Shown here: one piece after another, positions 1 to 64,000 of the stretch
Layout of the letters: each line of letters opens with the position of its first letter
Numbering within the stretch: the first letter of the stretch is position 1
The notes under the pieces: model-generated
The model's database searches: none
What the model saw: the letters and a program-made list of their open reading frames with translations, nothing else
Told to the model about the DNA's origin: nothing
Virus record (IMG/VR): IMGVR_UViG_2595698649_000001
Location: 83,285 to 147,284 of that record
Direction: 5' to 3' (one strand)
Source: a virus
Lineage: Duplodnaviria; Caudoviricetes
Length of the DNA stretch: 64,000 nt
Position numbers and translations under genes: made by a program

Positions 1-1
1 G

Positions 2-1267
2 TCACCACATAGACGAGAGGTAGTAGAAGACATTTTAGATATTAAGATATTTTCAGTAATGAATATGTTAGTTAAAATGCAAATCAAAGAAGTTACTGAA
101 CAGATAAGAGATATTGATAGAGATATACAAATAACAAAGAGTAAAGTAGAAACTCAACAACAATATTTACAAGATACAGGTAAACAGAATACAAAAGTTA
201 TAGATGATTATAATTCTAAGATAGAAGATAATAAACTGGCAATAGACAAGTATTCAACACATGTTGAGGGTATCAATAAACAGATAACAAATATTAAAAC
301 AACAATATTAGATGAAGAAAAGGTAAGACAACAAGTTAAGAAACTGAATAGTTTTGAAACACAGTTTGAAAGTAAAGTAAATCAATGTACAAAACATAAG
401 AAGTTTTATGAACTCAATGATAACTGTCCTACTTGTCAACAAAGTATTGACCCACAATTTAAATCAGAAAAGATTGCTGATGAAAACAAATCACTTATTA
501 AATTTAATCAGGCATTAGCAGATGTTGCTAAAGAGATTACAACTAAACAAAATAGATTACAAGCAATTGCTAGTGTACACGAAGAAATAAAAGTATTAGA
601 GATTGATAGTGTTAAGTATGAACAATCAAAAAATGAGTTAAACAATATTAACACAAAATTGGCACATAACATTGAACAGTTATCACAACAAAGTGAAGAC
701 ACAGGTAAAGCAAAAGGTAAGTTAGAAGAATTAGAAAATCAATTACAAGAATATGAAAAGGCAATAAGAACTAAAAAAGAAGAAACTGATTACCTACAAG
801 CTGCAAGAGTAATGTTAGCAGATACAGGTATTAAAACAAAAGTTATCAAACAATACTTACCTATTATGAACCAGTTAATTAACAAGTATCTGGCAAGTAT
901 GGATTTCTTTGTTAACTTTAAATTAGATGATGAGTTTAAAGAAATAATAAGAAGTAGATTTAGAGACGATTTTAGTTATACAAGTTTTAGTGAAGGTGAG
1001 AAGATGAGAATAAATCTTGCATTGTTATTTACATGGCGTGCTATTGCTAAAATGAAAAACAGTATATCAACAAATCTATTATTACTAGATGAAATATTTG
1101 ATAGTAGTTTAGACGGACAAGGTACAGATGATTTCTTAAAGATACTAAACACACTAGAGGGCGAGAATGTGTTTATTATATCTCACAAGACAGATATTAT
1201 GGCAGACAAATTTAAACAACAAATAAGGTTTGAGAAAGATAAGAACTTTACAAGGATAGTAGAATGA
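2..1267 (+). CDS. 46: gp46 recombination endonuclease ATPase subunit (SbcC/Rad50-like), 5'-truncated by window
   Basis: CPTC zinc hook, FSEGE signature, LLLLDEIFDSSLD Walker B, ISH; frame open from position 2 (RREVVEDILDI). Confidence 0.95.
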   Translation, partial: SPHRREVVEDILDIKIFSVMNMLVKMQIKEVTEQIRDIDRDIQITKSKVETQQQYLQDTGKQNTKVIDDYNSKIEDNKLAIDKYSTHVEGINKQITNIKTTILDEEKVRQQVKKLNSFETQFESKVNQCTKHKKFYELNDNCPTCQQSIDPQFKSEKIADENKSLIKFNQALADVAKEITTKQNRLQAIASVHEEIKVLEIDSVKYEQSKNELNNINTKLAHNIEQLSQQSEDTGKAKGKLEELENQLQEYEKAIRTKKEETDYLQAARVMLADTGIKTKVIKQYLPIMNQLINKYLASMDFFVNFKLDDEFKEIIRSRFRDDFSYTSFSEGEKMRINLALLFTWRAIAKMKNSISTNLLLLDEIFDSSLDGQGTDDFLKILNTLEGENVFIISHKTDIMADKFKQQIRFEKDKNFTRIVE

Positions 1268-2271
1268 AAATAACAATAGCTAGATTAAGAAGTGGAACAA
1301 ATTATAAAGAACCATTATTAGATATTATGGATTCTTTTTATGAGTTATATAAAAAATATCAAATACAAAGACCACAACACTCATATGGATATTACAACTT
1401 TGGTTTTGGTTTTGCAAACAGACAAAAGATGGATGATATTAAAGATAGTGATGTTATTATAATACCAAGTGAGAATGAGTTTACATTTCATATCAAAAAC
1501 TTTCAGGACAATAGACAAGTATTTCGTAGTAACGAAAAGGTACGAGAGATAGGTGCCATGTTGGCAGACAAACATATTATTATAATGAGAAGTGATAGAG
1601 CAGATAATGAAGAACTATACAGAAACAAAACATTTAAAGGATTTGATATAGGTAAGGTAAGTATATTAGATGAAATAGATATTGAAGGTGGCATACATGC
1701 TATGAAGTATCATTTTATTACAGACGCAATACCACCTAAATTAGAAGAAGGTACGAGAGCATATGATTTTGTATATTGGGGTACAGACAAAAGAAAGACA
1801 GCAGACAATGTTGAAAGTGGAGATATAAGACATACTTTCTTTAAACAAATATACAAAGAGAAAAAAATTAGTGCATACTGGATTGGTAAGTTTTCAGGTG
1901 TACAAAGAGATAAGAAAATAGATAAGATGAGAAATCTATTACCACATTTAACAAATGGTAAAACAACAATGTGTTTTAACTGGATGAGCAACACAGCAAC
2001 AACAAGTAGATACCACGAGGCATTAGCATGTGGCATAATACCATTTGTACATGAAAACTATGATGTAAACAATACAATAGTTGGAAACGAATGGCAAAGA
2101 GTGGTAGATGTAGAACATTTATATTCTAAGATTGACGAATTAAGAACAAACAATAGCTGGCAAGAAAAGTATAATGAGATACTAGATGACTATAAACGGA
2201 GAACATTAAAGTCAAAAGAGTGGTATTACAACGCTTTTCAATCAAGGCTTGACAATTTGATTAATTTATGA
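1264..2271 (+). CDS. T4 beta-glucosyltransferase-like GT-B protein (putative DNA glycosyltransferase)
   Basis: C-terminus TTSRYHEALACGIIPFVHENYD..LYSKIDELR..KSKEWYYNAF resembles the T4 BGT C-terminus as recalled; similar length; DFVYWG motif. Confidence 0.6.
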   Translation: MKITIARLRSGTNYKEPLLDIMDSFYELYKKYQIQRPQHSYGYYNFGFGFANRQKMDDIKDSDVIIIPSENEFTFHIKNFQDNRQVFRSNEKVREIGAMLADKHIIIMRSDRADNEELYRNKTFKGFDIGKVSILDEIDIEGGIHAMKYHFITDAIPPKLEEGTRAYDFVYWGTDKRKTADNVESGDIRHTFFKQIYKEKKISAYWIGKFSGVQRDKKIDKMRNLLPHLTNGKTTMCFNWMSNTATTSRYHEALACGIIPFVHENYDVNNTIVGNEWQRVVDVEHLYSKIDELRTNNSWQEKYNEILDDYKRRTLKSKEWYYNAFQSRLDNLINL

Positions 2272-2277
2272 TAAGCT
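2249..2277 (+). promoter_or_regulatory. sigma70-type promoter
   Basis: TTGACA-N17-TAAGCT with extended TG. Confidence 0.55.
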
Positions 2278-2290
2278 TAGTAAATATAAT

Positions 2291-2835
2291 ATGGAAAAAC
2301 TAATAACTAAAATTGAAGACATAAAAGTTAATTTATGTGAAGATGATATTTTAAATTTTTTACAAATACAGAAACGCTGGCCAATACAGTATTCTACTTC
2401 ACAACCTACAGTACAAATCATAAATGAACTAGGTAATTTCTACAACGATTTTTTTGAAAATACTGTAGATGGAATATTCTTAAATTATGATAAGTGGTTA
2501 TCTTTATACAACTTAGGATTTACTTCTATTATATCAAATGTTTTAGATTTATCAAAAGAACTAAGAACATTAGAGAAATTAATAATAGAAGAAATAGGTG
2601 TAAAAGTTTGTGGTAATTTTTACTTTAGTAAACCTGGAAGAAAAGAAAGTTTTGATAAACATACCCATAGTTATGATGTTATAGTAAAACAAATATATGG
2701 CAAGTCAAAATGGATTTTAAACAACCAAGAAATAGACCTATGTCCTAATCAAGTATTATATGTACCTAAAAATACTGAACACGCTGTTATTGAAAAAACA
2801 GAAAAAAATTATCATTAACCTTAAATTTAGCATGA
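2291..2835 (+). CDS. JmjC/cupin-4 (YcfD-like) oxygenase; apparent 1-nt deletion in A-run 2802-2808
   Basis: GNFYFS..FDKHTHSYDVIVKQIYGKSKW..LYVPKNTEHAV; adding one A gives KKLSLTLNLA* ending in an ATGA overlap with the next gene. Confidence 0.7.
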
Positions 2836-3974
2836 AGAATAAACCTATAGACCCTTTATTAGAAAAACAATGGGAGACCTTTCAACAAGAAAATCCTACA
2901 CCTTACGAACATATAGATACAAACGAACTTAAAGAGCGTTTAATTACTGAACTAGGTTATGTATCTGGTATGACAGTAGAAGAATATACATTATATCAAA
3001 AATGGTGTGAAGTTAAAAACAAGTATCCTGCTCAGACAGTAAACACTTTATTTGGCGAAGAAAGTCAATTAGTAGATTTATCAAAAGATAAACTATTATC
3101 TCATGTAAAGAACAATATATGGTCACCTCAGGATCCTATGGATTTTGAGAAGTTACAACCAGAACTAATCTATACAAAAGATAGTCCAGAATTACCACAA
3201 TTGTGGAACGCAATAAGAACATTTGCCTCTACAATGAAAAACAATAACAATATAGGTCGTAATCTAAACTTTATAGTAAGAGATAAACCAACAAAGAAAT
3301 ATCTAGGTGTCATTTGTATATCAAGTGACTTTTTAGATTTAACACCTAGAGATAATTACATAGGTTGGGATAGAGTTAGAAAAACACAAAAGATGATTAA
3401 TCATACGGCGATAGGTAGTACGATTGTGCCACTACAACCACTAGGTTATAATTACACAGGTGGTAAGTTACTTGCGTTGATGTGTTTATCAGATAAAGTA
3501 CAAGAGACATGGAAAAAAGAATATGGCGATACAATGGTTGGTGTTACAACTACAAGTTTATATGGTAGTTTTAGTCAATATCAGAATTTGAAACACTGGA
3601 AGAAAAGAGGTCATAGTGCAGGTAGTGTATCATACGAAGCAACGAAACCTACTATTCAGATGTTAAGAAAGTGGATTATGGAAAATCACACTAGAAAATA
3701 CTTTGAATGGTATAGTGCTACAAAACCTACAGGTCAACCATATAAGAGAGACCACAGAAATAGAAGTCATACATTTGCATATAGTAAACTAGGTATACCA
3801 AAAGAGTTAACAAAGTCAGACCACAGTAGAGGTATCTATTTTTCCGCTAGAAAGCGTATTAAATCATTGATTGACCAAACAAGGACAAACATGGAGACGC
3901 TTTACTATGATGACTTGATACATTTAACATGGGAAGAAACCAAAGAAAAGTATCTAAAACAGGTAGGAAGATAA
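2832..3974 (+). CDS. DruA/DUF4338-like protein, paralog 1
   Basis: GRNLNFIV, PLGYNYTGGKLLAL, TTTSLYG..SQY motifs shared with 16251..17375; likely ATG at 2832. Confidence 0.7.
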   Translation: MKNKPIDPLLEKQWETFQQENPTPYEHIDTNELKERLITELGYVSGMTVEEYTLYQKWCEVKNKYPAQTVNTLFGEESQLVDLSKDKLLSHVKNNIWSPQDPMDFEKLQPELIYTKDSPELPQLWNAIRTFASTMKNNNNIGRNLNFIVRDKPTKKYLGVICISSDFLDLTPRDNYIGWDRVRKTQKMINHTAIGSTIVPLQPLGYNYTGGKLLALMCLSDKVQETWKKEYGDTMVGVTTTSLYGSFSQYQNLKHWKKRGHSAGSVSYEATKPTIQMLRKWIMENHTRKYFEWYSATKPTGQPYKRDHRNRSHTFAYSKLGIPKELTKSDHSRGIYFSARKRIKSLIDQTRTNMETLYYDDLIHLTWEETKEKYLKQVGR

Positions 3975-4098
3975 GAACAAAAGTAGAACATAGGCTGTGC
4001 GATATGACGCACCAGCAATAAATCGTTGATTTATAAAGGTTCTTTTTTTGTATTTTATGCCAATAATTGTTGACTTTTGGTTAAAATTGGTATAGGAT
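3975..4098 (+). promoter_or_regulatory. compound promoter: GAAC-N7-GAAC box, TGCG..CGCA box, IHF-like site, sigma70 promoter
   Basis: GAACAAAAGTAGAAC 3975-3989; TGTGCGATATGACGCA 3996-4011; TAAATCGTTGATT 4019-4031; TTGACT 4070 N17 TAGGAT 4093. Confidence 0.75.
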
Positions 4099-4128
4099 AT
4101 ACAGTATATTATGAAAACGAGGTCAAAT

Positions 4129-6465
4129 ATGAATACTATTTCAAAAGAGCAAAAATCAAATCTTGCTAAATTACTTGCAACAGAAAATCTAAACGTAGAA
4201 CATAGAAAAGTTAAAACAGCACACTTTGTTCCAAAGACTAGAACTTTATGTCTTCCAATATGGGACAATATGTCTAATGACCTTTATGACTTATTATGTG
4301 GACACGAAGTTGGTCACGCATTATGGACTCCTGCTGATGAGACAAAATTAAACGAAGCAAAAAAGAAACACAATATTCCTCACTCTTACATGAATGTTAT
4401 TGAAGATATCAGAATTGATAAGAAGATGAAATTAAAATACCCTGGTCTTAGAAAATCATACTTTAACGGTTACAAAGAATTAGTTGCTAGAGACTTTTTT
4501 GGTAAGATTGGTGACGAAGCAAACAATATGAGATTTATTGATAGACTTAATGTGTTTACAAAATCTGGTCACTTAGAAAATACTATTGAGTTTAATGACC
4601 AAGAAAAATCATTTATTGAAAAATCAAATCACTTAGAAACTTTTGATGATGTAATTGACCTTGCTAAACAAATCTTTGCTTATAGTAAAGAAGAAAATTA
4701 CGATAAAGAAAAAGACCCTTTATTTCAACAGTTAAAAGAAATAGAACAAGATAAACTTGACCAAGATGAACAAGATAATCAATCAGAGCAATCTGAAAGT
4801 GAAGATAGTCAGGATCCTTCAGATGAAAAGCAATCACAATCTGGTGGTGATGAAGATACAGAAAAAGAAGAAGAAAAAGATAATACAACTTCAGGTGATG
4901 ACGGTAACAAAACTGATGAACCTGAAAACGAGAATAAACAAAAAGTAGATGGTAACAAAGGTCACATGGGTAGTCATAATCCAGAGTATCAACCTGAAAA
5001 AATTACTCCTTCAAATAGTGACGGTTCATTATCAGATGAAATGTTTAAAGAAGCAATGAAGTCTTTATCAAATATGTCTGAGAATATTAGAGACCGTAGG
5101 TATGTTACATTACCAAGTCTTAGTGAGGAAGATGTTATTATATCTTCAAAACATGTTGCTAAGTTATACAAAGATTATTATACAAAAAAATATTCATCAA
5201 CTCCTACAATGATGGCAAATAGTCTTAATAGATTTAAAGAGTGGAAGAAATCACAATCTGGTACAATCTCTTATATGGCAAAAGAGTTTGAAATGAAAAA
5301 AGCGGCAGATACTTACAAAAAGTCTTTAACAAGTAAAACTGGTATTATCAATATGAATAAAATTCACTCATATAAATTCAATGATGATATATTCAAAAAA
5401 ATTCAAATAGAACCAGGTGCCAAAAATCATGGTATGATTATGTTTATAGATTGGTCTGGATCCATGTCTCAAAATATTGATGACACAATCAAGCAAACTT
5501 TAAACTTAGTAATGTTTTGTAAAGCAGTTCAAATACCTTTTAGAGTATTTGCTTTTTCAGATATTACTAGAGCTGCGTTCTATAAAGAAGACCATGATGA
5601 TTATGGTTATTCAAGTAGAGCAGCAAGAGATTTAAAAAACAATCCTTTTAAACATAAACACGGTGACTTGTTTATTGAAAATGTAAACTTAATTGAGTGG
5701 TTATCAAGTGACCAAAAAACTCCTGAGTATAATGAGAATATGTTAAACTTATATAGATTTGGTGAGTATCATACTCAATATTATAATCATAGAAGACATT
5801 ATGACAGTTATGAAGAACCAATTGATATGCCTAGTTGTATGAGACTTGGCGGTACTCCTCTGGATCCTGCTATCGTTGCTTCTTTAACTATTGTTAAAAA
5901 CTTTATTCTTAAACATAAGATACAAAAAATGAATACAATCTTTTTAACTGATGGTTGTGGTCATTCAATGTATAATACTGTTACTACTACTGACAAAGGT
6001 AATTTAGAATTAGATTATGGTAGTGAAAATGCAGATTTAGTTATCAAAAATCCAGTTACTAAAAAAAACTATCCTTATGAAAGTCATAGATTTACAAAAT
6101 CAACTGCCGTTATGTTTGATATGTTAAGACAATCTACTGGTACTAATATTGTAGGTTTCTATGTTACAAGTAGAAATAATGCTAGTTACTATGATATATC
6201 AAATTTCTTACCAGAAGGTGCCGGTTATGACGGTGTTGACGCTGTAAGAAAACAAATGCGTAAAGATAAAGTTGGTACTATTGTTGGTACTGGTTATGAT
6301 GAATTGTTTATCATTCCAAAAAAGAATTTAAAGATAGTTGACGAAGAAGCGAAGATTAATCCAGATATGTCAATTGCTAAAATGAAAGCAGAATTTGGTA
6401 AGACTTTAAAAACTAAAAAGATATCCAGAGTTTTACTGAATAAATTTGTGGAAAGAGTTGCCTAA
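4129..6465 (+). CDS. CobT-like protein with HExxH peptidase and VWA domains
   Basis: HEVGH motif, acidic linker, FIDWSGSM MIDAS, LTDG; adjacent to CobS-like ATPase. Confidence 0.85.
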   Translation: MNTISKEQKSNLAKLLATENLNVEHRKVKTAHFVPKTRTLCLPIWDNMSNDLYDLLCGHEVGHALWTPADETKLNEAKKKHNIPHSYMNVIEDIRIDKKMKLKYPGLRKSYFNGYKELVARDFFGKIGDEANNMRFIDRLNVFTKSGHLENTIEFNDQEKSFIEKSNHLETFDDVIDLAKQIFAYSKEENYDKEKDPLFQQLKEIEQDKLDQDEQDNQSEQSESEDSQDPSDEKQSQSGGDEDTEKEEEKDNTTSGDDGNKTDEPENENKQKVDGNKGHMGSHNPEYQPEKITPSNSDGSLSDEMFKEAMKSLSNMSENIRDRRYVTLPSLSEEDVIISSKHVAKLYKDYYTKKYSSTPTMMANSLNRFKEWKKSQSGTISYMAKEFEMKKAADTYKKSLTSKTGIINMNKIHSYKFNDDIFKKIQIEPGAKNHGMIMFIDWSGSMSQNIDDTIKQTLNLVMFCKAVQIPFRVFAFSDITRAAFYKEDHDDYGYSSRAARDLKNNPFKHKHGDLFIENVNLIEWLSSDQKTPEYNENMLNLYRFGEYHTQYYNHRRHYDSYEEPIDMPSCMRLGGTPLDPAIVASLTIVKNFILKHKIQKMNTIFLTDGCGHSMYNTVTTTDKGNLELDYGSENADLVIKNPVTKKNYPYESHRFTKSTAVMFDMLRQSTGTNIVGFYVTSRNNASYYDISNFLPEGAGYDGVDAVRKQMRKDKVGTIVGTGYDELFIIPKKNLKIVDEEAKINPDMSIAKMKAEFGKTLKTKKISRVLLNKFVERVA

Positions 6466-6483
6466 ATGAAAAAAATGACTAAG

Positions 6484-6582
6484 TGCGACATGTTGACACA
6501 GCAATTAATTTGGAAAGCGTTGAAATATAAAGGTTTTTTATTTGAAATAACGCTTGACTTTAACAATAAAGTGTGATAGGAT
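6484..6582 (+). promoter_or_regulatory. compound promoter: TGCGACA box, degenerate IHF-like site, sigma70 promoter
   Basis: TGCGACATGTTGACACA 6484-6500; GTTGAAATATAAAGG; TTGACT 6554 N17 TAGGAT 6577. Confidence 0.7.
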
Positions 6583-6620
6583 ATAGTTATATTATGAAAA
6601 AAAGTGAAAGGACTACAATT

Positions 6621-7793
6621 ATGTTAAACGAGAAACAAAAAAAGTTTGTTGACCTTGCTGTAAAAGAACTTGGTACTGATACAGTAACAAGAAAGCAAGT
6701 ACAAGAACTTGAAACAAAATTTAACCTTACTGGTAACAGTTGGTTAGTAAATTCAGGAGATTACAAAGTGGGCAGAGGCGTATATAAATTACCTACTGAC
6801 GGTGTTGTAAACCCTAGTAAGAATATCAAACAGAAATTGCCTAAGACTAAAGCAGTTGCTGAGACAGTTACTTTAAAAGAGACTGCTCAAAATACTGAGA
6901 GTTTAGTTCCTAATAAAGAGGCAACTTTCGTATCATTTGGTAATTACAAAGATATTAAGAATATTGTAAAATCTAAAATATTCTATCCTACATTTATTAC
7001 AGGTCTTTCTGGTAACGGTAAGACTTTAGGTGTTACTCAAGCGTGTGCTGAGTTAAAAAGAGAATTAATTAGAGTTAACATAACAGTTGAAACGGACGAA
7101 GATGATTTACTTGGTGGTTTCAGACTAGTTGACGGTGCTACAGTATGGCATGACGGTCCTGTTGTTGACGCTATGAAGCGTGGTGCTCTTCTATTGTTAG
7201 ATGAGATTGACCTTGCTTCAAACAAAATTATGTGTTTGCAACCTATCTTAGAAGGTAACGGAGTGTTCCTTAAAAAGATTGGTAAATTTGTTGAACCTGC
7301 TGAAGGTTTCAACATTGTTGCTACTGCCAATACTAAAGGTAAAGGTAGTGAAGACGGAAGATTTATTGGTACTAACATACTCAATGAAGCTTTCTTAGAA
7401 AGATTTCCTGTTACTTTTGAACAAGAGTATCCTCCTGTAAAAGTAGAACAGAAAATTTTAGATAATGTTATGTCCGCTTATGCTTTAAAGGATCCTAAGT
7501 TTACTGAGAACCTTGTTAAATGGGCAGATGTTATTAGAAAAACTTTTTATGATGGCGGTGTTGATGAGATTATTGCTACTAGAAGACTAGTGCATATCAT
7601 TAATGCTTTTGCTATCTTTAAGAATAAACTTAAAGCTGTTCAAGTTTGTGTAAACAGATTTGATGACGATACTAAAAACAGTTTCTTAGATTTATATTCT
7701 AAAGTTGACGCTGGTGTTAACATGGAAGATATATCTGGAAATGGGAATGATGTTGACCCAATAAACATGGAAGAGGAAACTCCAAGTGTTTAA
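6621..7793 (+). CDS. cobS: CobS-like MoxR-family AAA+ ATPase
   Basis: GLSGNGKT Walker A, LLLDEIDL Walker B, NEAFLERF. Confidence 0.9.
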   Translation: MLNEKQKKFVDLAVKELGTDTVTRKQVQELETKFNLTGNSWLVNSGDYKVGRGVYKLPTDGVVNPSKNIKQKLPKTKAVAETVTLKETAQNTESLVPNKEATFVSFGNYKDIKNIVKSKIFYPTFITGLSGNGKTLGVTQACAELKRELIRVNITVETDEDDLLGGFRLVDGATVWHDGPVVDAMKRGALLLLDEIDLASNKIMCLQPILEGNGVFLKKIGKFVEPAEGFNIVATANTKGKGSEDGRFIGTNILNEAFLERFPVTFEQEYPPVKVEQKILDNVMSAYALKDPKFTENLVKWADVIRKTFYDGGVDEIIATRRLVHIINAFAIFKNKLKAVQVCVNRFDDDTKNSFLDLYSKVDAGVNMEDISGNGNDVDPINMEEETPSV

Positions 7794-7820
7794 TAAAAAC
7801 ATTCATAATGTAGACCTCGT

Positions 7821-7846
7821 ATCCGTGGGCAGCAATGTCCACGGAT
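7821..7846 (+). other. 11-bp hairpin with GCAA tetraloop upstream of tRNA (terminator or processing signal)
   Basis: ATCCGTGGGCA-GCAA-TGTCCACGGAT. Confidence 0.6.
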
Positions 7847-7855
7847 TTAAAACAA

Positions 7856-7929
7856 GCGGGTGTGGTATAGAAGTATTACGCCAGTTTACCAAACTGGAAA
7901 TGCAGGAGCGTTACCTGCCATCCGCTCCA
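7856..7929 (+). tRNA. tRNA-Gly (anticodon ACC)
   Basis: Acceptor GCGGGTG/CATCCGC, U73, encoded CCA; anticodon stem CCAGT/ACTGG with loop TTACCAA; T-stem GCAGG/CCTGC. Confidence 0.9.
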
Positions 7930-7943
7930 ATAAAGGGTACATT

Positions 7944-8147
7944 ATGTCAATAACTGTTGTAGTAAAAAACAATAATGTTGAAAAAGCAATCAGACAGCTT
8001 AAGAAAAAACTTATGAGAGAAGGTGTAGTGAAAGAGTTGAAGACAAGACAATACTATGAAAAACCATCAGAAAAAAAACTCAGATTAAAAAAGGAAAACA
8101 TTAAGCGTGTCCTGAAAAACAAAAAACTAAGGGAAAGGGAACAATAA
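7944..8147 (+). CDS. rpsU: ribosomal protein bS21
   Basis: VVVKNNNVEKAIRQLKKKLMREG..RQYYEKPSEKK. Confidence 0.93.
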   Translation: MSITVVVKNNNVEKAIRQLKKKLMREGVVKELKTRQYYEKPSEKKLRLKKENIKRVLKNKKLREREQ

Positions 8148-8148
8148 G

Positions 8149-8484
8149 ATGTTAAACTTTATAAAAGATTTCATTAGCGATAGTGAAAAGACGACCAAGA
8201 CAAACAAGAAAACGAAAGGAAAAGTTGTTATGGGAAGAGCTAAAATAGCGAATAGCACTAAATTTCTTAACGCCATGTTAAGAGGTGCAAGTGTGTCATG
8301 GACTGACGCACAAGAAAAATTTAACTTAAAGAGACCAAGAGCGGTTGTAGATAAGTTAAGAGAAGAAGGATATTGCGTTTATGCCAATAAATCTTCAAAA
8401 GGTACTAGTTACAGAATTGGTACACCTTCAAAAGCGATTGTAGCCGCTGGCTTAATGGCGCTTGAGGGACAAGCATACGCATAA
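8149..8484 (+). CDS. small basic protein, possible winged-helix DNA-binding domain
   Basis: LRGASVSWTDAQEKFNL..RAVVDKLREEGY..YRIG pattern. Confidence 0.5.
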   Translation: MLNFIKDFISDSEKTTKTNKKTKGKVVMGRAKIANSTKFLNAMLRGASVSWTDAQEKFNLKRPRAVVDKLREEGYCVYANKSSKGTSYRIGTPSKAIVAAGLMALEGQAYA

Positions 8485-8488
8485 ATAG

Positions 8489-8578
8489 TTTATCTAGGTA
8501 GCTCGTAAATCCTAGGTAAGTCTTGCCTCTCGTAAATGCAAGACATTGAGTTTGGCAGTATCTCTTTAAAAACTGCCA
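8489..8578 (+). ncRNA. candidate three-hairpin small RNA with repeated CUCGUAAAU-like loops
   Basis: Three adjacent 7-10 bp stems with related loops; CATAAATA late-promoter-like element at 8480-8487. Confidence 0.5.
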
Positions 8579-8611
8579 CTTGAAATATGAAATTTAATGA
8601 TTATATAAATA
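8579..8611 (+). promoter_or_regulatory. hsp20 promoter region: T4 late promoter, possible RpoH-like -35
   Basis: TATAAATA 8604-8611; CTTGAA 8579-8584. Confidence 0.6.
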
Positions 8612-8655
8612 CTTACGAAGCATGCCATAAGGGTGTTTCAATTTATATAAAAAAT

Positions 8656-8680
8656 AACTTTGCTTTAACAAAAGGAGGTT
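8656..8680 (+). promoter_or_regulatory. ROSE-like RNA thermometer hairpin over the hsp20 SD
   Basis: AACTTTGCTTT-AACA-AAAGGAGGTT: U(U/C)GCU opposite AGGAG. Confidence 0.55.
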
Positions 8681-8683
8681 CAA

Positions 8684-9130
8684 ATGACCAATTACAAAGC
8701 ACTATCTATTTTTAATTCACTTAAACCATTTACCGTAGGGTATGATGATTTATTTTCGCATTTTGACGAAATGACAACTCATCTACCTCACTTGACAGCA
8801 AACAATTTCCCACCATACAATATTGTTAAACATGACAGTAATAAGTATGATGTTGAAATGGCATTAGCAGGATACAGTAAAGATGATGTTATAGTTGAAT
8901 ACGAAAACAATCAACTAACAATTAAATCAAAACCATATCCTAAAGACGAAGAAAAGGAAGATACACAAACAATACACAAAGGTATTGCTAAAAGATATTT
9001 CTCTAAAGTCTTTACGATTGCTGATGATGTAGAAGTCAAAGGTGCAGAACTAAAAGATGGTTTGCTTAAAGTAGGTTTAGAACGAATTGTTCCAGACCAC
9101 AAGAAAGCAAAAACTTTTGAAATTAAGTAA
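8684..9130 (+). CDS. hsp20: small heat shock protein Hsp20 (IbpA-like)
   Basis: FPPYNIVK, EMALAGYS, HKGIAKRYF, AELKDGLL. Confidence 0.95.
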   Translation: MTNYKALSIFNSLKPFTVGYDDLFSHFDEMTTHLPHLTANNFPPYNIVKHDSNKYDVEMALAGYSKDDVIVEYENNQLTIKSKPYPKDEEKEDTQTIHKGIAKRYFSKVFTIADDVEVKGAELKDGLLKVGLERIVPDHKKAKTFEIK

Positions 9131-9136
9131 ATAGAT

Positions 9137-9160
9137 GGGGCGGCTTAATCGCCGCCCTTT
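9137..9160 (+). terminator. intrinsic terminator
   Basis: GGGCGGC-TTAATC-GCCGCCC-TTT. Confidence 0.75.
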
Positions 9161-9169
9161 AATTATATT

Positions 9170-9750
9170 ATGATATTAGACCTATTTAAAATACCACTAT
9201 ACTCCGTAAATCTAAACTTAGATACACAAAAAATTTCTGAGTATTGTTTGTTACATCAAATAGATAATGATGGCAGACAAGTTTCAAACGCAGGTGGTTA
9301 TCAATCTAAAGACTTAGTAGGTGAACACCCACAATTAAATGACCTGTTTGTACAAATAGAAGAACATGGTAAAAGTTTTGCAACTAATTTACATTTGGGT
9401 AAAGTATTATTAGATAACATATGGATTAATATTAACGAATACAAAGACCACAATTTACCACATGTACATAGTGATTGTGCCTTGTCTGGTGTATATTATA
9501 CTCAGGTACCAATCGTCCCAAGTGGTGGTGAGATTGCCTTTAAGCATCCATCAATGTATATCAAACAAGAATGGAAGAATCCACAACTTCATACAAGTTA
9601 TACAAGTAATATTATTGGCATGCCAGTACACGAAAATTGTTTGTATATTTTTCCATCTTGGTTAGAACATTTGGTAATGCCAAACATGACTAACGAAAAA
9701 GAATTTCAATTAGTTTCAATTTGAAGCTTGACAAAAGAGTAATTTTATGA
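9170..9750 (+). CDS. 2OG-Fe(II) oxygenase; apparent 1-nt deletion in A-run near 9696-9700
   Basis: WININ..HNLPHVH..SGVYY..IFPSWLEHLV; one added A restores RISISFN. Confidence 0.8.
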
Positions 9751-9756
9751 TAGGAT
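9728..9756 (+). promoter_or_regulatory. sigma70-type promoter
   Basis: TTGACA-N17-TAGGAT. Confidence 0.75.
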
Positions 9757-9763
9757 GTATATT

Positions 9764-10075
9764 ATGAACTACAAATTTAAAGAAAAAATTATCTTAGATG
9801 ATGTGATGAAATATATTGATAACACTTACGGTGGTCATTATGCACAAAGTCAAAGACAATCTACAGAAAACATTATTGACCAAGGACATGGTGATGGTTT
9901 CTGTATGGGTAATATTATGAAATATACCCAAAGATATGGCAAAAAAGAAGGCAAGAATAAGGCAGACCTTATGAAAGTTATTCATTATGCTGTAATACAA
10001 TTGTCCCAAGACCACTACAAAGAAGAAGAACGACCTCTTGGTAGTGTGATGTCTGAAAAACTTAATAATAACTAA
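9764..10075 (+). CDS. DUF3310 / T7 gp1.7-like protein
   Basis: HY..GFCMGNIMKYTQRYGKK..DLMKVIHY. Confidence 0.7.
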   Translation: MNYKFKEKIILDDVMKYIDNTYGGHYAQSQRQSTENIIDQGHGDGFCMGNIMKYTQRYGKKEGKNKADLMKVIHYAVIQLSQDHYKEEERPLGSVMSEKLNNN

Positions 10076-10087
10076 GGAGAATATATA

Positions 10088-10756
10088 ATGCAATTAAGCG
10101 AAAGTACAAAAGAGATACTTAAAAACTTTTCTGAGATTAATCCAAACTTGATGATTAAACCAGGTAAAGAATTAAAGACTATCTCTACAATGAAGAATAT
10201 TCTTGCTACAGCAAATGTAAGTGAAGAATTTCCACAAGATATCGCCATCTATGACTTGAATGAGTTTTTAGGCGTGATGTCATTATTTACAAAACCACAG
10301 TTTACCTTTGATGACAAATCGTTATCTATTGGTGAAGAAGGTACATCAACAAAGTCAAAATATTACTTTGCTGATCCTTCAATCTTAACTGTTCCACAAA
10401 AAGATGTAAAAATGCCTGAAGCAGAGGTACAGTTTACTCTAACTGAAACAGATTTAACTAAAGTGAAGAAAGCGGCGTCAATGTTACAATTGCCAGATAT
10501 CGCTATTACTTCTAAAGGTAGTGATATCACATTATCAGCAATTGATAAAAAGAATGATACTGCTAATAACTTTAGTATTAAAGTTGGTGAAACAAACTCT
10601 AAATTTGAGTTTCATTTTAAAACAGAACATTTAAAAATGTTACCTGGTGATTACAATGTATCTATCTCATCAAAGTTAATTAGTAATTTTAAACATAAAT
10701 CAAAACCAATTCAATATTGGATTGCTTTAGAAAACACAAGTAAATTTACTGGCTAA
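10088..10756 (+). CDS. 45: gp45 sliding clamp
   Basis: LKNFSEIN, AIYDLNEFL, YWIALE; synteny 45-44-62-regA-43. Confidence 0.95.
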   Translation: MQLSESTKEILKNFSEINPNLMIKPGKELKTISTMKNILATANVSEEFPQDIAIYDLNEFLGVMSLFTKPQFTFDDKSLSIGEEGTSTKSKYYFADPSILTVPQKDVKMPEAEVQFTLTETDLTKVKKAASMLQLPDIAITSKGSDITLSAIDKKNDTANNFSIKVGETNSKFEFHFKTEHLKMLPGDYNVSISSKLISNFKHKSKPIQYWIALENTSKFTG

Positions 10757-10774
10757 TTAGATGAGGAATATATT

Positions 10775-11719
10775 ATGGAAAACTTTTTATGGGTTGAACA
10801 ATATCGCCCTAGTAAGATTGATGAATGTATCTTACCTACAGAAATTAAGAATACATTTAAACAGATAGTAAAACAAGGAGAAATACCTAACTTATTATTA
10901 TCTGGTACAGCAGGTACAGGTAAAACTACAATTGCGAAAGCATTATGTAATGAACTTGATTGTGATGTAATGATGATTAATGGTTCAGACGAAGGTCGTT
11001 CCATTGACATTGTAAGAAATCAAATCAAGTCATTTGCCAGTACAGTATCACTAAACGAAAGTAACAAACCTAAAGTAGTAATTGTTGACGAAGCAGACTA
11101 TATGAATGCTGAGTCCGTGCAACCTGCTTTAAGAAACTTTATTGAAACTTTTAGTAATAACTGTAGATTTATTTTTACATGTAATTACAAAAACAAAATC
11201 ATACCGGCAATTCACAGTAGATGTACTGTTATTAATTTTTCTACACAGAAAAAAGATAAAGAGAAATTAGCAGGTCAGTTTCATAAAAGATTATCCACAA
11301 TACTAGACCAGGAAAACATTGAGTTTGATCCTAAAGTATTGGCAGAATTAATTATAAAATTCTATCCAGACTTTAGAAGAACTATCAATGAATTACAGCG
11401 TTATAGTGTAAGTGGTAGAATAGACACAGGCATTTTAGTTAACATTGCTGAAATGAATATCCAAGGTCTCAACAAAGCGTTATCTAATAAACACTTTGGT
11501 GATATGAGAAAATGGGTAGTTGATAACATTGACAAGGATCCTACTGGTCTATATAAAGAACTATATCAAAACTTCTACGAAGTATTAAAGCCTGAAACAA
11601 TACCTGCTATGATTATATTATTGGCAGAGTATCAGTACAAGAATGCTTTTGTAGCGGATCCTGAATTGAATATGGTCGCTTGCCTAACTGAAATAATGGG
11701 CGAGTGTAAATTCAAATGA
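10775..11719 (+). CDS. 44: gp44 clamp loader large subunit
   Basis: LWVEQYRP, GTAGTGKTT, DEAD, SRC. Confidence 0.96.
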   Translation: MENFLWVEQYRPSKIDECILPTEIKNTFKQIVKQGEIPNLLLSGTAGTGKTTIAKALCNELDCDVMMINGSDEGRSIDIVRNQIKSFASTVSLNESNKPKVVIVDEADYMNAESVQPALRNFIETFSNNCRFIFTCNYKNKIIPAIHSRCTVINFSTQKKDKEKLAGQFHKRLSTILDQENIEFDPKVLAELIIKFYPDFRRTINELQRYSVSGRIDTGILVNIAEMNIQGLNKALSNKHFGDMRKWVVDNIDKDPTGLYKELYQNFYEVLKPETIPAMIILLAEYQYKNAFVADPELNMVACLTEIMGECKFK

Positions 11720-12174
11720 TAGGTTTAGGATACTTAGATTACTGCCAAAAACGAATAGACGAAGGATTATCAACCCAACAAACTAAAACTGGTTTTGGTT
11801 TTGAGGATCCTGGACAAGAGCGTTTTGTTGTTTACTTTGCAAGAACTCACATTATAGACCATCAAACTGGTATTGAAGCTAGAGGTTTATTAAAGATAGG
11901 TCGTGCTAAATTTGCAACAGCACTACAAAGAAGTCGTAATCAACCTGGTTGTGATTTTCGTATCTATGCTGAAATAGTCTGTGAAACAAATAATCAAATC
12001 AAAGAACTAGAAAAGAAAGTAGAAAAATTTTTGGTTGATAAACATGTTGAACTGACACAAAATCAAAGAGAACTGTACGATATAAAAGATGATGAACTAA
12101 GACCTACGATTAAGGCAATACTTAATCATGTGTATTATTTTGAACCTAAGGAGGTATGTTACTATGGATGCTAG
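11716..12174 (+). CDS. T5orf172/GIY-YIG-like protein
   Basis: VVYF..LLKIGRA..R..QPG..F.IY..LEKKV..RELY pattern. Confidence 0.5.
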   Translation: MIGLGYLDYCQKRIDEGLSTQQTKTGFGFEDPGQERFVVYFARTHIIDHQTGIEARGLLKIGRAKFATALQRSRNQPGCDFRIYAEIVCETNNQIKELEKKVEKFLVDKHVELTQNQRELYDIKDDELRPTIKAILNHVYYFEPKEVCYYGC

Positions 12175-12724
12175 AAAGGTATATGATTATTGGCATTGGT
12201 CAAATGTCATAAGTGAAAAAGACAGGCAAGGTATGATTAATAATTTCTTGCATAGGTCTTTAGGTGATGAGAAAGAAGAATTACAAGGACATAACGAACA
12301 AGGTAATATGAAAAATGCTAAGGTTAAAACAATTAGTCTTGGTAGATTGCCAGAGATTAATCGTTTCTTAGATAGTGCCTATAAAACTAATAATGAAATT
12401 TTTGGTTATAATTTATGGGAAAGAAATAACTTAGATGTAATGTTATTAAATAGATATACAAAAGATATGAACTATCATTGGCATACGGACGCCAGTAGAG
12501 ACTTAGCACATGATATTAAATTAACTTTTTTAATTAACTTATCAAATGACAATAGTTATGAAGGTGGTCAGTTTCAGATATATAATAATCTAACATTAAC
12601 TTGTGATTTTAATCCAGGTGATATGATAATGTTTAAATCAGGATTACATCATAGAGTTACACCTATTACATCTGGTGAAAGAATATCATTAACACACTTT
12701 ATGGTAGGACCTAGATTTATATGA
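12164..12724 (+). CDS. 2OG-Fe(II) oxygenase (PKHD/prolyl hydroxylase type)
   Basis: YHWHTD, YEGGQF, HRVTPITSGERISL. Confidence 0.88.
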   Translation: MDARKVYDYWHWSNVISEKDRQGMINNFLHRSLGDEKEELQGHNEQGNMKNAKVKTISLGRLPEINRFLDSAYKTNNEIFGYNLWERNNLDVMLLNRYTKDMNYHWHTDASRDLAHDIKLTFLINLSNDNSYEGGQFQIYNNLTLTCDFNPGDMIMFKSGLHHRVTPITSGERISLTHFMVGPRFI

Positions 12725-13113
12725 ACGAATACAAATTAACAGATTACTTAACATCTATTAACTGGTCTAAAAAGAAGTTAATGGATACAGACGACAAAAC
12801 ATGGGAAAAGAAATACCCACCTTTTATTATTAACAAAGGTCTTTCTTATTTTGTAGATACAGTTATGTTTGCAAACGAAATGAATAGACTACACCATGCC
12901 TCTAAGCATATGCAATTTGCCTTTTTACTAAATACTATTAGACCTCAAAAAAGGTTTAGTAAGTGGATGAAGGCTAGTAAGTTAGCAAACCTAGAGCTGG
13001 TTAAGCAATATTACGGATATAGCAACAAAAAAGCACAACAAGCACTTAATGTTCTTACTAAAAAACAGGTTGAATATATTAAAGAAAAACTACATAAAGG
13101 TGGGAAAAAATGA
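12721..13113 (+). CDS. 62: gp62 clamp loader small subunit
   Basis: YPPFIIN, ANEMN, KRFSKW, YYGYS; synteny. Confidence 0.92.
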   Translation: MNEYKLTDYLTSINWSKKKLMDTDDKTWEKKYPPFIINKGLSYFVDTVMFANEMNRLHHASKHMQFAFLLNTIRPQKRFSKWMKASKLANLELVKQYYGYSNKKAQQALNVLTKKQVEYIKEKLHKGGKK

Positions 13114-13556
13114 GTGAATTTGTAGAATGGAAACCAGAGAGTATGCTTGAGGTCAAACTCAAAGAGCCAGATGATTTCCTAAAAATAAGAGAAACGCTAA
13201 CACGAATAGGTGTTGCGAGTAGAAAAGAACGAAAAATATTCCAGTCTTGTCACATATTACATAAACAAGGTAGATATTTTATTGTACACTTTAAAGAGTT
13301 ATTTGCTTTAGACGGAAAGAAAAGCAATATAATGACTAACGATATTGAAAGAAGAAATACCATATCTCAATTGTTGAGTGACTGGGGTTTAATTGAACTG
13401 GTTGGTACTATAACTGAAAAGGCACCACTATCACAAATTAAAGTTTTACCTTACAAGGATAAAAAAGAGTGGATACTAGAACCTAAATATAATATTGGAA
13501 AGAAACCAGAACAACAAGAGGAAAAAAATGAGAGACCAGATAATCAAAGCGCTTAA
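13110..13556 (+). CDS. regA: RegA translational repressor
   Basis: DDFLKIRETLTRIGVAS, QSCHILHKQGRYFIVHFKELF. Confidence 0.96.
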   Translation: MSEFVEWKPESMLEVKLKEPDDFLKIRETLTRIGVASRKERKIFQSCHILHKQGRYFIVHFKELFALDGKKSNIMTNDIERRNTISQLLSDWGLIELVGTITEKAPLSQIKVLPYKDKKEWILEPKYNIGKKPEQQEEKNERPDNQSA

Positions 13557-13731
13557 GTCTCATGCTCAAGGTCATATAGACAAGCATGTTGCCAATGTAG
13601 AAGTACATATAAGAAATGCCACAGGTGTGGCAGAGCACAGCGACCATGTGGAAACAATTGAAAAAGAGTTGAAGCAGATTGCTGAATATGATGACCAATT
13701 AGAAATGCTAAATAAGTATTTTACTAATTAA
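13528..13731 (+). CDS. small conserved hypothetical protein
   Basis: HAQGHIDKHVANVEV..GVAEHSD; recalled as typical of marine T4-like phages. Confidence 0.65.
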   Translation: MRDQIIKALKSHAQGHIDKHVANVEVHIRNATGVAEHSDHVETIEKELKQIAEYDDQLEMLNKYFTN

Positions 13732-13735
13732 AAGC

Positions 13736-13764
13736 TTGACTTTTTAAGTCAATTGTGATATAAT
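13736..13764 (+). promoter_or_regulatory. sigma70-type promoter
   Basis: TTGACT-N17-TATAAT. Confidence 0.85.
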
Positions 13765-13776
13765 ATATTATTGTTT

Positions 13777-16254
13777 ATGCGAGATTTTTATACTAACGTT
13801 TCACCTTACGGCGATGAATTACTTGTCCGTGGTTTTCAAAACGGCGAAAGATTTGAAGATAGATTACATTATGTACCTTCAATCTACCACCCTTACAAAT
13901 CACCACAACCTACAAAGTATCGTGCTTTAGATGGCACGCCACTAGTTGCTCGTAAATGTAAAACTGTTAAAGAAGCAAGAATGCTTATCAAACGGTATGA
14001 AGAGCATCCTAATTTTATATACGGGACAGATAGATGGCAATATCAATACATTGCTGACTATTACCAAGGTACAGTAGAATACGACAAAAACAAATTACGA
14101 ATTTATACAATAGATATTGAAGTAGAAAGCGAACATGGATTTCCTAATCCAGATGACGCTGACGAAAAAATGATTTGTATTACAATCAAAGACCAAATTA
14201 AAAAATCTATATTAGTTTGGGGTCTTGCTGATTATACAGTTAAACAAAAGAATGTTAATTATATTAAATGTAAAGATGAAAAAGATTTACTTAAAAACTT
14301 CTTAGGTTTCTGGAAACAATACACGCCAGATATTCTAACAGGTTGGAATAGTAAATACTTTGATGTACCTTATCTTATTAATAGAACTAAAAAAGTATTA
14401 GGCGAACACTCAATTAAAAGATATTCGCCATGGGATATTGTTGACGAAGACAAAGCATATCACAACGGTAGACAAGTTACATTTTTTAGATTGTTAGGTA
14501 TTGCACAACTTGACTATCTACAACTCTATGCTAAATTTACAATTAAGAACCAAGAACGATATACACTTGACCATATTGCATTTGTAGAACTTGGCGAACA
14601 AAAAGATAAAAACCCATATGACACTTTTAAAGAATGGTATCAAAATGATATACAATCTTTTATTGATTACAACATTGTTGATGTAGAACTAGTTGATAAA
14701 CTAGAAGATAGATTACAACTAATTGAGCTTGCAATCACTATGTCTTATAATGCAAAAGCAAACTTTGAAGATGTATTCTCACAAGTTAGAATGTGGGACA
14801 CAATCATATTCAACGAATTATTAAAAGATGATATTATTGTACCAATGAGAAAGATTGGTAGTATTCAAGCAAAAGAACTTGTAGGTGCATATGTTAAGGA
14901 TCCTAAAGTAGGTTTCCATGATTGGGTTGTATCGTTTGACTTGAACTCACTATATCCACATTTAATTATGCAATACAATATTAGTCCTGAAACTATACTA
15001 CCAGAACAAAAAGATATATTGATTGATGACTTACTTGAAAAGAAAGTTGACACGTCTGACGGTAACTGTATTGCTGCCAATGGCACAATGTATAAACGAG
15101 ACGTACAAGGTATGTTGCCACGAATTATACAAAAAGAATATAACGATAGAGTTATTTACAAAAAGAAAATGTTAGAAGCAGAACAAATGTATGCTAACAC
15201 AAAAGATAAGAAGTATGAAAAACTGGCAAGAAAGTTTTATATCATACAACACTCTAAAAAAATATCCTTGAATAGTGCTTATGGTGCAATTGGTAACAAA
15301 TACTTTAGATATTATGACCATAGACAAGCAGAAGCGATTACTATGTCTGGTCAATTAAACATTAAATGGATTGAAAAAAGATTAAACGAATACTTTAACA
15401 AGTTGTATAATACAGATGATGATTATATCATTGCGTCTGATACAGATAGTGTGTACATTAATATGGCACCACTTGTAAAGATGACTGGTGCAACTGATAA
15501 AGATAAAATTGTAAAAGCATTAGACACATTTTGTAGTGAAAGACTAGAACCATATATTGCAAAAGTATATAAAGAACTTGGCGATTATATGAACGTTAGT
15601 GAAAACAAAATGGTTATGAAACGAGAGGCGATTGCTGATAGAGGTATCTGGACTGCCAAGAAAAGATATGTTCTAAATGTTCATAATTCTGAGGGTGTTC
15701 AATATTCTGAACCTAAACTTAAAATTATGGGCATTGAAGCAGTAAAAACTTCAACGCCATTACCTGTTAGAGAAAAGTTAAGAGAGAGTTTTAAAATATT
15801 AATGTCTGGTAATGAAACACAAATGAAAGACTTTGTAATAAACTTTAAACGAGAGTTTGAACACATGACGCCAGAACAGATTGGTTTCCCTCGTAGTATT
15901 AATAACATAGAAAAATATTCTGACACAACATCTATATACAAGAAAGGTACACCAATGCATGTCAAAGGTGCATTGTTATATAATCACTTGTTAAAAACTA
16001 ATAAAGTGGCACATAAGTACCAACGAATATATAATGGTGACAAAGGTAAGTTTGTACATCTAAGAAAGAATATCTGGAATGCAAATGTAATTACTTTCAT
16101 TGCAGATTTGCCAAAAGAATTTGATATGCACAAAAGTATAGATTATGATTTACAGTTTAATAAATCATTTATGGAACCATTACGATTTATACTTGAAGCA
16201 ATTAAGTGGCGAGTTGACGCAAGCGAAACAAGTAACCTAGAGGATTTCTTTTGA
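13777..16254 (+). CDS. 43: gp43 family B DNA polymerase
   Basis: DIEV exonuclease, SFDLNSLYP, KISLNSAYG, SDTDS, KKRY. Confidence 0.98.
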   Translation: MRDFYTNVSPYGDELLVRGFQNGERFEDRLHYVPSIYHPYKSPQPTKYRALDGTPLVARKCKTVKEARMLIKRYEEHPNFIYGTDRWQYQYIADYYQGTVEYDKNKLRIYTIDIEVESEHGFPNPDDADEKMICITIKDQIKKSILVWGLADYTVKQKNVNYIKCKDEKDLLKNFLGFWKQYTPDILTGWNSKYFDVPYLINRTKKVLGEHSIKRYSPWDIVDEDKAYHNGRQVTFFRLLGIAQLDYLQLYAKFTIKNQERYTLDHIAFVELGEQKDKNPYDTFKEWYQNDIQSFIDYNIVDVELVDKLEDRLQLIELAITMSYNAKANFEDVFSQVRMWDTIIFNELLKDDIIVPMRKIGSIQAKELVGAYVKDPKVGFHDWVVSFDLNSLYPHLIMQYNISPETILPEQKDILIDDLLEKKVDTSDGNCIAANGTMYKRDVQGMLPRIIQKEYNDRVIYKKKMLEAEQMYANTKDKKYEKLARKFYIIQHSKKISLNSAYGAIGNKYFRYYDHRQAEAITMSGQLNIKWIEKRLNEYFNKLYNTDDDYIIASDTDSVYINMAPLVKMTGATDKDKIVKALDTFCSERLEPYIAKVYKELGDYMNVSENKMVMKREAIADRGIWTAKKRYVLNVHNSEGVQYSEPKLKIMGIEAVKTSTPLPVREKLRESFKILMSGNETQMKDFVINFKREFEHMTPEQIGFPRSINNIEKYSDTTSIYKKGTPMHVKGALLYNHLLKTNKVAHKYQRIYNGDKGKFVHLRKNIWNANVITFIADLPKEFDMHKSIDYDLQFNKSFMEPLRFILEAIKWRVDASETSNLEDFF

Positions 16255-17375
16255 TATTAAATAACCAAGACGCTACATGGGCAATGAATTACTTTATAGA
16301 ATACTTTGGTCAATATGAAAGAATAGACCAATATCTTAAAGAACAAAAATTAGAACAAGTTAAAAATTTTCCATTTCAATTACCTGGCATGGCAGACGAA
16401 GATGAGTTTTTTGCTAACTTTGAAATATCTCCTGAAGATATGAAATTTAGCGTGACTATACCTAATGGTCAAATATTTGATAGAATGTTAAACAAAACAT
16501 CTAGTCATACTAACATGTCAAGTATACCTGGTAAGTCAATTAGATTGTTAGTTACAGAAACAACTACAAATACTATTGTAGGTTTTATTAGACTTGGTAG
16601 TCCTGTGATTAATAGTAAACCACGAAATGTTTATCTTGGTAGACCTTTACAAACTACAGACATGGAAGAAATGGGTAGATTTAACAATAGTGCCATTATG
16701 GGATTTGTAATTGTACCTACACAACCATTTGGTTATAATTATCTTGGTGGTAAACTATTAGCGGCGATATGCTGTAGTCATCATGTGAGAGATATACTAA
16801 ATAAGAAATATAATACTAACATATGTTTATTTGAAACAACAAGTTTATATGGTAGTAGTAAATCATCAAGTCAGTATGATGGTATGAAACCTTATTTAAG
16901 ATTTAAAGGTTTGACAGATAGTCACTTCTTGCCATTATTACATGGCGAAGCATTTAAGAAAATGAATGCCTGGTTTACAGAAAGAAACGGAGAACCTTTA
17001 GTTGACGCTGACGCAAGTAGTAGAAAACTAAAAATACAAACAAAGATGGTATCTATAATCAAGGAATCCTTGAAACAATATGACGCCAATCTATATGATA
17101 AGTTTAGTAAGTTTGTAAATAAAACTAGAGACTTAACTGAACAGAAAAGATTTTACATGTCTGATTACGGATATGAAAATGTGCCACAATATCTTAAACG
17201 TGAGACAGATGAATTAAAACGTGGTATACACTACGATAAGTTTACATTAGAGAATACAATCAAATGGTGGCAAAAACTTGCTACTAAACGATTTAATAAA
17301 CTTAAACAAAACAATAATATAAGAAATGATTTAGAGATATGGCACGAAGACGCCAATATACAAATTATAAGATAA
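16251..17375 (+). CDS. DruA/DUF4338-like protein, paralog 2
   Basis: PGKSIRLLV, QPFGYNYLGGKLLA, FETTSLYG..SQYDG. Confidence 0.7.
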   Translation: MILNNQDATWAMNYFIEYFGQYERIDQYLKEQKLEQVKNFPFQLPGMADEDEFFANFEISPEDMKFSVTIPNGQIFDRMLNKTSSHTNMSSIPGKSIRLLVTETTTNTIVGFIRLGSPVINSKPRNVYLGRPLQTTDMEEMGRFNNSAIMGFVIVPTQPFGYNYLGGKLLAAICCSHHVRDILNKKYNTNICLFETTSLYGSSKSSSQYDGMKPYLRFKGLTDSHFLPLLHGEAFKKMNAWFTERNGEPLVDADASSRKLKIQTKMVSIIKESLKQYDANLYDKFSKFVNKTRDLTEQKRFYMSDYGYENVPQYLKRETDELKRGIHYDKFTLENTIKWWQKLATKRFNKLKQNNNIRNDLEIWHEDANIQIIR

Positions 17376-17378
17376 AGC

Positions 17379-17407
17379 TTGACTATTTGAAAGGAGTATG
17401 ATATAAT
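17379..17407 (+). promoter_or_regulatory. sigma70-type promoter
   Basis: TTGACT-N17-TATAAT. Confidence 0.75.
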
Positions 17408-17627
17408 GGAACAAATAATGAAAAAAGCACAAGAACAAATGATAACAAATGAAGATTATCTTACAATGGTAAAGATAATACAGGCAGCACTTCAAAGAGG
17501 TGCAATCAAACCTGAAGAAATGGTAACAGTAGGCGGACTGTATGATAAGTTAAAATTTCATTTGATTAAAGTAGAAAACGAACAAAAGGAGAAAACAGAT
17601 GGCGAACTTTCTAAAACAAATAATTAA
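17406..17627 (+). CDS. hypothetical protein
   Basis: ORF with SD; [20 protein letters not shown]. Confidence 0.6.
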
Positions 17628-18618
17628 AGAAACAGGTAATGAATATGCTTCACTAGTAAGTGAAGGTGTTGAAGCAGGTGATGTAGATAGTTTCATAGAT
17701 ACAGGTTCGTATATGTTTAATGCCTTACTATCAGGTAGTATCAATGGTGGTTTACCAAGTAATAAAATTACGGCGATTGCAGGTGAAAGTGCAACAGGTA
17801 AAACTTTCTTTGTACTAGGTATGGTAAAAGAATTTTTACAGAATAATAAAAATGCAGGTGTAATTTACTTTGAGAGTGAAAGTGCATTAACAAAAAAATT
17901 AATTGAAGATAGAGGTATTGATAGTGAAAGAATGATTATCATGCCTGTAACTACAGTACAAGAGTTTAGACATCAAGCGTTAACAGTATTAGAAAAATAC
18001 AACGAACAAGATGAAGCAGATAGACAACCATTGTTGTTAGTCTTAGATAGTCTTGGTATGTTGTCAACAACAAAAGAAGTAGAAGACACAGCAGAGGGTA
18101 AAGAAACTAGAGATATGACTAGAGCACAAATACTCAAAGCTGCGTTTAGAGTATTAACATTAAAACTAGGTAGAACAAAAGTACCTATGATTATTACTAA
18201 TCATACATATGACGTAGTTGGTGCATATATGCCAATGAAAGAAATGGGTGGCGGTTCAGGTTTGAAATACGCTGCTAGTACAATTGTATATCTATCTAAG
18301 AAAAAAGAAAAAGAAGGTACAGACGTAGTTGGTAATATCATACATTGCAAAACTCAAAAGTCCAGATTGTCAAAAGAAAACATGATGGTTGATGTAAGAT
18401 TAAGATACGATACTGGTTTAGATAAACACTATGGTTTGGTTGACTTAGCAGTTAAACATGGCATATTCAAACAAGTATCTACAAGAATAGAACTACCAGA
18501 CGGTACTAAACAATATGCGAAAAGCATATATGCTGATCCAGAAAAATATTTTACTAAAGATGTAATGAAACAATTAGACGAAGCTGCAGACAAAGAATAC
18601 AGTTATGGAAACTCCTAA
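17599..18618 (+). CDS. uvsX: UvsX RecA-like recombinase
   Basis: [28 protein letters not shown]. Confidence 0.96.
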
Positions 18619-18901
18619 TTATACATACATGGAAAATCCTAAAAGTGACCTTACAGGTTTTAGGATTACTGATGGTGTGTATAAAGATGTTGTTTATACT
18701 TATGGCAAGGTTCAACCTATTGAAGAAAACGATAAGTTGAGATTAAAGTTTGAGTATAACATTGTAGAGAATCCAAGTGGCGTAGATACGGAAGATAAAA
18801 ATTTCATTAATGTCATTGGTGACATATTAACAATAGAGGTAGAAAAAGATGGTAACAGCAGAGAGAATAGAACGGACAGCGCTCAAAAATTTAATACATA
18901 A
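18605..18901 (+). CDS. hypothetical protein in the gene 40 position
   Basis: Between uvsX and 41, as gene 40 is in T4. Confidence 0.5.
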
Positions 18902-20252
18902 CGAAGTATATACAAGAAAGGTATTACCTTTTCTTAAACCAGAATACTTTGATGACCGTAATGAACGTATTGTTTTTTCTCAAATATTAAAGTTTGTTGA
19001 ACAATACAACAAACAACCTACAAAAGAAACTCTACAAATAGATATTGGTAAACGTAAAGACTTAAACGAAAAAGAACACCAATCTATTGTAGATTTAATC
19101 TCTACACTTAATAAAGAAGACATTGACATTGATTGGTTAACAAATACTACAGAAAAGTTTTGTAAAGACCGTGCTATTCATAACGCAGTTATGGAAGGTA
19201 TTCATATCTTAGATGGCAAGAATAAAAATCAAACTCCAGAAGCAATACCTGAAATAATGAAAGACGCCCTTGCTGTGTCTTTTGATAAGAATGTTGGACA
19301 TGATTATTTGTCTGATATAGAAAAAAGATTTGATTATTACCATAAGAAAGAAAACAGAGTACCTTTTGATTTAGATTTCTTTAACAAAGTTACCAAAGGT
19401 GGTTTGCCAAATAAAACACTTAATGTTGCTCTTGCAGGTACGGGTGTTGGTAAAACTTTATTCATGTGTCATCAAGCTGCCGCTGCCTTATCTGATAATA
19501 AGAATGTATTGTATATCACAATGGAAATGGCAGAGGAAAGAATTGCTGAAAGAATAGACGCTAACTTATTGAATGTGTCTATGGAAGATTTACATATGTT
19601 AAACAAAAAAATGTTTAACGACAAGATTGTACAACTACAAGGCAAAACAACAGGTACAGTTATCATCAAAGAATATCCAACTGCTAGTGCAGGTGCTAAT
19701 CATTATCGTGCATTAGTAAATGAATTAGCATTAAAGAAAAGTTTTAAGCCAGATATTATATTCATAGACTATATTAATATTTGTGCTTCAAGTAGATTTA
19801 AGGCAGGCAGTAATGTAAACAGTTATACTTACATTAAAGCAATCGCTGAAGAATTAAGAGGATTGGCAGTAGAATTAAATGTGCCAATTGTAACGGCAAC
19901 ACAAACCACAAGAACTGGTTTTGTATCCACAGATGTAGGTTTAGAAGATACCTCTGAAAGTTTTGGTTTACCAGCAACAGCAGACTTTATGTTTGCTTTA
20001 ATTAGTAGTGAAGAATTAGAAAAGGCAGGACAAATGCTTGTCAAACAATTAAAAAACAGATACAATGACCCAACAATGAACAGAAAGTTTATTATAGGTG
20101 TTGATAGAAGTAGAATGAAATTGTTTGATATAGAACAGTCAGCACAAAATCTAATACAACCAGAGCAACAGGAGAAATATGTCCAACACAACCCTACGAA
20201 GGAAGAAACACCAGAACAAAAATATAAAAAGTTCCAAGACTTCCAATACTAG
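18849..20252 (+). CDS. 41: gp41 replicative helicase
   Basis: AGTGVGKT, IFIDY, TATQTTR, SESFGLP, KNRY. Confidence 0.97.
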   Translation: MVTAERIERTALKNLIHNEVYTRKVLPFLKPEYFDDRNERIVFSQILKFVEQYNKQPTKETLQIDIGKRKDLNEKEHQSIVDLISTLNKEDIDIDWLTNTTEKFCKDRAIHNAVMEGIHILDGKNKNQTPEAIPEIMKDALAVSFDKNVGHDYLSDIEKRFDYYHKKENRVPFDLDFFNKVTKGGLPNKTLNVALAGTGVGKTLFMCHQAAAALSDNKNVLYITMEMAEERIAERIDANLLNVSMEDLHMLNKKMFNDKIVQLQGKTTGTVIIKEYPTASAGANHYRALVNELALKKSFKPDIIFIDYINICASSRFKAGSNVNSYTYIKAIAEELRGLAVELNVPIVTATQTTRTGFVSTDVGLEDTSESFGLPATADFMFALISSEELEKAGQMLVKQLKNRYNDPTMNRKFIIGVDRSRMKLFDIEQSAQNLIQPEQQEKYVQHNPTKEETPEQKYKKFQDFQY

Positions 20253-20448
20253 TTATCACTTAGAAGTTAAATCTAAGAAGAAAGGTAACAAGATAGTATT
20301 TGAAGTATGGCAGACTGATAGAAACGGTCAAACAGGCAGAATACAGACCTTTGCCTTTCGTAAAGACGCCAAACATCTAGCAGACTTTCACAATGAAAAT
20401 CAACCTTGGAAAGTAAATGGTGGTCTTCCTAAGTTTTTCTACGACTAA
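20179..20448 (+). CDS. hypothetical protein
   Basis: ORF with GGAG SD overlapping the end of gene 41. Confidence 0.6.
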   Translation: MSNTTLRRKKHQNKNIKSSKTSNTSYHLEVKSKKKGNKIVFEVWQTDRNGQTGRIQTFAFRKDAKHLADFHNENQPWKVNGGLPKFFYD

Positions 20449-20451
20449 ATA
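20444..20451 (+). promoter_or_regulatory. T4-type late promoter (variant)
   Basis: ACTAAATA before the internal-protein block. Confidence 0.55.
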
Positions 20452-20482
20452 GTAACATAACTATTATGGAGGCATTGATAAA

Positions 20483-21541
20483 ATGTTAAGTTTTACTGGA
20501 TATTCAAACTTATCTGAAGCACGAAGTCGTGGTGAAGAAATGGAAGAACTGATTATTGCAGCTGTCAACGGTCAGAAAGAACCCAAATCTAAGTTTGGTA
20601 TAATCCCAGGCGCAGGTAAAAATGTTGCCAAATTTCTCAAAGCAAAAGGTATTAGAGGTAAAGGACAAGTCCTTGGTGCAGATACTATTAATGTAACACC
20701 AGAGTGGACTAGTTATTGGCCGGGTGGGTCAGTACCAGGTTCTACTAAAACACCTAAAACAGACTTCACAATAGGAAATAATAAAATCTCCCTTAAATCA
20801 GGTAGTGCTGCTCAGTTAATGAGTGGTGGTCGTAATGAGAGTATTGCAACTTTCTATACAGCATTAAAGAGTGTAGAAGGTATGCAGAAAAAAGTTGTTA
20901 ACAAATTAACAGATATGTTTGAAGGATTGGCACCTGCTTCAGTTGCAGGTAGTGAATTGGGAAAAGAAATTAAAAAAGGTAAAGATAAGGCAGTTATGAA
21001 AGCAAACGCTGCTCATAAAGAATTAATGGGCGAACTAAGAGTTATCTTTGCAAAGAACAAAGTCTTTTCAAATGCTTTTGCTTATGAAGCAATGTCTGGT
21101 GATACCAAGTTTGGTAAAAAATCTCCAGGTAGTTGTACTCATTTTCTTACAGTATCATTTGATGGTAAGAAAGCACATTTAAAAAAAGTAAGTGATAAAG
21201 CATATGTACAGAAAATTGCTGACCAAATGAAAGTGTCAGTACGTTTTAAATCATCATCACAAAAAGTTGGTGGTAAAAAGACAGGCAAATACAAGTATTG
21301 GTCTGCCGTAGGGTTAATAGTTGACAAACTGGAAGAAGAAATGAGACCTATTGAGGGACAATTATTACACGAAGGTGTATTAGATAAACTCAAAGATATC
21401 TATGGAAAAGTAAAAGACTTTATAGTTAACTTATTCAAAAAGATAATGGAATATATTTCAAAAGGTTTTAGTAATCTAATTGATTTTTTAGATTTAGAAC
21501 CACAAGTAGATGTTGACCCAACGGTAAGAACAGATGTATAA
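20483..21541 (+). CDS. probable capsid-internal protein with PD-(D/E)xK-like motif
   Basis: N-terminal MLSF..LSEA; TPKTD..ISLK. Confidence 0.5.
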   Translation: MLSFTGYSNLSEARSRGEEMEELIIAAVNGQKEPKSKFGIIPGAGKNVAKFLKAKGIRGKGQVLGADTINVTPEWTSYWPGGSVPGSTKTPKTDFTIGNNKISLKSGSAAQLMSGGRNESIATFYTALKSVEGMQKKVVNKLTDMFEGLAPASVAGSELGKEIKKGKDKAVMKANAAHKELMGELRVIFAKNKVFSNAFAYEAMSGDTKFGKKSPGSCTHFLTVSFDGKKAHLKKVSDKAYVQKIADQMKVSVRFKSSSQKVGGKKTGKYKYWSAVGLIVDKLEEEMRPIEGQLLHEGVLDKLKDIYGKVKDFIVNLFKKIMEYISKGFSNLIDFLDLEPQVDVDPTVRTDV

Positions 21542-22766
21542 CGATTTATTAGTAGAAGATAAAAACACACACCTAGAACATTTAGAAGATGATATCATCA
21601 ATAATGGTTATGCAGGTGGAGAAAATGCAGTAAACTTTCTTAAAGCAACAGCAGACTTATTATCAGGTAATTCAACTAAGAGTGTAAACGTAACTGTCAA
21701 ATGGGACGGTGCGCCAGCAATAGTTTGTGGACCTAGTCCTGAAAATGGCAAATTCTTTGTAGGTACAAAATCAGTATTCAACAAAACACCTAAAATAAAT
21801 TATACAGTACAAGATATTAAAAACAATCACACAGGTGAAGTTGCAAATATTTTACAAGATTGTTTAAGATACCTTTCTACACTAGGTCTCAAAGAGATAT
21901 TACAAGGTGACTTATTGTATAGACAAGGTACAGTAAAGAAAACAACTTACAAATCATCAAGTGGTAAATCTGAACAGATGTTATCCTTTCAACCTAATAC
22001 TATTGTTTATATGGTACCAGAAGCGTCTGGTTTAGGTCGTAAAATTAATTCAAGTAAATTAGGTATTATATTTCATACAACTTACAAAGGTAAAACTTTT
22101 GATAAGTTAAGTGCCAAGTTTGGTGCTAATGTATCTAAACTAAGAAGAAGTCCAAGTGTCTTCTTTGATGACGCAAGTTATAAAGATGTATCTGGTGTTG
22201 CTACAATGACTATTGGCGAAATGCAATCTTTTCAAAAGATATTAAACATGGCAGGTGGGTCATTAAAAAAATCAAAAGAATTATTAAACAAAATTAAAAC
22301 TGAAACAAATACATTATCAGTAGGTGTACAATTAAAAACATATCTAAACAGTTTCATTCGTGCTGCCACAGATTTACCAAGTACAAAAGAAACAGCAAGT
22401 AAGTTTAGAAAGTTTTTCTTAGATAGAACACAAAAAGAAATTGATAGTAAAAAAACTGATAAGGGTAAAGAGAAATATATTATAGTGCAAAAAGAAGGAC
22501 TTAAATTTATTGATAGTCAAAACGAAAAGATATATTTTGCATGTGCTACATATAAGACTTTACAGACAGCAAAATCAGTTTTGATAGATAAATTAAACAA
22601 AGCAAAATCAATAGGAACATATAAGACAACACCAAAAGGATTACAAGTAACTAATCCAGAAGGTTATGTTGCTGTTGACAAATCAGGTAAAGCAGTTAAG
22701 TTAGTTGATAGATTAGAGTTTAGTGTACAAAACTTTACTGCTGCTAAAAATTGGGATAAAAAATAA
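21534..22766 (+). CDS. RNA-ligase-like nucleotidyltransferase (DUF6267-like)
   Basis: HLEHLED, VKWDG (KxDG), QGDLL, PEGYVA, VKLVDR. Confidence 0.65.
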   Translation: MYNDLLVEDKNTHLEHLEDDIINNGYAGGENAVNFLKATADLLSGNSTKSVNVTVKWDGAPAIVCGPSPENGKFFVGTKSVFNKTPKINYTVQDIKNNHTGEVANILQDCLRYLSTLGLKEILQGDLLYRQGTVKKTTYKSSSGKSEQMLSFQPNTIVYMVPEASGLGRKINSSKLGIIFHTTYKGKTFDKLSAKFGANVSKLRRSPSVFFDDASYKDVSGVATMTIGEMQSFQKILNMAGGSLKKSKELLNKIKTETNTLSVGVQLKTYLNSFIRAATDLPSTKETASKFRKFFLDRTQKEIDSKKTDKGKEKYIIVQKEGLKFIDSQNEKIYFACATYKTLQTAKSVLIDKLNKAKSIGTYKTTPKGLQVTNPEGYVAVDKSGKAVKLVDRLEFSVQNFTAAKNWDKK

Positions 22767-23278
22767 TGGCTAAAAAAGGACTCTGGTATTACATGAACAA
22801 GAGGCGAAAAGAGGGTAAACCTAAACGTAAACCAGGCGAAAAAGGTTATCCAGGACCAGGTGCATTTGATAGAGCAAAAAGTGAAGACGCTAAAGACAAT
22901 CTATTAGGCACACCTGAGTTAACAAACAAATATAAAAAAGATACACCAGGACAAGAAAATATAAATGTGCCTATTAAAGTAGGTGATACTGTTAAAGGTG
23001 GTAAGTTTAAAAACAAATCTATCAAAGTTAAAAAGATAGGTAAGAATGATAAAAACGATATAACAATTAATGACAAACCGTTATTAAGAGTAAGACCACA
23101 AGTAGAAGGTTTCAAAGAATTTATAATGAAATACTTAGAACAGGCACCTAATACAGCAGACGCAATGAAAAGACACAAAGCAGGTAAAGCAGGTTTTACA
23201 GACAAAGCACATTTGAAAGCAAAAGGTTTAATACCTCGTTCAGATGGAGAAAAAAGAAAGAGTGATAAGTACAAATAA
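22766..23278 (+). CDS. basic hypothetical protein, probably capsid-internal
   Basis: Lys-rich; KDTPGQ and EGFKEF..LEQ modules. Confidence 0.55.
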   Translation: MAKKGLWYYMNKRRKEGKPKRKPGEKGYPGPGAFDRAKSEDAKDNLLGTPELTNKYKKDTPGQENINVPIKVGDTVKGGKFKNKSIKVKKIGKNDKNDITINDKPLLRVRPQVEGFKEFIMKYLEQAPNTADAMKRHKAGKAGFTDKAHLKAKGLIPRSDGEKRKSDKYK

Positions 23279-23940
23279 TGATACCATTTATTTTAAAAGA
23301 AGGTTTATATGACCCAGGTATATTCAAAGCATTTTTCCTTGCAGGTGGTCCTGGTTCAGGTAAAACATATGTTACAAATAAAGTAATGGGTGGTATGGGA
23401 CTAAAGAATATTAATAGTGATAGAGCATTTGAAATAGGTTTAAAAAGGGCAGGTCTATCTTTAAAAATGCCTGAAGATGAGGCAAAGAAAAGAGACCCAA
23501 TTAGATTGCGTGCCAAAGAATTGACAGGCAAAGCATTAGAGAATTACATACAAGGTCGTTTAGGTCTTGTTGTAGATAGTACAGGTAGAGATTATGAGAG
23601 TATAGCAAGACCAGTTTCATTATTAAAACAAATGGGATATGATTGCTATATGGTATTTGTGAATACGAGTTTAGAAGTTGCAATGGTAAGGAATACAGAA
23701 AGAGAAAGAACTGTACCACCTGAAATTGTAAAGAATAACTGGAATACTGTACAACAAAATATAGGTAAGTTTCAAAGACTATTTGGTCAACAGAAAATGA
23801 TTATCATTGATAATAATAAGGCAGACGAAAAAATTATTACCAATGTATATAAACAAGTTGCCAAGTTTGTGAAAAAACCTGTAGATAATCACATTGCAAA
23901 ACAATGGATTAGAAAAGAAACAGATAAGAGAAAAAGATGA
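23278..23940 (+). CDS. P-loop kinase (AAA_33/zeta/Pnk-like)
   Basis: AGGPGSGKT, INSD, VVDST, RNTERER lid. Confidence 0.85.
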   Translation: MIPFILKEGLYDPGIFKAFFLAGGPGSGKTYVTNKVMGGMGLKNINSDRAFEIGLKRAGLSLKMPEDEAKKRDPIRLRAKELTGKALENYIQGRLGLVVDSTGRDYESIARPVSLLKQMGYDCYMVFVNTSLEVAMVRNTERERTVPPEIVKNNWNTVQQNIGKFQRLFGQQKMIIIDNNKADEKIITNVYKQVAKFVKKPVDNHIAKQWIRKETDKRKR

Positions 23941-25727
23941 AGACATTAAAGGAATTACTAAGAAAGAAAGTTGGAAGAAAACAACCAGTTGTATTTGCAT
24001 TTGGTCGTTTAAATCCACCTACTGTAGGTCATCAAAAACTGATTGACAAAGTAATTACTATGGCAAAACGAGTGAAAGGTTTGCCTGTTTTATATGTTAG
24101 TGCTTCACAGGATAAAAACAAAAATCCTTTAACAGTAAAACAAAAACTAGATTATTTAAAGAAGATATACCCTCGTGGTATAAAATTAATGCCTGCTACA
24201 AGCAACGAAAGAACATTTATGGAAATATTAAAGAATAACTTTGATAAAAGATATACAGATGTTTATATGGTTGCAGGTAGTGATAGAGTATTAGAGTTTA
24301 AAAAACTAATTAAAAAATACAACGGTAAAGATTACAATTTTGATACCGTTAATGTAGTGAGTGCAGGTGAAAGAGATCCAGACGCTGAAGGCGTTTCAGG
24401 TATGTCTGCTAGTAAAATGAGAGCGCTCGCAAAAGTAAACAATTATAAAGATTTTAGGAGTGGTCTTATGAAGAACACAAAGGAGAAAGACGCAATGAAA
24501 GTATTTAAAGATTTGAAAAATCAAATGGGTGTAAGAGAAGATATGTTACCACCTAGTACAAGTAGTGAGAGTGACGAGTTAAATATTATTAGAGAAAATT
24601 ATCATGCAGGAGAAATATTTAATATTAATGAAACAGTTGAAAATTTAAAAGATGGTAGTATAGGTAAGATTATTAAAAGAGGACCTAACTACGTTCAATA
24701 CGAAATGGAAGACGGTGGTGTTAAACGTGCATGGTTAGATGATATCGTTCCAACTGAGGATACGGTAAATGAAGAATTGATTAATGAAAATGTTGACCAG
24801 AAGAAATTAGTATTACAAAAGAATAGTGATAAACTAGTTTCATTTAAAAGTTTTGATGAAGAAATCAACGCAGCTTCTAATCAACAAGATGTAAATGTTG
24901 ATGACGAAGATAAAGCGAGAGAAGATAATGAGAAGAAAGATAAACAAAAGAATAAAGTAAAAACACCTGGACAACCAGATACATTTGATAGTTATACTGA
25001 TACTCATATTAGTAATGACCAGAAAAGTAACACTAGAAAGTTTAGTCAAGTTACACCAGGACAAGAAAGAGATTATGAAAAACTTGTGGCAAACAGAATG
25101 TTCACTAAGTTTGAAGGTGTTGATAGAGTTGCACAGGATCCAGATATTAAAAAGAAAGATGGTACACAACCTAAGAAATACTATTCTGGTTTAAAGAAGT
25201 CAACTAAATCTGCTAGAGACGCACACTTTAAAAAAGGTGCAAAAATGGATGACGATAATCCATCAGCATATAAACCGGCACCTGGTGATAGTAAAGGTAA
25301 AACTAAACCTAGCACACATACACAAAAATTTAAAAAGATGTTTGGTGAAGTTGATGAAGAAGCATTATCTGCTAATGATATTAGAGATTGGTCATTATTA
25401 CCAGAAACTATTGATATGTTTAAAGACAAATATCAAACTGACTGGAAAATTGAACTAGACAATACAATTGCTGAAATGATGAAAGACATTGAGATAGATG
25501 AAACTGCTACAGCAGCGATTAAGAATAAAGCAGATAAATCTGGTATGCCGGCAGGTGTATTAAGAAAAGTATATAATCGTGGAGTTGCTGCCTGGAGAAC
25601 AGGACATAGACCAGGAACTACACCACAACAATGGGGTCTTGCAAGAGTTAATTCATTTGTTACTAAATCAAGTGGCACATGGGGTAAAGCAGACGCTGAC
25701 TTGGCGAAACAAGTTAGAGGAAGTTAA
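23937..25727 (+). CDS. HIGH-family cytidylyltransferase-like protein with long C-terminal modules
   Basis: FGRLNPPTVGH, KNPL, VAGSDR, MSASKMR. Confidence 0.85.
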   Translation: MKTLKELLRKKVGRKQPVVFAFGRLNPPTVGHQKLIDKVITMAKRVKGLPVLYVSASQDKNKNPLTVKQKLDYLKKIYPRGIKLMPATSNERTFMEILKNNFDKRYTDVYMVAGSDRVLEFKKLIKKYNGKDYNFDTVNVVSAGERDPDAEGVSGMSASKMRALAKVNNYKDFRSGLMKNTKEKDAMKVFKDLKNQMGVREDMLPPSTSSESDELNIIRENYHAGEIFNINETVENLKDGSIGKIIKRGPNYVQYEMEDGGVKRAWLDDIVPTEDTVNEELINENVDQKKLVLQKNSDKLVSFKSFDEEINAASNQQDVNVDDEDKAREDNEKKDKQKNKVKTPGQPDTFDSYTDTHISNDQKSNTRKFSQVTPGQERDYEKLVANRMFTKFEGVDRVAQDPDIKKKDGTQPKKYYSGLKKSTKSARDAHFKKGAKMDDDNPSAYKPAPGDSKGKTKPSTHTQKFKKMFGEVDEEALSANDIRDWSLLPETIDMFKDKYQTDWKIELDNTIAEMMKDIEIDETATAAIKNKADKSGMPAGVLRKVYNRGVAAWRTGHRPGTTPQQWGLARVNSFVTKSSGTWGKADADLAKQVRGS

Positions 25728-26128
25728 TGACTTTTGAATTTAAACACCCTAGTAAATATAAGACAGTAAAGGAAGTAAAGGAAGAAACAATGGTAAAATC
25801 ATTTAAAGAAGTAGAGGAGATTGACGCTATCTGTGAGCAACAATACCAAGATTTGCCTTTAGAAGAAGCAGAATTTCAAGGTAAGAAAGTTACACTTAAC
25901 GACCCAATTCGTGGTGGTTCAAAGAAATTTTATGTATATGTTAAAGACGGTGACAAAGTAAAAAAAGTTTCTTTTGGTGATACGACAGGTTTAAGTATTA
26001 AACGTGACGATCCTGCTAGGCGTAAATCTTTTAGAGCAAGACATAACTGTGACCAGAAGAAAGATAAGACAACGGCAGGTTACTGGTCATGTTATCAATG
26101 GCGTGCAGGCGCTAAGGTTAATAATTAG
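25727..26128 (+). CDS. conserved hypothetical phage protein
   Basis: KKFYVYVK..VSFGD..RRKSFRARHNC..AGYWSC. Confidence 0.7.
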   Translation: MTFEFKHPSKYKTVKEVKEETMVKSFKEVEEIDAICEQQYQDLPLEEAEFQGKKVTLNDPIRGGSKKFYVYVKDGDKVKKVSFGDTTGLSIKRDDPARRKSFRARHNCDQKKDKTTAGYWSCYQWRAGAKVNN

Positions 26129-26136
26129 TATAAATA
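26129..26136 (+). promoter_or_regulatory. T4 late promoter
   Basis: TATAAATA. Confidence 0.8.
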
Positions 26137-26144
26137 GTAAAGTT

Positions 26145-27263
26145 ATGACAAGATACACAAAAACAATGGCGGAAGCCTACAGAGAAGTCAACGAGGATCC
26201 AATTGCGAAAGCACAGGATAAACTAGACGCAACAAAGAAAATTGCTGCCTTAAAAAAACAAATTGACCAAATAAAACAAGACCAAAAAGCAGACGCTGCT
26301 AGAGACGCAGCTGCACCTAAACCGGCAGCAGAAGCAGTTGATAGTGACGATACTGGTGGTGAAGCAGAAACAGATATGATAATGAACCAAGTGAAACAAA
26401 TGCGACACTTCTTAGACGGTATTGAAAAAATGGTAGGTGCAGACGGCGATGTTGAAGAATGGGTACAAAACAAAATTACTAAAGCAACTGATTATCTGAA
26501 AACTGCTTACTCATACAAAACAGGTGAGACAAACGAAGAAATCGCACCTGCTATAGCAGGTCTTGCTAGAGCGGCAGCATCAGGCGCTGGACAAGGCGCT
26601 GGCGCAGCTGTGGCAAACAGAGCAATGGATAAGATGAACGCAAGTAAGAAAATGGATCCTAAACAACATGTTGCTAAGAGTAAAAAGAATCCAGATATGT
26701 ATTGTGTATTTGATAAAGATGGTAATGAAGTTAAATTATTCAAAGATAAAAAAGACGCTGAAGAATATGCAATTAAAAACCATGACAAGTTAATGGAAAA
26801 CATGATATTAGAATTTACAGATGCTCAAATAAAGAGACTGAAAAAAGAATACGAACCACTACGAGGTAAAGAAACTGGAATAAATCCAGAGAAGTTTAAA
26901 AAACTTCGTGTTATGTTAAGTAGAATGACTAAAGATATGTTGTTGAAATTAGTTAAGGCAGATTTGCCTATAATTACATCAGCTGCGAAAGCAAGATTAG
27001 TTGTTCATCATGGAATGAAGTGGTCACAATTACCAGAAGAACTGGTAGCGTATATTGACTTAGAACAATTAGACGAAGCTAAATCTAAGTTTAAAAGTGT
27101 AGAACCAAAAGTAATTGATAGAGTAGAAAAAATGATGAGAGGTAGTAGAGACGAAAAGAACTCTATTGCTAATCTATTAAATTACTTAATGCCACCTGAA
27201 GTTGTTGATATGATTAGGTACAAACTAAAAATAACACAACCAAGAGGCAAAATTAAATTTTAA
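26145..27263 (+). CDS. probable capsid-internal or prohead core-like protein
   Basis: Late promoter; multiple x-x-E motifs; EEWVQNKITKATDYL. Confidence 0.55.
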   Translation: MTRYTKTMAEAYREVNEDPIAKAQDKLDATKKIAALKKQIDQIKQDQKADAARDAAAPKPAAEAVDSDDTGGEAETDMIMNQVKQMRHFLDGIEKMVGADGDVEEWVQNKITKATDYLKTAYSYKTGETNEEIAPAIAGLARAAASGAGQGAGAAVANRAMDKMNASKKMDPKQHVAKSKKNPDMYCVFDKDGNEVKLFKDKKDAEEYAIKNHDKLMENMILEFTDAQIKRLKKEYEPLRGKETGINPEKFKKLRVMLSRMTKDMLLKLVKADLPIITSAAKARLVVHHGMKWSQLPEELVAYIDLEQLDEAKSKFKSVEPKVIDRVEKMMRGSRDEKNSIANLLNYLMPPEVVDMIRYKLKITQPRGKIKF

Positions 27264-27275
27264 AGGGAGACTAAA

Positions 27276-27842
27276 ATGTCAAAAGATAAAAACGGAATTG
27301 TGGGTTGGAACTCTAGTTACTTTGGTGAAGCAAAACCAGGGTCATTAGCAAAAACAATCGCAGATATAACAAACAAACAAAACGACTTAGTTGGTGGTAA
27401 ACCAGAAGTCGCAGATAGTCAAGCAGCTATGGCTGCAAAAGCAAAAAAAGAATTAGCACAAGAGGGTAAATTACCACCTGCTCTTCAAAAAGCAATTGAC
27501 GCCAAAAAAGAAAAAGAAGGCGACAAAGAGAAAAAAGAAGATGAAGACATGGCACAAAAAGAACCTAAGTCTAAAGACAAAGGTGCTATAAAAGTACATG
27601 GTGAAGATGTGAACAAAGAGATTGAAGCTGCTCAACAAGGTAAAATCAAATCACTAGTAGATACTATTATTGATATGTACAAAACTAATGAAGCGAGTAT
27701 GGATAAAGTAAATCCAGTTGCAGTAAAGAAAAAGTTTGACGACAGAAAAGACAAAGACATTGATAACGATGGCGATGTTGATAGTTCAGACAAATTTCTT
27801 CACAAAAGAAGAAAAGCAATATCTAAAGCAGTAAGTAAGTAA
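27276..27842 (+). CDS. charged late protein with DIDNDGDVD motif
   Basis: KLPPALQKAI, DKDIDNDGDVDSSDKFLHKRRKAI. Confidence 0.6.
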   Translation: MSKDKNGIVGWNSSYFGEAKPGSLAKTIADITNKQNDLVGGKPEVADSQAAMAAKAKKELAQEGKLPPALQKAIDAKKEKEGDKEKKEDEDMAQKEPKSKDKGAIKVHGEDVNKEIEAAQQGKIKSLVDTIIDMYKTNEASMDKVNPVAVKKKFDDRKDKDIDNDGDVDSSDKFLHKRRKAISKAVSK

Positions 27843-27843
27843 T

Positions 27844-28434
27844 ATGAAATACTCCGCATTTAAAGCGGAGACTTTAAACCTACACCTAGTTCAGGAACAG
27901 GACAGTCTCCCAACTATATACTGTGACATGGACGGTGTACTTTGTGATTTTGTGGCAGGCATTGATAAGATGTTTACGCTCAAGTCTAAAGATCCATCTA
28001 TGCCTGGACCAATGCAAACCAATGGTTACTCAGATACAGACGATTGGTTAAAAGCGCCAATGAGTTCATTGAAATGGCAACCTATACATAACTACCCTAT
28101 GTTTTGGCCGACACTACCGTGGATGAAAGACGGTCTAAAGTTATGGTCATACATAAGCAAGTTTAAACCACATATTTTATCAGCATATACACCACACGAT
28201 AAGAACAGTATTAAGGGTAAAAGACTGTGGATACAAAGGAATTTAAGACTTACTGACCAAAGTAGAATACACTTAGTCAGACGTAAAGAGAAGAAACTTT
28301 ACGCTAATGGTAATGTATTAATTGATGATTATGGTAGAAATGTGAAAGAATGGAAAACAAACAAAGGTATCCCAGTTAAGCATAAATCAACTGCTGAAAC
28401 GATTTCTAAGTTGAGAAAACTAGGATATGTATAA
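27844..28434 (+). CDS. HAD-family 5'(3')-nucleotidase-like phosphatase
   Basis: IYCDMDGVLCDF, ILSA, K, LIDD. Confidence 0.88.
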   Translation: MKYSAFKAETLNLHLVQEQDSLPTIYCDMDGVLCDFVAGIDKMFTLKSKDPSMPGPMQTNGYSDTDDWLKAPMSSLKWQPIHNYPMFWPTLPWMKDGLKLWSYISKFKPHILSAYTPHDKNSIKGKRLWIQRNLRLTDQSRIHLVRRKEKKLYANGNVLIDDYGRNVKEWKTNKGIPVKHKSTAETISKLRKLGYV

Positions 28435-28437
28435 ATA
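28430..28437 (+). promoter_or_regulatory. T4 late promoter
   Basis: TATAAATA. Confidence 0.8.
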
Positions 28438-28483
28438 GTAACAGTTAACTAACAAAATTTAACTTATTAATAAGGAGAAAAAC

Positions 28484-29074
28484 ATGGGACTATGGGGAGC
28501 AACAGACGCTGATGAAAGCAAACCTAAGAACCTAACCACGGCAGAGAAAAAAGAAGTATTTGCCAATACAAAAGGTTGGGTAAGGGAAGCAGGATCAAGT
28601 GCGTCAGGAAACGACAACACTAGTGCTGACGAGGAAGTTTTGGTCGCTATAGGCGGACTATCATCTTCTTTAGGCGCTGCTGACATAACAGAAATTGAAT
28701 GGATTACAACAACAGCAGATAAGTCTGCTGGGTTTACACTTTCAGCAAGATTAAGATTTAATGAACCAGTAAACGTTGTTACTACGGGTGGAACACCTAC
28801 TTTAGCAGTAACTAACGGTAACCAAGGATCAGGTACAGGAAGAGGACCTCACAACTTGGCATATGCAAGTGGAACAGGTACTAACGAATTAGTATTCTCA
28901 TTAGCAATTGGTGCGGCTAACGCTGCTACAAATGCAGATGACGTATTAGTTTTTGGTGCAAATCCATTAGCACTAAACTCAGGCACAATTAAAGATGTAC
29001 AAGGTACTAACGCAACTATAACAAGTGTTGCAAGTATTGGTACAGCGGCTGGAACTGTTACAGTTGTAGCATAA
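28484..29074 (+). CDS. virion structural protein
   Basis: MGLWG N-terminus, FNEPVNV..GTPTL..YASGTGTNELVF; late promoter. Confidence 0.7.
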   Translation: MGLWGATDADESKPKNLTTAEKKEVFANTKGWVREAGSSASGNDNTSADEEVLVAIGGLSSSLGAADITEIEWITTTADKSAGFTLSARLRFNEPVNVVTTGGTPTLAVTNGNQGSGTGRGPHNLAYASGTGTNELVFSLAIGAANAATNADDVLVFGANPLALNSGTIKDVQGTNATITSVASIGTAAGTVTVVA

Positions 29075-29189
29075 TAAATAAGATTATTACGAGGGTACTC
29101 AGTACCCTCATAATGATAGCAGTTAAGCATATGCGTACTGCTAGTAGCATTCCCCAAATACATAAGGGGTTTATATAAGGAGAAAAAAA

Positions 29190-29861
29190 ATGGCTGACAA
29201 AAAAATAACAGCACTTACAGACCTGGGTTCAGGTAACATAGCAAGTGCTGACTTACTTCATGTAATTGATGATCCATCAGGAACACCAATTAACAAAAAA
29301 ATCTCAGTAGCAAGTTTATTCGCAAACGTTCCAACTGCTGTAGCAATCAATCCAGGTGCAAGTGCTAATGTAACAATTAACGCTAACGCAACTGATAGTG
29401 ACTTTATCGTTTCAAATGATGACGAAGAAGCATTTAGAGTTGATGGTGCTAACAGAGAAGTTGTAATTAACGAAGCTTCAGGTCAAACAGATTTAAGAGC
29501 AGAGACAAACTCTTACTCTGCTGCTTTACTTGTTGACGCTTCTGCTGACCAAGTACAAGTTAACGCAACTCCAGTTTTTGGATTAACACAAGCAATATCA
29601 GGCGCAGGTGCTATTGATGTTGTATCTGCTATTACTGAAATAGTAACTACAGGTACTAACGCATACACATTTGCTGACGGTGTTGAGGGACAAATTAAGT
29701 TCCTAGTTATGAAAACTGACGGTGGTGTAGGTACTGTAACTCCATCTAACTTTGCAAGTGGTTCTACAATCGCTTTCAATGATGTAGGTGATACAGCATT
29801 CTTACTATTCACTAACGGTAACTGGCAACTAATTTCACACTTTGGTTGTACAATAGCGTAA
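29190..29861 (+). CDS. virion structural or fibre-like protein
   Basis: [12 protein letters not shown], beta-rich Ala/Thr/Gly composition, DGVEGQIK. Confidence 0.65.
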
Positions 29862-29874
29862 TAATTAATTAGTG

Positions 29875-29897
29875 AGGGCGCTACGGCGCCCTTTCTT
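29875..29897 (+). terminator. intrinsic terminator
   Basis: AGGGCGC-TACG-GCGCCCT-TTCTT. Confidence 0.75.
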
Positions 29898-29911
29898 AAC
29901 ATGAGGATAAT

Positions 29912-30106
29912 ATGAAAGAAAATATTGAAGCGAAATTAAAAGTTTTAGAAGACAATCGTTCAAAAGTATCTGAACAGATACAAAATGGTGAACAATTGTT
30001 AACGAAAGCAAAGGCAGACTTAAACGCAATTCAAGGTGCGATACAAGTTTGTCAACAATTATTAGAGGAAGTAAAAGGAGATAAGAATGACGGAACAAAA
30101 GATTAG
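29912..30106 (+). CDS. small coiled-coil protein
   Basis: Heptad pattern, SD GAGG. Confidence 0.6.
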   Translation: MKENIEAKLKVLEDNRSKVSEQIQNGEQLLTKAKADLNAIQGAIQVCQQLLEEVKGDKNDGTKD

Positions 30107-30311
30107 ATATGGCGCTGGTGGCGTTCCTTACTACGAAAAGGCAGACGCAATTGAGACTGAGAAAAAAGAGTTAGAAACTTCTTATCAACAATCTATCGCT
30201 AATAAGGAAGAAAGAACTTCCAAAAAGAAAAAGAAAACTAAAAAAGTAATTCAGGAAATCATGGGAGATGACCTGGTAGAAAACAAGGAGATGTTAGATG
30301 AAATCATTTAA
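30087..30311 (+). CDS. hypothetical protein
   Basis: Overlapping ORF with SD. Confidence 0.55.
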   Translation: MTEQKIRYGAGGVPYYEKADAIETEKKELETSYQQSIANKEERTSKKKKKTKKVIQEIMGDDLVENKEMLDEII

Positions 30312-30711
30312 AGATTTTCAAAACGTAAACGAAAAAACTACTCCTGTTAACGCACCTTCAGAAAGTGATATGCACCTTAATGATATTACTAATGACGAAA
30401 TCGTCGCTAGAATTAATAACTTTGTAGGTTCAATTGCAAGCATGGAACATATTAATCCATCAGCTGCAGTAAATCATTTGAGAAGTAAACTACACGGTTT
30501 AGGTGTAGAAATGGTTGGTGAGTTACCAGAGTTTGTTGAAAAGAATGGTACAGTAAGTATTCCACTATCTAAATTTGGTGGCGTATATGGTAAAACAGGT
30601 GAAGAACCTGCTAGTGAAGTTAAAAATGATGACGGTATTGAAAGACAATTAAAAATCAAATACGAGACATTAGATAACGGAGCATGCAAGGTTTACGCTG
30701 AATTAGTATAA
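30298..30711 (+). CDS. probable capsid-internal protein
   Basis: MKSFKDFQNVNE N-terminus. Confidence 0.55.
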   Translation: MKSFKDFQNVNEKTTPVNAPSESDMHLNDITNDEIVARINNFVGSIASMEHINPSAAVNHLRSKLHGLGVEMVGELPEFVEKNGTVSIPLSKFGGVYGKTGEEPASEVKNDDGIERQLKIKYETLDNGACKVYAELV

Positions 30712-30720
30712 GCGTAGATA

Positions 30721-31086
30721 ATGAGGTTTGATAAATTAACTAAGGACAATGTCCTGATGTTTGCATTGAAACATTATGAAAACCATCAAGCGACAAGCGA
30801 GAAGGAATTTTATGATGATATGAAGCGATTTAAATATCTGAAAAGACTATTTAAGAAATATAGTAAATCAGGTATTATTAAAGAGCGATTGATTATGAAC
30901 CATATCATAGTGTTAGCGAATGTGTTTGGTCCAGACGCAGTAAAAGTTTTATTGTTTTTTAAAATTGACCAGATTTATTGGACGCAGTTGAAAACATTTT
31001 TAATATTCTTAAATTATATGACGGCAGATGAATTGAAACAAATCTCATTAGATGGAACTTTGTTAAAGGCATTAAAGGAAATATAA
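30721..31086 (+). CDS. conserved T4-like hypothetical protein
   Basis: EFYDDMKRFKYLKRLF..ERLIMNHII. Confidence 0.75.
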   Translation: MRFDKLTKDNVLMFALKHYENHQATSEKEFYDDMKRFKYLKRLFKKYSKSGIIKERLIMNHIIVLANVFGPDAVKVLLFFKIDQIYWTQLKTFLIFLNYMTADELKQISLDGTLLKALKEI

Positions 31087-31692
31087 ATGGCAAGTACAGC
31101 AATAGACGCTTTTATTACATTTCGTTTTTTGAAACTATTAGTTACACCATTTAATAAAACTGAGGCATTTAAACTTGGTATTATTGATGAGAGAGGTAAA
31201 GTTTTAAAAAAGTATAAGACACTTGAGCGAATAGAAGAAAGGCAAGCATATACTATTTTACACAGGTTGGTTTTCAATGTAAAGAAATTGATTGAAAAAG
31301 TTCCTGGTGGTAAGTCCAGATTGGCGAGTTATGCGGCCGCTCTATTTCTTATTAAAGAGCATGTTGCTGAAATGAATGATAGTGACGGTCAACTACTTGA
31401 AAAAGAGTTTTATAAATATTTAAAAGACAATGACTTACTTGAAGAAGAAGACAACGAGATTAAGGAAGAAGTTGCATTTGGTGATAAACTTTTGAAAGGT
31501 ACTTACAAGTTAGTACAAAGTGTAGGTACAGATGAAGAAGACAAAATTATAGGTAAAAAAGGTGACAAAGTTTCTGTTTATGCAGACCAAGTTGCTAAAG
31601 ATAATGTTATGGGACAAGATGTTTTTGAAGTGATACATGATGATAGTAAACAAGTATTATTAGTAACAATAGAAGACATAGAAGAAGCATGA
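31087..31692 (+). CDS. conserved T4-like hypothetical protein
   Basis: FRFLKLLVTPF..AFKLGIIDERGK..YAAALFLIKE. Confidence 0.75.
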   Translation: MASTAIDAFITFRFLKLLVTPFNKTEAFKLGIIDERGKVLKKYKTLERIEERQAYTILHRLVFNVKKLIEKVPGGKSRLASYAAALFLIKEHVAEMNDSDGQLLEKEFYKYLKDNDLLEEEDNEIKEEVAFGDKLLKGTYKLVQSVGTDEEDKIIGKKGDKVSVYADQVAKDNVMGQDVFEVIHDDSKQVLLVTIEDIEEA

Positions 31693-32060
31693 GAACATAC
31701 AGAGCATTCAAAAAAGATCCAGATGTCGTAGAGGCAATGGACATGGCGGCTAGACGAAAGAAAGCAATCAGAATGAGAAGAATGGCAAAGCGTATGGTGA
31801 TTGCAAGAAAACGATCCATGAAAAGAATGGCAACTCCAGATATTTTAAAGAAGCGTGCCACTAAACAAGCAAAGAATATGTTGATTAAAAAATTTACTAA
31901 AGGTATGGATAAAAGTGATATGACAATTACAAAAAGAGCAGAGATTGAAAAAAGATTAAAGAAGATGGCAAGTAGAATTAAAACTATCTCACTAAAACTA
32001 ATACCTAAGATAAGACAAAAAGAACAAGCAAGACGTAAACAAATGGGTGGTGGAAAATAA
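31689..32060 (+). CDS. highly basic protein, possibly DNA-condensing internal protein
   Basis: MRTYRAF..VVEA then Arg/Lys-rich. Confidence 0.6.
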   Translation: MRTYRAFKKDPDVVEAMDMAARRKKAIRMRRMAKRMVIARKRSMKRMATPDILKKRATKQAKNMLIKKFTKGMDKSDMTITKRAEIEKRLKKMASRIKTISLKLIPKIRQKEQARRKQMGGGK

Positions 32061-32062
32061 TT

Positions 32063-33142
32063 ATGAAAACATTTACAGATTTTAGCACAGACTTACTTAG
32101 ATTAAAAACGCAACTAGAAGGCAAACAACAAGAAGATATTGCTAATGTTGCAGGTGACGGTGCAGTTTCTATGCCACCTACTGCCAGAAAAGTTGTTAAA
32201 AAGAAAAAAACATTTAGTGTATCTCCACAAGTCTTTGATATGTTCAGACGAGGTAAGAAGAAGTTTGAAAAATGGTCTAAGTATCTAAACTTAGAAGATG
32301 AAAGTCAAAGAGCATTATACAGTTGGGCAATCAAAAATCATCACGGTGTTATTATCTTACAAAATGCTGTAACAGGTGAAGTAAGAGCAATCAGACATAA
32401 TAGAATGGGTGGTGGACAATGGCACAAATTAAGTCGTGGTATTGTAGGTGAAGATAAAGATATGCCTAAAGCAGTATTAGATGACGCTGAAGAAATAGTA
32501 AAAGAATTAAAGAAGAAGAAAGCAGACTTTGCTAAGAGATATGGTAAAGACGCTAAAAAAGTTATGTATGCAACTGCTATGAAAATGGCAAAAGCAAAGA
32601 ATGGTATTGAAAGTAAACAATTTGGTAAAATGATACAACAGATTAAATCTAGTATTGAAAACTTAGGTCAACAAAACGAAGACTTTAATTCAAAGATAGA
32701 AAATCAATTGTATGAAACACCAGCAATTGCTAACGAAAACAATATCAATATTCTAAAAGATATTGTCTTAAAGAATGAAAGACAAAAGATAAATTTTGAC
32801 AAACATGGAAGTATGAGAGTATTTCCAGAAGAAGCAAATATATTACTAAAAGTATATAATGAACTAAGAGACGACCTAAAAGAAAAGTTTACAAAGATGT
32901 TAAACTTCAATCAAATGGGTCTTAAAAGTTTAAAAAATATGTGTTATGAAATTGCTACTTATGGTGAACCACAAGGTCTAGCAAGACCTATTGCTGATAT
33001 AGGCAATATGAAATCACCACGAAGCAGACCGGCATATGCCTTAAATGCAAATAAGAAAAAGAAAAAAGAAACGGCAGTAGGTCCTGGTATGAACACATAT
33101 AAACCACAAATGAATTTAATAGCAAAAAAGAAAAGGGACTAA
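32063..33142 (+). CDS. probable capsid-internal protein
   Basis: MKTFTDF N-terminus; RYGKDAKKVMYATAMK. Confidence 0.55.
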   Translation: MKTFTDFSTDLLRLKTQLEGKQQEDIANVAGDGAVSMPPTARKVVKKKKTFSVSPQVFDMFRRGKKKFEKWSKYLNLEDESQRALYSWAIKNHHGVIILQNAVTGEVRAIRHNRMGGGQWHKLSRGIVGEDKDMPKAVLDDAEEIVKELKKKKADFAKRYGKDAKKVMYATAMKMAKAKNGIESKQFGKMIQQIKSSIENLGQQNEDFNSKIENQLYETPAIANENNINILKDIVLKNERQKINFDKHGSMRVFPEEANILLKVYNELRDDLKEKFTKMLNFNQMGLKSLKNMCYEIATYGEPQGLARPIADIGNMKSPRSRPAYALNANKKKKKETAVGPGMNTYKPQMNLIAKKKRD

Positions 33143-33143
33143 T

Positions 33144-33749
33144 ATGGAACTAGTTATCGCTTTGGCAATGAAATTCTGGCAATGGTCAATACTAATTGCC
33201 TTAATAATAATAGGTTTTATTGTTAACCTACTTGATAAGAAAGACAATAGCAATAGAATAGGTTTTAAATATACAGAATTTCCTCACATGAAACCAATAC
33301 CAATTGCAACAAAAGGTAAAGGTTTTTGGAAAGGTATACTAATGTGGTTGTTAGGTACTAGACAATGGGAAATAGTAAAAGATTTCAGATACTCATTGGG
33401 TGGATCAGAATATGTTATACCAGCAGGTTTCAAATTTGATGGTGCAAGTATACCAAAATTCTTACATACATTTTTATCACCAGTAGGTGTATTATTAATG
33501 GGTGGTCTTGTACACGATTATATGTACAAGTATCAAGCACAATTAGTATATAATAAAAATTATCAGGTACCAGAACTACCAGTTACAACTGTACCTGTTA
33601 ATCAAAAAAGAGCAGACCAAATCTTTAGAGATATTAATATAGAGATTAATGGTTTCTTTCTTATGAATTACTTAGCATACTGGTCATTAAGACTAGGTGG
33701 CTTTATGGCGTGGAACAAACACCGTAAAGTTGACGCTAAGATTAAATAA
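33144..33749 (+). CDS. DUF1353-family membrane-anchored protein
   Basis: N-terminal TM; VIPAGFKFDGASIP..LVHDYMY..ADQIF. Confidence 0.8.
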   Translation: MELVIALAMKFWQWSILIALIIIGFIVNLLDKKDNSNRIGFKYTEFPHMKPIPIATKGKGFWKGILMWLLGTRQWEIVKDFRYSLGGSEYVIPAGFKFDGASIPKFLHTFLSPVGVLLMGGLVHDYMYKYQAQLVYNKNYQVPELPVTTVPVNQKRADQIFRDINIEINGFFLMNYLAYWSLRLGGFMAWNKHRKVDAKIK

Positions 33750-33764
33750 GATAAATAGAAAATA

Positions 33765-34213
33765 ATGTTTAGTAGTTTGAAAATAGGTTTGATTTTATTA
33801 ATGCTTGCAGGTGCAGGTGGTGGTTTTCTATATGTAAAGAAATTACAAAAAGATAATGAAATACTAAAACTTAATCAAGCGAAGTTAGAGACGGCAGTTG
33901 AAGACCAAAAAGGTGTCATTGACCAACAAATCAAAGACTTTGCAAAAATTAGAAGTACATTAGAGACTGTTCAAAAAGAAAAGAAAAATTAGAAAAAGAC
34001 AAAAACGATTTATCTAAAAGACTAGGTAAACACGACATTGGTAACTTAGCAGAAAACAAACCTAAGTTAGTAGAAAAAATAATAAATGGTGCTTCAAAGA
34101 AAGCTCTAAGATGTATAGAGATTGCAAGTGGATCACCTTTAACAGAGGAAGAATTAAATGGTAAACCTAACAAAGAGTGTCCTTCTTTTTGGCCTGATAC
34201 TGTTACTGACTAA
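33765..34213 (+). CDS. i-spanin (Rz-like); apparent frameshift in A-run near 33984-33988
   Basis: N-terminal TM plus coiled coil; one added A continues KLEKDKNDLSKRLGKHD..CPSFWPDTVTD*. Confidence 0.65.
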
Positions 34214-34513
34214 TTGTGCAGCTGCAGTAAAAGAGATATCTACTTATAAGGTAGAAAAAAAAAGGAACCGTTATCTTTACCTGCCCCGTCCCCTTTAGAA
34301 TTACAGGATGTAAAATGGGTTATAATAACTAAAGACAATGCTGAAGAAGTTTTTGAACAACTAAAAGCAGATGGTGGTGATTATGCTTTATTCGCCTTGA
34401 CTGACAAGGGTTATGAACAACTTGCTTTGAACATTGCTGATATACGAACAGCACTTACTATGCAAAGACAAATAATCATATCTTATCAGGAGTATTACGA
34501 AGGTGGAGAATAA
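34158..34513 (+). CDS. o-spanin (Rz1-like lipoprotein); apparent frameshift in A-run 34255-34263; not in ORF track
   Basis: MVNLTKSVLLFGLILLLTNC lipobox, Pro-rich EPLSLPAPSPL, GYEQLALN..YYE; overlaps i-spanin end. Confidence 0.65.
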
Positions 34514-34925
34514 CGGTAAAACTTTACAAGAATTAGTTAAAGATGTTGCTGCCATAAAGGCAGATAACAAAGCGTCTGAACAAGTACATATGAGACTTGA
34601 TGAAGCGATTTCCAAACTAACAGATATTTCCTCTAGTCTTAAAAGTATGTTAGCAGTACAAGAAGAAAAGATTAGGCGTGTTGATATGTCCCAAGAGGAT
34701 TTGATGTCCTTAATGGAACAAAGAAGACGAGAATGGAACGAAGATTTAGAAAATTTACACTCTAGGATTTCCACACAATCCAGAGAATTACGAGAGGCAC
34801 TTGATAAACTAGATAGAAGACTTGATGAGCGAGTAGGAGTCCTAGAAAAATGGCGTTGGCTAATTATTGGCGGCGCCATACTAGTAGGATTCCTTATGCA
34901 AAAGATGGAGTTTTCTCTATTTTAG
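34503..34925 (+). CDS. coiled-coil protein with C-terminal TM helix
   Basis: RVGVLEKWRWLIIGGAILVGF. Confidence 0.65.
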   Translation: MENNGKTLQELVKDVAAIKADNKASEQVHMRLDEAISKLTDISSSLKSMLAVQEEKIRRVDMSQEDLMSLMEQRRREWNEDLENLHSRISTQSRELREALDKLDRRLDERVGVLEKWRWLIIGGAILVGFLMQKMEFSLF

Positions 34926-34928
34926 AGC

Positions 34929-34957
34929 TTGACTTTTTTGCTGTATTGTGATATAAT
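34929..34957 (+). promoter_or_regulatory. sigma70-type promoter
   Basis: TTGACT-N17-TATAAT. Confidence 0.85.
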
Positions 34958-34968
34958 ATATAATTATT

Positions 34969-35961
34969 ATGTCGGCATTAGATATTCAGTATATACACAC
35001 AATCTCACACAAACTTGATAGGTTTAAAAAGAAGTCACAAAACTTATACAACTTTAGATGTGTCTATTGTGGTGATAGTCAAAAGAAACAAACAAAGGCA
35101 AGAGCATACATTTATAGAGTAAAAAATGATATGTTCTACAAATGCCATAACTGTGGCAAAGGTACAACGATTGCTAAGTTATTAGAATACTTAGACCCTA
35201 CTACTTACAAACAATACATTGTTGAAAAATATAAATCAGGTAATACTGCTTCAGTAAAACAACCTGACTTTGAATTTAAACCTGTGAAGTTTGATGATAA
35301 GAAGTTAAAAGGTTTAATTAAGTTTACAGATTTACCAGAAGGTCACCCAGCACTAGGTTTTATTACAAAAAGAAAACTAGACGAACATAAAGATAAATTT
35401 TATTTCTGTCATAAGTTTATGACATGGGTTAATACCTTAATACCAAATAAGTTTCCCACAATAAAAAACGACCATCCAAGAGTAGTTATCCCTTTCTATG
35501 ATATCAAAGGTAATGTCTTTGCGTTCCAAGGACGTGCCTTTGGCATTGAAGAACCTAAGTACATAACTATTAAACTAGATGTAAACAAAAGACGTGTATA
35601 TGGATTAGATAGATTGAATATGAACGAACAAGTAAAGATTGTAGAAGGTCCAATAGATAGTATGTTTTTAAAAAATGCCATTGCAGTTGCAGGTAGTGAT
35701 TTAGAAATGAAACAGTTAAAGAACAAAGCTGTGTATATCTTTGACAATGAACCAAGAAGTATAGAAATAATAAAAAAAATGGAAAAAATGATTGAGAAGA
35801 ATTATCAAGTGTTTATATGGCCGAAAAATATAAAAGTTAAGGATATAAACGATTTAATATGTGAAAATATTTCCGCTCCTGAGATAGAAAAGATTATAAG
35901 TAGTAATACATTTTCAAACTTATCAGCACAACAACAACTTAATAACTGGAAAGAGGTATAG
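34969..35961 (+). CDS. 61: gp61 DNA primase
   Basis: RCVYCGDS..KCHNC zinc finger, VEGPIDSMF, FDNEPR, KDIND. Confidence 0.96.
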   Translation: MSALDIQYIHTISHKLDRFKKKSQNLYNFRCVYCGDSQKKQTKARAYIYRVKNDMFYKCHNCGKGTTIAKLLEYLDPTTYKQYIVEKYKSGNTASVKQPDFEFKPVKFDDKKLKGLIKFTDLPEGHPALGFITKRKLDEHKDKFYFCHKFMTWVNTLIPNKFPTIKNDHPRVVIPFYDIKGNVFAFQGRAFGIEEPKYITIKLDVNKRRVYGLDRLNMNEQVKIVEGPIDSMFLKNAIAVAGSDLEMKQLKNKAVYIFDNEPRSIEIIKKMEKMIEKNYQVFIWPKNIKVKDINDLICENISAPEIEKIISSNTFSNLSAQQQLNNWKEV

Positions 35962-35962
35962 A

Positions 35963-38278
35963 TTGTCCCAAATTAACGTCAAAAAAAGAAATGGTAGAGG
36001 GACAGAACCTCTTAACTTAGAAAAAATACACTCCATGGTAGGTTATGCCTGTAAAGACTTATCAGGTGTATCTGAAAGTTTAGTAGAAATGAATAGTGGT
36101 ATACAATTTACAGATGGTATTACTACAGATGATATACAACAAATTTTAATTAAGTCTGCTAGTGATTTAATTACATTAGAAAATCCTAATTATCAATATG
36201 TGGCAGCAAGACTATTACTATTCAGTTTAAGAAAATCTTTATATCATAGACTATGGGAACTACCACACTTACAAAAGCATATTGAAACATGTATCAAACA
36301 AGAAGTTTACGATCCTGATATTTTAAAATGGTATGACAAAGAAGAAATAGACCAGATGAATGGTTTTATCAAACACGAAAGAGATTATCTATTTTCGTAT
36401 GCAGGTATGAGACAAGTGCTTGATAAGTACCTTGTACAAGATAGAAGTTCAGGAGATATATTTGAAACACCACAATTCATGTATATGTTAATCTCTGCTA
36501 CATTATTCAGAAATTACTCAAAAGAAAAAAGGATGAGTTATGTTAAAAAATATTATAACGCAATATCAACCCACCTTATCAACATTCCTACTCCGGTCAT
36601 GGCAGGTGTTAGGACTCCTATTCGCCAGTATGCTAGTTGTGTCCTTGTGGATGTTGATGATACTTTACCTAGTATCTTCTCTAGCGATATGGCTATTGGG
36701 TCATATGTTGCTCAAAGGGCTGGCATTGGTATCAATGCTGGCAGAATTAGGGGAATTAATAGTCGTATCCGTGGCGGAGAAGTTCAACATACCGGCGTTG
36801 TCCCATTTCTTAAAAAGTTTGAGGCAACGGTCAAGTGTTGTACACAAAACGGTGTTAGAGGCGGTTCAGCAACTGTACACTTTCCTATTTGGCACCAAGA
36901 AATAGAAGATATACTTGTTTTAAAAAACAATAAAGGTACGGAAGATAATAGAGTTAGAAAATTAGATTACTCTATACAATTATCAAAATTATTTTACGAA
37001 AGATTTATTAAGAATGAAGATATAACTTTATTCTCTCCACATGATGTGCCAGGTTTATATGACGCATTTGGTAAGGAAGAGTTTGACGAATTGTATGCTT
37101 CGTATGAAAGAAAAACATCTATAAAGAAAAAGAAAGTCAACGCACAAGATTTGTTTATGTCAATCTTAAAAGAAAGAGCAGAAACAGGTCGTATCTATAT
37201 TATGAACATTGACCATGTTAATACTCATTCATCTTTTAAAGATAAAGTAAACATGTCTAATCTATGCCAAGAGATTACATTACCAACAGAACCTATTAGT
37301 CACATTGACGGTGAAGGTGAGATTGCATTGTGTATTCTATCTGCTATCAATATGGGTGCAATTAATGATAAAGAAGAATTAGAAAACCTTTGTGATTTAT
37401 CTGTAAGAGGACTAGAAGAAATAATTGACCATCAAAATTATCCTGTTATAGCGGCAGAAAAAAGTACAAAAGCAAGGCGTTCACTAGGTATTGGTTATAT
37501 TGGTCTTGCTCATTTCTTAGCAAAGAACAAGGTTTCTTACGCCTCAAAAGAAGCCTGGAAGTTGGTGGACGAGTTTACTGAGGCATTTCAATACTATCTA
37601 CTCAAAGCTTCCAATGAGATTGCAAAAGAAAAAGGACCATGTGAATACTTTAGTAGAACAAAATACTCAGATGGTATATTACCAATTGACACTTATAAAA
37701 AAGATGTTGATAATATAGTTAAAAGAAAACTATCTTACAATTGGGAAAAGTTAAGAAAAGAAATACAAGAACATGGTTTAAGACATAGTACATTGTCAGC
37801 ACAAATGCCAAGTGAAAGTTCAAGTGTTGTATCAAATGAAACAAATGGTATTGAACCACCAAGAGATTACTTGTCTATTAAGAAAAGTAAGAAAGGTCCT
37901 TTAAAACAAATTGTACCAGGATATCCTAATATCAAAAACTTCTATACTCTATTATGGGAAATGCAAGGCAATGAAGGATACATTAATGTTGTTGCAGTAA
38001 TGCAGAAATACTTTGACCAAGCAATATCAGGTAACTGGTCTTACAATCCAGAACAGTTTGATGGCAACGAAGTGCCTCTTTCAGTAATGGCAAAAGATTT
38101 GTTGACTACATATAAACTAGGATGGAAGACAAGTTATTATCAGAATACATATGATAGTAAGCGTGATGATGACGAACCTGCTCATAGTATAGGTGGTCCT
38201 GAACAAGAACTAAAAACAAGAGAAGAATTTAATAGTAATGAAGAATACGAAGAATATTGCGAGAGTTGTGCCATATGA
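35963..38278 (+). CDS. nrdA: class Ia ribonucleotide reductase alpha subunit
   Basis: ATP cone, TPVMAG, SCVL, SNLCQEI, C-terminal CESC. Confidence 0.98.
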   Translation: MSQINVKKRNGRGTEPLNLEKIHSMVGYACKDLSGVSESLVEMNSGIQFTDGITTDDIQQILIKSASDLITLENPNYQYVAARLLLFSLRKSLYHRLWELPHLQKHIETCIKQEVYDPDILKWYDKEEIDQMNGFIKHERDYLFSYAGMRQVLDKYLVQDRSSGDIFETPQFMYMLISATLFRNYSKEKRMSYVKKYYNAISTHLINIPTPVMAGVRTPIRQYASCVLVDVDDTLPSIFSSDMAIGSYVAQRAGIGINAGRIRGINSRIRGGEVQHTGVVPFLKKFEATVKCCTQNGVRGGSATVHFPIWHQEIEDILVLKNNKGTEDNRVRKLDYSIQLSKLFYERFIKNEDITLFSPHDVPGLYDAFGKEEFDELYASYERKTSIKKKKVNAQDLFMSILKERAETGRIYIMNIDHVNTHSSFKDKVNMSNLCQEITLPTEPISHIDGEGEIALCILSAINMGAINDKEELENLCDLSVRGLEEIIDHQNYPVIAAEKSTKARRSLGIGYIGLAHFLAKNKVSYASKEAWKLVDEFTEAFQYYLLKASNEIAKEKGPCEYFSRTKYSDGILPIDTYKKDVDNIVKRKLSYNWEKLRKEIQEHGLRHSTLSAQMPSESSSVVSNETNGIEPPRDYLSIKKSKKGPLKQIVPGYPNIKNFYTLLWEMQGNEGYINVVAVMQKYFDQAISGNWSYNPEQFDGNEVPLSVMAKDLLTTYKLGWKTSYYQNTYDSKRDDDEPAHSIGGPEQELKTREEFNSNEEYEEYCESCAI

Positions 38279-38802
38279 TAATTAAAACTAATGTATTATA
38301 CGAATTTACTAAAGGCGCAGATAAACTTATAGAGATATATGAAGCAGAGAAAGATTTAGTACAAGTTGATAAGTATGGTTACGATTATATTGATTGTACA
38401 CAATTACCTGAAAAATATGATAGTGATACTGCCTTTATAGGTAAAATGGTTAGAGACCATGCACCACATATTAAATTGTTTGAACCTACAAAAGAGGGTT
38501 TAAGATTAGATTATATTCAAATAAGAAAGTCTGTACCAGGTAATACAAAATATAAATGGAACGAAAAAGCATGGAACAAACTAGACATTCACATACCTAT
38601 AAATAAGTCTGTTGGAGGTCAATATAGATTTTCTACATGTACTATAGGTTCACAACCAGGTGCTATGCTTATGTTCAATCCACTAGAAGATTGGTGGTCA
38701 GTTGACGAAACAAAAAATATTCATTATAAACTAATATTAAGATTTAGAGACCTTGATAAAGAATTAAGGTATACAGGACAAAATTTAAATGACGAGGTTT
38801 AA
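38275..38802 (+). CDS. hypothetical protein between nrdA and nrdB
   Basis: ATGA-overlap start; weak double-stranded beta-helix-like pattern (GGQYRF..PGAMLMF). Confidence 0.55.
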   Translation: MIIKTNVLYEFTKGADKLIEIYEAEKDLVQVDKYGYDYIDCTQLPEKYDSDTAFIGKMVRDHAPHIKLFEPTKEGLRLDYIQIRKSVPGNTKYKWNEKAWNKLDIHIPINKSVGGQYRFSTCTIGSQPGAMLMFNPLEDWWSVDETKNIHYKLILRFRDLDKELRYTGQNLNDEV

Positions 38803-38804
38803 GA

Positions 38805-39452
38805 ATGGCATACTTAACTGTTAACATACCACACATAGATGTGTATGTAAAGAAAGAGTTTCTTTATGACAACGAAAAAGGTCATGGAGAATTAACTGAA
38901 GGAGTTTGGGTTACGGCAAAATCTATACAAGGTCGTGCCCTTTATTTTGAAACTTATCTACCAGAGTATGGTGCTCTGTATGACAAGTTACCTATTAGTG
39001 CGTTTGTATGGAAAAAAGATTATGGTGAAGATGTACCTTTAACTGAGTTACAGTTATGGGATTGTTTTAGTTATGATATATCAGTTATTGAAAAACAAAT
39101 GTTATCAGGTAATCAATGTAAGTATTTGTCACCAGGTAAAAAATGGTACAATGGTTGGTACATGTTTACAATAGATAATGCGAACAGTACAAACTTGGAA
39201 AGAAACATAACTTATAGTGAGATACCAAGTCAACACAAATCTTTTAATATTATAAAATTAAATAATGGACACTTTGCGGCTCAACCTAATAATAGAGTTA
39301 TCTTTTATGATAAGAGTTTGTCGCCAAGTAAATTAAAGTTTCCAGACTTTAAAGTTTCTACACAAGAGTTTAGTGTAGAAGGCGACCTAAAGTGGACAGC
39401 AGGTGATAGTGATGAGTTTTTTTACGAACTAAAAGAAGGAGAAAATGAGTAA
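38805..39452 (+). CDS. conserved marine phage hypothetical protein
   Basis: YGALYDKLPISAF, LQLWDCFSY, AAQPNNR. Confidence 0.75.
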   Translation: MAYLTVNIPHIDVYVKKEFLYDNEKGHGELTEGVWVTAKSIQGRALYFETYLPEYGALYDKLPISAFVWKKDYGEDVPLTELQLWDCFSYDISVIEKQMLSGNQCKYLSPGKKWYNGWYMFTIDNANSTNLERNITYSEIPSQHKSFNIIKLNNGHFAAQPNNRVIFYDKSLSPSKLKFPDFKVSTQEFSVEGDLKWTAGDSDEFFYELKEGENE

Positions 39453-40548
39453 GAGCGTTTACAATAAAAATCAAGTGGACTTTACAAAACAACCAATGTT
39501 TTTTGGAGAGGACAATTCAGTACAAAGATATGATACATTTAAGTATCCTGTGTTTGATAAATTAACACAACATCAATTAGGTTTGTTTTGGCGACCAGAA
39601 GAAATATCTTTACAAAAAGATAGAAACGATTGGCAACAATTACGACCAGAACAAAAACATATCTTTACATCTAATCTAAGATATCAAACATTATTAGATA
39701 GTGTACAAGGTAGAGGACCTAGTTTATCTTTCTTACCATTTTGTAGTTTACCTGAAATAGAAAGTCATATCTTAGTATGGGACTTTATGGAAAGTATTCA
39801 TAGTAGAAGTTACACATACATTATTAAAAATATTTACTCAGACCCTGGTGAAGTATTTGATAAAATTTTAACAGATAAGTATATCACAGAAAGAGCAGAA
39901 AGTGTTACAGCAACATATGATGATTTAATTGAACACGGACAAAGATGGTTACTTGATAAAAAAGGTAGCATGAAAGAACTAAAAAGAAAACTTTGGCGAG
40001 CGATAGTCAATGTAGCAATACTTGAAGGTATCCGTTTCTATGTTTCTTTTGCTTGTTCGTTTGCATTTGGTGAATTAAAACTTATGGAAGGTAGTGCAAA
40101 AATTATATCTTTGATTGCTAGAGACGAAAGTCAACACTTAGCAGGTTCTCAGCATATGATGAAACTTTATAAGAGTAAAGAAAACGATAAAGAAATGTTA
40201 CAAGTAATTAAAGAAGAAGAAGAAAATACTATACAAGCATTTAAAGACGCCGTTGACCAAGAAAAGCGTTGGGCAAATTATCTATTTAAAGATGGTTCAA
40301 TGATTGGTCTTAATGATAAATTATTACATAACTATGTTGAGTTTATTGCTAACAAGAGAATGAGAGCAGTAGGATTAACGCCTATATATGACCAGTCAAG
40401 TACAAACAATCCATTACCTTGGACTGAACATTGGCTAAATAGTCGTGGTTTACAAAATGCACCACAAGAAACAGAAATAGAAAGTTATGTTGTTGGAGGA
40501 ATAAAACAAGATGTTAAAAAAGATACGTTTGAAGGATTTAAACTATGA
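39445..40548 (+). CDS. nrdB: class Ia ribonucleotide reductase beta subunit
   Basis: FWRPEE, ESIHSRSY, EGIRFYVSF, DESQH, APQETE. Confidence 0.98.
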   Translation: MSKSVYNKNQVDFTKQPMFFGEDNSVQRYDTFKYPVFDKLTQHQLGLFWRPEEISLQKDRNDWQQLRPEQKHIFTSNLRYQTLLDSVQGRGPSLSFLPFCSLPEIESHILVWDFMESIHSRSYTYIIKNIYSDPGEVFDKILTDKYITERAESVTATYDDLIEHGQRWLLDKKGSMKELKRKLWRAIVNVAILEGIRFYVSFACSFAFGELKLMEGSAKIISLIARDESQHLAGSQHMMKLYKSKENDKEMLQVIKEEEENTIQAFKDAVDQEKRWANYLFKDGSMIGLNDKLLHNYVEFIANKRMRAVGLTPIYDQSSTNNPLPWTEHWLNSRGLQNAPQETEIESYVVGGIKQDVKKDTFEGFKL

Positions 40549-40685
40549 TAATTTGTGAAAGCTGTGACGCTGAATTTAAAGTAAAAGTGCTTAATGAATT
40601 ACCAGTTAAGTTTTGTCCGTGTTGTGGAGAAGCAATACATAATGACGCTGATTGGGAAGATGAAATAAAATATGAAGACGAGTAG
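40545..40685 (+). CDS. 46-aa zinc-ribbon protein (not in ORF track)
   Basis: MIICESCDAEF..FCPCCGE; ATGA overlap with nrdB. Confidence 0.7.
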   Translation: MIICESCDAEFKVKVLNELPVKFCPCCGEAIHNDADWEDEIKYEDE

Positions 40686-41022
40686 TGCGAAAGCAAAAGG
40701 TAGAAATTTACAAAAAAGAGTAAGAGAAATACTAATAGAAAAACTAGACATACATCCAGAGGACATTGAAAGTCGTTCTATGGGTGCAGGTGGTGAAGAC
40801 TTAATAATGGCACGAGCTGCCAGAGAAAAGTTTCCATATTCAATAGAGTGTAAGAACCAAGAGAAAGTAAATGTTTGGTCAGCATATGAACAAGCAAAAG
40901 ATAACTCTGGCAAATACGAACCTATTGCAGTAATCAAAAAGAACAATCAAAAACCTTTAGTAGTTATGGACTTAGAAGCATTTGTACAATTACATTTGCC
41001 TAAGACGGTAGAAGATTTATGA
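40672..41022 (+). CDS. PD-(D/E)xK nuclease, Holliday junction resolvase-like
   Basis: KAKGR, GEDL, SIECKNQE. Confidence 0.75.
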   Translation: MKTSSAKAKGRNLQKRVREILIEKLDIHPEDIESRSMGAGGEDLIMARAAREKFPYSIECKNQEKVNVWSAYEQAKDNSGKYEPIAVIKKNNQKPLVVMDLEAFVQLHLPKTVEDL

Positions 41023-41091
41023 TAGGTCTATTTTTTTTAGGAATACCTGTAACAGTATTAGCAATGTATATATTATTAAAAGCAAGGGAGG

Positions 41092-41736
41092 GTGATGATA
41101 ATAACAGGAGTAGATAAGAACCATGAAGACATGGTTATCTGGTGGTATGAAAATGTTAAAAGACATAATCCAGATGTAAAAGTAGGCATATGGGATTTTG
41201 GTATGTCTATGCAAATGAGAGAAGTAGTTAAAGGTATAGACGCATGGTTAAGTGACCCTATTACACACCCTAGTAACATAGGTTGGTTTAATAAAACAAG
41301 AGCAGTTATAGATACACCAAGTCAATCAGTTGCATGGTTAGATGTAGATTGTGAAGTCTTAACAAACATAGAAGAAATATTTTCATTAGTGCCACCTAAC
41401 ATGATAGGTCTTACTAGAGATTGGGTAAGAGACAATTGGTGGGCAACTGGCGTTATAGTTGTTAATGATAGACCAGAATTACTCAAACATTGGAATGAAA
41501 TGTTGTTAAAGACAGCAATCAGAGGCGACCAAGAAATGTTATTTGAAATAGTTGGTAAAGAAGTACATGATGAAATACAAGAATTGCCACAAGAATATCA
41601 ATGGTTAAGAATATCATTAAATAAAGGCGTAGATAGTCCAACTAAAAAGATTATTCACTGGACAGGACCTAAAGGTAAAAAATTTATAAGAGAACATTTG
41701 AAACAAGGTAGAAAGTATAAAGGTGAAACTGTATGA
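41092..41736 (+). CDS. nucleotide-diphospho-sugar transferase (GT-A)
   Basis: WLDVD DxD motif, TGV, GDQE, IIHWTG. Confidence 0.8.
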   Translation: MMIITGVDKNHEDMVIWWYENVKRHNPDVKVGIWDFGMSMQMREVVKGIDAWLSDPITHPSNIGWFNKTRAVIDTPSQSVAWLDVDCEVLTNIEEIFSLVPPNMIGLTRDWVRDNWWATGVIVVNDRPELLKHWNEMLLKTAIRGDQEMLFEIVGKEVHDEIQELPQEYQWLRISLNKGVDSPTKKIIHWTGPKGKKFIREHLKQGRKYKGETV

Positions 41737-42824
41737 TAAATGAAAATACTATTTCTATATTAACACCTACAAGAAATAGACCTAACAATTGTGAAAGGTT
41801 TATTAAATCAATATATGCAACAGCAAGTGATAAGACTAAGATAGAATTATTTTTTTATGTTGATAATAATGACCCAGCATTAGAACAATACAAATCTTTA
41901 GCTGCTCATTGTGATAGTGAATATAAAGATTTTAAAAAAGTAGATTTTACATTTGGTGAACCTAAAAGTGTTTCTCTTTCATGGAATGATTTAGCAGCTA
42001 AGAGTTCAGGTTATTTAATGATTATGGGTAATGATGATTTAATTTATAGAACTGCTAATTGGGATAGTTTACTCATACAAAATTTAGCAATAAGATATAA
42101 AGAGGATCCATATTGGGTTAGTTGGGTCAATGATGGTATCAATGCTGATAGACATTGTGCCTTTCCTATTATTGCAAGAGAGTGGTATAATACTGTAGGA
42201 TATTTTGCACCTGGTTGTTTTCATTTTGGTTACAACGATACATGGGTATTTGATATTGCAAAGAGATTAGAAAGAACACATTATATTAATAACATACTTG
42301 TTGAACATATGCATTTTTCAAAAGGCAAAAGTGATATGGACGATACATATGCTCATAATAGAACAGGACCTAGAGGTAATCTATATCAAAAAGATAAAGG
42401 GATTATGTACCATGTACATCAGGTAAATAGAAGAATAGAAGAAGCAGAAAAAATTAAACAAGAGATAAACAAGATAAAAGGTCCGTCTTTAAAAGCACAA
42501 GTGATTGAAGATATACCTGAATATGAATTAGTATTTGTACAGAAACTACAAAAAGAATGGCAAGCTTCTTCACATAAACTAAAACAAGACCCATTAAAAG
42601 AACAGACAGAAAAATATAATAAACTATGTGAGAGTATAAAAAAACATGGTATGAAATATCCTATTCTGATTGATGGCGAAAACAAAGTATTACGAGGCAA
42701 TCAACGAGCATGGTATTGTATTGATAATGATATTAAATATATTAGTGCTTATAGAATTAAAGATAGTGTTATAGATAAGTTTATTCAGAAAACATATATT
42801 GACGGTGACGAATACCCTCTATGA
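41733..42824 (+). CDS. GT2-like glycosyltransferase fused to a ParB/Srx-like domain
   Basis: ISILTPTRNR, MGNDD, YNDTW; C-terminal ESIKKHGMKYPILI..RGNQR. Confidence 0.75.
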   Translation: MINENTISILTPTRNRPNNCERFIKSIYATASDKTKIELFFYVDNNDPALEQYKSLAAHCDSEYKDFKKVDFTFGEPKSVSLSWNDLAAKSSGYLMIMGNDDLIYRTANWDSLLIQNLAIRYKEDPYWVSWVNDGINADRHCAFPIIAREWYNTVGYFAPGCFHFGYNDTWVFDIAKRLERTHYINNILVEHMHFSKGKSDMDDTYAHNRTGPRGNLYQKDKGIMYHVHQVNRRIEEAEKIKQEINKIKGPSLKAQVIEDIPEYELVFVQKLQKEWQASSHKLKQDPLKEQTEKYNKLCESIKKHGMKYPILIDGENKVLRGNQRAWYCIDNDIKYISAYRIKDSVIDKFIQKTYIDGDEYPL

Positions 42825-43543
42825 TATATGCTCTATATAGAATCCACTATGGATTAGATTTCTTAGAAAAATCAATTAACTCAATCATTGATGATGTTGA
42901 TATGATTTTTATATACTGGTCTAAACAACCTTGGTATAAAGGTTGTAAAGATTTACCACCTATGAATGAGAATGTAAAAGAGTATTGCAAAAGATGGAAT
43001 GGTAAAGTAAATGTTATAGAAAGAGAATTTGACCTACCATCAGGACAATATACTCAAATGTATGCAGACATGATTATAGGTCATACAATACCAAAAAAAG
43101 TATTGATGATGGAACCTGATATGGTGTGGGACAAAGAACAATTAAAAAAAGCATTAGAACTAACAGATCCAGAAATTTCATTTAAACAAATAGAATTTTG
43201 GAAGAATGAAGAATGGTATATAAAAAGAACTAGAGAAAGACCAGGACCTACATTGTATAATCAGGCACCAGGTCTTACAGGTAAAGGTACTGCTACGAAT
43301 ACACATCTGATAAATAATAATATATATTGTTATAATTATGGATTTTGTTTAAGCAAAGAAGTGATGAAGTATAAGTTTGAAGTCGCCATACAATCATCCA
43401 AACATTATAAAGATAGTATACCTTCTAAAGATTGGTATGAAAAGAAATGGTTAAACTGGACACCAGAGACGGAAGATTTAGAAATGTCAGAAGCACATAA
43501 ACACTACATTAAAAAGGCACTACCATATGGCACTAAAGATTAA
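42821..43543 (+). CDS. GT-A-like glycosyltransferase (divergent)
   Basis: FLEKSINSIIDDVDMIFI, MEPDMVW, NYGF. Confidence 0.55.
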   Translation: MIYALYRIHYGLDFLEKSINSIIDDVDMIFIYWSKQPWYKGCKDLPPMNENVKEYCKRWNGKVNVIEREFDLPSGQYTQMYADMIIGHTIPKKVLMMEPDMVWDKEQLKKALELTDPEISFKQIEFWKNEEWYIKRTRERPGPTLYNQAPGLTGKGTATNTHLINNNIYCYNYGFCLSKEVMKYKFEVAIQSSKHYKDSIPSKDWYEKKWLNWTPETEDLEMSEAHKHYIKKALPYGTKD

Positions 43544-44897
43544 AGATTACGAACCAGTTAGAGTACATACTAAAGAAGGTTCTGAAATAGGTCTCTATAA
43601 AAAATTAACAGAAGCAGGTACTCAATATGTTATCTATAGACATGCTGCCAGAGGTAAGATTAAAAACTTTGTTGGTAATTATGAATACATTGATAACAAT
43701 AATGTATCACATTTAAAACCTATAGACTTAGAATACGGTAATAAAATTTTAGATAGAGTAGAACAAGGAATGAAATATTCCAATATCTATATTTTCTATG
43801 ATGTAAAAAGTGAAGATACAAAATTACCAGATGAACCAAGTGAACAAGAACATAAATTTACATCTACAGGTATTAAATGGTGGCGACACCAAGAAGCAAT
43901 GTTTAATTACAAATCTGGTAATCCTAATACAGTTATTTCTACACACATAAGTCCTGAAGGTGCATGTAATCTTAAATGCCCATATTGTAGTGTAACATAT
44001 AGAGATACACATACAAGAATAGATTTAGATACAATCAAAGACTATGTAACAAAATTAAAAACAAGAGGACTGAAAGCAGTAATATTAACTGGTGGTGGTG
44101 AACCTACTGCTTATAAACACTTCAATGAATTAGTGCGTTGGTTATATGGCGAAGGATTAGAAGTGGCACTTATTAGTAATGGTAGTAAACAATATTGGAA
44201 ACGAATAGACGAAGATGTATGTAAAATGTTTAGTTGGGTTAGAATATCAATTAATGTATTTACAGATTGGGAAAACAGAATTGGTTTACCATTAGAAAAA
44301 TTTGATATGAATAAAACGATTGTAGGTAACTCAATGGTTTATACAGTAGAACACGAACTATCAGACGAAGTAATGGCAGATAGAGTTGGGTTACTAGATA
44401 AAGTTTCTAAAGTGGCAGACGCTTGTGGTAGTAAGTATATAAGATTATTACCTAACTGTTTATTAGAACAAGAGAATTTAATTAGACAACATAAAAGTTT
44501 AGACAATGTATTGTCACAGGTGACAGATACAAGATTTTTTCATCAATACAAAATACATGGAGCACCTAAAACACCAACATGTCATCAATCATATTTCAGA
44601 CCTTATCTAAGTGAAGAAATACATAAAGAGACAGGTAAACCAGGTACTGTTTATCCTTGTGATAGCGTTGTATTGAATGATAACTATGAACACTTTGCTG
44701 AAGAATATCAGTTATGCCATGCTAGTGATATACTAGACTACTTGGATAAAAAAGTATTACAAAAATTTGACGCAACAAAAAGATGTACAGGTTGTGTCTT
44801 TACTGATAATGTCAATATGCTTGATGATTTTATAAATGATAAAGTTAACAGGTTTGACGAATTTAAGGAGCCGTTGACACATGAAAACTTTGTTTAA
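43527..44897 (+). CDS. radical SAM protein with SPASM/twitch-like C-terminus
   Basis: CNLKCPYC, LTGGGEP, C..GTVYPC..CTGC. Confidence 0.9.
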   Translation: MALKIKDYEPVRVHTKEGSEIGLYKKLTEAGTQYVIYRHAARGKIKNFVGNYEYIDNNNVSHLKPIDLEYGNKILDRVEQGMKYSNIYIFYDVKSEDTKLPDEPSEQEHKFTSTGIKWWRHQEAMFNYKSGNPNTVISTHISPEGACNLKCPYCSVTYRDTHTRIDLDTIKDYVTKLKTRGLKAVILTGGGEPTAYKHFNELVRWLYGEGLEVALISNGSKQYWKRIDEDVCKMFSWVRISINVFTDWENRIGLPLEKFDMNKTIVGNSMVYTVEHELSDEVMADRVGLLDKVSKVADACGSKYIRLLPNCLLEQENLIRQHKSLDNVLSQVTDTRFFHQYKIHGAPKTPTCHQSYFRPYLSEEIHKETGKPGTVYPCDSVVLNDNYEHFAEEYQLCHASDILDYLDKKVLQKFDATKRCTGCVFTDNVNMLDDFINDKVNRFDEFKEPLTHENFV

Positions 44898-45609
44898 ACC
44901 AGGTCAATTCTTTGACGAAAATTATTACGAAAGAGGTGCAGAAACAGGTAAGAGTTTGTATTCACATTATAGATGGATGCCAGAACTCACAATACCTATG
45001 TGCCATCACATTGCCAAATACCTAGAATTAAAAGAAACAGATAAAGTATTAGACTTTGGTTGTGCCAAAGGATTTTCAGTATATGGTCTTAGACTATTAG
45101 GTTATAAGGCATATGGTGTAGATGTATCAGAATATGCAGTTAAGAAATCACCAGAAGAAATAAGAAAGTGGTTAGGTGTAATAGAACCACAAGAAGAATT
45201 AACATGTGCTGAAGGTGGTTATGACTGGATACTTTGTAAAGATATATTAGAACATGTACCCTATGAAAATATAGAACAACAACTGGAAGTATTTCACAAA
45301 GGTGGTAAAAGATTATTTGTGATTGTACCTATAGGTCGTAATGGTAAATATTTAATTGATAGTTATGAACAAGACAAGTCACACTTTATTAAAGAAGATA
45401 TAGATTGGTGGACTAAAAAGATAGAAGACGCAGGTTTTGAGATAGACTTAGCAACTTATGATTTAGGTCCTTTTAAAAAGAACTGGCAATTTGAACCAGA
45501 AGGTAATGCCTTAATTATGGCAACAAGACCAAATACTTTACACGAAGATTTAATGATAGGTTTTAAAGAAGAACAAAGACAAAGAGAATTAGAAGAAGAA
45601 GACGAGTGA
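44881..45609 (+). CDS. class I SAM-dependent methyltransferase
   Basis: VLDFGCAKG, GVDVS, DILEHV. Confidence 0.9.
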   Translation: MKTLFKPGQFFDENYYERGAETGKSLYSHYRWMPELTIPMCHHIAKYLELKETDKVLDFGCAKGFSVYGLRLLGYKAYGVDVSEYAVKKSPEEIRKWLGVIEPQEELTCAEGGYDWILCKDILEHVPYENIEQQLEVFHKGGKRLFVIVPIGRNGKYLIDSYEQDKSHFIKEDIDWWTKKIEDAGFEIDLATYDLGPFKKNWQFEPEGNALIMATRPNTLHEDLMIGFKEEQRQRELEEEDE

Positions 45610-47138
45610 TTATATTAGGATTATATTTTGGTCATAATGCTGCTGCCTGTGTACTTAAAGATGGCGAAGTATTAATCAATTGGGAACTAGAAAGATTTAC
45701 GAGAATAAAACATGACTTTGGTTTTAGTCAGGAGTTTATTGATAAGACATTAGAACATTGTGGTTTAACAATGAATGATGTTGACCATATTGCATGTAAT
45801 AATCCAGGCACAATTACTAGATGGATTGAACAACACATGCCAGAAAGAAAATTAAATTTTAAAGTACCTAGTGCAAAGACTTTAGAATATAAAAAGTTTG
45901 ATAAAGGTTACATTGTTAATCATCATTTAGCACACGCAGCTTCAACATACTATACAAGTCCTTTTGATACTGCCACAATCTTTACATGGGACGGTGGTGG
46001 TGATAGTGAGAACTCTAGTGTATCACAAGGTGTTGGTAATAAGATAGAACAATATAAACCTGACGCAAGAAAGAACTTAGCGGCATACTGGTCAAGTATT
46101 ACAATCAATAATTATAGAATGAAAAGAGTACATGAATGGGACCCAGGTTCTGGTGCAGGTAAAGTTATGGGTCTTGCAAGTTATGGTAATGCTAATGAAG
46201 ATTTGATAAGAACGATAGAGAGAACATTATCAGAGGCACCAAGACATGAATATTATGATCCACGAGCCAGAGCATATAACAATTGCGAAGACTTATCAGA
46301 TACAAAAACATCTAATAGTCAAAATGTGGCAGCAAGTTTACAAAGTCTTACTACACGAACACTACTAACTGAAATAGATGATATTTACACAGGTAATCAA
46401 AACTTATGTTATGCAGGTGGACTTGCGTTAAATTGTATTGCAAATAGAGAGATTATCAAACAGACAAAGTTTGAAAAATTGCATGTTCCTCCGTTTCCTA
46501 ACGACACAGGATTAGCGATAGGGTGTGCTTTGTATATCTGGCACCATGTGTTAGATAACCCTAAGAAAACATCATATTTTAGTCCTTATACAGGACCAGA
46601 TTATAATGTAGGACAACCTGACATTGAAAGAGTTGGTAACCTACTTGCAGATAATAAAGTTATATGTTACTATGAAGGTCGTAGTGAGAGTGGACCTAGA
46701 GCATTAGGACATAGAAGTATTTTATGTAATCCAGGTATTGATGGCATAAGAGATAGATTAAACTACAAAGTAAAAATGAGAGAATGGTACAGACCATATG
46801 CACCTATTATACCTGAAGAAAATGCCAAAGAAATGTTATTAGATTATAACGAATGGTCACCTTATATGCAAACAAGTGCCATAGTTAAACATGAGTATGA
46901 TGAGGCATTATCAGGCGTTACACAAGTTGATGGTAGTACAAGAGCACAAATTTTAAAACACGACCATAATGAAACACTATATAATATTATACAACAAAGT
47001 AAATTGCCTGCTTTGTTGAATACAAGTTTTAACTACCAAGAACCTATAGTTGAAACACCTGAACAGGCGAAGGCAACATTTGATAGAATGAAAGATGTTG
47101 ATGTATTAGTAATTGGAGATAAAATATATGAAAGATAG
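45606..47138 (+). CDS. NodU/CmcH-family O-carbamoyltransferase
   Basis: GHNAA, ERFTRIKH, HHLAHA, DGGGD, GKVMGLA, GPRALGHRS, NTSFN. Confidence 0.93.
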   Translation: MIILGLYFGHNAAACVLKDGEVLINWELERFTRIKHDFGFSQEFIDKTLEHCGLTMNDVDHIACNNPGTITRWIEQHMPERKLNFKVPSAKTLEYKKFDKGYIVNHHLAHAASTYYTSPFDTATIFTWDGGGDSENSSVSQGVGNKIEQYKPDARKNLAAYWSSITINNYRMKRVHEWDPGSGAGKVMGLASYGNANEDLIRTIERTLSEAPRHEYYDPRARAYNNCEDLSDTKTSNSQNVAASLQSLTTRTLLTEIDDIYTGNQNLCYAGGLALNCIANREIIKQTKFEKLHVPPFPNDTGLAIGCALYIWHHVLDNPKKTSYFSPYTGPDYNVGQPDIERVGNLLADNKVICYYEGRSESGPRALGHRSILCNPGIDGIRDRLNYKVKMREWYRPYAPIIPEENAKEMLLDYNEWSPYMQTSAIVKHEYDEALSGVTQVDGSTRAQILKHDHNETLYNIIQQSKLPALLNTSFNYQEPIVETPEQAKATFDRMKDVDVLVIGDKIYER

Positions 47139-47886
47139 AATTGACCACATAGTAAAATGGATAAAAGATTATGCAAACAAATATAACAAGACAACATTAG
47201 TTATAGGTGTATCAGGTGGTATAGATAGTGCAGTAGCGTCAACGCTATGTGCTATGACAGGTATCAAAGTCATACCAATTGTAATGTCAATTAAAAATAA
47301 AGATACATTAGCATTAGAACATGCTTGGTGGTTAGATGAGAATTTTGATAATGTAAGTCGTAGAGTTATTAACTTAGAAAAAATATTCCATGAGTTTGAA
47401 AACGCAAGTAATTATCTAGGTGCTGATAGTAAATTAGCATTTGCAAATAGTCGTAGTAGATTAAGAATGATGATGTTATATCAAGTGGCACAAAGTAGTA
47501 ATGGATTAGTTGTAGGCACAGGTAACAAAGTAGAAGATTTTGGTGTAGGTTTCTATACTAAGTATGGTGATGGTGGTGTTGATATATCACCTATTGCAGA
47601 TTGTATGAAAACAGATGTATGGAAAATTGCAAAAGAATTAAATATATTACAATCAATACAAGAGGCAAAACCAACAGATGGTTTATGGGACGATGGAAGA
47701 ACAGATGAAGACCAACTTGGTATGAGTTACGAAGAATTAGAAAAAGCAATGAAGCAAGACCAAATGGGTGCCATTGTTACTAAACCTAGTGACCAAGAAA
47801 GAATGAGTATATATATGAAACATAGAAAACAAAATTTACATAAGATGGAACCTATTCCAGTATGTAGCATGGAGAAATTTAAATGA
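47128..47886 (+). CDS. nadE: NH3-dependent NAD+ synthetase
   Basis: GVSGGIDSA, SRLRM, GTGNKVE, TKYGDG, PTDGLW, DEDQLG. Confidence 0.93.
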   Translation: MKDRIDHIVKWIKDYANKYNKTTLVIGVSGGIDSAVASTLCAMTGIKVIPIVMSIKNKDTLALEHAWWLDENFDNVSRRVINLEKIFHEFENASNYLGADSKLAFANSRSRLRMMMLYQVAQSSNGLVVGTGNKVEDFGVGFYTKYGDGGVDISPIADCMKTDVWKIAKELNILQSIQEAKPTDGLWDDGRTDEDQLGMSYEELEKAMKQDQMGAIVTKPSDQERMSIYMKHRKQNLHKMEPIPVCSMEKFK

Positions 47887-49028
47887 AAGTAGGATTTATA
47901 GGACTAGGTAAACTAGGCAGAGACGCAGCTGAAGTATTAGCAGAAAAACATGATGTAACAGGTTATGACCCTCATGTAGATGTACCAGGTTTATCAGGTA
48001 CACAAGAACAAGCATGTAAAGGTAAAGATGTAGTTTTAATTGCAGTACAAACACCACATGACCCTTTGTATGACGGTAAAGACCCAACATCACATTTACC
48101 ACCAAAAGATTTTGATTACTCTTACATTATAGAGGCAACGAAACAAGTTGACGCATTAGTAGATAAAGGTACTTTAATTTCTGTTATATCAACTATGTTA
48201 CCAGGTACTGTAAGAAAACAAATACAACCACTTGTACAAAATGGTCAGTTTATTTACAATCCTTATTTGATTGCACAAGGTACTGTAAAATGGGATATGA
48301 AAAATCCTGAAATGATTATGATAGGTACGGAAGATGGCAAAGAAAGTTTAGCAGTAGATATGTTGCATGACTTATATGACCCTATCTTAGAGAAAGAAGT
48401 AAGATATGAATTAGGTACATGGGAAGAAATAGAAGCATTAAAAGTATTCTACAATACCTTTATATCTACAAAACTTGCATTAGTGAATATGATACAAGAC
48501 ACAGCAATGAATGTTGGTCATATGAATGTTGATGTGGTAACAAATGCATTGAAAAATAGTACACAAAGAATTATGGGACCTAGTTATATGAAAGCAGGTT
48601 TTGGTGACGGTGGTGGTTGCCATCCTAGAGATAATATCGCATTAAGAGTATTGAATGAAAGATACCAATATGGTTATGACTTGTTTGATAGTATTATGAA
48701 AGCAAGAGAAGAACAAGCTGCCAACATGGCAAGATATTGTTTATCTTTTCAAATGCCTGTAGTTATACTAGGTAAGGCATTTAAACCTGGCATTGACCAA
48801 ACGGCAGGAAGTCCTTCTATGTTAGTTGGTTGGTATGTAGAAAAGTTAGGTAGTCAAAAAGTACATTATGATAAAGCACCTGATGGTGGTGCGTACACTT
48901 ATCTTATACATGATAAAGGTTTGATACCTGAAGAATGGAATCCTGGTAGTTGTATTATAGACCCTTATAGAGAATTAGGTCCAGTTAAAAATTGTGTGGT
49001 AAAACATTATGGTAACACTCGCAGATAG
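47883..49028 (+). CDS. UDP-glucose/GDP-mannose dehydrogenase family
   Basis: GLGKLG, AVQTP, K..N, GDGGGCHPRD, GKAFKP. Confidence 0.92.
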   Translation: MKVGFIGLGKLGRDAAEVLAEKHDVTGYDPHVDVPGLSGTQEQACKGKDVVLIAVQTPHDPLYDGKDPTSHLPPKDFDYSYIIEATKQVDALVDKGTLISVISTMLPGTVRKQIQPLVQNGQFIYNPYLIAQGTVKWDMKNPEMIMIGTEDGKESLAVDMLHDLYDPILEKEVRYELGTWEEIEALKVFYNTFISTKLALVNMIQDTAMNVGHMNVDVVTNALKNSTQRIMGPSYMKAGFGDGGGCHPRDNIALRVLNERYQYGYDLFDSIMKAREEQAANMARYCLSFQMPVVILGKAFKPGIDQTAGSPSMLVGWYVEKLGSQKVHYDKAPDGGAYTYLIHDKGLIPEEWNPGSCIIDPYRELGPVKNCVVKHYGNTRR

Positions 49029-49497
49029 AAAGATTGGAACAAATGTATTAGTTAACCTTGTTAACATAAGGTCAACTCTTCCACAAAAACTTGTAGGTCT
49101 ACAAAGACATTTACAACAAGATTATAATTCTTATATAGAATATCTAAATGCAAGATGTCAAGCATTTGTAGATAGAGGTTGGAAAATTAATATGATGAAT
49201 GATGTTATTGACGAAACTGTTAATGATAGAAAACTTGTACATCCTTTATTTGACTTTAAAGATTTTAAAAGAAGACAGTTTATACCAGAAGATGAGATAA
49301 GAAGTTATGAAAAGATATTTGTTGCAGGTGTATTTTTACAACATGAGGTATTAGAAAAGTATCATATGTTAAACAAAGTAAATCCTGAAACTTATATTAC
49401 ACCTACAATATCATTTTGCCAAGAATGGGGATATGATACACAAAAGAATGAAAACTGGAAAAAACTTGTAACTTTAGATATGTTTGCTTATGTTTAA
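49009..49497 (+). CDS. hypothetical protein
   Basis: Overlapping ORF in the cluster; no clear motif. Confidence 0.55.
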   Translation: MVTLADRKIGTNVLVNLVNIRSTLPQKLVGLQRHLQQDYNSYIEYLNARCQAFVDRGWKINMMNDVIDETVNDRKLVHPLFDFKDFKRRQFIPEDEIRSYEKIFVAGVFLQHEVLEKYHMLNKVNPETYITPTISFCQEWGYDTQKNENWKKLVTLDMFAYV

Positions 49498-50122
49498 TAT
49501 ACCTCATTGGAAATATAATGTGGATCCTAAAAGTTATGATAGAGATATCATATTAAAAGAAATAGAACATAATTATAATATTGATAATCACAGAAACGAA
49601 TGGGATGGTAACAATCCTTTACAAAGTGATTTACACCATAGTAATAAGGATCCAGATAATCCTAAATTTAAAAAGATTAATTATAAATCTATCATACCAG
49701 TTTACCATAAACTCTTTGATAATTTTTGTAAAACATTAAAACTTAAAAGTTCATTTACATATACATTTCAGATTACAAACTATACTGCCATGAAGTCAGG
49801 TCAATATATGAGACCACATAATCATGTAGGTGATAGTGATTTCACTTGTATTCATTATATCAAGTACAATAAAGACAAACACCAATCTACATTATTCCAC
49901 AATGCCAATCATTGGGCAGATGATTACCAATACTTACGACCTATATTCTATTCTAAATTAGACCCATTAAACGAAGAACATAGTTATCTTAACAAATACT
50001 GGAAACTTCCTACTGAGGAAAATGATTTTATTATTACACCTTCCGCTTTAGTACACGAAGTACCACCTTTCAAATCAGACGAATTAAGGGTTACCTTAGT
50101 CGTAAATCTTCAAATTAAGTAG
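49490..50122 (+). CDS. 2OG-Fe(II) oxygenase-like
   Basis: PHNH..FTCIHY..PSALVHEV..RVTLVVN. Confidence 0.8.
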   Translation: MFNIPHWKYNVDPKSYDRDIILKEIEHNYNIDNHRNEWDGNNPLQSDLHHSNKDPDNPKFKKINYKSIIPVYHKLFDNFCKTLKLKSSFTYTFQITNYTAMKSGQYMRPHNHVGDSDFTCIHYIKYNKDKHQSTLFHNANHWADDYQYLRPIFYSKLDPLNEEHSYLNKYWKLPTEENDFIITPSALVHEVPPFKSDELRVTLVVNLQIK

Positions 50123-50245
50123 AACAAAACAAGAACATAGGCTGTGCGATATGTCGCACCAGCACTAAACCATTGCCAGGCAACGGAACTAATTTGCTGT
50201 TTTATGCCAATAGTTGTTGACTTTTGGTTAAAAGTGTGGTATATT
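50122..50245 (+). promoter_or_regulatory. compound promoter, near-duplicate of 3975-4098
   Basis: GAACAAAACAAGAAC 50122-50136; TGTGCGATATGTCGCA 50143-50158; TTGACT 50217 N17 TATATT. Confidence 0.75.
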
Positions 50246-50254
50246 ATACAGTAT

Positions 50255-50467
50255 ATGATAACAAAAAATATAAAAACAAATAATATGACGATTGTAAGAA
50301 ATGTTGCATACAGTCAAATTAACAAGATGAGTAAGAATATCAAAGAAGTTATTGAAGTTGATACTACTCTTTTAAAGATGATTGATATTAATATGAAGAA
50401 CGCAATTAATAAAATCATTTACGACTATAATGTATATCAACAAACTGGTGTACTAAAAATTAAATAA
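50255..50467 (+). CDS. small early hypothetical protein
   Basis: ATG just downstream of the promoter; the upstream part of the called ORF is regulatory DNA. Confidence 0.6.
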   Translation: MITKNIKTNNMTIVRNVAYSQINKMSKNIKEVIEVDTTLLKMIDINMKNAINKIIYDYNVYQQTGVLKIK

Positions 50468-50486
50468 ACTAACAGAAGGATATATT

Positions 50487-50690
50487 ATGACATATGAAGA
50501 AATGAGAGACAAAGTTACTAAGTTACTTGACAATACAGAAGAAAAAATGTCTGAGTTGATTGAAAACTATAACGAGAATAATAAAGAAAATACAGAAGTT
50601 GATACTGTTGATTTATCTAGTAAGTTTTCAGAATTACAAGATTACTTAGAAGACTATACATCTGAGTTTGAAGAAGTACAAATACGATAA
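50487..50690 (+). CDS. small acidic early protein
   Basis: SD AAGGA; Glu/Asp-rich. Confidence 0.6.
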   Translation: MTYEEMRDKVTKLLDNTEEKMSELIENYNENNKENTEVDTVDLSSKFSELQDYLEDYTSEFEEVQIR

Positions 50691-50709
50691 TTAGAAAGAG
50701 AGATATATT

Positions 50710-50913
50710 ATGAATAAATTTTTAGAATACACAACTACTACATTTGCCATCATTGGTATTTTGAGTTTGATATTTGCCGTTGGTGCTATTGACGGTGGTT
50801 ATAATGGTGTGCCAATGAATGACAATTGGTTCGCTTTTGGTATTTGTACAATGATAGGTTTAATATCATTTGCAATATCTTTATTAAGTCAATCTAAAAT
50901 AGAAAGGATATAA
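50710..50913 (+). CDS. small two-TM membrane protein
   Basis: Two hydrophobic segments. Confidence 0.65.
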   Translation: MNKFLEYTTTTFAIIGILSLIFAVGAIDGGYNGVPMNDNWFAFGICTMIGLISFAISLLSQSKIERI

Positions 50914-51257
50914 TGAGAAAAACATTTTTTTACGTTTTTGTTGCTTGGGTCTATATTTGGTCTTGGTCAATATTTAATGTAGTGAAAGCAGATGAACCAA
51001 TAGTTTCAAAAGAGTATGTTGAAACAGTTGTTGGTCATGTGATTAGAAATATGAATAATATGGACCATGGCGAGGTGTTAAGTAATGACCTTGCTAGAAT
51101 TGCCCATATGTATGCCATTGATATGTTGATAAGTGTACAGAAACATTTACCTTACATATTAGAAGGTGCTATAGTTGACATGAGACTAAAAGCAGATAAA
51201 GAGTATAAATGTTCAATCCAAGGTGACAGTAAAAACAAGGAGTGTTATGACAATTAA
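50913..51257 (+). CDS. exported hypothetical protein
   Basis: Signal-like N-terminus ending VKA-DE. Confidence 0.6.
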   Translation: MRKTFFYVFVAWVYIWSWSIFNVVKADEPIVSKEYVETVVGHVIRNMNNMDHGEVLSNDLARIAHMYAIDMLISVQKHLPYILEGAIVDMRLKADKEYKCSIQGDSKNKECYDN

Positions 51258-51483
51258 AACAAAAGAAGATATTATAGAAACAATAGAATATGCCATCAAA
51301 GATATTAAGAGTGGTATGGAAGAAAGTGGTATTGCTGAACTGGAAGATTTAGTGAAAGATATTAAGGATCCTAAAATGATGACAGTTGATTTAAAGAAAC
51401 AGTATGATTGGAGAACTGATTACGATTGGACTGATTTGAATGACCATCCTGTAGAATTGCCAGATGGTTGGGTAAAAGTATGA
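51247..51483 (+). CDS. hypothetical protein
   Basis: SD AAGGAG before the ATG of MTIKT. Confidence 0.55.
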   Translation: MTIKTKEDIIETIEYAIKDIKSGMEESGIAELEDLVKDIKDPKMMTVDLKKQYDWRTDYDWTDLNDHPVELPDGWVKV

Positions 51484-51509
51484 ATAAACGAAAGCGAAAG
51501 GAAACAATT

Positions 51510-51713
51510 ATGATTGCAGAATTAACATTTATTGATGAGTTGAAGGAAATTAAGAACTCCTTAGGAGTAGGTACAGATAATGCTACCTTTAAATTAATTG
51601 ATACTATTCAGAGGAAGTGGGAAAAACAGGTAGACGATTTTGAGAAAGCAGTGGCACCACAGGATCCTGTAGAAATGACTGAAGTAATGGGTATCACAGG
51701 ACTAGAGGACTAG
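51510..51713 (+). CDS. hypothetical protein
   Basis: SD AAGGA before MIAELTF. Confidence 0.55.
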   Translation: MIAELTFIDELKEIKNSLGVGTDNATFKLIDTIQRKWEKQVDDFEKAVAPQDPVEMTEVMGITGLED

Positions 51714-51766
51714 AACAAAACGAGAACAAATAAAGGCTTGACAAAAGCACTCTTTTATGATAGGAT
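51713..51766 (+). promoter_or_regulatory. GAAC-N7-GAAC box plus sigma70 promoter
   Basis: GAACAAAACGAGAAC 51713-51727; TTGACA 51738 N17 TAGGAT. Confidence 0.75.
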
Positions 51767-51777
51767 ATAGACAATAG

Positions 51778-52155
51778 ATGGCAATAATTTATACACACAA
51801 TACGTCTGGTGCAATAAGACGTTTAAAAAGAAGAAGACCCACTAAAGAATATATGATTGCTTTAGCAAAGCATATCAAGTATTTAAAAAAACTAGGTCTA
51901 AAAGTGAATGATAAAGGTAGAATTGTAATGAAACAAAACCCAAAATATACAACTGTTACATATAACGAGATTTCAAAAGACAGTACGAAAAGACTAGACG
52001 CAGAATACTGGATTAATAAAAAATTTTCAGGTGGTACAAAACCTGTAAATAACTGGCGACTTGAAGAAAGTAAAAATTTTACTATCGCTCCTGCCTACAA
52101 CAAAGGTGCTTATCAAGTAATTACTAAATCTAATGTGAAAGACATAGGTAAGTAG
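51778..52155 (+). CDS. conserved basic hypothetical protein
   Basis: C-terminal TIAPAYNKGAYQVI. Confidence 0.7.
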   Translation: MAIIYTHNTSGAIRRLKRRRPTKEYMIALAKHIKYLKKLGLKVNDKGRIVMKQNPKYTTVTYNEISKDSTKRLDAEYWINKKFSGGTKPVNNWRLEESKNFTIAPAYNKGAYQVITKSNVKDIGK

Positions 52156-52239
52156 TGCGACATCCTGTCACATTTACTTTTCTATTAAAGCATGATAGAG
52201 TTAACAATATATTATTAACAAAAACGAGGAGACTATAAT

Positions 52240-52566
52240 ATGACTACAAAAACTATACAACAAAAAGTTAAAGAGAACGATTTATCTATGCAAGGTATTT
52301 TGAAAGAGTTTAACTCTTACGATAACCCTTTAGACAAAGCTAAATTTCTTAGAGAAATGGGTGGGTTAAATTTACCCTATGATGTGAATTGGGAGAGACT
52401 TGCTCAAGGATATGACGGCACGAAACCTTTTCCTGTCATTAAGAAAGTTGATGAAGATGAAGGTGATGAAGATATCCTTTCTGATAGAGTTTCAATGGAC
52501 TCAGTTGGTCATGCAGAAGCACACGGTGATCCTTTAACTAAAAGGGAATTGGATGCGTTACTTTAG
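52240..52566 (+). CDS. hypothetical protein
   Basis: Strong SD GAGGAG; TGCGACA box at 52156-52172 upstream. Confidence 0.65.
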   Translation: MTTKTIQQKVKENDLSMQGILKEFNSYDNPLDKAKFLREMGGLNLPYDVNWERLAQGYDGTKPFPVIKKVDEDEGDEDILSDRVSMDSVGHAEAHGDPLTKRELDALL

Positions 52567-52903
52567 TATCGCAATAATATTGACAATGTTAACTGGTTGT
52601 GGAAGTATGAATGATAGAACTGTCCACGCCAGTTTATTTGTTGACCATTTAAATAATATGCCTATTGGTAAAACTAATTATTTTATGTGGCACAATAGTG
52701 CCACAGGTAATCAAGGTAATGTTAAGATTGTGAATAGTTATGTACATAAGTCAGGTGCTAAATGTGTTGATTATCAATCTACAGTTAATATACAAGATAG
52801 CTGGCCAATGAATTTTCCTGGTAGTTTAGATAGAAGTACAGAATTTGGTAAGGCATGTCAAATGCCTGATGGCAGATGGAGAATAATAGAGAGGGTAATG
52901 TAA
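52553..52903 (+). CDS. lipoprotein, 17-kDa surface antigen-like
   Basis: LTGC lipobox; WHN..TGNQG..C..Y..GKACQMPDGRWRI. Confidence 0.75.
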   Translation: MRYFSIAIILTMLTGCGSMNDRTVHASLFVDHLNNMPIGKTNYFMWHNSATGNQGNVKIVNSYVHKSGAKCVDYQSTVNIQDSWPMNFPGSLDRSTEFGKACQMPDGRWRIIERVM

Positions 52904-53106
52904 TGACAAAAGAATATAGTTCACATGATTGGAGAAAGAATACAGATGGTGCTATTGTTGAAGATGGTGATTATAGTATGAAAGTAAATGACAGTAGAGT
53001 TATCTTTATTAATCCACACACATTAAAAGAAGAAACAATTGATGTGTCCAGATTGATTAGAGTATTTGTAAACAATCAAACACAAATGAGGAAAAGTATA
53101 AAATGA
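52903..53106 (+). CDS. hypothetical protein
   Basis: HDWRKNTD..VSRLIRVFVNN. Confidence 0.6.
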   Translation: MTKEYSSHDWRKNTDGAIVEDGDYSMKVNDSRVIFINPHTLKEETIDVSRLIRVFVNNQTQMRKSIK

Positions 53107-53224
53107 ATATGTTTTATGGTATAATTGTTTCATTGGCGATACTATTAGTACCTGTTGGTATGATGTATTCAATGAATAAAGAAAAACCAAAAGAGAAGAA
53201 ACCAATTTATAATGATGATACTGT

Positions 53225-53551
53225 ATGAGACAACCAAACTTTAATGTAATGTTTTTTATTGTATTGATATTAGCAATATTAATCTGGTCAGGTGCAATAG
53301 CAAATGACGAGACACCTAAATTCACAAAGAGTAATTGTGTTATAGAAGTTATCTATGATGAAAACATGGAGAACGAAGTCAGTAGAAAAATGATATGTAG
53401 AGACGGTGTTATAGGTCCTACTTACTGGCAACTATTCGCTCAATTTTATTACGGACAGGATAATGTGCCTGCCTACTGTAGAAAAGTTGAAGGCGGTTTA
53501 ATACCTGATACGGTATGTTTAACAAATGAAGGCACGTGGGAGAAACAATGA
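53225..53551 (+). CDS. exported Cys-containing protein
   Basis: Signal peptide, four Cys. Confidence 0.6.
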   Translation: MRQPNFNVMFFIVLILAILIWSGAIANDETPKFTKSNCVIEVIYDENMENEVSRKMICRDGVIGPTYWQLFAQFYYGQDNVPAYCRKVEGGLIPDTVCLTNEGTWEKQ

Positions 53552-53660
53552 AGTTAATCTTTGGTATGATAATAGGTGGTATAATAGTATATCACAATCC
53601 AGATATTGGGTTTGATATATACCATAACTCAATAGAGTATATAAGAGAGGTGATAAAAAA

Positions 53661-54254
53661 ATGAATAAAATAATAATAATGATTTTACTAGGTCTGTTAG
53701 TTACAGGTTGTGCTAAGACAGTAAAAATTGAACATGAAGGACAGACCAAGTCTGGTATGTTAGAAGAAGTACCTAAATGGTTTGTAGAAAAAGAAGGTAA
53801 GAAAGGTCTCTTTAATAAGAAAGACAAGTTTTATCTTTATGGTGTAGGTGTGGCGACAAGTCCAGATTTACAACTTGCAATGGACAAAGCAACAATGGTA
53901 GCGAAAGCTGACTTAGCAGATGTAATGCATGGTGAAATGAATAAGAATGCTAATGTGTTTATACAAGAACTAGGACAAGAAGGTTCTAAAATTATAAACT
54001 CTAAAGCAGAGTCCACAATTGTAAACATAATTAAACAAACTAAAGTACAAGGTTATGAACAATGGCAGATTGCTGTATCTATAACTGGAGACAATGAGTA
54101 TAGAGTTTACATGGGTTTACAGTTACCGTTAGGTGAGTTAAACAAGTTAGCGGAACTGGTAAAAGCAGAAGCTAAAAAAGATATAAATATGGCAGAAGCT
54201 AATATTAAAGCGAATGACGCTATAGAAAGTTTAACAGAAATAGCAACGGAGTAA
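53661..54254 (+). CDS. LPP20-like lipoprotein
   Basis: VTGC lipobox; VPKWF..YGVG.A.S.DLQLAMDKA. Confidence 0.7.
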   Translation: MNKIIIMILLGLLVTGCAKTVKIEHEGQTKSGMLEEVPKWFVEKEGKKGLFNKKDKFYLYGVGVATSPDLQLAMDKATMVAKADLADVMHGEMNKNANVFIQELGQEGSKIINSKAESTIVNIIKQTKVQGYEQWQIAVSITGDNEYRVYMGLQLPLGELNKLAELVKAEAKKDINMAEANIKANDAIESLTEIATE

Positions 54255-54257
54255 ATA

Positions 54258-54518
54258 ATGTATAAAGTATTTTCAAAAGATAATTGTGTCTATTGCACAA
54301 AGGCAAAGTCCTTACTCAATAGTATAAATTTACCTTTTGAGGAACATAAACTGTCGCCTACTTTTACACCAGATAAAATGTTTGAAATGATAGGCAAACA
54401 AGTACGGTCTATGCCTCAAATTATGAAAGATGATGAGTTGATTGGTGGTTATACTGATTTGCGAGAACATCTAATAAATGAAGGTAAAATCAATTTTCAA
54501 GGTGAAACCAAGGAATAA
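54258..54518 (+). CDS. nrdC: glutaredoxin
   Basis: CVYC, SMPQI, IGGYTDL. Confidence 0.92.
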   Translation: MYKVFSKDNCVYCTKAKSLLNSINLPFEEHKLSPTFTPDKMFEMIGKQVRSMPQIMKDDELIGGYTDLREHLINEGKINFQGETKE

Positions 54519-54568
54519 AGATTGGTGTACCAACCCAGGACGGACAAAATCAAAGAGAGTGATACTAG

Positions 54569-55030
54569 ATGACAGCGAAAATTTTATCGTTTCCAGAAGG
54601 AAAACATATACCTAATCTGACCAGAGAACAGAAAAAACCTGTAGAAGAAAAGATAGCGGAAGAACAAACAAAGAAATACGCTAATGCAGTTGCTGATGAT
54701 ATGGTCATTGGAATGTTGTCACAGTTACAACAAGAGGGTATGAACATTGGTTTACGAGATCCAAAGTTAAGTAATAAAACTTTCTTAGATTTAGGTATCT
54801 TTATGGAGGCATTAAAAGGTTTATTGTATAGAGAACTAAATTTAGAACACCCTTTCCATGAGATAACTGATAATCTTATGTTTAAACAGAAAGATGAAAA
54901 ATCAGGTAGGACATTTTCAGTAATTGATTATGAAGGCAAAAGAATTTGTGACAAAAATGATGAAGACGAAATTGAATTTGAAGGAGAAAATTTAGATGAT
55001 ACTGATAGACTACAGCCAGATAGCGATTAG
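54569..55030 (+). CDS. hypothetical protein
   Basis: ORF upstream of rnh; AKILSFP N-terminus. Confidence 0.65.
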   Translation: MTAKILSFPEGKHIPNLTREQKKPVEEKIAEEQTKKYANAVADDMVIGMLSQLQQEGMNIGLRDPKLSNKTFLDLGIFMEALKGLLYRELNLEHPFHEITDNLMFKQKDEKSGRTFSVIDYEGKRICDKNDEDEIEFEGENLDDTDRLQPDSD

Positions 55031-55883
55031 TAATATCGCTGTACAATTGGCAATGAGTAAAGACAAGATGACCTTGTCTATACCAATTGTAAGACATATG
55101 ATACTAAACTCTATTAGAGGATTAGTACACAGATTTAAACAAGACTATCCAGGTGATGTTGTCATTGCAGTTGACGGACCGGCACCTTGGCGTAGAGATA
55201 TATTTCCACACTACAAAGCAAAACGAAGGGAAGGGCGAGACGAATCCAAAACTGATTGGGAAAGTGTATTTGGTTTAATACACATAATCAAAGAAGAAAT
55301 ACGAGACAACTTCCATTATAAAGTTGTACAATTAGATAATGTTGAAGCAGATGATATTATTGCTGTACTATGTAAAAAAGAACAGACAGGTGTAAACATT
55401 GCTAAAAACGAAAAGATTTTAATTATATCAGGTGACAAAGACTTTCAACAACTTCAAAAGTATCCAAATGTATCACAGTATGCACCTATACAAAAGAAGA
55501 TGATAGAAACACAAAATCCACAAGAGTATATCTTTGAGCATATAATGAGAGGTGATACCTCTGATGGCATACCTAACTTCTTGTCACCAGACGATACCTT
55601 TGTAAATAAGATTAAACAAAAACCTATACAAAAGAAAAAATTATCATATTGGATTGACACTTTAATGAAAGGTGAGGATCCTAAGACTTTCTGTAATGAA
55701 TATCACTATAGAAACTACCAAAGAAACCAAAGACTAATTGACTTTGACTATATTCCAGACGATATGGAAGAAGACATATATAATACATACAAAAACATTA
55801 AGGTACAATCTAAACAAAAGATATTACCTTATTTAATTAATAACGATTTGAAAGAATTGATTGGCAAAATAGAGGAGTTTTAA
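54996..55883 (+). CDS. rnh: T4-type RNase H (5'-3' exonuclease)
   Basis: WRRDIFPHYKAKR, EADDII, SGDKDFQQL, GDTSDGIPN. Confidence 0.95.
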   Translation: MILIDYSQIAISNIAVQLAMSKDKMTLSIPIVRHMILNSIRGLVHRFKQDYPGDVVIAVDGPAPWRRDIFPHYKAKRREGRDESKTDWESVFGLIHIIKEEIRDNFHYKVVQLDNVEADDIIAVLCKKEQTGVNIAKNEKILIISGDKDFQQLQKYPNVSQYAPIQKKMIETQNPQEYIFEHIMRGDTSDGIPNFLSPDDTFVNKIKQKPIQKKKLSYWIDTLMKGEDPKTFCNEYHYRNYQRNQRLIDFDYIPDDMEEDIYNTYKNIKVQSKQKILPYLINNDLKELIGKIEEF

Positions 55884-55884
55884 A

Positions 55885-56346
55885 ATGGCTGAACCAATGT
55901 ATCAATTATCATTCCATGAAATATTAACAAAGGTTAATAATGCGAAAGATAAAAACAAGAAAATAGAAGTGTTGAATAAGTACGACACTAAAGAATTAAG
56001 AATGTTAATGAAGTTAGCATTTGATAAGAAATTAGTATGGAAGTTACCAGAAGATAACCCACCGTATAAAGCAAACGAAGCACCACTAGGTACTGAGGGA
56101 CATATATGGTTAAAGGCAGAGGTAAGAAAACTGTTTCATTTCTTAGAAGGTGGTAACCCACAACTAAAACAATTGAAAAGAGAAGCTATGTTTATAGAAA
56201 CACTTGAAGCATTAAGTGAAGAAGAAGCAAAGTTACTTTTACAAATCAAAGATAGAGAACTAAACAAAATTTACAAAGGTTTGACGGAGAATTTAGTAAA
56301 AGAAGCGTTCAATTGGGACGACAATTTTATGAGAATTAATAAGTAA
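55885..56346 (+). CDS. conserved T4-like hypothetical protein
   Basis: LPEDNPPY..KREAMFIETLEAL..EAKLL. Confidence 0.7.
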   Translation: MAEPMYQLSFHEILTKVNNAKDKNKKIEVLNKYDTKELRMLMKLAFDKKLVWKLPEDNPPYKANEAPLGTEGHIWLKAEVRKLFHFLEGGNPQLKQLKREAMFIETLEALSEEEAKLLLQIKDRELNKIYKGLTENLVKEAFNWDDNFMRINK

Positions 56347-56347
56347 C

Positions 56348-56946
56348 ATGGAAATATATTCCTTGTATGCAAGACCATTGGCTGTTACACAGATAAAGGA
56401 ACATATACCAAAAGTTGAAGTCATACAAAATTGTACCAGTTGGAGTAATTACGATAACCTTGGTGAATACTCTAATGATAAAAAAATATTATCAAAGTTT
56501 CCTGAATTACAAAAAGTAATTACAGAAAAGGTACAAGAGTATAACGACCATGTAATGACTTATACTGACAATGAGGTTCAGTTAATAAGTTCCTGGGCAA
56601 CAAAGTATCAACCTGGTTATCAAGGCAACTTACATAACCATGACAATACAATGTACTCAGTTGTATTCTATCCTGTATCTGGTGGATCCAATATTACATT
56701 TATTGATTATAATAATAAGTGGCAATGGTATGTACGACCAAAAAAATTAATCATTTTAATCAACAAAGACTTACCATAACTCCTGAGGCAGGAATGTTAG
56801 TTATATTCCCTGGATTTGCTCATCATAAGGTTGATGTAAATGCAGATAATCAAAGTAGATATTCTATTGTGGCAAACTATACTATCACAGGACCTGTAGG
56901 ATATGACGATACTAGCTGGCATAATACAGGACATGCGACAGAATAG
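56348..56946 (+). CDS. 2OG-Fe(II) oxygenase split by an apparent frameshift in A-run 56740-56746
   Basis: SWAT..HNHDN..SVVFY in ORF 1; PEAGMLVIFPG..HKV..RYSIVAN in ORF 2. Confidence 0.8.
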
Positions 56947-57031
56947 CACACTTTTATTTCATAAACCGTTGATTTATAAAGGTTTTATTATACCTTTTTT
57001 ACTTGACTTTTGCTTGTTTTTAGTGTATATT
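56934..57031 (+). promoter_or_regulatory. compound promoter: TGCGACA box, IHF-like site, sigma70 promoter
   Basis: TGCGACAGAATAGCACA 56934-56950; TAAACCGTTGATT 56962-56974; TTGACT 57003 N17 TATATT. Confidence 0.7.
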
Positions 57032-57066
57032 ATAAGTATATTAACAAGAAAACGAAAGGTTATATT

Positions 57067-57297
57067 ATGAGTAAAGTTAAAAACATGGCGTGGGACAACG
57101 CTGAAGAACAATCTGATAAGATTATTAACAACTATTGTATTGGTGCTATTGACGAAGCAACTGCTACAAAACAATTGAAAGATGTTGACAACCTATCATT
57201 GTGTGGTATTGATGAGGACAATGTAGATGAAGTCCTTGATATTGCAAAAAAAGAATATGGTGCTAAATTATTATATAAAAACGAATATCTTAGATAA
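57067..57297 (+). CDS. small early hypothetical protein
   Basis: MSKVKNMAWD; SD AAAGG. Confidence 0.65.
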   Translation: MSKVKNMAWDNAEEQSDKIINNYCIGAIDEATATKQLKDVDNLSLCGIDEDNVDEVLDIAKKEYGAKLLYKNEYLR

Positions 57298-57300
57298 TAT

Positions 57301-57735
57301 ATGGCAAGAAAAAAGATAGATAGATTAGCAGAAAACTTTAACAAAAAGTTTCCATATTATCCTACACTTACAGACGCTGAGCTGTGGTTTGATATACTAA
57401 ATAATATTATCTTTAAAAGAAAACTACCGTCTTTTGATAGTATATCTATTAGAAGATTAAGAGGTGCTGTTGGTCAAGTAGTATTTAATGACCAATCAGA
57501 AAAGCGAAAAAAGAAACCTAGAGAATGTCATTTAGAATTACATTATAAAATGAAATCCTTTGACACTTTTTTACAAGTGTTAGGACATGAAATGGTACAT
57601 CTATGGCAATATTATGCGTTAGAAGATAACAGTTGTAACCACAACATTGATTTCTACAAATGGCGTAGAACGTTTGGTGCAAATGGTATTAAACTAACAC
57701 TTACTATTGACAATGATACAACTAATATTGACTAA
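57301..57735 (+). CDS. SprT-like zinc metalloprotease
   Basis: LGHEMVHLWQ..H..F. Confidence 0.8.
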   Translation: MARKKIDRLAENFNKKFPYYPTLTDAELWFDILNNIIFKRKLPSFDSISIRRLRGAVGQVVFNDQSEKRKKKPRECHLELHYKMKSFDTFLQVLGHEMVHLWQYYALEDNSCNHNIDFYKWRRTFGANGIKLTLTIDNDTTNID

Positions 57736-57744
57736 GGAGGTCTT

Positions 57745-58377
57745 ATGAAAATATTTTCAACTATATTATTACTAATTGCTGGTGTGTTTATGTGGAACGC
57801 AGTAGCAAAAGAAAAAGAACAACCGTGTACAGATGATGGTTGTAAAGAATTTATTGTACAACAGATTACATATGAGGAGATAGAAGACTTTCCTAATGTT
57901 TTACCTGTTATTAATACAGAAACAAAATCTCAGTTTGTTTATACACTATCAAAATGTATAGACAAAATTTATGAGACAACAGATATTTCAAAACAAATAC
58001 CTAAAGAACTAATCATTGCTCAAGCGGCATTAGAGACAGGTTGGGGTAAAAGTAGATTTGCCAACGAAGGTAATAATCTATTTGGTATTAGAACTTTCAA
58101 CAAAGATAGTAAATGGTTATTACCAATTACATGGGACCAAACAAAGTGGATTGGTTGGGGTGTTAAAGTTTATGAAACTAGATGTAATAGTGTAAAGGAC
58201 TATGTAAGGATCCTTAACGAAGTATTTGCTTATGAAGAATTTAGAGAAGCAAGAAGCAACGGTGCAAATGTATACCAACTTGCTGATACTCTAACGAAGT
58301 ATGCGACAAAAAAGAACTATACATCACTAATTAAACAAGTTATTAAACATAATATAGTAGGTGTCTATGAACTCTAA
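57745..58377 (+). CDS. GH73 glucosaminidase (Bax-like) with signal or anchor sequence
   Basis: IAQAALETGWGKSRFA..NNLFGI, YAT. Confidence 0.88.
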   Translation: MKIFSTILLLIAGVFMWNAVAKEKEQPCTDDGCKEFIVQQITYEEIEDFPNVLPVINTETKSQFVYTLSKCIDKIYETTDISKQIPKELIIAQAALETGWGKSRFANEGNNLFGIRTFNKDSKWLLPITWDQTKWIGWGVKVYETRCNSVKDYVRILNEVFAYEEFREARSNGANVYQLADTLTKYATKKNYTSLIKQVIKHNIVGVYEL

Positions 58378-58510
58378 AGAAGAATTATACTGGAAACGTG
58401 TTGACGCTCTAAGAGCATATTTAAAAAAGGTTGACAAAAAGTTGCCGGTGATGTATAATATGTTTAGATTAAAATTAATTAAGTTAATGGAAAAAGTGAA
58501 GGAGTTTTAG
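58367..58510 (+). CDS. 47-aa hypothetical protein (not in ORF track)
   Basis: MNSKEELYWKRVDALR..; fills the gap with overlaps at both ends. Confidence 0.45.
   Translation: MNSKEELYWKRVDALRAYLKKVDKKLPVMYNMFRLKLIKLMEKVKEF
58431..58459 (+). promoter_or_regulatory. sigma70-type promoter
   Basis: TTGACA-N17-TATAAT. Confidence 0.7.
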
Positions 58511-59067
58511 TGAATATATTTTATTTGAACCACGATACAAAGACATGTGCTGAACAGCATGTAGATAAACACGTTGTAAAGATGATTGTAGAATACGCTC
58601 AATTATTATCTACAGCACATAGAATGCTAGACGGTAAAGAGATTGAAGGTAGAAGTAAGACAGGTAGAAAAGTGAAACGTTATATTATGGAAGATAAAAG
58701 AGAAGACATTATATACAAAGCAGTACACTACCACCACCCTAGTGCTGTATGGGCAAGAGAAACTAAAATGCAGTATCTATGGTTATATGATTTGTTTAAA
58801 AAACTAGGACAAGAGTACACTCACAGATATGGTAAAGTACATAGTACAAACTTTAAACTGAATGAGATACTGGCAAATGCACCTAACAATATTAAACAAG
58901 ACGGTTGGCGAGAACCTACACCGGCAATGTCACACTATCCTCAATGTATAGTACCAAATGATAGTATTGCTAGTTACAAAAATTATTATGTAGAAGCAAA
59001 AGCATATTTTGCCAAATGGTCTAAACGTGACGTACCAGCCTGGTACGCTGCCAGAATAACAGCATAA
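58510..59067 (+). CDS. pyrimidine-dimer DNA glycosylase (DenV-related) family protein
   Basis: MNIFYL..HVDKHVVKMIVEYAQLLSTAH..HPSAVW..EYTHRYGKVH. Confidence 0.75.
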   Translation: MNIFYLNHDTKTCAEQHVDKHVVKMIVEYAQLLSTAHRMLDGKEIEGRSKTGRKVKRYIMEDKREDIIYKAVHYHHPSAVWARETKMQYLWLYDLFKKLGQEYTHRYGKVHSTNFKLNEILANAPNNIKQDGWREPTPAMSHYPQCIVPNDSIASYKNYYVEAKAYFAKWSKRDVPAWYAARITA

Positions 59068-59075
59068 ATAAACAT

Positions 59076-59390
59076 ATGCCAACATATACATTTAGAAATA
59101 AAAAGACAGATGAAGAATGGACTGATTTGATGTCCATATCTGAAATGGAAGAATACTTAGAAAAGAATAAAAGAAAAATAGGTCTTGTACCGGCTGCACC
59201 ACTTATAGTAGGTAGTGTAGGTCAACTTGATAGTAAAACTGATAGTGGTTGGAAAGACATGTTAGGAAGAGTTGCAGAAGCACATCCAGAAAGTGCTCTT
59301 GCTGATAGATATGGTAAAAAAGACCACAAAACATTAAAGATAAAAGACACTATTAAAAAACATAGGAAAAGAGCAAAAGGTAAAATCTAA
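59076..59390 (+). CDS. FmdB-like small protein
   Basis: MPTYTFRN; CATAAATA upstream. Confidence 0.65.
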   Translation: MPTYTFRNKKTDEEWTDLMSISEMEEYLEKNKRKIGLVPAAPLIVGSVGQLDSKTDSGWKDMLGRVAEAHPESALADRYGKKDHKTLKIKDTIKKHRKRAKGKI

Positions 59391-59498
59391 ATAGTCTAAA
59401 TAGTTATATGATAGTTAACAGCACTAAGTTGTAGGGATATCATATAACCCAAAGATTGTAAGCTGAGTTAACACATAATCCGTAAGTGAAGGAATATT

Positions 59499-60218
59499 AT
59501 GGCAAGTAAAAAGAAACAGTTGGAAATATCATTAAAGGATTTAAATGATATTAAACCAATCACAGATAATCAGAAGGAAGTTTTCAATAACTTCGCTGAC
59601 AAAAATTTATTCCTATATGGTGTAGCAGGAACTGGTAAAACTTTCGTAGCGTTATATAATGCTTTGAAAGATGTTCTGGATCCTAAATCACCTAGAGAAA
59701 GAGTATATATTGTCCGTTCTATCATACCAACAAGAGACATAGGTTTCTTACCTGGTGATGAGGAAGACAAATCATACTTATACCAAACACCTTACCAGAA
59801 CATGGTTAGGTTTATGTTTAAAAGAGGTAGTGACGCTGAGTTTGATAGACTATATAATGACCTAAGAAATCAAGGCACAATTGATTTTCTTACTACTTCC
59901 TTTTTAAGAGGTGTAACAATAGATAATGGCGTTATAATTGTAGATGAATGTCAAAACTTAAATTTCCATGAGTTAGATACAATAATGACCAGAGTAGGGC
60001 AAGATAGTAAAATTGTCTTCGCTGGTGATATGCAACAAACTGACTTAACGAAAACACAAGACCGTAATGGCATCCTAGACTTTGTGAATATACTTCAGCA
60101 AATGCCTGAAGTAAATTGCATTGAATTTGATTTGAATGATATAGTGAGAAGTGGATTAATCAAATCATATTTAATAAACAAAATAAAGTTAGGATTGCAC
60201 TATGAGCAACAAATTTAA
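59499..60218 (+). CDS. phoH: PhoH-like ATPase
   Basis: GVAGTGKT, IGFLPG, FLRGVT, DECQN, GDMQQTD, IVRSGL. Confidence 0.95.
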   Translation: MASKKKQLEISLKDLNDIKPITDNQKEVFNNFADKNLFLYGVAGTGKTFVALYNALKDVLDPKSPRERVYIVRSIIPTRDIGFLPGDEEDKSYLYQTPYQNMVRFMFKRGSDAEFDRLYNDLRNQGTIDFLTTSFLRGVTIDNGVIIVDECQNLNFHELDTIMTRVGQDSKIVFAGDMQQTDLTKTQDRNGILDFVNILQQMPEVNCIEFDLNDIVRSGLIKSYLINKIKLGLHYEQQI

Positions 60219-60714
60219 AGAAGCGTTAGAAATAATACTACACCACGAAGGTGGTTATGTAAACCACCCTAAAGACCCAGGTGGTGAAACAAACCTAGGT
60301 GTTACAAAAAGAGTTTATGAAGAATTTGGTGGTACTAAGGATATGAAAGACCTTACACATGAAGATGTGGCACCAATCTACAAAAAAGGTTATTGGGACA
60401 AATGTAAATGTGATGATTTGCCATCAGGTTTAGACCTGTGTGTATTTGACTTTGCTGTCAATGCAGGTCCAGGTAGAGCGGCAAAGTATTTACAATCTTG
60501 TGTAGGTGCCTTACCAATAGATGGTGGCATAGGTCCTATGACGTTAGCAAAAGTCAACGAATATGTTGAGAAGTTTAACGTGGAATATGCTGTAGAAAAC
60601 TACCAAAAGAATAGACAAAATTATTACGAAGAACTATCCACATTTGCCACATTTGGCAGAGGTTGGACTAGACGTGTAGAAGAAACTACTGAGACAGCAA
60701 AATCTTGGATATAA
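60202..60714 (+). CDS. GH108 lysozyme (probable endolysin)
   Basis: HEGGYVNHPKDPGGETNLGVT, FDFAVNAG, GRGWTRR. Confidence 0.93.
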   Translation: MSNKFKEALEIILHHEGGYVNHPKDPGGETNLGVTKRVYEEFGGTKDMKDLTHEDVAPIYKKGYWDKCKCDDLPSGLDLCVFDFAVNAGPGRAAKYLQSCVGALPIDGGIGPMTLAKVNEYVEKFNVEYAVENYQKNRQNYYEELSTFATFGRGWTRRVEETTETAKSWI

Positions 60715-60718
60715 GAGC

Positions 60719-60747
60719 TTGACTTTCCTGTAGGATTGTGATATAAT
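60719..60747 (+). promoter_or_regulatory. sigma70-type promoter
   Basis: TTGACT-N17-TATAAT. Confidence 0.85.
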
Positions 60748-60778
60748 AGAGTTTGAATAGTTAAAAAAAAGGATTATT

Positions 60779-61471
60779 ATGTTTATTCACAAGCAACCTA
60801 CAGGTGAGTTGCCACCCCTGAAGGCAAAGAATGTTGACGGTAAAAGATTTTACGAACATTTAGAAACAGGCAGTAAGTACCCCTCAATAACAAGTGTATT
60901 ATCAATAATACAAAAAGAAGGTCTAAAGAAATGGCGTGAGAGAGTTGGCGATGAAGTTGCTAACCATATTATGATTACTAGTGCTAATCGTGGCACAGCA
61001 GTTCATAACATGATTGAAGACCATTTAAACAATATTGACATCAATGATGTGGAAAAGTATAAGAAGCAATTTCTTCCACGCATGATGTTTCAGACATTAA
61101 AAAGTACACTTCAAAACATAAATAATATTAGACTACAAGAGGCAGGCATGTATAGTGAAAAATATACAGTTGCAGGTCGTGTGGACTGTATTGCTGAATA
61201 TGAAGGTAAACTTTCAATTATAGATTTTAAAACAAGCAAAGCAGACAAACAAGAAGATTGGATTGAGAATTACTTTATTCAAGGTAGTGCTTATGCTGAA
61301 ATGTATGAAGAAAACTTTGGCGAAAAGATTGACCAGATTGTTATATTGATTACTACAGAGGAAGGTTCTGTACAAGTATTTAAAAAAGATAAAAAAGATT
61401 ATCTGCCTAAACTAAAAGAAGCAATAGAAAACTTTTACAAATGGATAGAAACAAATGCTAAAACAAATTAA
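60779..61471 (+). CDS. PD-(D/E)xK exonuclease
   Basis: YPSITSVL, RGTAVH, AGRVDCI, IIDFKTS, QGSAYA. Confidence 0.9.
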   Translation: MFIHKQPTGELPPLKAKNVDGKRFYEHLETGSKYPSITSVLSIIQKEGLKKWRERVGDEVANHIMITSANRGTAVHNMIEDHLNNIDINDVEKYKKQFLPRMMFQTLKSTLQNINNIRLQEAGMYSEKYTVAGRVDCIAEYEGKLSIIDFKTSKADKQEDWIENYFIQGSAYAEMYEENFGEKIDQIVILITTEEGSVQVFKKDKKDYLPKLKEAIENFYKWIETNAKTN

Positions 61472-61897
61472 AACTTTTTTAAGAGGAATACTAGGTATTG
61501 GATTGATTGTATTATTCTTTTTTTATTATCTTTTGGATTAAACAAAGCACAAGCAGACGAGAAACCTTATTTTTTACCAGGTACATTATACCCAATACAA
61601 GTGCCAATGATGTGTGGCGAAAGCACAACAGTATTGACACAAATTGTAAATGGGTTTAAGATGAAAAGTTTGGCAGCAGGACAAGTAAAATATGCTGGAG
61701 ACTTAGATGGTGATAGTATTGGTGTTATATCATTTTGGATACACCCTACTTTAGAGTATGGTAGTATGTTAATGACAATAAAAGAAGGCAATTTGACATG
61801 TTTATTAGGTTATGGTGTGGACTGGCAATGGGACACAGACTTAATGATAGATGTCGTAAACGAAGTTATCAATGAAGATGAGACAAGTACGCAATAG
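61455..61897 (+). CDS. exported hypothetical protein; apparent frameshift in T-run 61518-61524
   Basis: MLKQIK..hydrophobic..AQA-DE signal joins ORF 61601..61897 if one T is added. Confidence 0.55.
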
Positions 61898-62128
61898 GGA
61901 CTTGGGTGCAATACCCAACACCTCCACCAAAACCACTTCTATGAAGCATGGTGGTACCACAGATGAAGTGGTTTTGATGGGGGTGATATAGGTTTGACCG
62001 TTGTGAGAAAGTTCATTGGAGATAATTCACTGGCGAGTGTAAACGTGACAAATGCAAACTTTAACGAGTATGCTTTAGCAGCCTAGTGTTGCTTAGGGTT
62101 TGCCTGTACCTCGTAACAGAAACAGGCA
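61870..62128 (+). ncRNA. ssrA: circularly permuted (two-piece) tmRNA, tag (A)ANFNEYALAA
   Basis: T-arm and CACCTCC-ACCA at 61902-61929, intervening hairpin, GGGGGTG at 61979 giving G3.U70, tag ORF 62054-62086. Confidence 0.92.
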
Positions 62129-62152
62129 CTATTAACAAGTGATAAGGAGATT

Positions 62153-62527
62153 ATGACAAAACAAAGTGAACAATTTTACGAGCTTCTGGATAAGATGAGA
62201 CAAGTACATGACAATAAGAGGCATGATTATGCTTCTGTTGATGATGTATTCGCAAACTTTAGAACAAGTGAAATGGCAGGTATTCCTGCATGGAAAGGCG
62301 TTGCATTGCGAATAAGCGATAAGTTTAGTCGTTTAATGTCTTTCTGTAAACAAGGTGAATTAAAAGTACAAGACGAAAGTATTGGCGACACCTTAATAGA
62401 TATGGCAAACTATGCTATCATATGCCACATTTTATTTTATGAAATGAGAAACAAACAAATGAACGCACATAAAGACGATATAACAGAAAAGTTTTTAAAT
62501 GCACAAGGAGATAATAATGACAGATGA
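62153..62527 (+). CDS. DUF1599 / nucleotide-modification-associated domain protein
   Basis: KRHDYA..NF..RISDKFSRL..ESIGDTLIDMANYAII. Confidence 0.75.
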   Translation: MTKQSEQFYELLDKMRQVHDNKRHDYASVDDVFANFRTSEMAGIPAWKGVALRISDKFSRLMSFCKQGELKVQDESIGDTLIDMANYAIICHILFYEMRNKQMNAHKDDITEKFLNAQGDNNDR

Positions 62528-62720
62528 TAATTCAGTAGATAAGTCTTTTGAGAATGAAACACCGGCACCAAGTCCTATGGTTCAGATTTCTATAAAAGAA
62601 TACGACAAGTTAAAAGAACATCAAAAGTATATATCAGACAAAGGTATAATTGACATTATAGATAATGTTGAAAGACTTGTTAGAGCATTGAGAAAACATA
62701 TTGTTAGGACAGACATATAA
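62517..62720 (+). CDS. hypothetical protein
   Basis: SD AAGGAG; MVQISIKEYDKLK. Confidence 0.6.
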   Translation: MTDDNSVDKSFENETPAPSPMVQISIKEYDKLKEHQKYISDKGIIDIIDNVERLVRALRKHIVRTDI

Positions 62721-62929
62721 TGACACCTAAACAATTTGCATTAGTAATAGAAAAACGAGCAAGTAAGAAAAGAATAAGTCACATGGAAGCTGTATTAGAT
62801 TATTGTACTGAGAAACAGATTGAACCAGATGAAGTGACACATTTAATTAACAGAAACTTAAAAGAAAAAATAAAGGCAAATGCTGAAAATTTGAATTTCT
62901 TACCAAAGACAGCAACATTGCCAGTATAA
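62720..62929 (+). CDS. 33: gp33 late transcription coactivator
   Basis: F..IEK..MEAVLDYC..IE..LKEKIKANAENLNFL. Confidence 0.9.
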   Translation: MTPKQFALVIEKRASKKRISHMEAVLDYCTEKQIEPDEVTHLINRNLKEKIKANAENLNFLPKTATLPV

Positions 62930-62938
62930 GGATAAATT

Positions 62939-63475
62939 ATGGAACAATGGAAAATAAAACCTCACACATTTAAATTTAGAGAAGGCGACAGCGATGAAAA
63001 AGGTGGTTGTACGTTTATTGGTGGTACATGGAAAGATGTTACTACAGATGAACTATTTGCAGGCAAAAGGGTAGTATTGTTTAGTCTACCTGGTGCATTT
63101 ACACCAACTTGTTCAAGTGAACAGTTACCGGCATATGAGGAAATGTATGATAGATTTAAACATGCAAGAATAGATGAAGTTTATTGTGTATCAGTAAATG
63201 ACGCTTTTGTAATGAATGCTTGGGCAAGAGACCTAGGTATTAAGAAAGTAAAAATGATACCAGACGGTTGTGGTACATTTACAAGTAATATGGGTATGTT
63301 AGTAAGTAAACCGGCACAAGGTTTTGGTATGAGAAGTTGGAGATATTCTGCTCTTGTAGAAGATGGTCTTGTAACTAGATTTAACCAAGAACCAGGATAT
63401 AATCATCAATCAGTAGACGCTGACCCATACGTTAGGTCAGACCCACAAACTATATTAGCGACTATTAGTGTATAA
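62939..63475 (+). CDS. Prx5-type peroxiredoxin
   Basis: LPGAFTPTCS, SVNDAFVMNAW, RSWRY. Confidence 0.95.
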   Translation: MEQWKIKPHTFKFREGDSDEKGGCTFIGGTWKDVTTDELFAGKRVVLFSLPGAFTPTCSSEQLPAYEEMYDRFKHARIDEVYCVSVNDAFVMNAWARDLGIKKVKMIPDGCGTFTSNMGMLVSKPAQGFGMRSWRYSALVEDGLVTRFNQEPGYNHQSVDADPYVRSDPQTILATISV

Positions 63476-64000
63476 TATTTTTTCAACACCTATCTTTATT
63501 GATGATATTGATTTAAGTAAAGTTAATTTATTATCTGAAAGTTTTAAGGCACAATGGGAATCCAATACAACATCATCACATGGAGAAACCAATACACTTA
63601 AACAAGAAGAAGTAAAGTATTTACTAGACACTATAGTAAAAAATTTAAATGAGTTTATACAAGACCCATTTGAAATATCATTAACACAGATGTGGAGAAA
63701 TAAATATAAACCAGGTGACTTTCAGGAGAAACATGCACATGTAAAACATAGTTTTTCTTTTATTATCTATGAACAGGTAACTGAAAGTAAAACTGTATTT
63801 GTACACCCAATACAACAACTGTTATTAGAAAAATATGGATATGATAAAGATGATAAAATGGAATGTATATTCAATCATCAACATGAACCTAAATGTAAAG
63901 CAGGTCAAATCATTATCTTTCCTAGTTACTTAGAACATTTTGTAAGAAGTAATGACGAAGAAACAATTACAGTTGCAGGTAACATAAAGTTAAATATAAA
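63468..64000 (+). CDS. 2OG-Fe(II) oxygenase, 3'-truncated by window (not in ORF track)
   Basis: GTG start; IFSTP, WRNKY..QEKHAH..FSFIIY..IFPSYLEHFV..ITVAGN. Confidence 0.8.
   Translation, partial: MYNIFSTPIFIDDIDLSKVNLLSESFKAQWESNTTSSHGETNTLKQEEVKYLLDTIVKNLNEFIQDPFEISLTQMWRNKYKPGDFQEKHAHVKHSFSFIIYEQVTESKTVFVHPIQQLLLEKYGYDKDDKMECIFNHQHEPKCKAGQIIIFPSYLEHFVRSNDEETITVAGNIKLNI

Follow-up and report, generated by a model that had tools for sequence, protein, structure and literature searches.

Many restriction-type sites are almost entirely missing from the DNA of a tailed marine phage except where they lie beside GG or CC, a pattern that suggests protective chemical marking of the phage DNA at GG/CC steps. 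The reading that we prefer, and to which we assign a probability of roughly one in two, is that many restriction-type nucleases have selected against their sites, that a post-replicative modification of the GG/CC step masks half-sites, and that a pair of DruA/DUF4338 proteins encoded by the phage are candidate writers of this modification (Table 1).

The window, the whole stretch of 64,000 nucleotides that was analysed, comes from a complete 147-kb T4-like marine myophage without a close cultured relative. An earlier note had described all of about 40 GATC sites as GGATC or GATCC, and all of about 17 GANTC sites as GGANTC or GANTCC; counting gives 39 of 39 and 17 of 17, the former divided between GGATCC (21), TGATCC (6), AGATCC (5), GGATCA (4) and CGATCC (3). 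The positions it quoted are the first bases of the flanked motifs (GGATCC 3131-3136, GGATCA 28592-28597, GGATTC 1329-1334, GAGTCC 11111-11116). The codon-aware comparison that it proposed, made against 200 codon-preserving shuffles of the window, puts the unflanked forms far below expectation, with none found where about 90 HGATCD and about 82 HGANTCD would occur (89.9±7.6 and 81.6±7.1). One-sided flanking gives intermediate values (GGATCD 18 vs 45.9±4.9 expected, GGANTCD 10 vs 24.3) and two-sided flanking an excess (GGATCC 21 vs 6.5±2.1, GGANTCC 7 vs 4.3). TGATCA and AGATCT, reported as unseen, are indeed absent (0 vs 16.3 and 0 vs 17.1). Further sites in the window behave comparably or are simply missing: TCDHGA 0 vs 103.4, TCGA 0 vs 82.6, GCATCD 2 vs 62.2 with GCATCC 6 vs 7.9, and HGTATACD 0 vs 8.4 with nine GTATAC in total.

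Table 1. Features of the window discussed in the text.
Feature	Position	Strand	Remarks
Compositional footprint (genome-wide)	1..64000	.	HGATCD, HGANTCD, TCDHGA, TCGA absent; GATC, GANTC, TCNNGA, GCATC, GTATAC tolerated only beside GG/CC
DruA/DUF4338-family protein B, 404 aa	2760..3974	+	Pfam PF14236; paralog of A; candidate writer
Two-sided tolerated GGATCC, example	3131..3136	.	CAG GAT CCT, Gln-Asp-Pro
784-aa protein (no known family) and AAA_5 (MoxR/CobS-like) ATPase	4111..7793	+	Directly downstream of slot B
Synonymous avoidance, example	4597..4602	+	GAC CAA = Asp-Gln; window Asp-Gln: GAT 0, GAC 32
gp43-type family B DNA polymerase	13771..16254	+	Pfam DNA_pol_B, DNA_pol_B_exo1; replication-module anchor
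DruA/DUF4338-family protein A, 374 aa, TTG start	16251..17375	+	Pfam PF14236; between gp43 and uvsX; candidate writer
One-sided tolerated GGATCA, example	28592..28597	.	GGA TCA, Gly-Ser

The avoidance is written largely into synonymous codons. Asp-Gln, which the earlier note had seen spelled GAC CAA at 4597 and 4759, takes that form of Asp throughout the window, and Asp before His, Gln, Leu(CTN) or Arg(CGN) is encoded by GAT in no case and by GAC in 75, against 30 GAT and 23 GAC in Asp-Pro and 807 GAT and 359 GAC before the remaining codons. One could hold that codon usage, codon-pair constraints, mutation bias or assembly artefacts produce the pattern, with no selection on DNA sites at all, as most tolerated GATC sites are in-frame Asp-Pro (GAT CCW) in an AT-rich genome with strong strand asymmetry. 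This we find scarcely credible. It is contradicted by 100 codon-preserving shuffles of the whole 147,284-bp genome (HGATCD 0 vs 208±11, HGANTCD 0 vs 215±11) and by depletion in each of the three reading frames and on either strand; GATCC is not forced on the phage, since GAC CCN is in free use (63 of 122 Asp-Pro); the pattern is common to independent contigs from many samples; and the phage Melnitz and the podophages considered below differ under the same method. Further tolerated sites read GGA TCA (11 Gly-Ser sites in the genome, with three GGA-TCC, while AGA-TCN and CGA-TCN are missing apart from one CGA-TCC), so that the rule acts at the DNA level, beyond codon junctions, and the Gly-Ser example in Table 1 takes it outside Asp-Pro. 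Moreover, a G precedes 22 of 59 in-frame GAT-CCN but only 72 of 1973 other GAT codons (p 8e-16), and in the cultured Pelagibacter phage Mosig 18 of 18 against 102 of 1958: GATCC is actively converted into the two-sided GGATCC.

Across the whole genome the 83 GATC and 43 GANTC sites contain no exception to the flank rule, and other sites widen it. All 141 TCNNGA are TCCNGA or TCNGGA, all 14 GTATAC are GGTATAC or GTATACC, and 14 of 23 GCATC are GCATCC (14 vs 20 expected, where GCATCD is 9 vs 185). An unbiased flank scan of all depleted 4- to 6-mers in four pooled genomes finds G before GATC, GANTC and GATGC and C before CGCG and CAGTG to be the clearest contexts, and recurrent ones, with G before CCGAG and T before CCCTGA as minor ones. 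The same exemption thus covers at least five unrelated target motifs, and the wider rule is that a site is tolerated when its outer G or C forms a GG/CC step with an identical neighbour (GGTATAC, CCGCG, CCASTG), GGA/TCC being a special case. The modification reading has difficulties here as well. GAATTC and GTGCAC are not exempted (observed/expected in the pooled genomes GGAATTC 0/28, GGTGCAC 2/31), and further sites that contain or abut GG/CC are not rescued (CCGA/TCGG 16/177, GGCC 22/83, GGAGTC 7/51), so that an added assumption about enzyme sensitivity is needed for each. Furthermore, a single modified base would explain both G-side and C-side exemptions only on the assumption that its effect extends to both base pairs of the step, which counts against it.

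Relatives gathered through their gp43 polymerase (71 related loci) avoid differing sets of sites and have the exemption rule in common. TCGA stands at 2/209 (observed/expected) in the phage of the window and at 253/315 in genome G004; ACGT is at 0/281 in G001; loci L038 and L041 avoid GANTC and TCNNGA and, much less, GATC (HGATCD 21/41 and 18/31); and in G002 avoidance is limited to GATC. In G004, DCGCGH is at 0/54 against 26/32 for CCGCGH, and DCASTGH at 4/74 against 58/57 for CCASTGH. As different subsets are avoided, each site would represent an independent selective agent, and the interpretation of GANTC as the alphaproteobacterial CcrM site is not needed, GANTC behaving as one of more than ten independently avoided sites. 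The tolerance of one-sided GATC also varies, from 0/95 in Mosig through 14/56 in G005, 37/127 in G001 and 55/116 in G000 to 112/100 in G004, while GGATCC stays close to its expected count or exceeds it in each of the five (from 8/13, the lowest value, in G004 up to 28/12). This graded tolerance, in which two-sided exceeds one-sided and one-sided exceeds unflanked, is consistent with full versus half modification.

The same data can be read in terms of nucleases alone. Those that drive avoidance, whether from the host or made by the phage against host DNA, might reject half-sites with a doubled outer base, so that the true targets are HGATCD, HGANTCD, TCDHGA and the like, and cutting requires two good half-sites (as in G004) or one (as in Mosig). 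The exemption looks alike in phages with DruA-like genes and in those with unrelated methyltransferase-like genes, and the phage genome yielded no canonical DNA methyltransferase (C5, N6/N4), deazaguanine gene or TGT/DpdA homolog, which would fit. So would Melnitz, a related cultured phage from another host clade that avoids GATC whatever its flanks (HGATCD 10/237, one-sided 10/147, GGATCC 3/13). Melnitz also serves as a control in favour of the modification reading, as no DruA-like gene was found in it and a C5 methylase adjoins its polymerase, but it is the sole clear control without exemption, and its host differs too. In podophages of the laboratory host of Mosig, the first 50 kb of each genome show no avoidance, so that the agent is not simply the host strain and could be myophage-specific. 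Against this explanation, at least five to seven agents of differing specificity and spacing (GATC, GANTC, TCNNGA, GCATC, GTATAC, CGCG, CASTG) vary independently by lineage, yet all would need one odd flank rule in which the rejected base tracks the site, G for those starting with G and C for those starting with C. More than ten site-specific nucleases in one phage are implausible, a Pfam scan found no such set among some 60 ORFs from the window or from relatives, and we know of no restriction enzyme with HGATCD-type specificity. On balance we regard it as unlikely, though still credible. Counter-selection relieved by a masking context, as the earlier note proposed, remains the most economical account, its restriction to GGA/TCC having proved too narrow; the masking itself draws indirect support from the five or more motifs, the differing lineages, the graded tolerance, the conversion of GATCC to GGATCC and the presence of candidate modification genes. 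A point against our reading is that, in the available text of PMC7029224, restriction-modification is coded by just one SAR11 genome out of over 100, which leaves the source of selection unclear for phages of SAR11.

Which enzyme would write the modification is a weaker step. Proteins A and B are tentatively put forward: both exceed the Pfam gathering score for PF14236 (A, E 1.8e-10 and 40.9 bits, the cut-off being 27; B, E 6.2e-18 and 65.4 bits) and match PADLOC DruA models (E 3.5e-8 and 4.9e-14), A also matches phrog_19197 (E 3e-197), a local phmmer/profile search identifies B as its paralog, and B is 55.8% identical to Mosig_00022 over 92% of the query (tblastn). The AF2 model of A (pLDDT 76) has a GNAT-like fold. 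Its top structural matches in the PDB are without exception GNAT acyltransferases, among which Mom of phage Mu (8bv8_B; Z 9.2, rmsd 4.1, 159 aligned residues) ranks level with generic GNATs; at the sequence level, a profile search of the PDB with the candidate protein gave no match.

The genetic context bears on this assignment in both directions. Positional replacement speaks for it: between gp43 and uvsX, DruA-like A is present in 29 polymerase-centred loci, and in six its place is taken by an N6_N4 methyltransferase-like gene bearing the motif FTSPPYF, while in a seventh (L062/G003) such a gene lies just after gp41; none of these loci was found to have both. In the sister genomes G002 and G003, the two DruA slots of the former hold two paralogous methyltransferase-like genes in the latter. 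Against it, the same kind of exemption is seen with these genes, in G003 (non-palindromic HGATCD 81/188 vs one-sided 164/182; CCGCGG 5/4 vs DCGCGH 0/63) and in L033 (HGANTCD 5/22 vs GGANTCD 4/5), and no domain common to both families could be detected (hhalign probability 0.2%). Either both would need one specificity or neither is the cause, which counts against the DruA-like proteins as writers. A real GG/CC modification might instead come from a common host enzyme or from another phage gene, such as the 784-aa/AAA_5 pair, which is kept in all exemption-showing genomes examined (G000, G001, G002, G003 and Mosig; in G000, G003 and Mosig it lies directly 3' of slot B) and which a search of Melnitz did not find. 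We consider this improbable: the AAA_5 protein resembles a MoxR/CbbQ-type chaperone ATPase (CbbQ_C match in G003), cyanophage S-PRM1, in which none of these sites is avoided, has the pair as well, the phage genome has no known host, and modification by a host enzyme would have to be nearly complete on rapidly replicating phage DNA. Cyanophages with a DruA-like gene do not avoid these sites and are uninformative either way.

Viral enzymes that mark contexts of 2-3 bp can protect many overlapping restriction sites, as with the chlorovirus DNA methyltransferase M.CviPII at CCD and motif-specific 7-deazaguanine insertion in phage CAjan. A CCD-like preference appears here too (pooled GATCCC 12/39 vs GATCCA 152/219 and GATCCT 135/184), although homologs of the enzymes of those systems are among those not found in the phage genome. 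Classical palindrome avoidance in phages resembles our case in its strong, lineage-specific, synonymous depletion (GATC, GANTC, TCGA, GAATTC, AGTACT), but it removes a site in any context, as in Melnitz, whereas here a defined flank is fully or partly exempt and one exemption spans unrelated sites; a literature search combining restriction site avoidance with pelagiphage terms found no paper with the phrase. Type I Druantia shares the DruA (DUF4338) family, but matches of the window proteins to the DruA profile span only about half of its length, and these proteins are encoded by phage replication-module genes without Druantia partners, no MZB/DUF1998 helicase domain having been found in the phage genome. 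The available text on Mom describes a phage-encoded, post-replicative modification of a short motif that gives broad protection from restriction enzymes at a fraction of sites (PMC13219725, PMC7261163), the base being dA in an SAS motif of double-stranded DNA (PMC13219725). Mom, which converts dA to N6-carbamoylmethyl-dA, shares the GNAT fold with the candidates; it has no sequence-level relation to them, Pfam giving only DruA, and it differs in its motif (SAS rather than a GG/CC step, WCC/GGW), in its base (here possibly C or G), in the presence here of two paralogs inside a T4-type replication module, and in being known from chemistry rather than from a genomic footprint. A homolog of the DruA-like protein is labelled 'mom' by its depositors, and a 51% identical cyanophage homolog is called structurally similar to Mom in the available text of PMC12801897.

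We propose that the lineage has been purged, mostly through synonymous changes, of many targets probably belonging to restriction-type nucleases (GATC, GANTC, TCNNGA, TCGA, GCATC, CASTG, AGTACT, GAATTC, CGCG, ACGT and others). After replication, the DNA would gain a context-specific modification at GG/CC steps, most consistently at the C of 5'-WCC-3' or its partner G, and a half-site with its outer G or C inside such a step would be masked. Two masked half-sites, as in GGATCC, would always protect; the protection given by a single one would range from complete through partial to none according to the nuclease, and enzymes that read their site differently (EcoRI-like at GAATTC, ApaLI-like at GTGCAC) would stay unblocked. 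The two DruA/DUF4338 proteins may then act as Mom does in phage Mu, as GNAT enzymes acylating a base within a short motif of double-stranded DNA.

All 39 GATC and all 17 GANTC sites of the window carry a G on their 5′ side or a C on their 3′ side, as the earlier note had claimed by eye. Set against 200 shuffles of the window that preserve every protein and the codon usage, the unflanked forms are absent where many are expected (HGATCD 0 vs 89.9 ± 7.6, HGANTCD 0 vs 81.6 ± 7.1; observed vs expected here and below), sites flanked on one side stand at ~0.4 of expectation (GATC 18 vs 45.9, GANTC 10 vs 24.3) and sites flanked on both sides are enriched (GGATCC 21 vs 6.5, GGANTCC 7 vs 4.3). The whole genome holds 83 GATC and 43 GANTC with zero exceptions (HGATCD 0 vs 208, HGANTCD 0 vs 215). 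The preference for GAC before Gln seen by the same reader extends further: before His, Gln, Leu (CTN) and Arg (CGN), Asp is written GAC 75 times and GAT never, while 69% of other Asp codons are GAT. Tolerated sites are mostly Asp-Pro (GAT CCW), although some encode Gly-Ser (GGA TCA), and GATC, like TCGG and CCGA, is depleted on the coding strand whichever frame is considered; the rule therefore operates at the level of DNA rather than of codons.

The window spans bases 83,285–147,284 of a single viral contig of 147,284 bp with a CheckV completeness of 100%. Its G+C content is 32–33%, and the + strand, rich in A and G where it is coding, carries almost all of the genes. A T4-type replication module is found in the window, comprising gp45, gp44, RegA, gp43 polymerase, UvsX, gp41 helicase, primase, RNase H and class I ribonucleotide reductase. 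The closest cultured phages are cyanomyophages and the Methylophilales phage Melnitz, at polymerase identities of only ~50%, and uncultured relatives at 72–100% polymerase identity are common in IMG/VR.

A k-mer survey of the genome reveals many further sites that are absent or depleted (TCGA 2 vs 209, TCWWGA 0 vs 185, AGTACT 0 vs 49, GAATTC 0 vs 31, CGCG 1 vs 33, CASTG 10 vs 125, GCATC 23 vs 207, ACGT 108 vs 325, RGCY 262 vs 849). The exemption had been framed in the earlier note as one of GGA/TCC context, which holds for GATC and GANTC but is too narrow, as TCNNGA, GCATCC, GTATAC, CGCG and CAGTG are spared likewise. All 141 TCNNGA sites of the genome are TCCNGA or TCNGGA, all 14 GTATAC sites are GGTATAC or GTATACC, and GCATCC is found 14 times (20 expected) against 9 (185 expected) for GCATCD. 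When the flanks of all depleted 4- to 6-mers were scanned without bias in four pooled genomes, the contexts that recurred and stood out most clearly were G before GATC, GANTC and GATGC and C before CGCG and CAGTG, alongside a few minor ones. The general rule is that a site is spared if its outer G or C (for TCNNGA, the C of its TC or the G of its GA) becomes part of a GG/CC step. A doubled A or T brings no rescue, and ACGT, TCGA and AGTACT have almost no survivors where they are avoided. Doubling also fails to rescue GAATTC (GGAATTC 0 vs 28, pooled) and GTGCAC (2 vs 31), and CCGA/TCGG, GGCC and GGAGTC are not rescued despite containing GG/CC.

Two refinements of the rule were rejected. Restriction to CCW or CCD was considered since CCC is less tolerated in the pooled counts (GATCCC 12 vs 39, CCCGCG 0 vs 14, CCCASTG 2 vs 26), but it fails in the related whole contig G004 (GATCCC 11 vs 15) and in the cultured Pelagibacter phage Mosig, where an extra C follows 5 of 19 GGATCC. 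Restriction to GGAH was considered since GGAGTC is not exempt (7 vs 51), yet TCWGGAG (47 vs 83) matches the background ratio of GGAG, so that GAGTC alone is affected, perhaps by a further asymmetric agent. With G or C as the central base, the exemption of GANTC is strand-asymmetric in the genome and in the contigs G001, G004 and G005 (GGACTC/GAGTCC 51 vs 54, GGAGTC/GACTCC 7 vs 51); this asymmetry, unexplained by general avoidance of GGAG, suggests an additional GAGTC-specific agent. In the same four genomes the asymmetric tetramer TCGG/CCGA is about tenfold down irrespective of strand and frame (16 vs 177), with 13 of the 16 survivors reading TCGGC/GCCGA; it is not depleted in Mosig, Melnitz, G002 or G003. 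We know of no restriction enzyme with a TCGG/CCGA site.

Comparison with five related whole contigs (G001–G005) and 71 polymerase-centred loci reveals that the set of avoided motifs varies among the genome, G001, G004, G005, G002 and the loci. TCGA is little avoided in G004 (253 vs 315), ACGT and CASTG are missing from G001 (0 vs 281 and 0 vs 133), the loci L038 and L041 avoid GANTC and TCNNGA but GATC much less, and GATC is the only motif avoided in G002. Motifs are thus avoided independently of one another, which argues for separate selective agents. The exemption, in contrast, is identical wherever a motif is avoided in the relatives examined. The C-side exemption is clean in G004 (DCGCGH 0 vs 54 against CCGCGH 26 vs 32; DCASTGH 4 vs 74 against CCASTGH 58 vs 57). 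In Mosig (MT647606) GATC is tolerated solely as GGATCC (19 of 19 sites, 8 expected; HGATCD 0 vs 198, one-sided 0 vs 95), and GCATCC (20 vs 17) and GGTATAC are also spared. Mosig lacks any ACGT (0 vs 246), CGCG (0 vs 22) or AGTACT (0 vs 34), and leaves GGCC unavoided (120 vs 107), but has no GGGCC/GGCCC (0 vs 19). The locus L007, at 94% polymerase identity, has 11 TCGA in 21.6 kb where 31 are expected, against none of 83 expected in the 64-kb window; avoidance of TCGA is therefore very recent, and the selective repertoire turns over between near relatives.

Tolerance of one-sided sites forms a gradient, from 0 in Mosig through 0.25–0.48 in G005, G001 and the genome under study to 1.1 in G004, where such sites are neutral (GGATCD 112 vs 100, GGANTCD 71 vs 75, TCCHGA 68 vs 94); two-sided sites are tolerated throughout the series. 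Where one-sided sites are disfavored they are converted to two-sided ones. In the genome a G-ending codon precedes 22 of 59 in-frame GAT-CCN but 72 of 1973 other GAT codons (p = 8e-16), and in Mosig it precedes 18 of 18 GAT-CCN, while in G004 the difference (7/36 vs 120/1198) is not significant.

In Melnitz, a cultured relative among the myophages, GATC is avoided whatever its context (unflanked 10 vs 237, one-sided 10 vs 147, GGATCC 3 vs 13), so the exemption arises neither from the method nor from GATC avoidance itself. Two podophages of Mosig's laboratory host, each examined over 50 kb, avoid none of these motifs. Nine cyanophage and marine-virus genomes (S-PRM1, S-CAM9, S-B68, S-SSM7, AG-345-L05, -F15 and -O18, P-HM2 and P-SSM4) do not avoid TGATCA/AGATCA and are thereby uninformative on the exemption. 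Flank effects are also seen outside the clade: GGTACC is missing from S-PRM1 (NC_055761; 0 vs 39) and Melnitz (0 vs 20), although GTAC itself is common, CCCGG is nearly so in S-PRM1 (1 vs 45), and GCGC is spared in Melnitz if G-flanked (HGCGCD 12 vs 42, GGCGCD 46 vs 39). The effects in these two phages look like avoidance of six-base cutters, and caution against over-reading weak flank effects.

We put the probability that a context-specific modification masks half-sites at GG/CC steps at about one half. A single feature at GG/CC steps would mask half-sites and would give the same exemption for agents that differ in sequence and spacing; the order of tolerance, from two-sided through one-sided to unflanked, is that expected if sites were fully modified, half modified or bare. 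Masking would also accommodate the differences between lineages in the protection given by one masked half-site, and would allow protection to fail against some enzymes. The known kind of feature with these effects is a post-replicative, context-specific DNA modification, for which the GNAT enzyme Mom of phage Mu serves as the textbook example. All five universal exemptions would be satisfied if the C of 5′-WCC-3′, or the paired G, were marked, while the A of GGA would fit four and fail at GGTATAC; the C-side exemptions would require the other base pair of the GG/CC step as well. Phosphorothioation (Dnd/Ssp; GpsG, CpsC) was considered since the phosphate on the 5′ side of a site forms the exempt junction, but the partial modification reported for such systems would give no zero-exception rule. 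A phosphorothioate at the scissile bond fits ^GATC and TC^NNGA but not the places where the other avoided sites are usually cut.

The candidate writers are two paralogous proteins of the DruA/DUF4338 family, designated A and B (table below). Both match PF14236 above the curated cut-off of 27 bits (A 40.9, B 65.4) and the PADLOC DruA model (E 3.5e-8 and 4.9e-14). In an AlphaFold model of A (pLDDT 76), the core is a GNAT fold with a helical insertion at residues 232–293; all top Foldseek matches are GNATs (probability ~1, E ~2e-3), and VIA-align places residues 60–335 on GNATs with Z of 8–9.5, Mu Mom (8bv8_B, Z 9.2) being tied with unrelated, generic GNATs. A profile search of PDB sequences from the DruA-like alignment gave zero matches. 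Mom modifies dA in SAS context via Gly-tRNA, whereas the inferred exempt contexts here (GGA/TCC, GGT/ACC, CCG, CCA) are not SAS, and DruA of Druantia lies in an operon with the DruE helicase, whereas the present genome has no MZB/DUF1998 match. The family is very abundant in ocean viruses, with 6,997 homologs at E ≤ 0.001, and its cyanomyophage members are encoded between gp44 and gp62, two clamp-loader genes. A cyanophage homolog is described as structurally Mom-like by its authors (PMC12801897), and the function of DruA is not addressed in the available text of the Druantia papers on DUF4338/DruA.

Coordinates of the candidate writers, the slot B region and the 41–50 kb gene cluster (window positions unless stated)
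Feature	Position	Strand	Description
DruA-like A	16251–17375	+	Between gp43 and uvsX; DruA/DUF4338 paralog, candidate writer
DruA-like B	2760–3974	+	DruA/DUF4338 paralog of A; JmjC protein and 784-aa protein as neighbors
Slot B region	2291–7793; Mosig 10226–15683; G003 150609–156125
Radical SAM protein	43527–44897		Cluster member
SAM methyltransferase	44881–45609		Cluster member
Carbamoyltransferase	45606–47138		Cluster member
NAD-synthase-like PP-loop protein	47113–47886		Cluster member
UDP-glucose-dehydrogenase-like protein	47883–49028		Cluster member
2OG-Fe(II) oxygenase	49484–50122		Cluster member

Among the polymerase-centred loci the gp43–uvsX slot holds a DruA-like gene in 29 and a methyltransferase-like gene instead in 6; in a seventh, L062/G003, the methyltransferase-like gene lies just after gp41, and no locus has both. 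The methyltransferase-like slot genes have a weak PF01555 match and the motifs DxSxGWG and FTSPPYF. Between sister genomes, both DruA slots of G002 are taken in G003 by two paralogous methyltransferase-like genes, whose distant phage homologs are annotated as N4-cytosine methylases; phmmer searches of the PDB with the two G003 proteins gave chance-level matches only. With methyltransferase-like genes in both slots, G003, which has no DruA-like gene, was rejected as a counterexample. In Melnitz a C5 methylase adjoins the polymerase. Together with this neighbor, the positional replacement points to these slots as holding candidate DNA-modification genes, and it is the strongest, if indirect, argument that the DruA-like proteins might be writers, a role that we put forward tentatively.

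G003 and the locus L033, with methyltransferase-like genes, show the same exemption, and the two families have zero detectable shared domain. Unless one context specificity is shared by two unrelated enzymes, the exemption must have another cause, be it nucleases that themselves discriminate between flanks, an enzyme of the host, or some other conserved gene of the phage such as the 784-aa/AAA_5 pair beside slot B. Melnitz is the sole clean negative, and its host differs as well. That several sites containing GG/CC are not spared also counts against the modification reading. Slot B, whether DruA-like or methyltransferase-like, is followed in three genomes by a familyless protein of ~780 aa and a MoxR/CbbQ-type AAA_5 ATPase, and a JmjC/cupin protein lies 5′ of it in the window. 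An ORF at 23278–23940 has Zeta_toxin/AAA_33 P-loop kinase domains (E 3e-13), and its L033 homolog has an extra HNH_3 motif.

Other modification genes were sought in the genome. A Pfam search, whose first-pass filter may miss divergent members, found no PF01555, PF02086, PF00145, PF05869 or PF02384 (N6_N4, D12/Dam, C5, phage Dam and type I/IIG N6_Mtase domains), and a local profile of the FTSPPYF family gave zero matches. The 7-deazaguanine domain PF01702 (DpdA/TGT) is likewise without a match, and the PP-loop protein matches NAD synthase, with QueC only below threshold. This protein belongs to a tightly overlapping gene cluster at 41092–50122, which includes unknown ORFs and may encode a pathway that modifies small molecules, sugars or nucleotides; it was rejected as a DNA-hypermodification pathway since nothing ties it to DNA.

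Precedents exist for site avoidance, for Mom-type protection and for viral methylation of short motifs. The new element is the flank exemption: avoidance here depends on the flanks, those with a doubled G or C being exempt. In the searchable literature there was no context exemption common to many avoided sites, like the one that is exception-free within this genome, no one- versus two-flank grading and no link to DUF4338. If the footprint reflects a real modification, the GG/CC specificity of an undescribed DNA modification would have been predicted from sequence alone; the prediction is directly testable because Mosig is cultured and the rule is purest there. Partial modification and avoidance would then cooperate, the phage dropping only uncovered sites and turning half-covered into fully covered ones, and strong restriction-type pressure on pelagimyophages would be suggested, even though restriction-modification systems are stated to be almost absent from the genomes of their hosts (PMC7029224). 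A real modification would also offer a first lead to the function of DruA/DUF4338, which is part of Druantia defense. A wider reading, possible though doubtful, is that DruA/DUF4338 is a new class of context-specific DNA base-modifying GNATs: in marine T4-like phages a pair of paralogs would mark the replicated genome at its GG/CC steps and so mask overlapping restriction half-sites, sister phages would do the same via N4/N6-methyltransferase-like genes in the same two slots, and DruA of Druantia type I would be DNA-marking. The site spectrum of such a phage would then be a record both of its modification specificity and of the restriction repertoire of its uncultured host population.

Follow-up and report, generated by a model that had tools for sequence, protein, structure and literature searches.

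The elongator tRNAs of T4-like phages are accessory molecules that fit phage codon use, and T4 itself carries a tRNA-Gly(UCC). To our knowledge, the ACC anticodon is almost never used by cells, and glycine, as is usually stated, is never read by a tRNA with A34 or I34. The same anticodon is found in the engineered tRNA-Gly(ACC) of Boren et al. (1993) and Saint-Leger et al. (2016), and in an orthogonal tRNA-ACC built in E. coli in 2024. Gly-tRNA(ACC) is chargeable and active in elongation (PMC4928997), and in E. coli the ACC anticodon carries no inosine and prefers GGU over GGC by 76:24 (PMC11066159). The latter adds that an A34 encoded in genomes nearly always becomes inosine, that just 3 of the 15 A34 anticodon variants were substrates of E. 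coli TadA, and that recognition by this enzyme is blocked by changes at positions 32, 37, or 38 (PMC11066159). These engineered tRNAs are laboratory mutants, whereas the gene described here is natural, conserved, and diversified, with at least 13 distinct ACC sequences; unlike the elongator tRNAs of T4-like phages, it has ACC rather than UCC or GCC, and an elbow built from A18/G55 with A54/U58.

In the canonical elbow, G18 contacts pseudouridine 55 and T54 pairs with A58. The T-loop motif also occurs in rRNA and RNase P RNA, where its consensus is reportedly U-(U/G)-N-R-A, and in these non-tRNA motifs a G in second place is a normal variant, often accompanied by an intercalating adenine. Such a G together with an intercalating adenine would fit A18/G55; the consensus, however, does not include the A in first and the U in fifth place seen here, and we know of no tRNA structure with an elbow of this kind. 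A further comparison is provided by the non-proteogenic tRNA-Gly of staphylococci (NP1-3; S. epidermidis Ia and Ib), which share G55 (as TGC or TGT in their T loop), the lack of pseudouridine 55, and the pair A51-U63, one of those that weaken EF-Tu binding; they have a UCC anticodon, bind EF-Tu and the ribosome poorly, serve Fem transferases, and belong to one Gram-positive lineage (PMC7826273).

The tRNA gene and its genomic setting

The window, the 64,000-nucleotide stretch of DNA analysed here, belongs to a marine, T4-like phage whose record spans 147,284 bp. ARAGORN calls a tRNA-Gly(acc) at 7856–7929 on the plus strand, and Rfam family RF00005 matches 7856–7926 with 49.5 bits (gathering score 29; E = 1.4e-7 over the whole window). 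This score lies at the low end of the range (49–74 bits) for the tRNAs of G402, a small alphaproteobacterial genome that serves as the host proxy and was picked because of its size, its GC content, and a weak match to tmRNA. With a probability of roughly two in three, we read the gene from its sequence as a functional accessory tRNA for glycine, in a T4-like phage that infects small marine alphaproteobacteria; it is probably a decoder of GGU with an unmodified A34.

The cloverleaf has stems of the expected 7, 3–4, 5, and 5 bp and a seven-nucleotide anticodon loop, the D stem being made of three pairs and a U-U; the acceptor stem contains one G-U pair, and the variable loop has four bases. The established glycine identity set (G1-C72, C2-G71, G3-C70, U73, C35, and C36) is present in full and is invariant in 12 aligned family members. 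The anticodon, however, is ACC instead of the GCC, UCC, or CCC of bacterial tRNA-Gly, and of the canonical elbow residues (G18, G19, U54, U55, C56, and A58), only G19 and C56 are kept. The D loop has A 7872 in the place of G18, followed by G 7873 in that of G19, and the T loop reads A54 (7907), G55 (7908), C56 (7909), G57 (7910), and U58 (7911), then U59 and A60. An earlier note on this DNA had claimed a tRNA-Gly with intact glycine identity elements, which is borne out by ARAGORN, Rfam, and our reading of the sequence; the coordinates and letters that it gave (anticodon at 7888–7890, AGCGTTA T-loop, AG D-loop) are all correct.

Table 1. Features of the tRNA-Gly(ACC) locus (window coordinates)
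Feature	Position	Strand	Description and basis
CobS-like AAA_5 ATPase gene	6573–7793	+	Upstream; Pfam PF07728, E = 3.8e-17
Hairpin	7821–7846	+	8-bp stem, 10-nt loop, between upstream gene and tRNA; sequence
tRNA-Gly(ACC) gene	7856–7929	+	71 nt plus encoded CCA; ARAGORN, Rfam RF00005, family covariation
Acceptor stem, 5' strand	7856–7862	+	GCGGGUG, partner CAUCCGC at 7919–7925; sequence, covariation
D arm	7865–7879	+	3-bp stem plus U-U, loop AGAAGUA at 7869–7875; sequence
Anticodon arm	7881–7897	+	CCAGU-UUACCAA-ACUGG; sequence
Anticodon	7888–7890	+	ACC (A34, C35, C36); sequence, ARAGORN
T arm	7902–7918	+	GCAGG-AGCGUUA-CCUGC, loop at 7907–7913; sequence
Discriminator and CCA	7926–7929	+	U73 at 7926, encoded CCA at 7927–7929; sequence
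Ribosomal protein bS21 gene	7944–8147	+	Downstream, phage-encoded; Pfam PF01165, E = 2e-18

The A at 7888, on which the unusual anticodon depends, withstands comparison with other data. It is found in one contig of a DNA run and in the contigs of three RNA libraries (three studies), with no other letter at this position; all four runs are represented by assembled contigs, and those of the RNA libraries may stem from DNA and do not reveal ends, strand, or rare variants. It is also found in 10 independent viral contigs identical across the tRNA, and in a variant locus (L064) that keeps it while changing two acceptor pairs in a compensatory manner. Strain variation, seen in the contigs of two of these runs at 7744, 7758, 7940, 8024, 8030, 8032, 8127, and 8148, does not touch 7856–7929. 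In a single RNA run, two contigs abut at 7935–7937, near the 3' end of the tRNA.

The gene is the sole tRNA detected across the 147,284-bp record, and the same glycine tRNA is the sole tRNA found in three related records (G006, G008, and G009). The upstream ATPase resembles cyanophage cobS genes as well as the AAA gene of Pelagibacter phage Mosig, in which no tRNA was found between the AAA gene and S21 (ARAGORN; Rfam at E 0.01). Downstream, bS21 starts 15 nt past the CCA. The stretch separating the tRNA from the upstream gene shows no sigma-70-like promoter, and no consensus terminator was called in it; the hairpin, which may act as a weak terminator or in RNA processing, also went uncalled. 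The tRNA would be transcribed on the same strand with the neighbouring S21 gene and then trimmed by host RNase P; CCA addition would be unneeded since the CCA is encoded, and the host GlyRS would charge the product because its identity set is intact. Among the matches listed for the wider family described below, S21 adjoins 8 of 30 ACC loci, with the other 22 in different contexts, as are all 50 GCC and UCC loci. The Methylophilales phage Melnitz has a tRNA-Arg(TCT) directly upstream of rpsU, in the same slot (PMC9004378). An attP integration site was considered and rejected, given the T4-like nature of the genome and a tRNA 3' half unlike that of either glycine tRNA of G402.

A marine-phage family of tRNA-Gly

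Scanning viral contigs with the T stem left free recovered 49 cloverleaf-consistent Gly(ACC) genes among 68 loci, 12 of them distinct in sequence. In these 12, all stem cells are paired (240/240), 10 of the 20 stem pairs have changed on both sides (including acceptor pairs 5–7 and four of the five anticodon-stem pairs), and the covariation score was reached by none of 500 shuffles. The fold of tRNA-Gly(ACC) is conserved far beyond chance and is under purifying selection. The T stem, however, looks weak at pair 51-63, where each of the 12 aligned ACC members has A-U or U-A; given the link of A51-U63 to poor EF-Tu binding in staphylococci, this speaks against ordinary elongation. A covariation of the Levitt pair 15-48 between G-U and A-C, seen in the 12, was rejected when 38 distinct members listed gave A-C in 27, A-A in 9, and G-U in 2.

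A second scan, using the D arm only, found at least 80 cloverleaf-consistent viral tRNA-Gly genes among at least 119 loci. They carry ACC (at least 30 loci, at least 13 distinct), UCC (at least 37 loci, at least 24 distinct), or GCC (at least 13 loci, one distinct sequence among the matches listed), making tRNA-Gly(ACC) a member of a marine-phage tRNA-Gly family with three anticodons. Since the ACC clade is recovered by the D arm alone, its A34 is kept independently of the search mode, and because the clade holds A34 while its stems diverge, position 34 appears to matter, which argues for a role in decoding. G55 is present in all 80 family members among the matches listed. A loop combining G55 and U54 with an ACC anticodon gave one cloverleaf-consistent match among at least 120 listed.

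A blastn search of 50,697 GenBank phage records, a set that may not hold the phage's own record, gave no match to the 74-nt tRNA; with a UCC-type relative and its upstream region, only the upstream manA RNA of cyanophages was matched, and not the tRNA. In the literature, we found neither an ACC tRNA-Gly nor the variant elbow described for phages, and the A18/G55 tRNAs of long arrays, discussed below, did not turn up there either. ARAGORN overlooks several members of the family, and, in a published table made with tRNAscan-SE, a cultured pelagimyophage of identical length has 0 tRNAs (PMC7029224). Tools of this kind under-call ACC and variant-elbow tRNAs, so that the tRNA content of marine phages, and host predictions made from it, are probably underestimated.

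An elbow shared beyond glycine

The elbow reads as a coherent alternative, with A18/G55 replacing G18/U55, A54/U58 replacing U54/A58, and G19-C56 kept. Across 256 parsed tRNAs, which include related sequences and in which position 18 was called heuristically, G55 occurs with A18 in 80 of 104 cases and with G18 in 3, U55 occurs with G18 in 138 of 151, and A54/U58 is accompanied by G55 in 27 of 28. Together with the complete stem pairing, this co-occurrence of 18 with 55 and of 54 with 58 upholds the view of the earlier note that the changes are coherent rather than decayed. The elbow is not private to this tRNA, and a large class shares it. In combination with either U54/A58 or A54/U58, A18/G55 is also present in further phage tRNAs and in Verrucomicrobiota tRNA arrays, and the gene described here has both the A18/G55 combination and the AGCGUUA loop of the A54/U58 sub-form. 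The 17-nt T arm is identical in 49 cloverleaf-consistent tRNAs on viral contigs with eight anticodons (49 of 64 viral matches have a consistent cloverleaf, versus 21 of 120 genomic ones), and AGCGUUA T arms are found in tRNAs for Met or Ile (CAU), Ile, Val, Pro, Phe, and Asn. The elbow-variant tRNAs of arrays and phages resemble the present one in G55 with A18, the retained G19-C56, and the encoded CCA; here, in contrast, a lone tRNA of a T4-like phage bears an A34 anticodon.

The elbow is also found on a chromosome. G402 (1.3 Mb, 30% GC) encodes a tRNA-Val(GAC) whose T loop is AGCGUAA and which has A18, and the only tRNA-Phe recovered from it has T loop UGCGAAU and A18. The A18/G55 elbow thus appears usable in ordinary translation. 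A second small genome, G043, has canonical elbows only, and in other small genomes BLAST gave no variant Val tRNA and a pattern search gave two chance matches that are not tRNAs; chromosomal use of this elbow is therefore lineage-specific, and the state of the true host does not follow from it.

By chemistry, G55 precludes pseudouridine 55, and the elbow as a whole would be unable to carry T54, pseudouridine 55, or m1A58. T-loop-cutting toxins exist, and the elbow itself could be adaptive, in that a tRNA without U54, U55, and A58 would escape or do without TruB, TrmA, m1A58 methylases, such toxins, and defence nucleases. This explanation, which is compatible with a role in decoding, seems doubtful to us, if worth keeping in view. 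It is in keeping with the presence of G55 throughout the listed tRNA-Gly family and with the concentration of the elbow in phage tRNAs and mobile-type arrays (G55 in 87 of 92 parsed array tRNAs versus 2 of 60 in two alphaproteobacterial genomes). However, in other phage tRNA clusters, odd elbows sit amid canonical ones (15 with G55 and 89 with U55 among 104 parsed), so those phages have converted only part of their set, and the same elbow serves chromosomal Val and Phe tRNAs in G402, a genome of free-living type. Moreover, PHROGs (E 1e-12) names no nuclease or partner protein among 151 ORFs, in a scan that left out 16 large structural-type ORFs, S21, and one other ORF, and with six window ORFs covered by Pfam only. 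In the accessory decoder that we favour, the elbow would be inherited, its source being a wider tRNA lineage of phages and mobile elements.

Probable reading of glycine codons and alternative roles

Codon use fits the anticodon. In the phage genome as a whole (151 long ORFs), GGT accounts for 73% of glycine codons (2156 of 2953), in agreement with the earlier impression that it is the dominant one, and is densest in big structural-type ORFs. Its frequency is 49.7 per 1000 codons, versus 26.6 in G402 (from a codon table of 42 ORFs beside tRNA genes), making it the second most enriched codon; the most enriched is ACA, not GGT. In sister records with an ACC or GCC tRNA, GGT accounts for 70–74% and GGA for 11–12% of glycine codons, versus 27–49% and 33% in those with UCC; the anticodon follows codon use across the tRNA-Gly sisters, with only five records in all. 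Codon tuning, one of two roles the earlier note had offered, fits these figures, while nothing in the analysis points to the other, evasion of an anticodon nuclease.

On the ribosome, tRNA-Gly(ACC) would read GGU through a full Watson–Crick pair, and some GGC too. The phage tRNA would specialise on one codon as an extra tRNA, which is possible because the remaining glycine codons are served by the GCC and UCC tRNAs of the host; this coverage would also explain why A34 is tolerated here and not in cells.

A34 would most likely be left unmodified. Its deamination by host TadA, yielding a tRNA-Gly(ICC) that reads GGU, GGC, and GGA, is improbable in our estimate, despite the near-universal conversion of encoded A34 cited above (PMC11066159). 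A TadA is presumably available, as G402 has a tRNA-Arg(ACG), whose loop shares U33-A34-C35 with tRNA-Gly(ACC). TadA substrates, however, have ACG, rarely AAG, in an Arg2-like loop, whereas UUACCAA differs from the CUACGGA of the G402 Arg loop at positions 32, 36, and 37, and the E. coli enzyme is blocked by changes at two of these and left the ACC anticodon without inosine (PMC11066159), which makes I34 unlikely. The phage has no PF00383-type deaminase, and the three RNA-library contigs read A, not G, at 7888, a weak indication given that these are contigs.

Slightly less probable still is a non-ribosomal role as a glycine donor or decoy, comparable to the staphylococcal cell-wall tRNA-Gly or to the substrate of a tRNA-dependent modifying enzyme. 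The staphylococcal tRNAs do share G55, the absence of pseudouridine, and a weak T stem with A51-U63 (PMC7826273), a pair present here as well. The resemblance ends with G55 and A51-U63, since the staphylococcal type has A49-U65 and U50-A64 where the phage tRNA has G-C at 49-65 and C-G at 50-64, with ACC under selection. A glycine donor, moreover, needs neither A34 nor the UUACCAA loop, both kept across a diverged clade. The anticodon follows phage codon use, the neighbours are a CobS-like ATPase and bS21, and the elbow is shared by tRNAs of many specificities as well as by the only tRNA-Phe recovered from G402. The PHROGs scan names no Mom-like, Fem-like, or other tRNA-using enzyme among the 151 ORFs, although many phage ORFs are without a named family, and the absence of such an enzyme is not proven by it.

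A decaying relic, or a mere signal at which RNase P would process the S21 message, is very improbable: ARAGORN does overlook several relatives, the published table gives 0 tRNAs for the phage of identical length (PMC7029224), and the gene abuts S21 in a slot that, in a related phage, holds a different tRNA (PMC9004378), but the stems are perfectly paired with compensatory changes, the tRNA is invariant where its flanks vary, and S21 adjoins only the minority of ACC loci and none of the GCC and UCC loci counted above.

As a probable accessory decoder of GGU, the gene breaks two rules of tRNA design together, within one conserved sequence: that glycine is not read by A34 or I34, and that the elbow is locked. 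It lies in an abundant ocean phage type with cultured relatives, and it comes with natural controls in its sister genes, which have GCC or UCC anticodons and U54/A58 or A54/U58 loops. The molecule opens to experiment why cells avoid A34, and ACC especially, and what RNase P, EF-Tu, the ribosome, and the modification enzymes need from the elbow; the variant elbow may also serve as an orthogonal scaffold for engineered tRNAs. Tentatively, and at odds well short of even, we propose that this is the first natural, selected glycine decoder with unmodified A34, carried on a second elbow architecture (A18-G55, A54-U58) without T54, pseudouridine 55, and m1A58, a build that would be favoured in phages and mobile tRNA sets for its independence from, or invisibility to, the host enzymes and nucleases that read the T-loop. 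If this is true, specialism for one codon explains why ACC is absent from cells yet recurrent in phages.

The tRNA-Gly(ACC) gene and its genomic setting

The virus record is linear, 147,284 bases long (33.4% GC) and rated complete by CheckV; the window covers its final 64 kb. Searches against PHROGs and Pfam revealed a T4-like myovirus gene set that includes the gp45 clamp, gp44/62 loader, gp43 polymerase, UvsX, UvsY, a RegA-like repressor and a late sigma factor for replication and regulation, together with baseplate, tail, CobS, PhoH and ribonucleotide reductase genes. Matches to the 2OG-Fe(II) oxygenase family, many of them paralogues, are scattered across the genome in at least 12 ORFs, and endonuclease V-like matches occur in five. 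Two ORFs are paralogues (both phrog_19197), and one of them has in addition a Pfam hit to DruA (Druantia; E 6.2e-18), a defence-system domain unexpected for a lytic-type phage. The gene upstream of the tRNA has Pelagibacter phage Mosig as its nearest named relative (73% identity over 715 bases), followed by cyanophage cobS genes; for the cultured pelagimyophage HTVC008M (33.45% GC), a published table gives a tRNAscan-SE count of zero tRNAs (PMC7029224).

ARAGORN calls a single tRNA in the window, tRNA-Gly(acc), which scores 49.5 bits with the Rfam tRNA model (gathering score 29), and no other tRNA match was found across the whole 147,284-base genome. Consensus scans called no promoter or terminator between the CobS-like gene and the tRNA. 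Read directly, the ACC anticodon, the T loop and the D-loop AG are all as the earlier note had spelled them. The tRNA is covered without a difference by contigs of one DNA run and three metatranscriptome libraries (three studies), all with A at 7888; since they are assemblies, they establish the base in the DNA, and transcription, or freedom from partial editing, cannot be read from them. Two of the covering contig sets are strain variants that differ at 7744, 7758, 7940, 8024, 8030, 8032, 8127 and 8148, with no difference in 7856-7929.

Features of the tRNA locus, the phage genome and the compared loci (window coordinates unless a fetched locus, L, is named)
Feature	Position (strand)	Detail
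phrog_19197 ORF	2760-3971 (+)	DruA match
CobS-like AAA_5 ATPase gene	6573-7793 (+)	upstream neighbour; stop 62 nt before tRNA
Hairpin	7821-7846	between CobS-like gene and tRNA
tRNA-Gly(ACC)	7856-7929 (+)	Rfam match 7856-7926
Acceptor stem		GCGGGUG/CAUCCGC, then U8 G9
D arm		GUA(U)-AGAAGUA-(U)UAC, then G26
D-loop A-G	7872-7873	in normal G18-G19 place
Anticodon arm		CCAGU-UUACCAA-ACUGG
Anticodon ACC	7888-7890	
Variable loop		AAAU
T arm		GCAGG-AGCGUUA-CCUGC
A54 G55 C56 G57 U58	7907-7911	
3' end		discriminator U, CCA next
bS21 gene	7944-8147 (+)	downstream neighbour; start 15 nt past tRNA
phrog_19197 ORF, paralogue	16284-17372 (+)	
Nol-like carbamoyltransferase gene	45771-47135 (+)	
Nol-like carbamoyltransferase gene	L752:1306-2748 (+)	
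tmRNA, permuted, two-piece, alphaproteobacterial type	61819-62177 (+)	tag ANFNEYALAA; ARAGORN; RF04321 90.6 bits, RF01849 83.8 bits
297-residue glycine-rich ORF	genome 54918-55811 (+); L755:6918-7808	outside window
tRNA-Val(GAC), genome G402	L688:1498-1572 (-)	variant elbow
tRNA-Phe(GAA), genome G402	L678:1501-1575 (+)	variant elbow
Gly(ACC), Verrucomicrobiota array	L222:7467-7541	T loop UGCAACU
tRNA-like gene, related record G007	L654:1501-1571 (-)	Rfam 39.3 bits
manA RNA motif	L649:1263-1448 (+)	RF01745, 186.7 bits

A conserved tRNA-Gly family in marine phages

Of the 64 viral-contig loci with the exact T arm, 60 were scanned with ARAGORN; an identical tRNA occurs in ten loci, and the variant at locus L064 keeps ACC with two compensatory acceptor pairs. 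A pattern joining UACCAA to the T loop with two closing pairs matched 68 viral-contig loci, 49 of which pass a cloverleaf test and represent 12 distinct sequences. When the window tRNA was aligned with its 11 distinct differing relatives, all 240 stem cells held standard pairs, ten of the 20 pairs had changed on both sides, none of 500 shuffles reached the covariation score, and sliding the partners by 1-3 columns lowered pairing to 31-59%. The window tRNA is under purifying selection and not a relic, in keeping with the earlier view that it had not decayed.

Because this pattern fixed the anticodon, the search was repeated on the D arm alone, and matches were found at no fewer than 119 viral-contig loci, with 80 of those listed passing the cloverleaf test. 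Among the matches listed, at least 30 loci (13 distinct) carry ACC, with T loops AGCGUUA (27), GGCAGUA (2) and UGCGUUA (1); at least 37 (24 distinct) carry UCC, with UGCAAUA, UGCAUUA, CGCAAUA, GGCAGUA or UGCGAUA; and at least 13 (one distinct) carry GCC with AGCGUUA. All 80 have G55 and none the canonical UUC. Thus, the window tRNA belongs to a marine-phage tRNA-Gly family that, judged by sequence, has two branches, one GGY-reading, in which A34 predominates alongside a closely related GCC sister, and the other with UCC. All four stems have diverged within the ACC branch while UUACCAA was kept, a pattern for which there would be little ready explanation if position 34 were not read.

Genomic context varies. 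Among the matches listed, eight of the 30 ACC loci adjoin S21, seven of them also beside CobS, and all eight are of the window's own type; other contexts hold the remaining 22, as well as the full set of 50 GCC and UCC loci. The glycine tRNA is the sole tRNA found in three related records (G006, G008, G009), while G007 and G010 have two and three. ARAGORN misses several family members that score 39-51 bits with Rfam. The second tRNA-like gene of G007, also without an ARAGORN call, lies 2.8 kb from its GCC-type tRNA-Gly. At L649, a manA motif lies some 50 nt ahead of a UCC-type family member; cultured phages of Prochlorococcus and Synechococcus have matches to the motif but not to the tRNA. A viral contig (L251) holds a glycine-type tRNA-like gene with an AGCGUUA T loop, a short D region and an apparently six-base anticodon loop (UACCAA), possibly a relative that has degenerated or does not decode.

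The A18/G55 elbow across tRNAs

In viral contigs the full 17-nt T arm was matched exactly at 64 sites, of which 49 pass a uniform cloverleaf test, with anticodons CAU (22), ACC (11), GAU (10), GAC (2) and UAU, UGG, GAA and GUU (one each); the 15 that fail lie mostly in coding sequence. Prokaryote genomes gave at least 120 matches. Among those listed, most fall in genes encoding the peptide QERYL and 21 pass the test (GAU 8, UUU 4, CCA 3, UGG 3, UGU 2, GUU 1), and Verrucomicrobiota account for 12 of the 14 tRNA-shaped loci with titles shown. Six regions in five Verrucomicrobiota genomes (G001-G005; L217-L222) are arrays of 10, 21, 23, 15, 10 and 16 tRNAs (ARAGORN), nearly all with G55, T loops UGCRANN, AGCGUUA or CGCGAUA, A-G-Y for GG in the D loop and an encoded CCA; a tRNA-Arg(ACG) beside one array is canonical (UUCAAGU with GG).

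Pooling 256 parsed distinct tRNAs gave G55, U55 and A55 counts of 87, 4 and 1 in the arrays (92 parsed), 15, 89 and 0 among viral-contig neighbours of the 17-mer (104 parsed), and 2, 58 and 0 in two small alphaproteobacterial genomes (60 parsed). Of the 151 tRNAs with U55, 138 have G18; of the 104 with G55, 80 have A18 and three have G18. Since the sequences are mutually related and position 18 was assigned simply as the base preceding the last D-loop G, these counts describe a pattern rather than independent events. A54/U58 was seen in 28 tRNAs, of which 27 have G55. In the glycine family, one D loop serves U-A, C-A, A-U, G-G or U-U at 54/58 (among the matches listed), so that 18/55 is the tight coupling, and 54/58 is relaxed and most often departs from the usual pair through the A-U swap. 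The elbow had been described as compensatory, which is right in that 18/55 covary; it is not private to this tRNA, the design being common to many.

Short stretches alone of the phage tmRNA match seven small genomes (1.3-2.0 Mb) among 401 Alphaproteobacteria searched, and these weak matches supplied two genomes used as proxies only. G402 (1.3 Mb, 30% GC; 32 Rfam tRNA matches, 30 distinct tRNAs recovered) has canonical elbows in tRNA-Gly(GCC) and tRNA-Gly(UCC), while its chromosomal tRNA-Val(GAC) combines the T loop AGCGUAA with A-G in the D loop and its only recovered tRNA-Phe(GAA) has UGCGAAU with A18; a free-living-type cell thus appears to run essential decoding on the variant elbow. All 31 distinct tRNAs of G043 (1.4 Mb, 32% GC) are canonical, and none with AGCGUWA was found in the five other small genomes, so the chromosomal trait is lineage-specific, and the true host of the phage may or may not share it. 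Evasion of, or independence from, host enzymes that read the T loop is a tentative added benefit of the elbow, and a rather doubtful one given that other phage tRNA clusters mix canonical and variant members and that G402 carries the elbow on its chromosome.

Probable decoding of GGT and alternative roles

GGT accounts for 2156 of the 2953 phage glycine codons (73%; GGC 11%, GGA 15%, GGG 2%), as expected from its earlier description as the dominant glycine codon, and the other four-codon boxes favour A-ending codons. Compared with G402 (42 ORFs, 12,635 codons; GGT 48%, GGA 39%), GGT is the second most enriched phage codon after ACA (49.7 versus 26.6 per 1000). Its density is highest in large structural-type ORFs, and the densest use in the genome is in a 297-residue ORF with 98 glycines (33%), 63 of them GGT, which probably encodes a structural protein of collagen-like type. 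Across five sister records, a small sample, the anticodon varies with codon use: the two with ACC have 74% GGT, 11-12% GGA and 32% GC, the one with GCC has 70%, 12% and 31%, and the two with UCC have 27-49%, 33% and 39-40%. This is predicted by a decoding tRNA, not by a mere glycine donor.

According to PMC4928997, tRNA-Gly with ACC is chargeable and active in elongation, and eukaryotic genomes lack it. E. coli TadA modified three of 15 A34 variants of an orthogonal tRNA, and the ACC variant carried no inosine and read GGU over GGC at 76:24, according to PMC11066159, which also cites Boren et al. 1993 for strong GGU and weak GGC reading. Inosine at A34 is unlikely in view of that ACC result and since no PF00383 deaminase was found in the phage; A34 would be expected to stay unmodified. 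An accessory tRNA could afford such a one-codon anticodon because host GCC and UCC tRNAs would still serve the rest of the box.

A non-ribosomal glycine donor is improbable. Staphylococcal cell-wall tRNA-Gly shares G55, without pseudouridine, and binds EF-Tu poorly through A49-U65, U50-A64 and A51-U63 (PMC7826273), and 51-63 is A-U or U-A in all 12 aligned ACC members; however, the phage tRNA has G-C and C-G at 49-65 and 50-64, A34 is under selection, the anticodon matches phage codon use, the elbow is spread over many amino-acid specificities, and PHROGs named none of 151 ORFs as Mom-like or Fem-like. Stem covariation and the many genomic contexts leave next to no room for a decayed gene or one that is only a processing signal.

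A canonical UUCRA T loop together with UACCAA was found at 118 or more viral-contig loci; among the matches listed, 23 are cloverleaf-consistent (18 distinct), most with the glycine acceptor GCG...CGC-U. These genes also have a GG D loop (for example, viral contigs L422, L465, L428, L481 and L439). With the Gly(ACC) of the Verrucomicrobiota array, they show that glycine tRNAs with A34 are found repeatedly, both in phages and in mobile tRNA sets. Outside subscription journals, we found no literature on A18/G55 in tRNA elbows, A54/U58 T loops or tRNA arrays with G55, nor any joining phages with a Gly-ACC tRNA, the bracketed spelling 'Gly(ACC)' being one that word searches do not match. G55 itself is already known from staphylococcal tRNAs; the window tRNA is a phage accessory tRNA in which both the anticodon and the elbow lie outside the textbook set.
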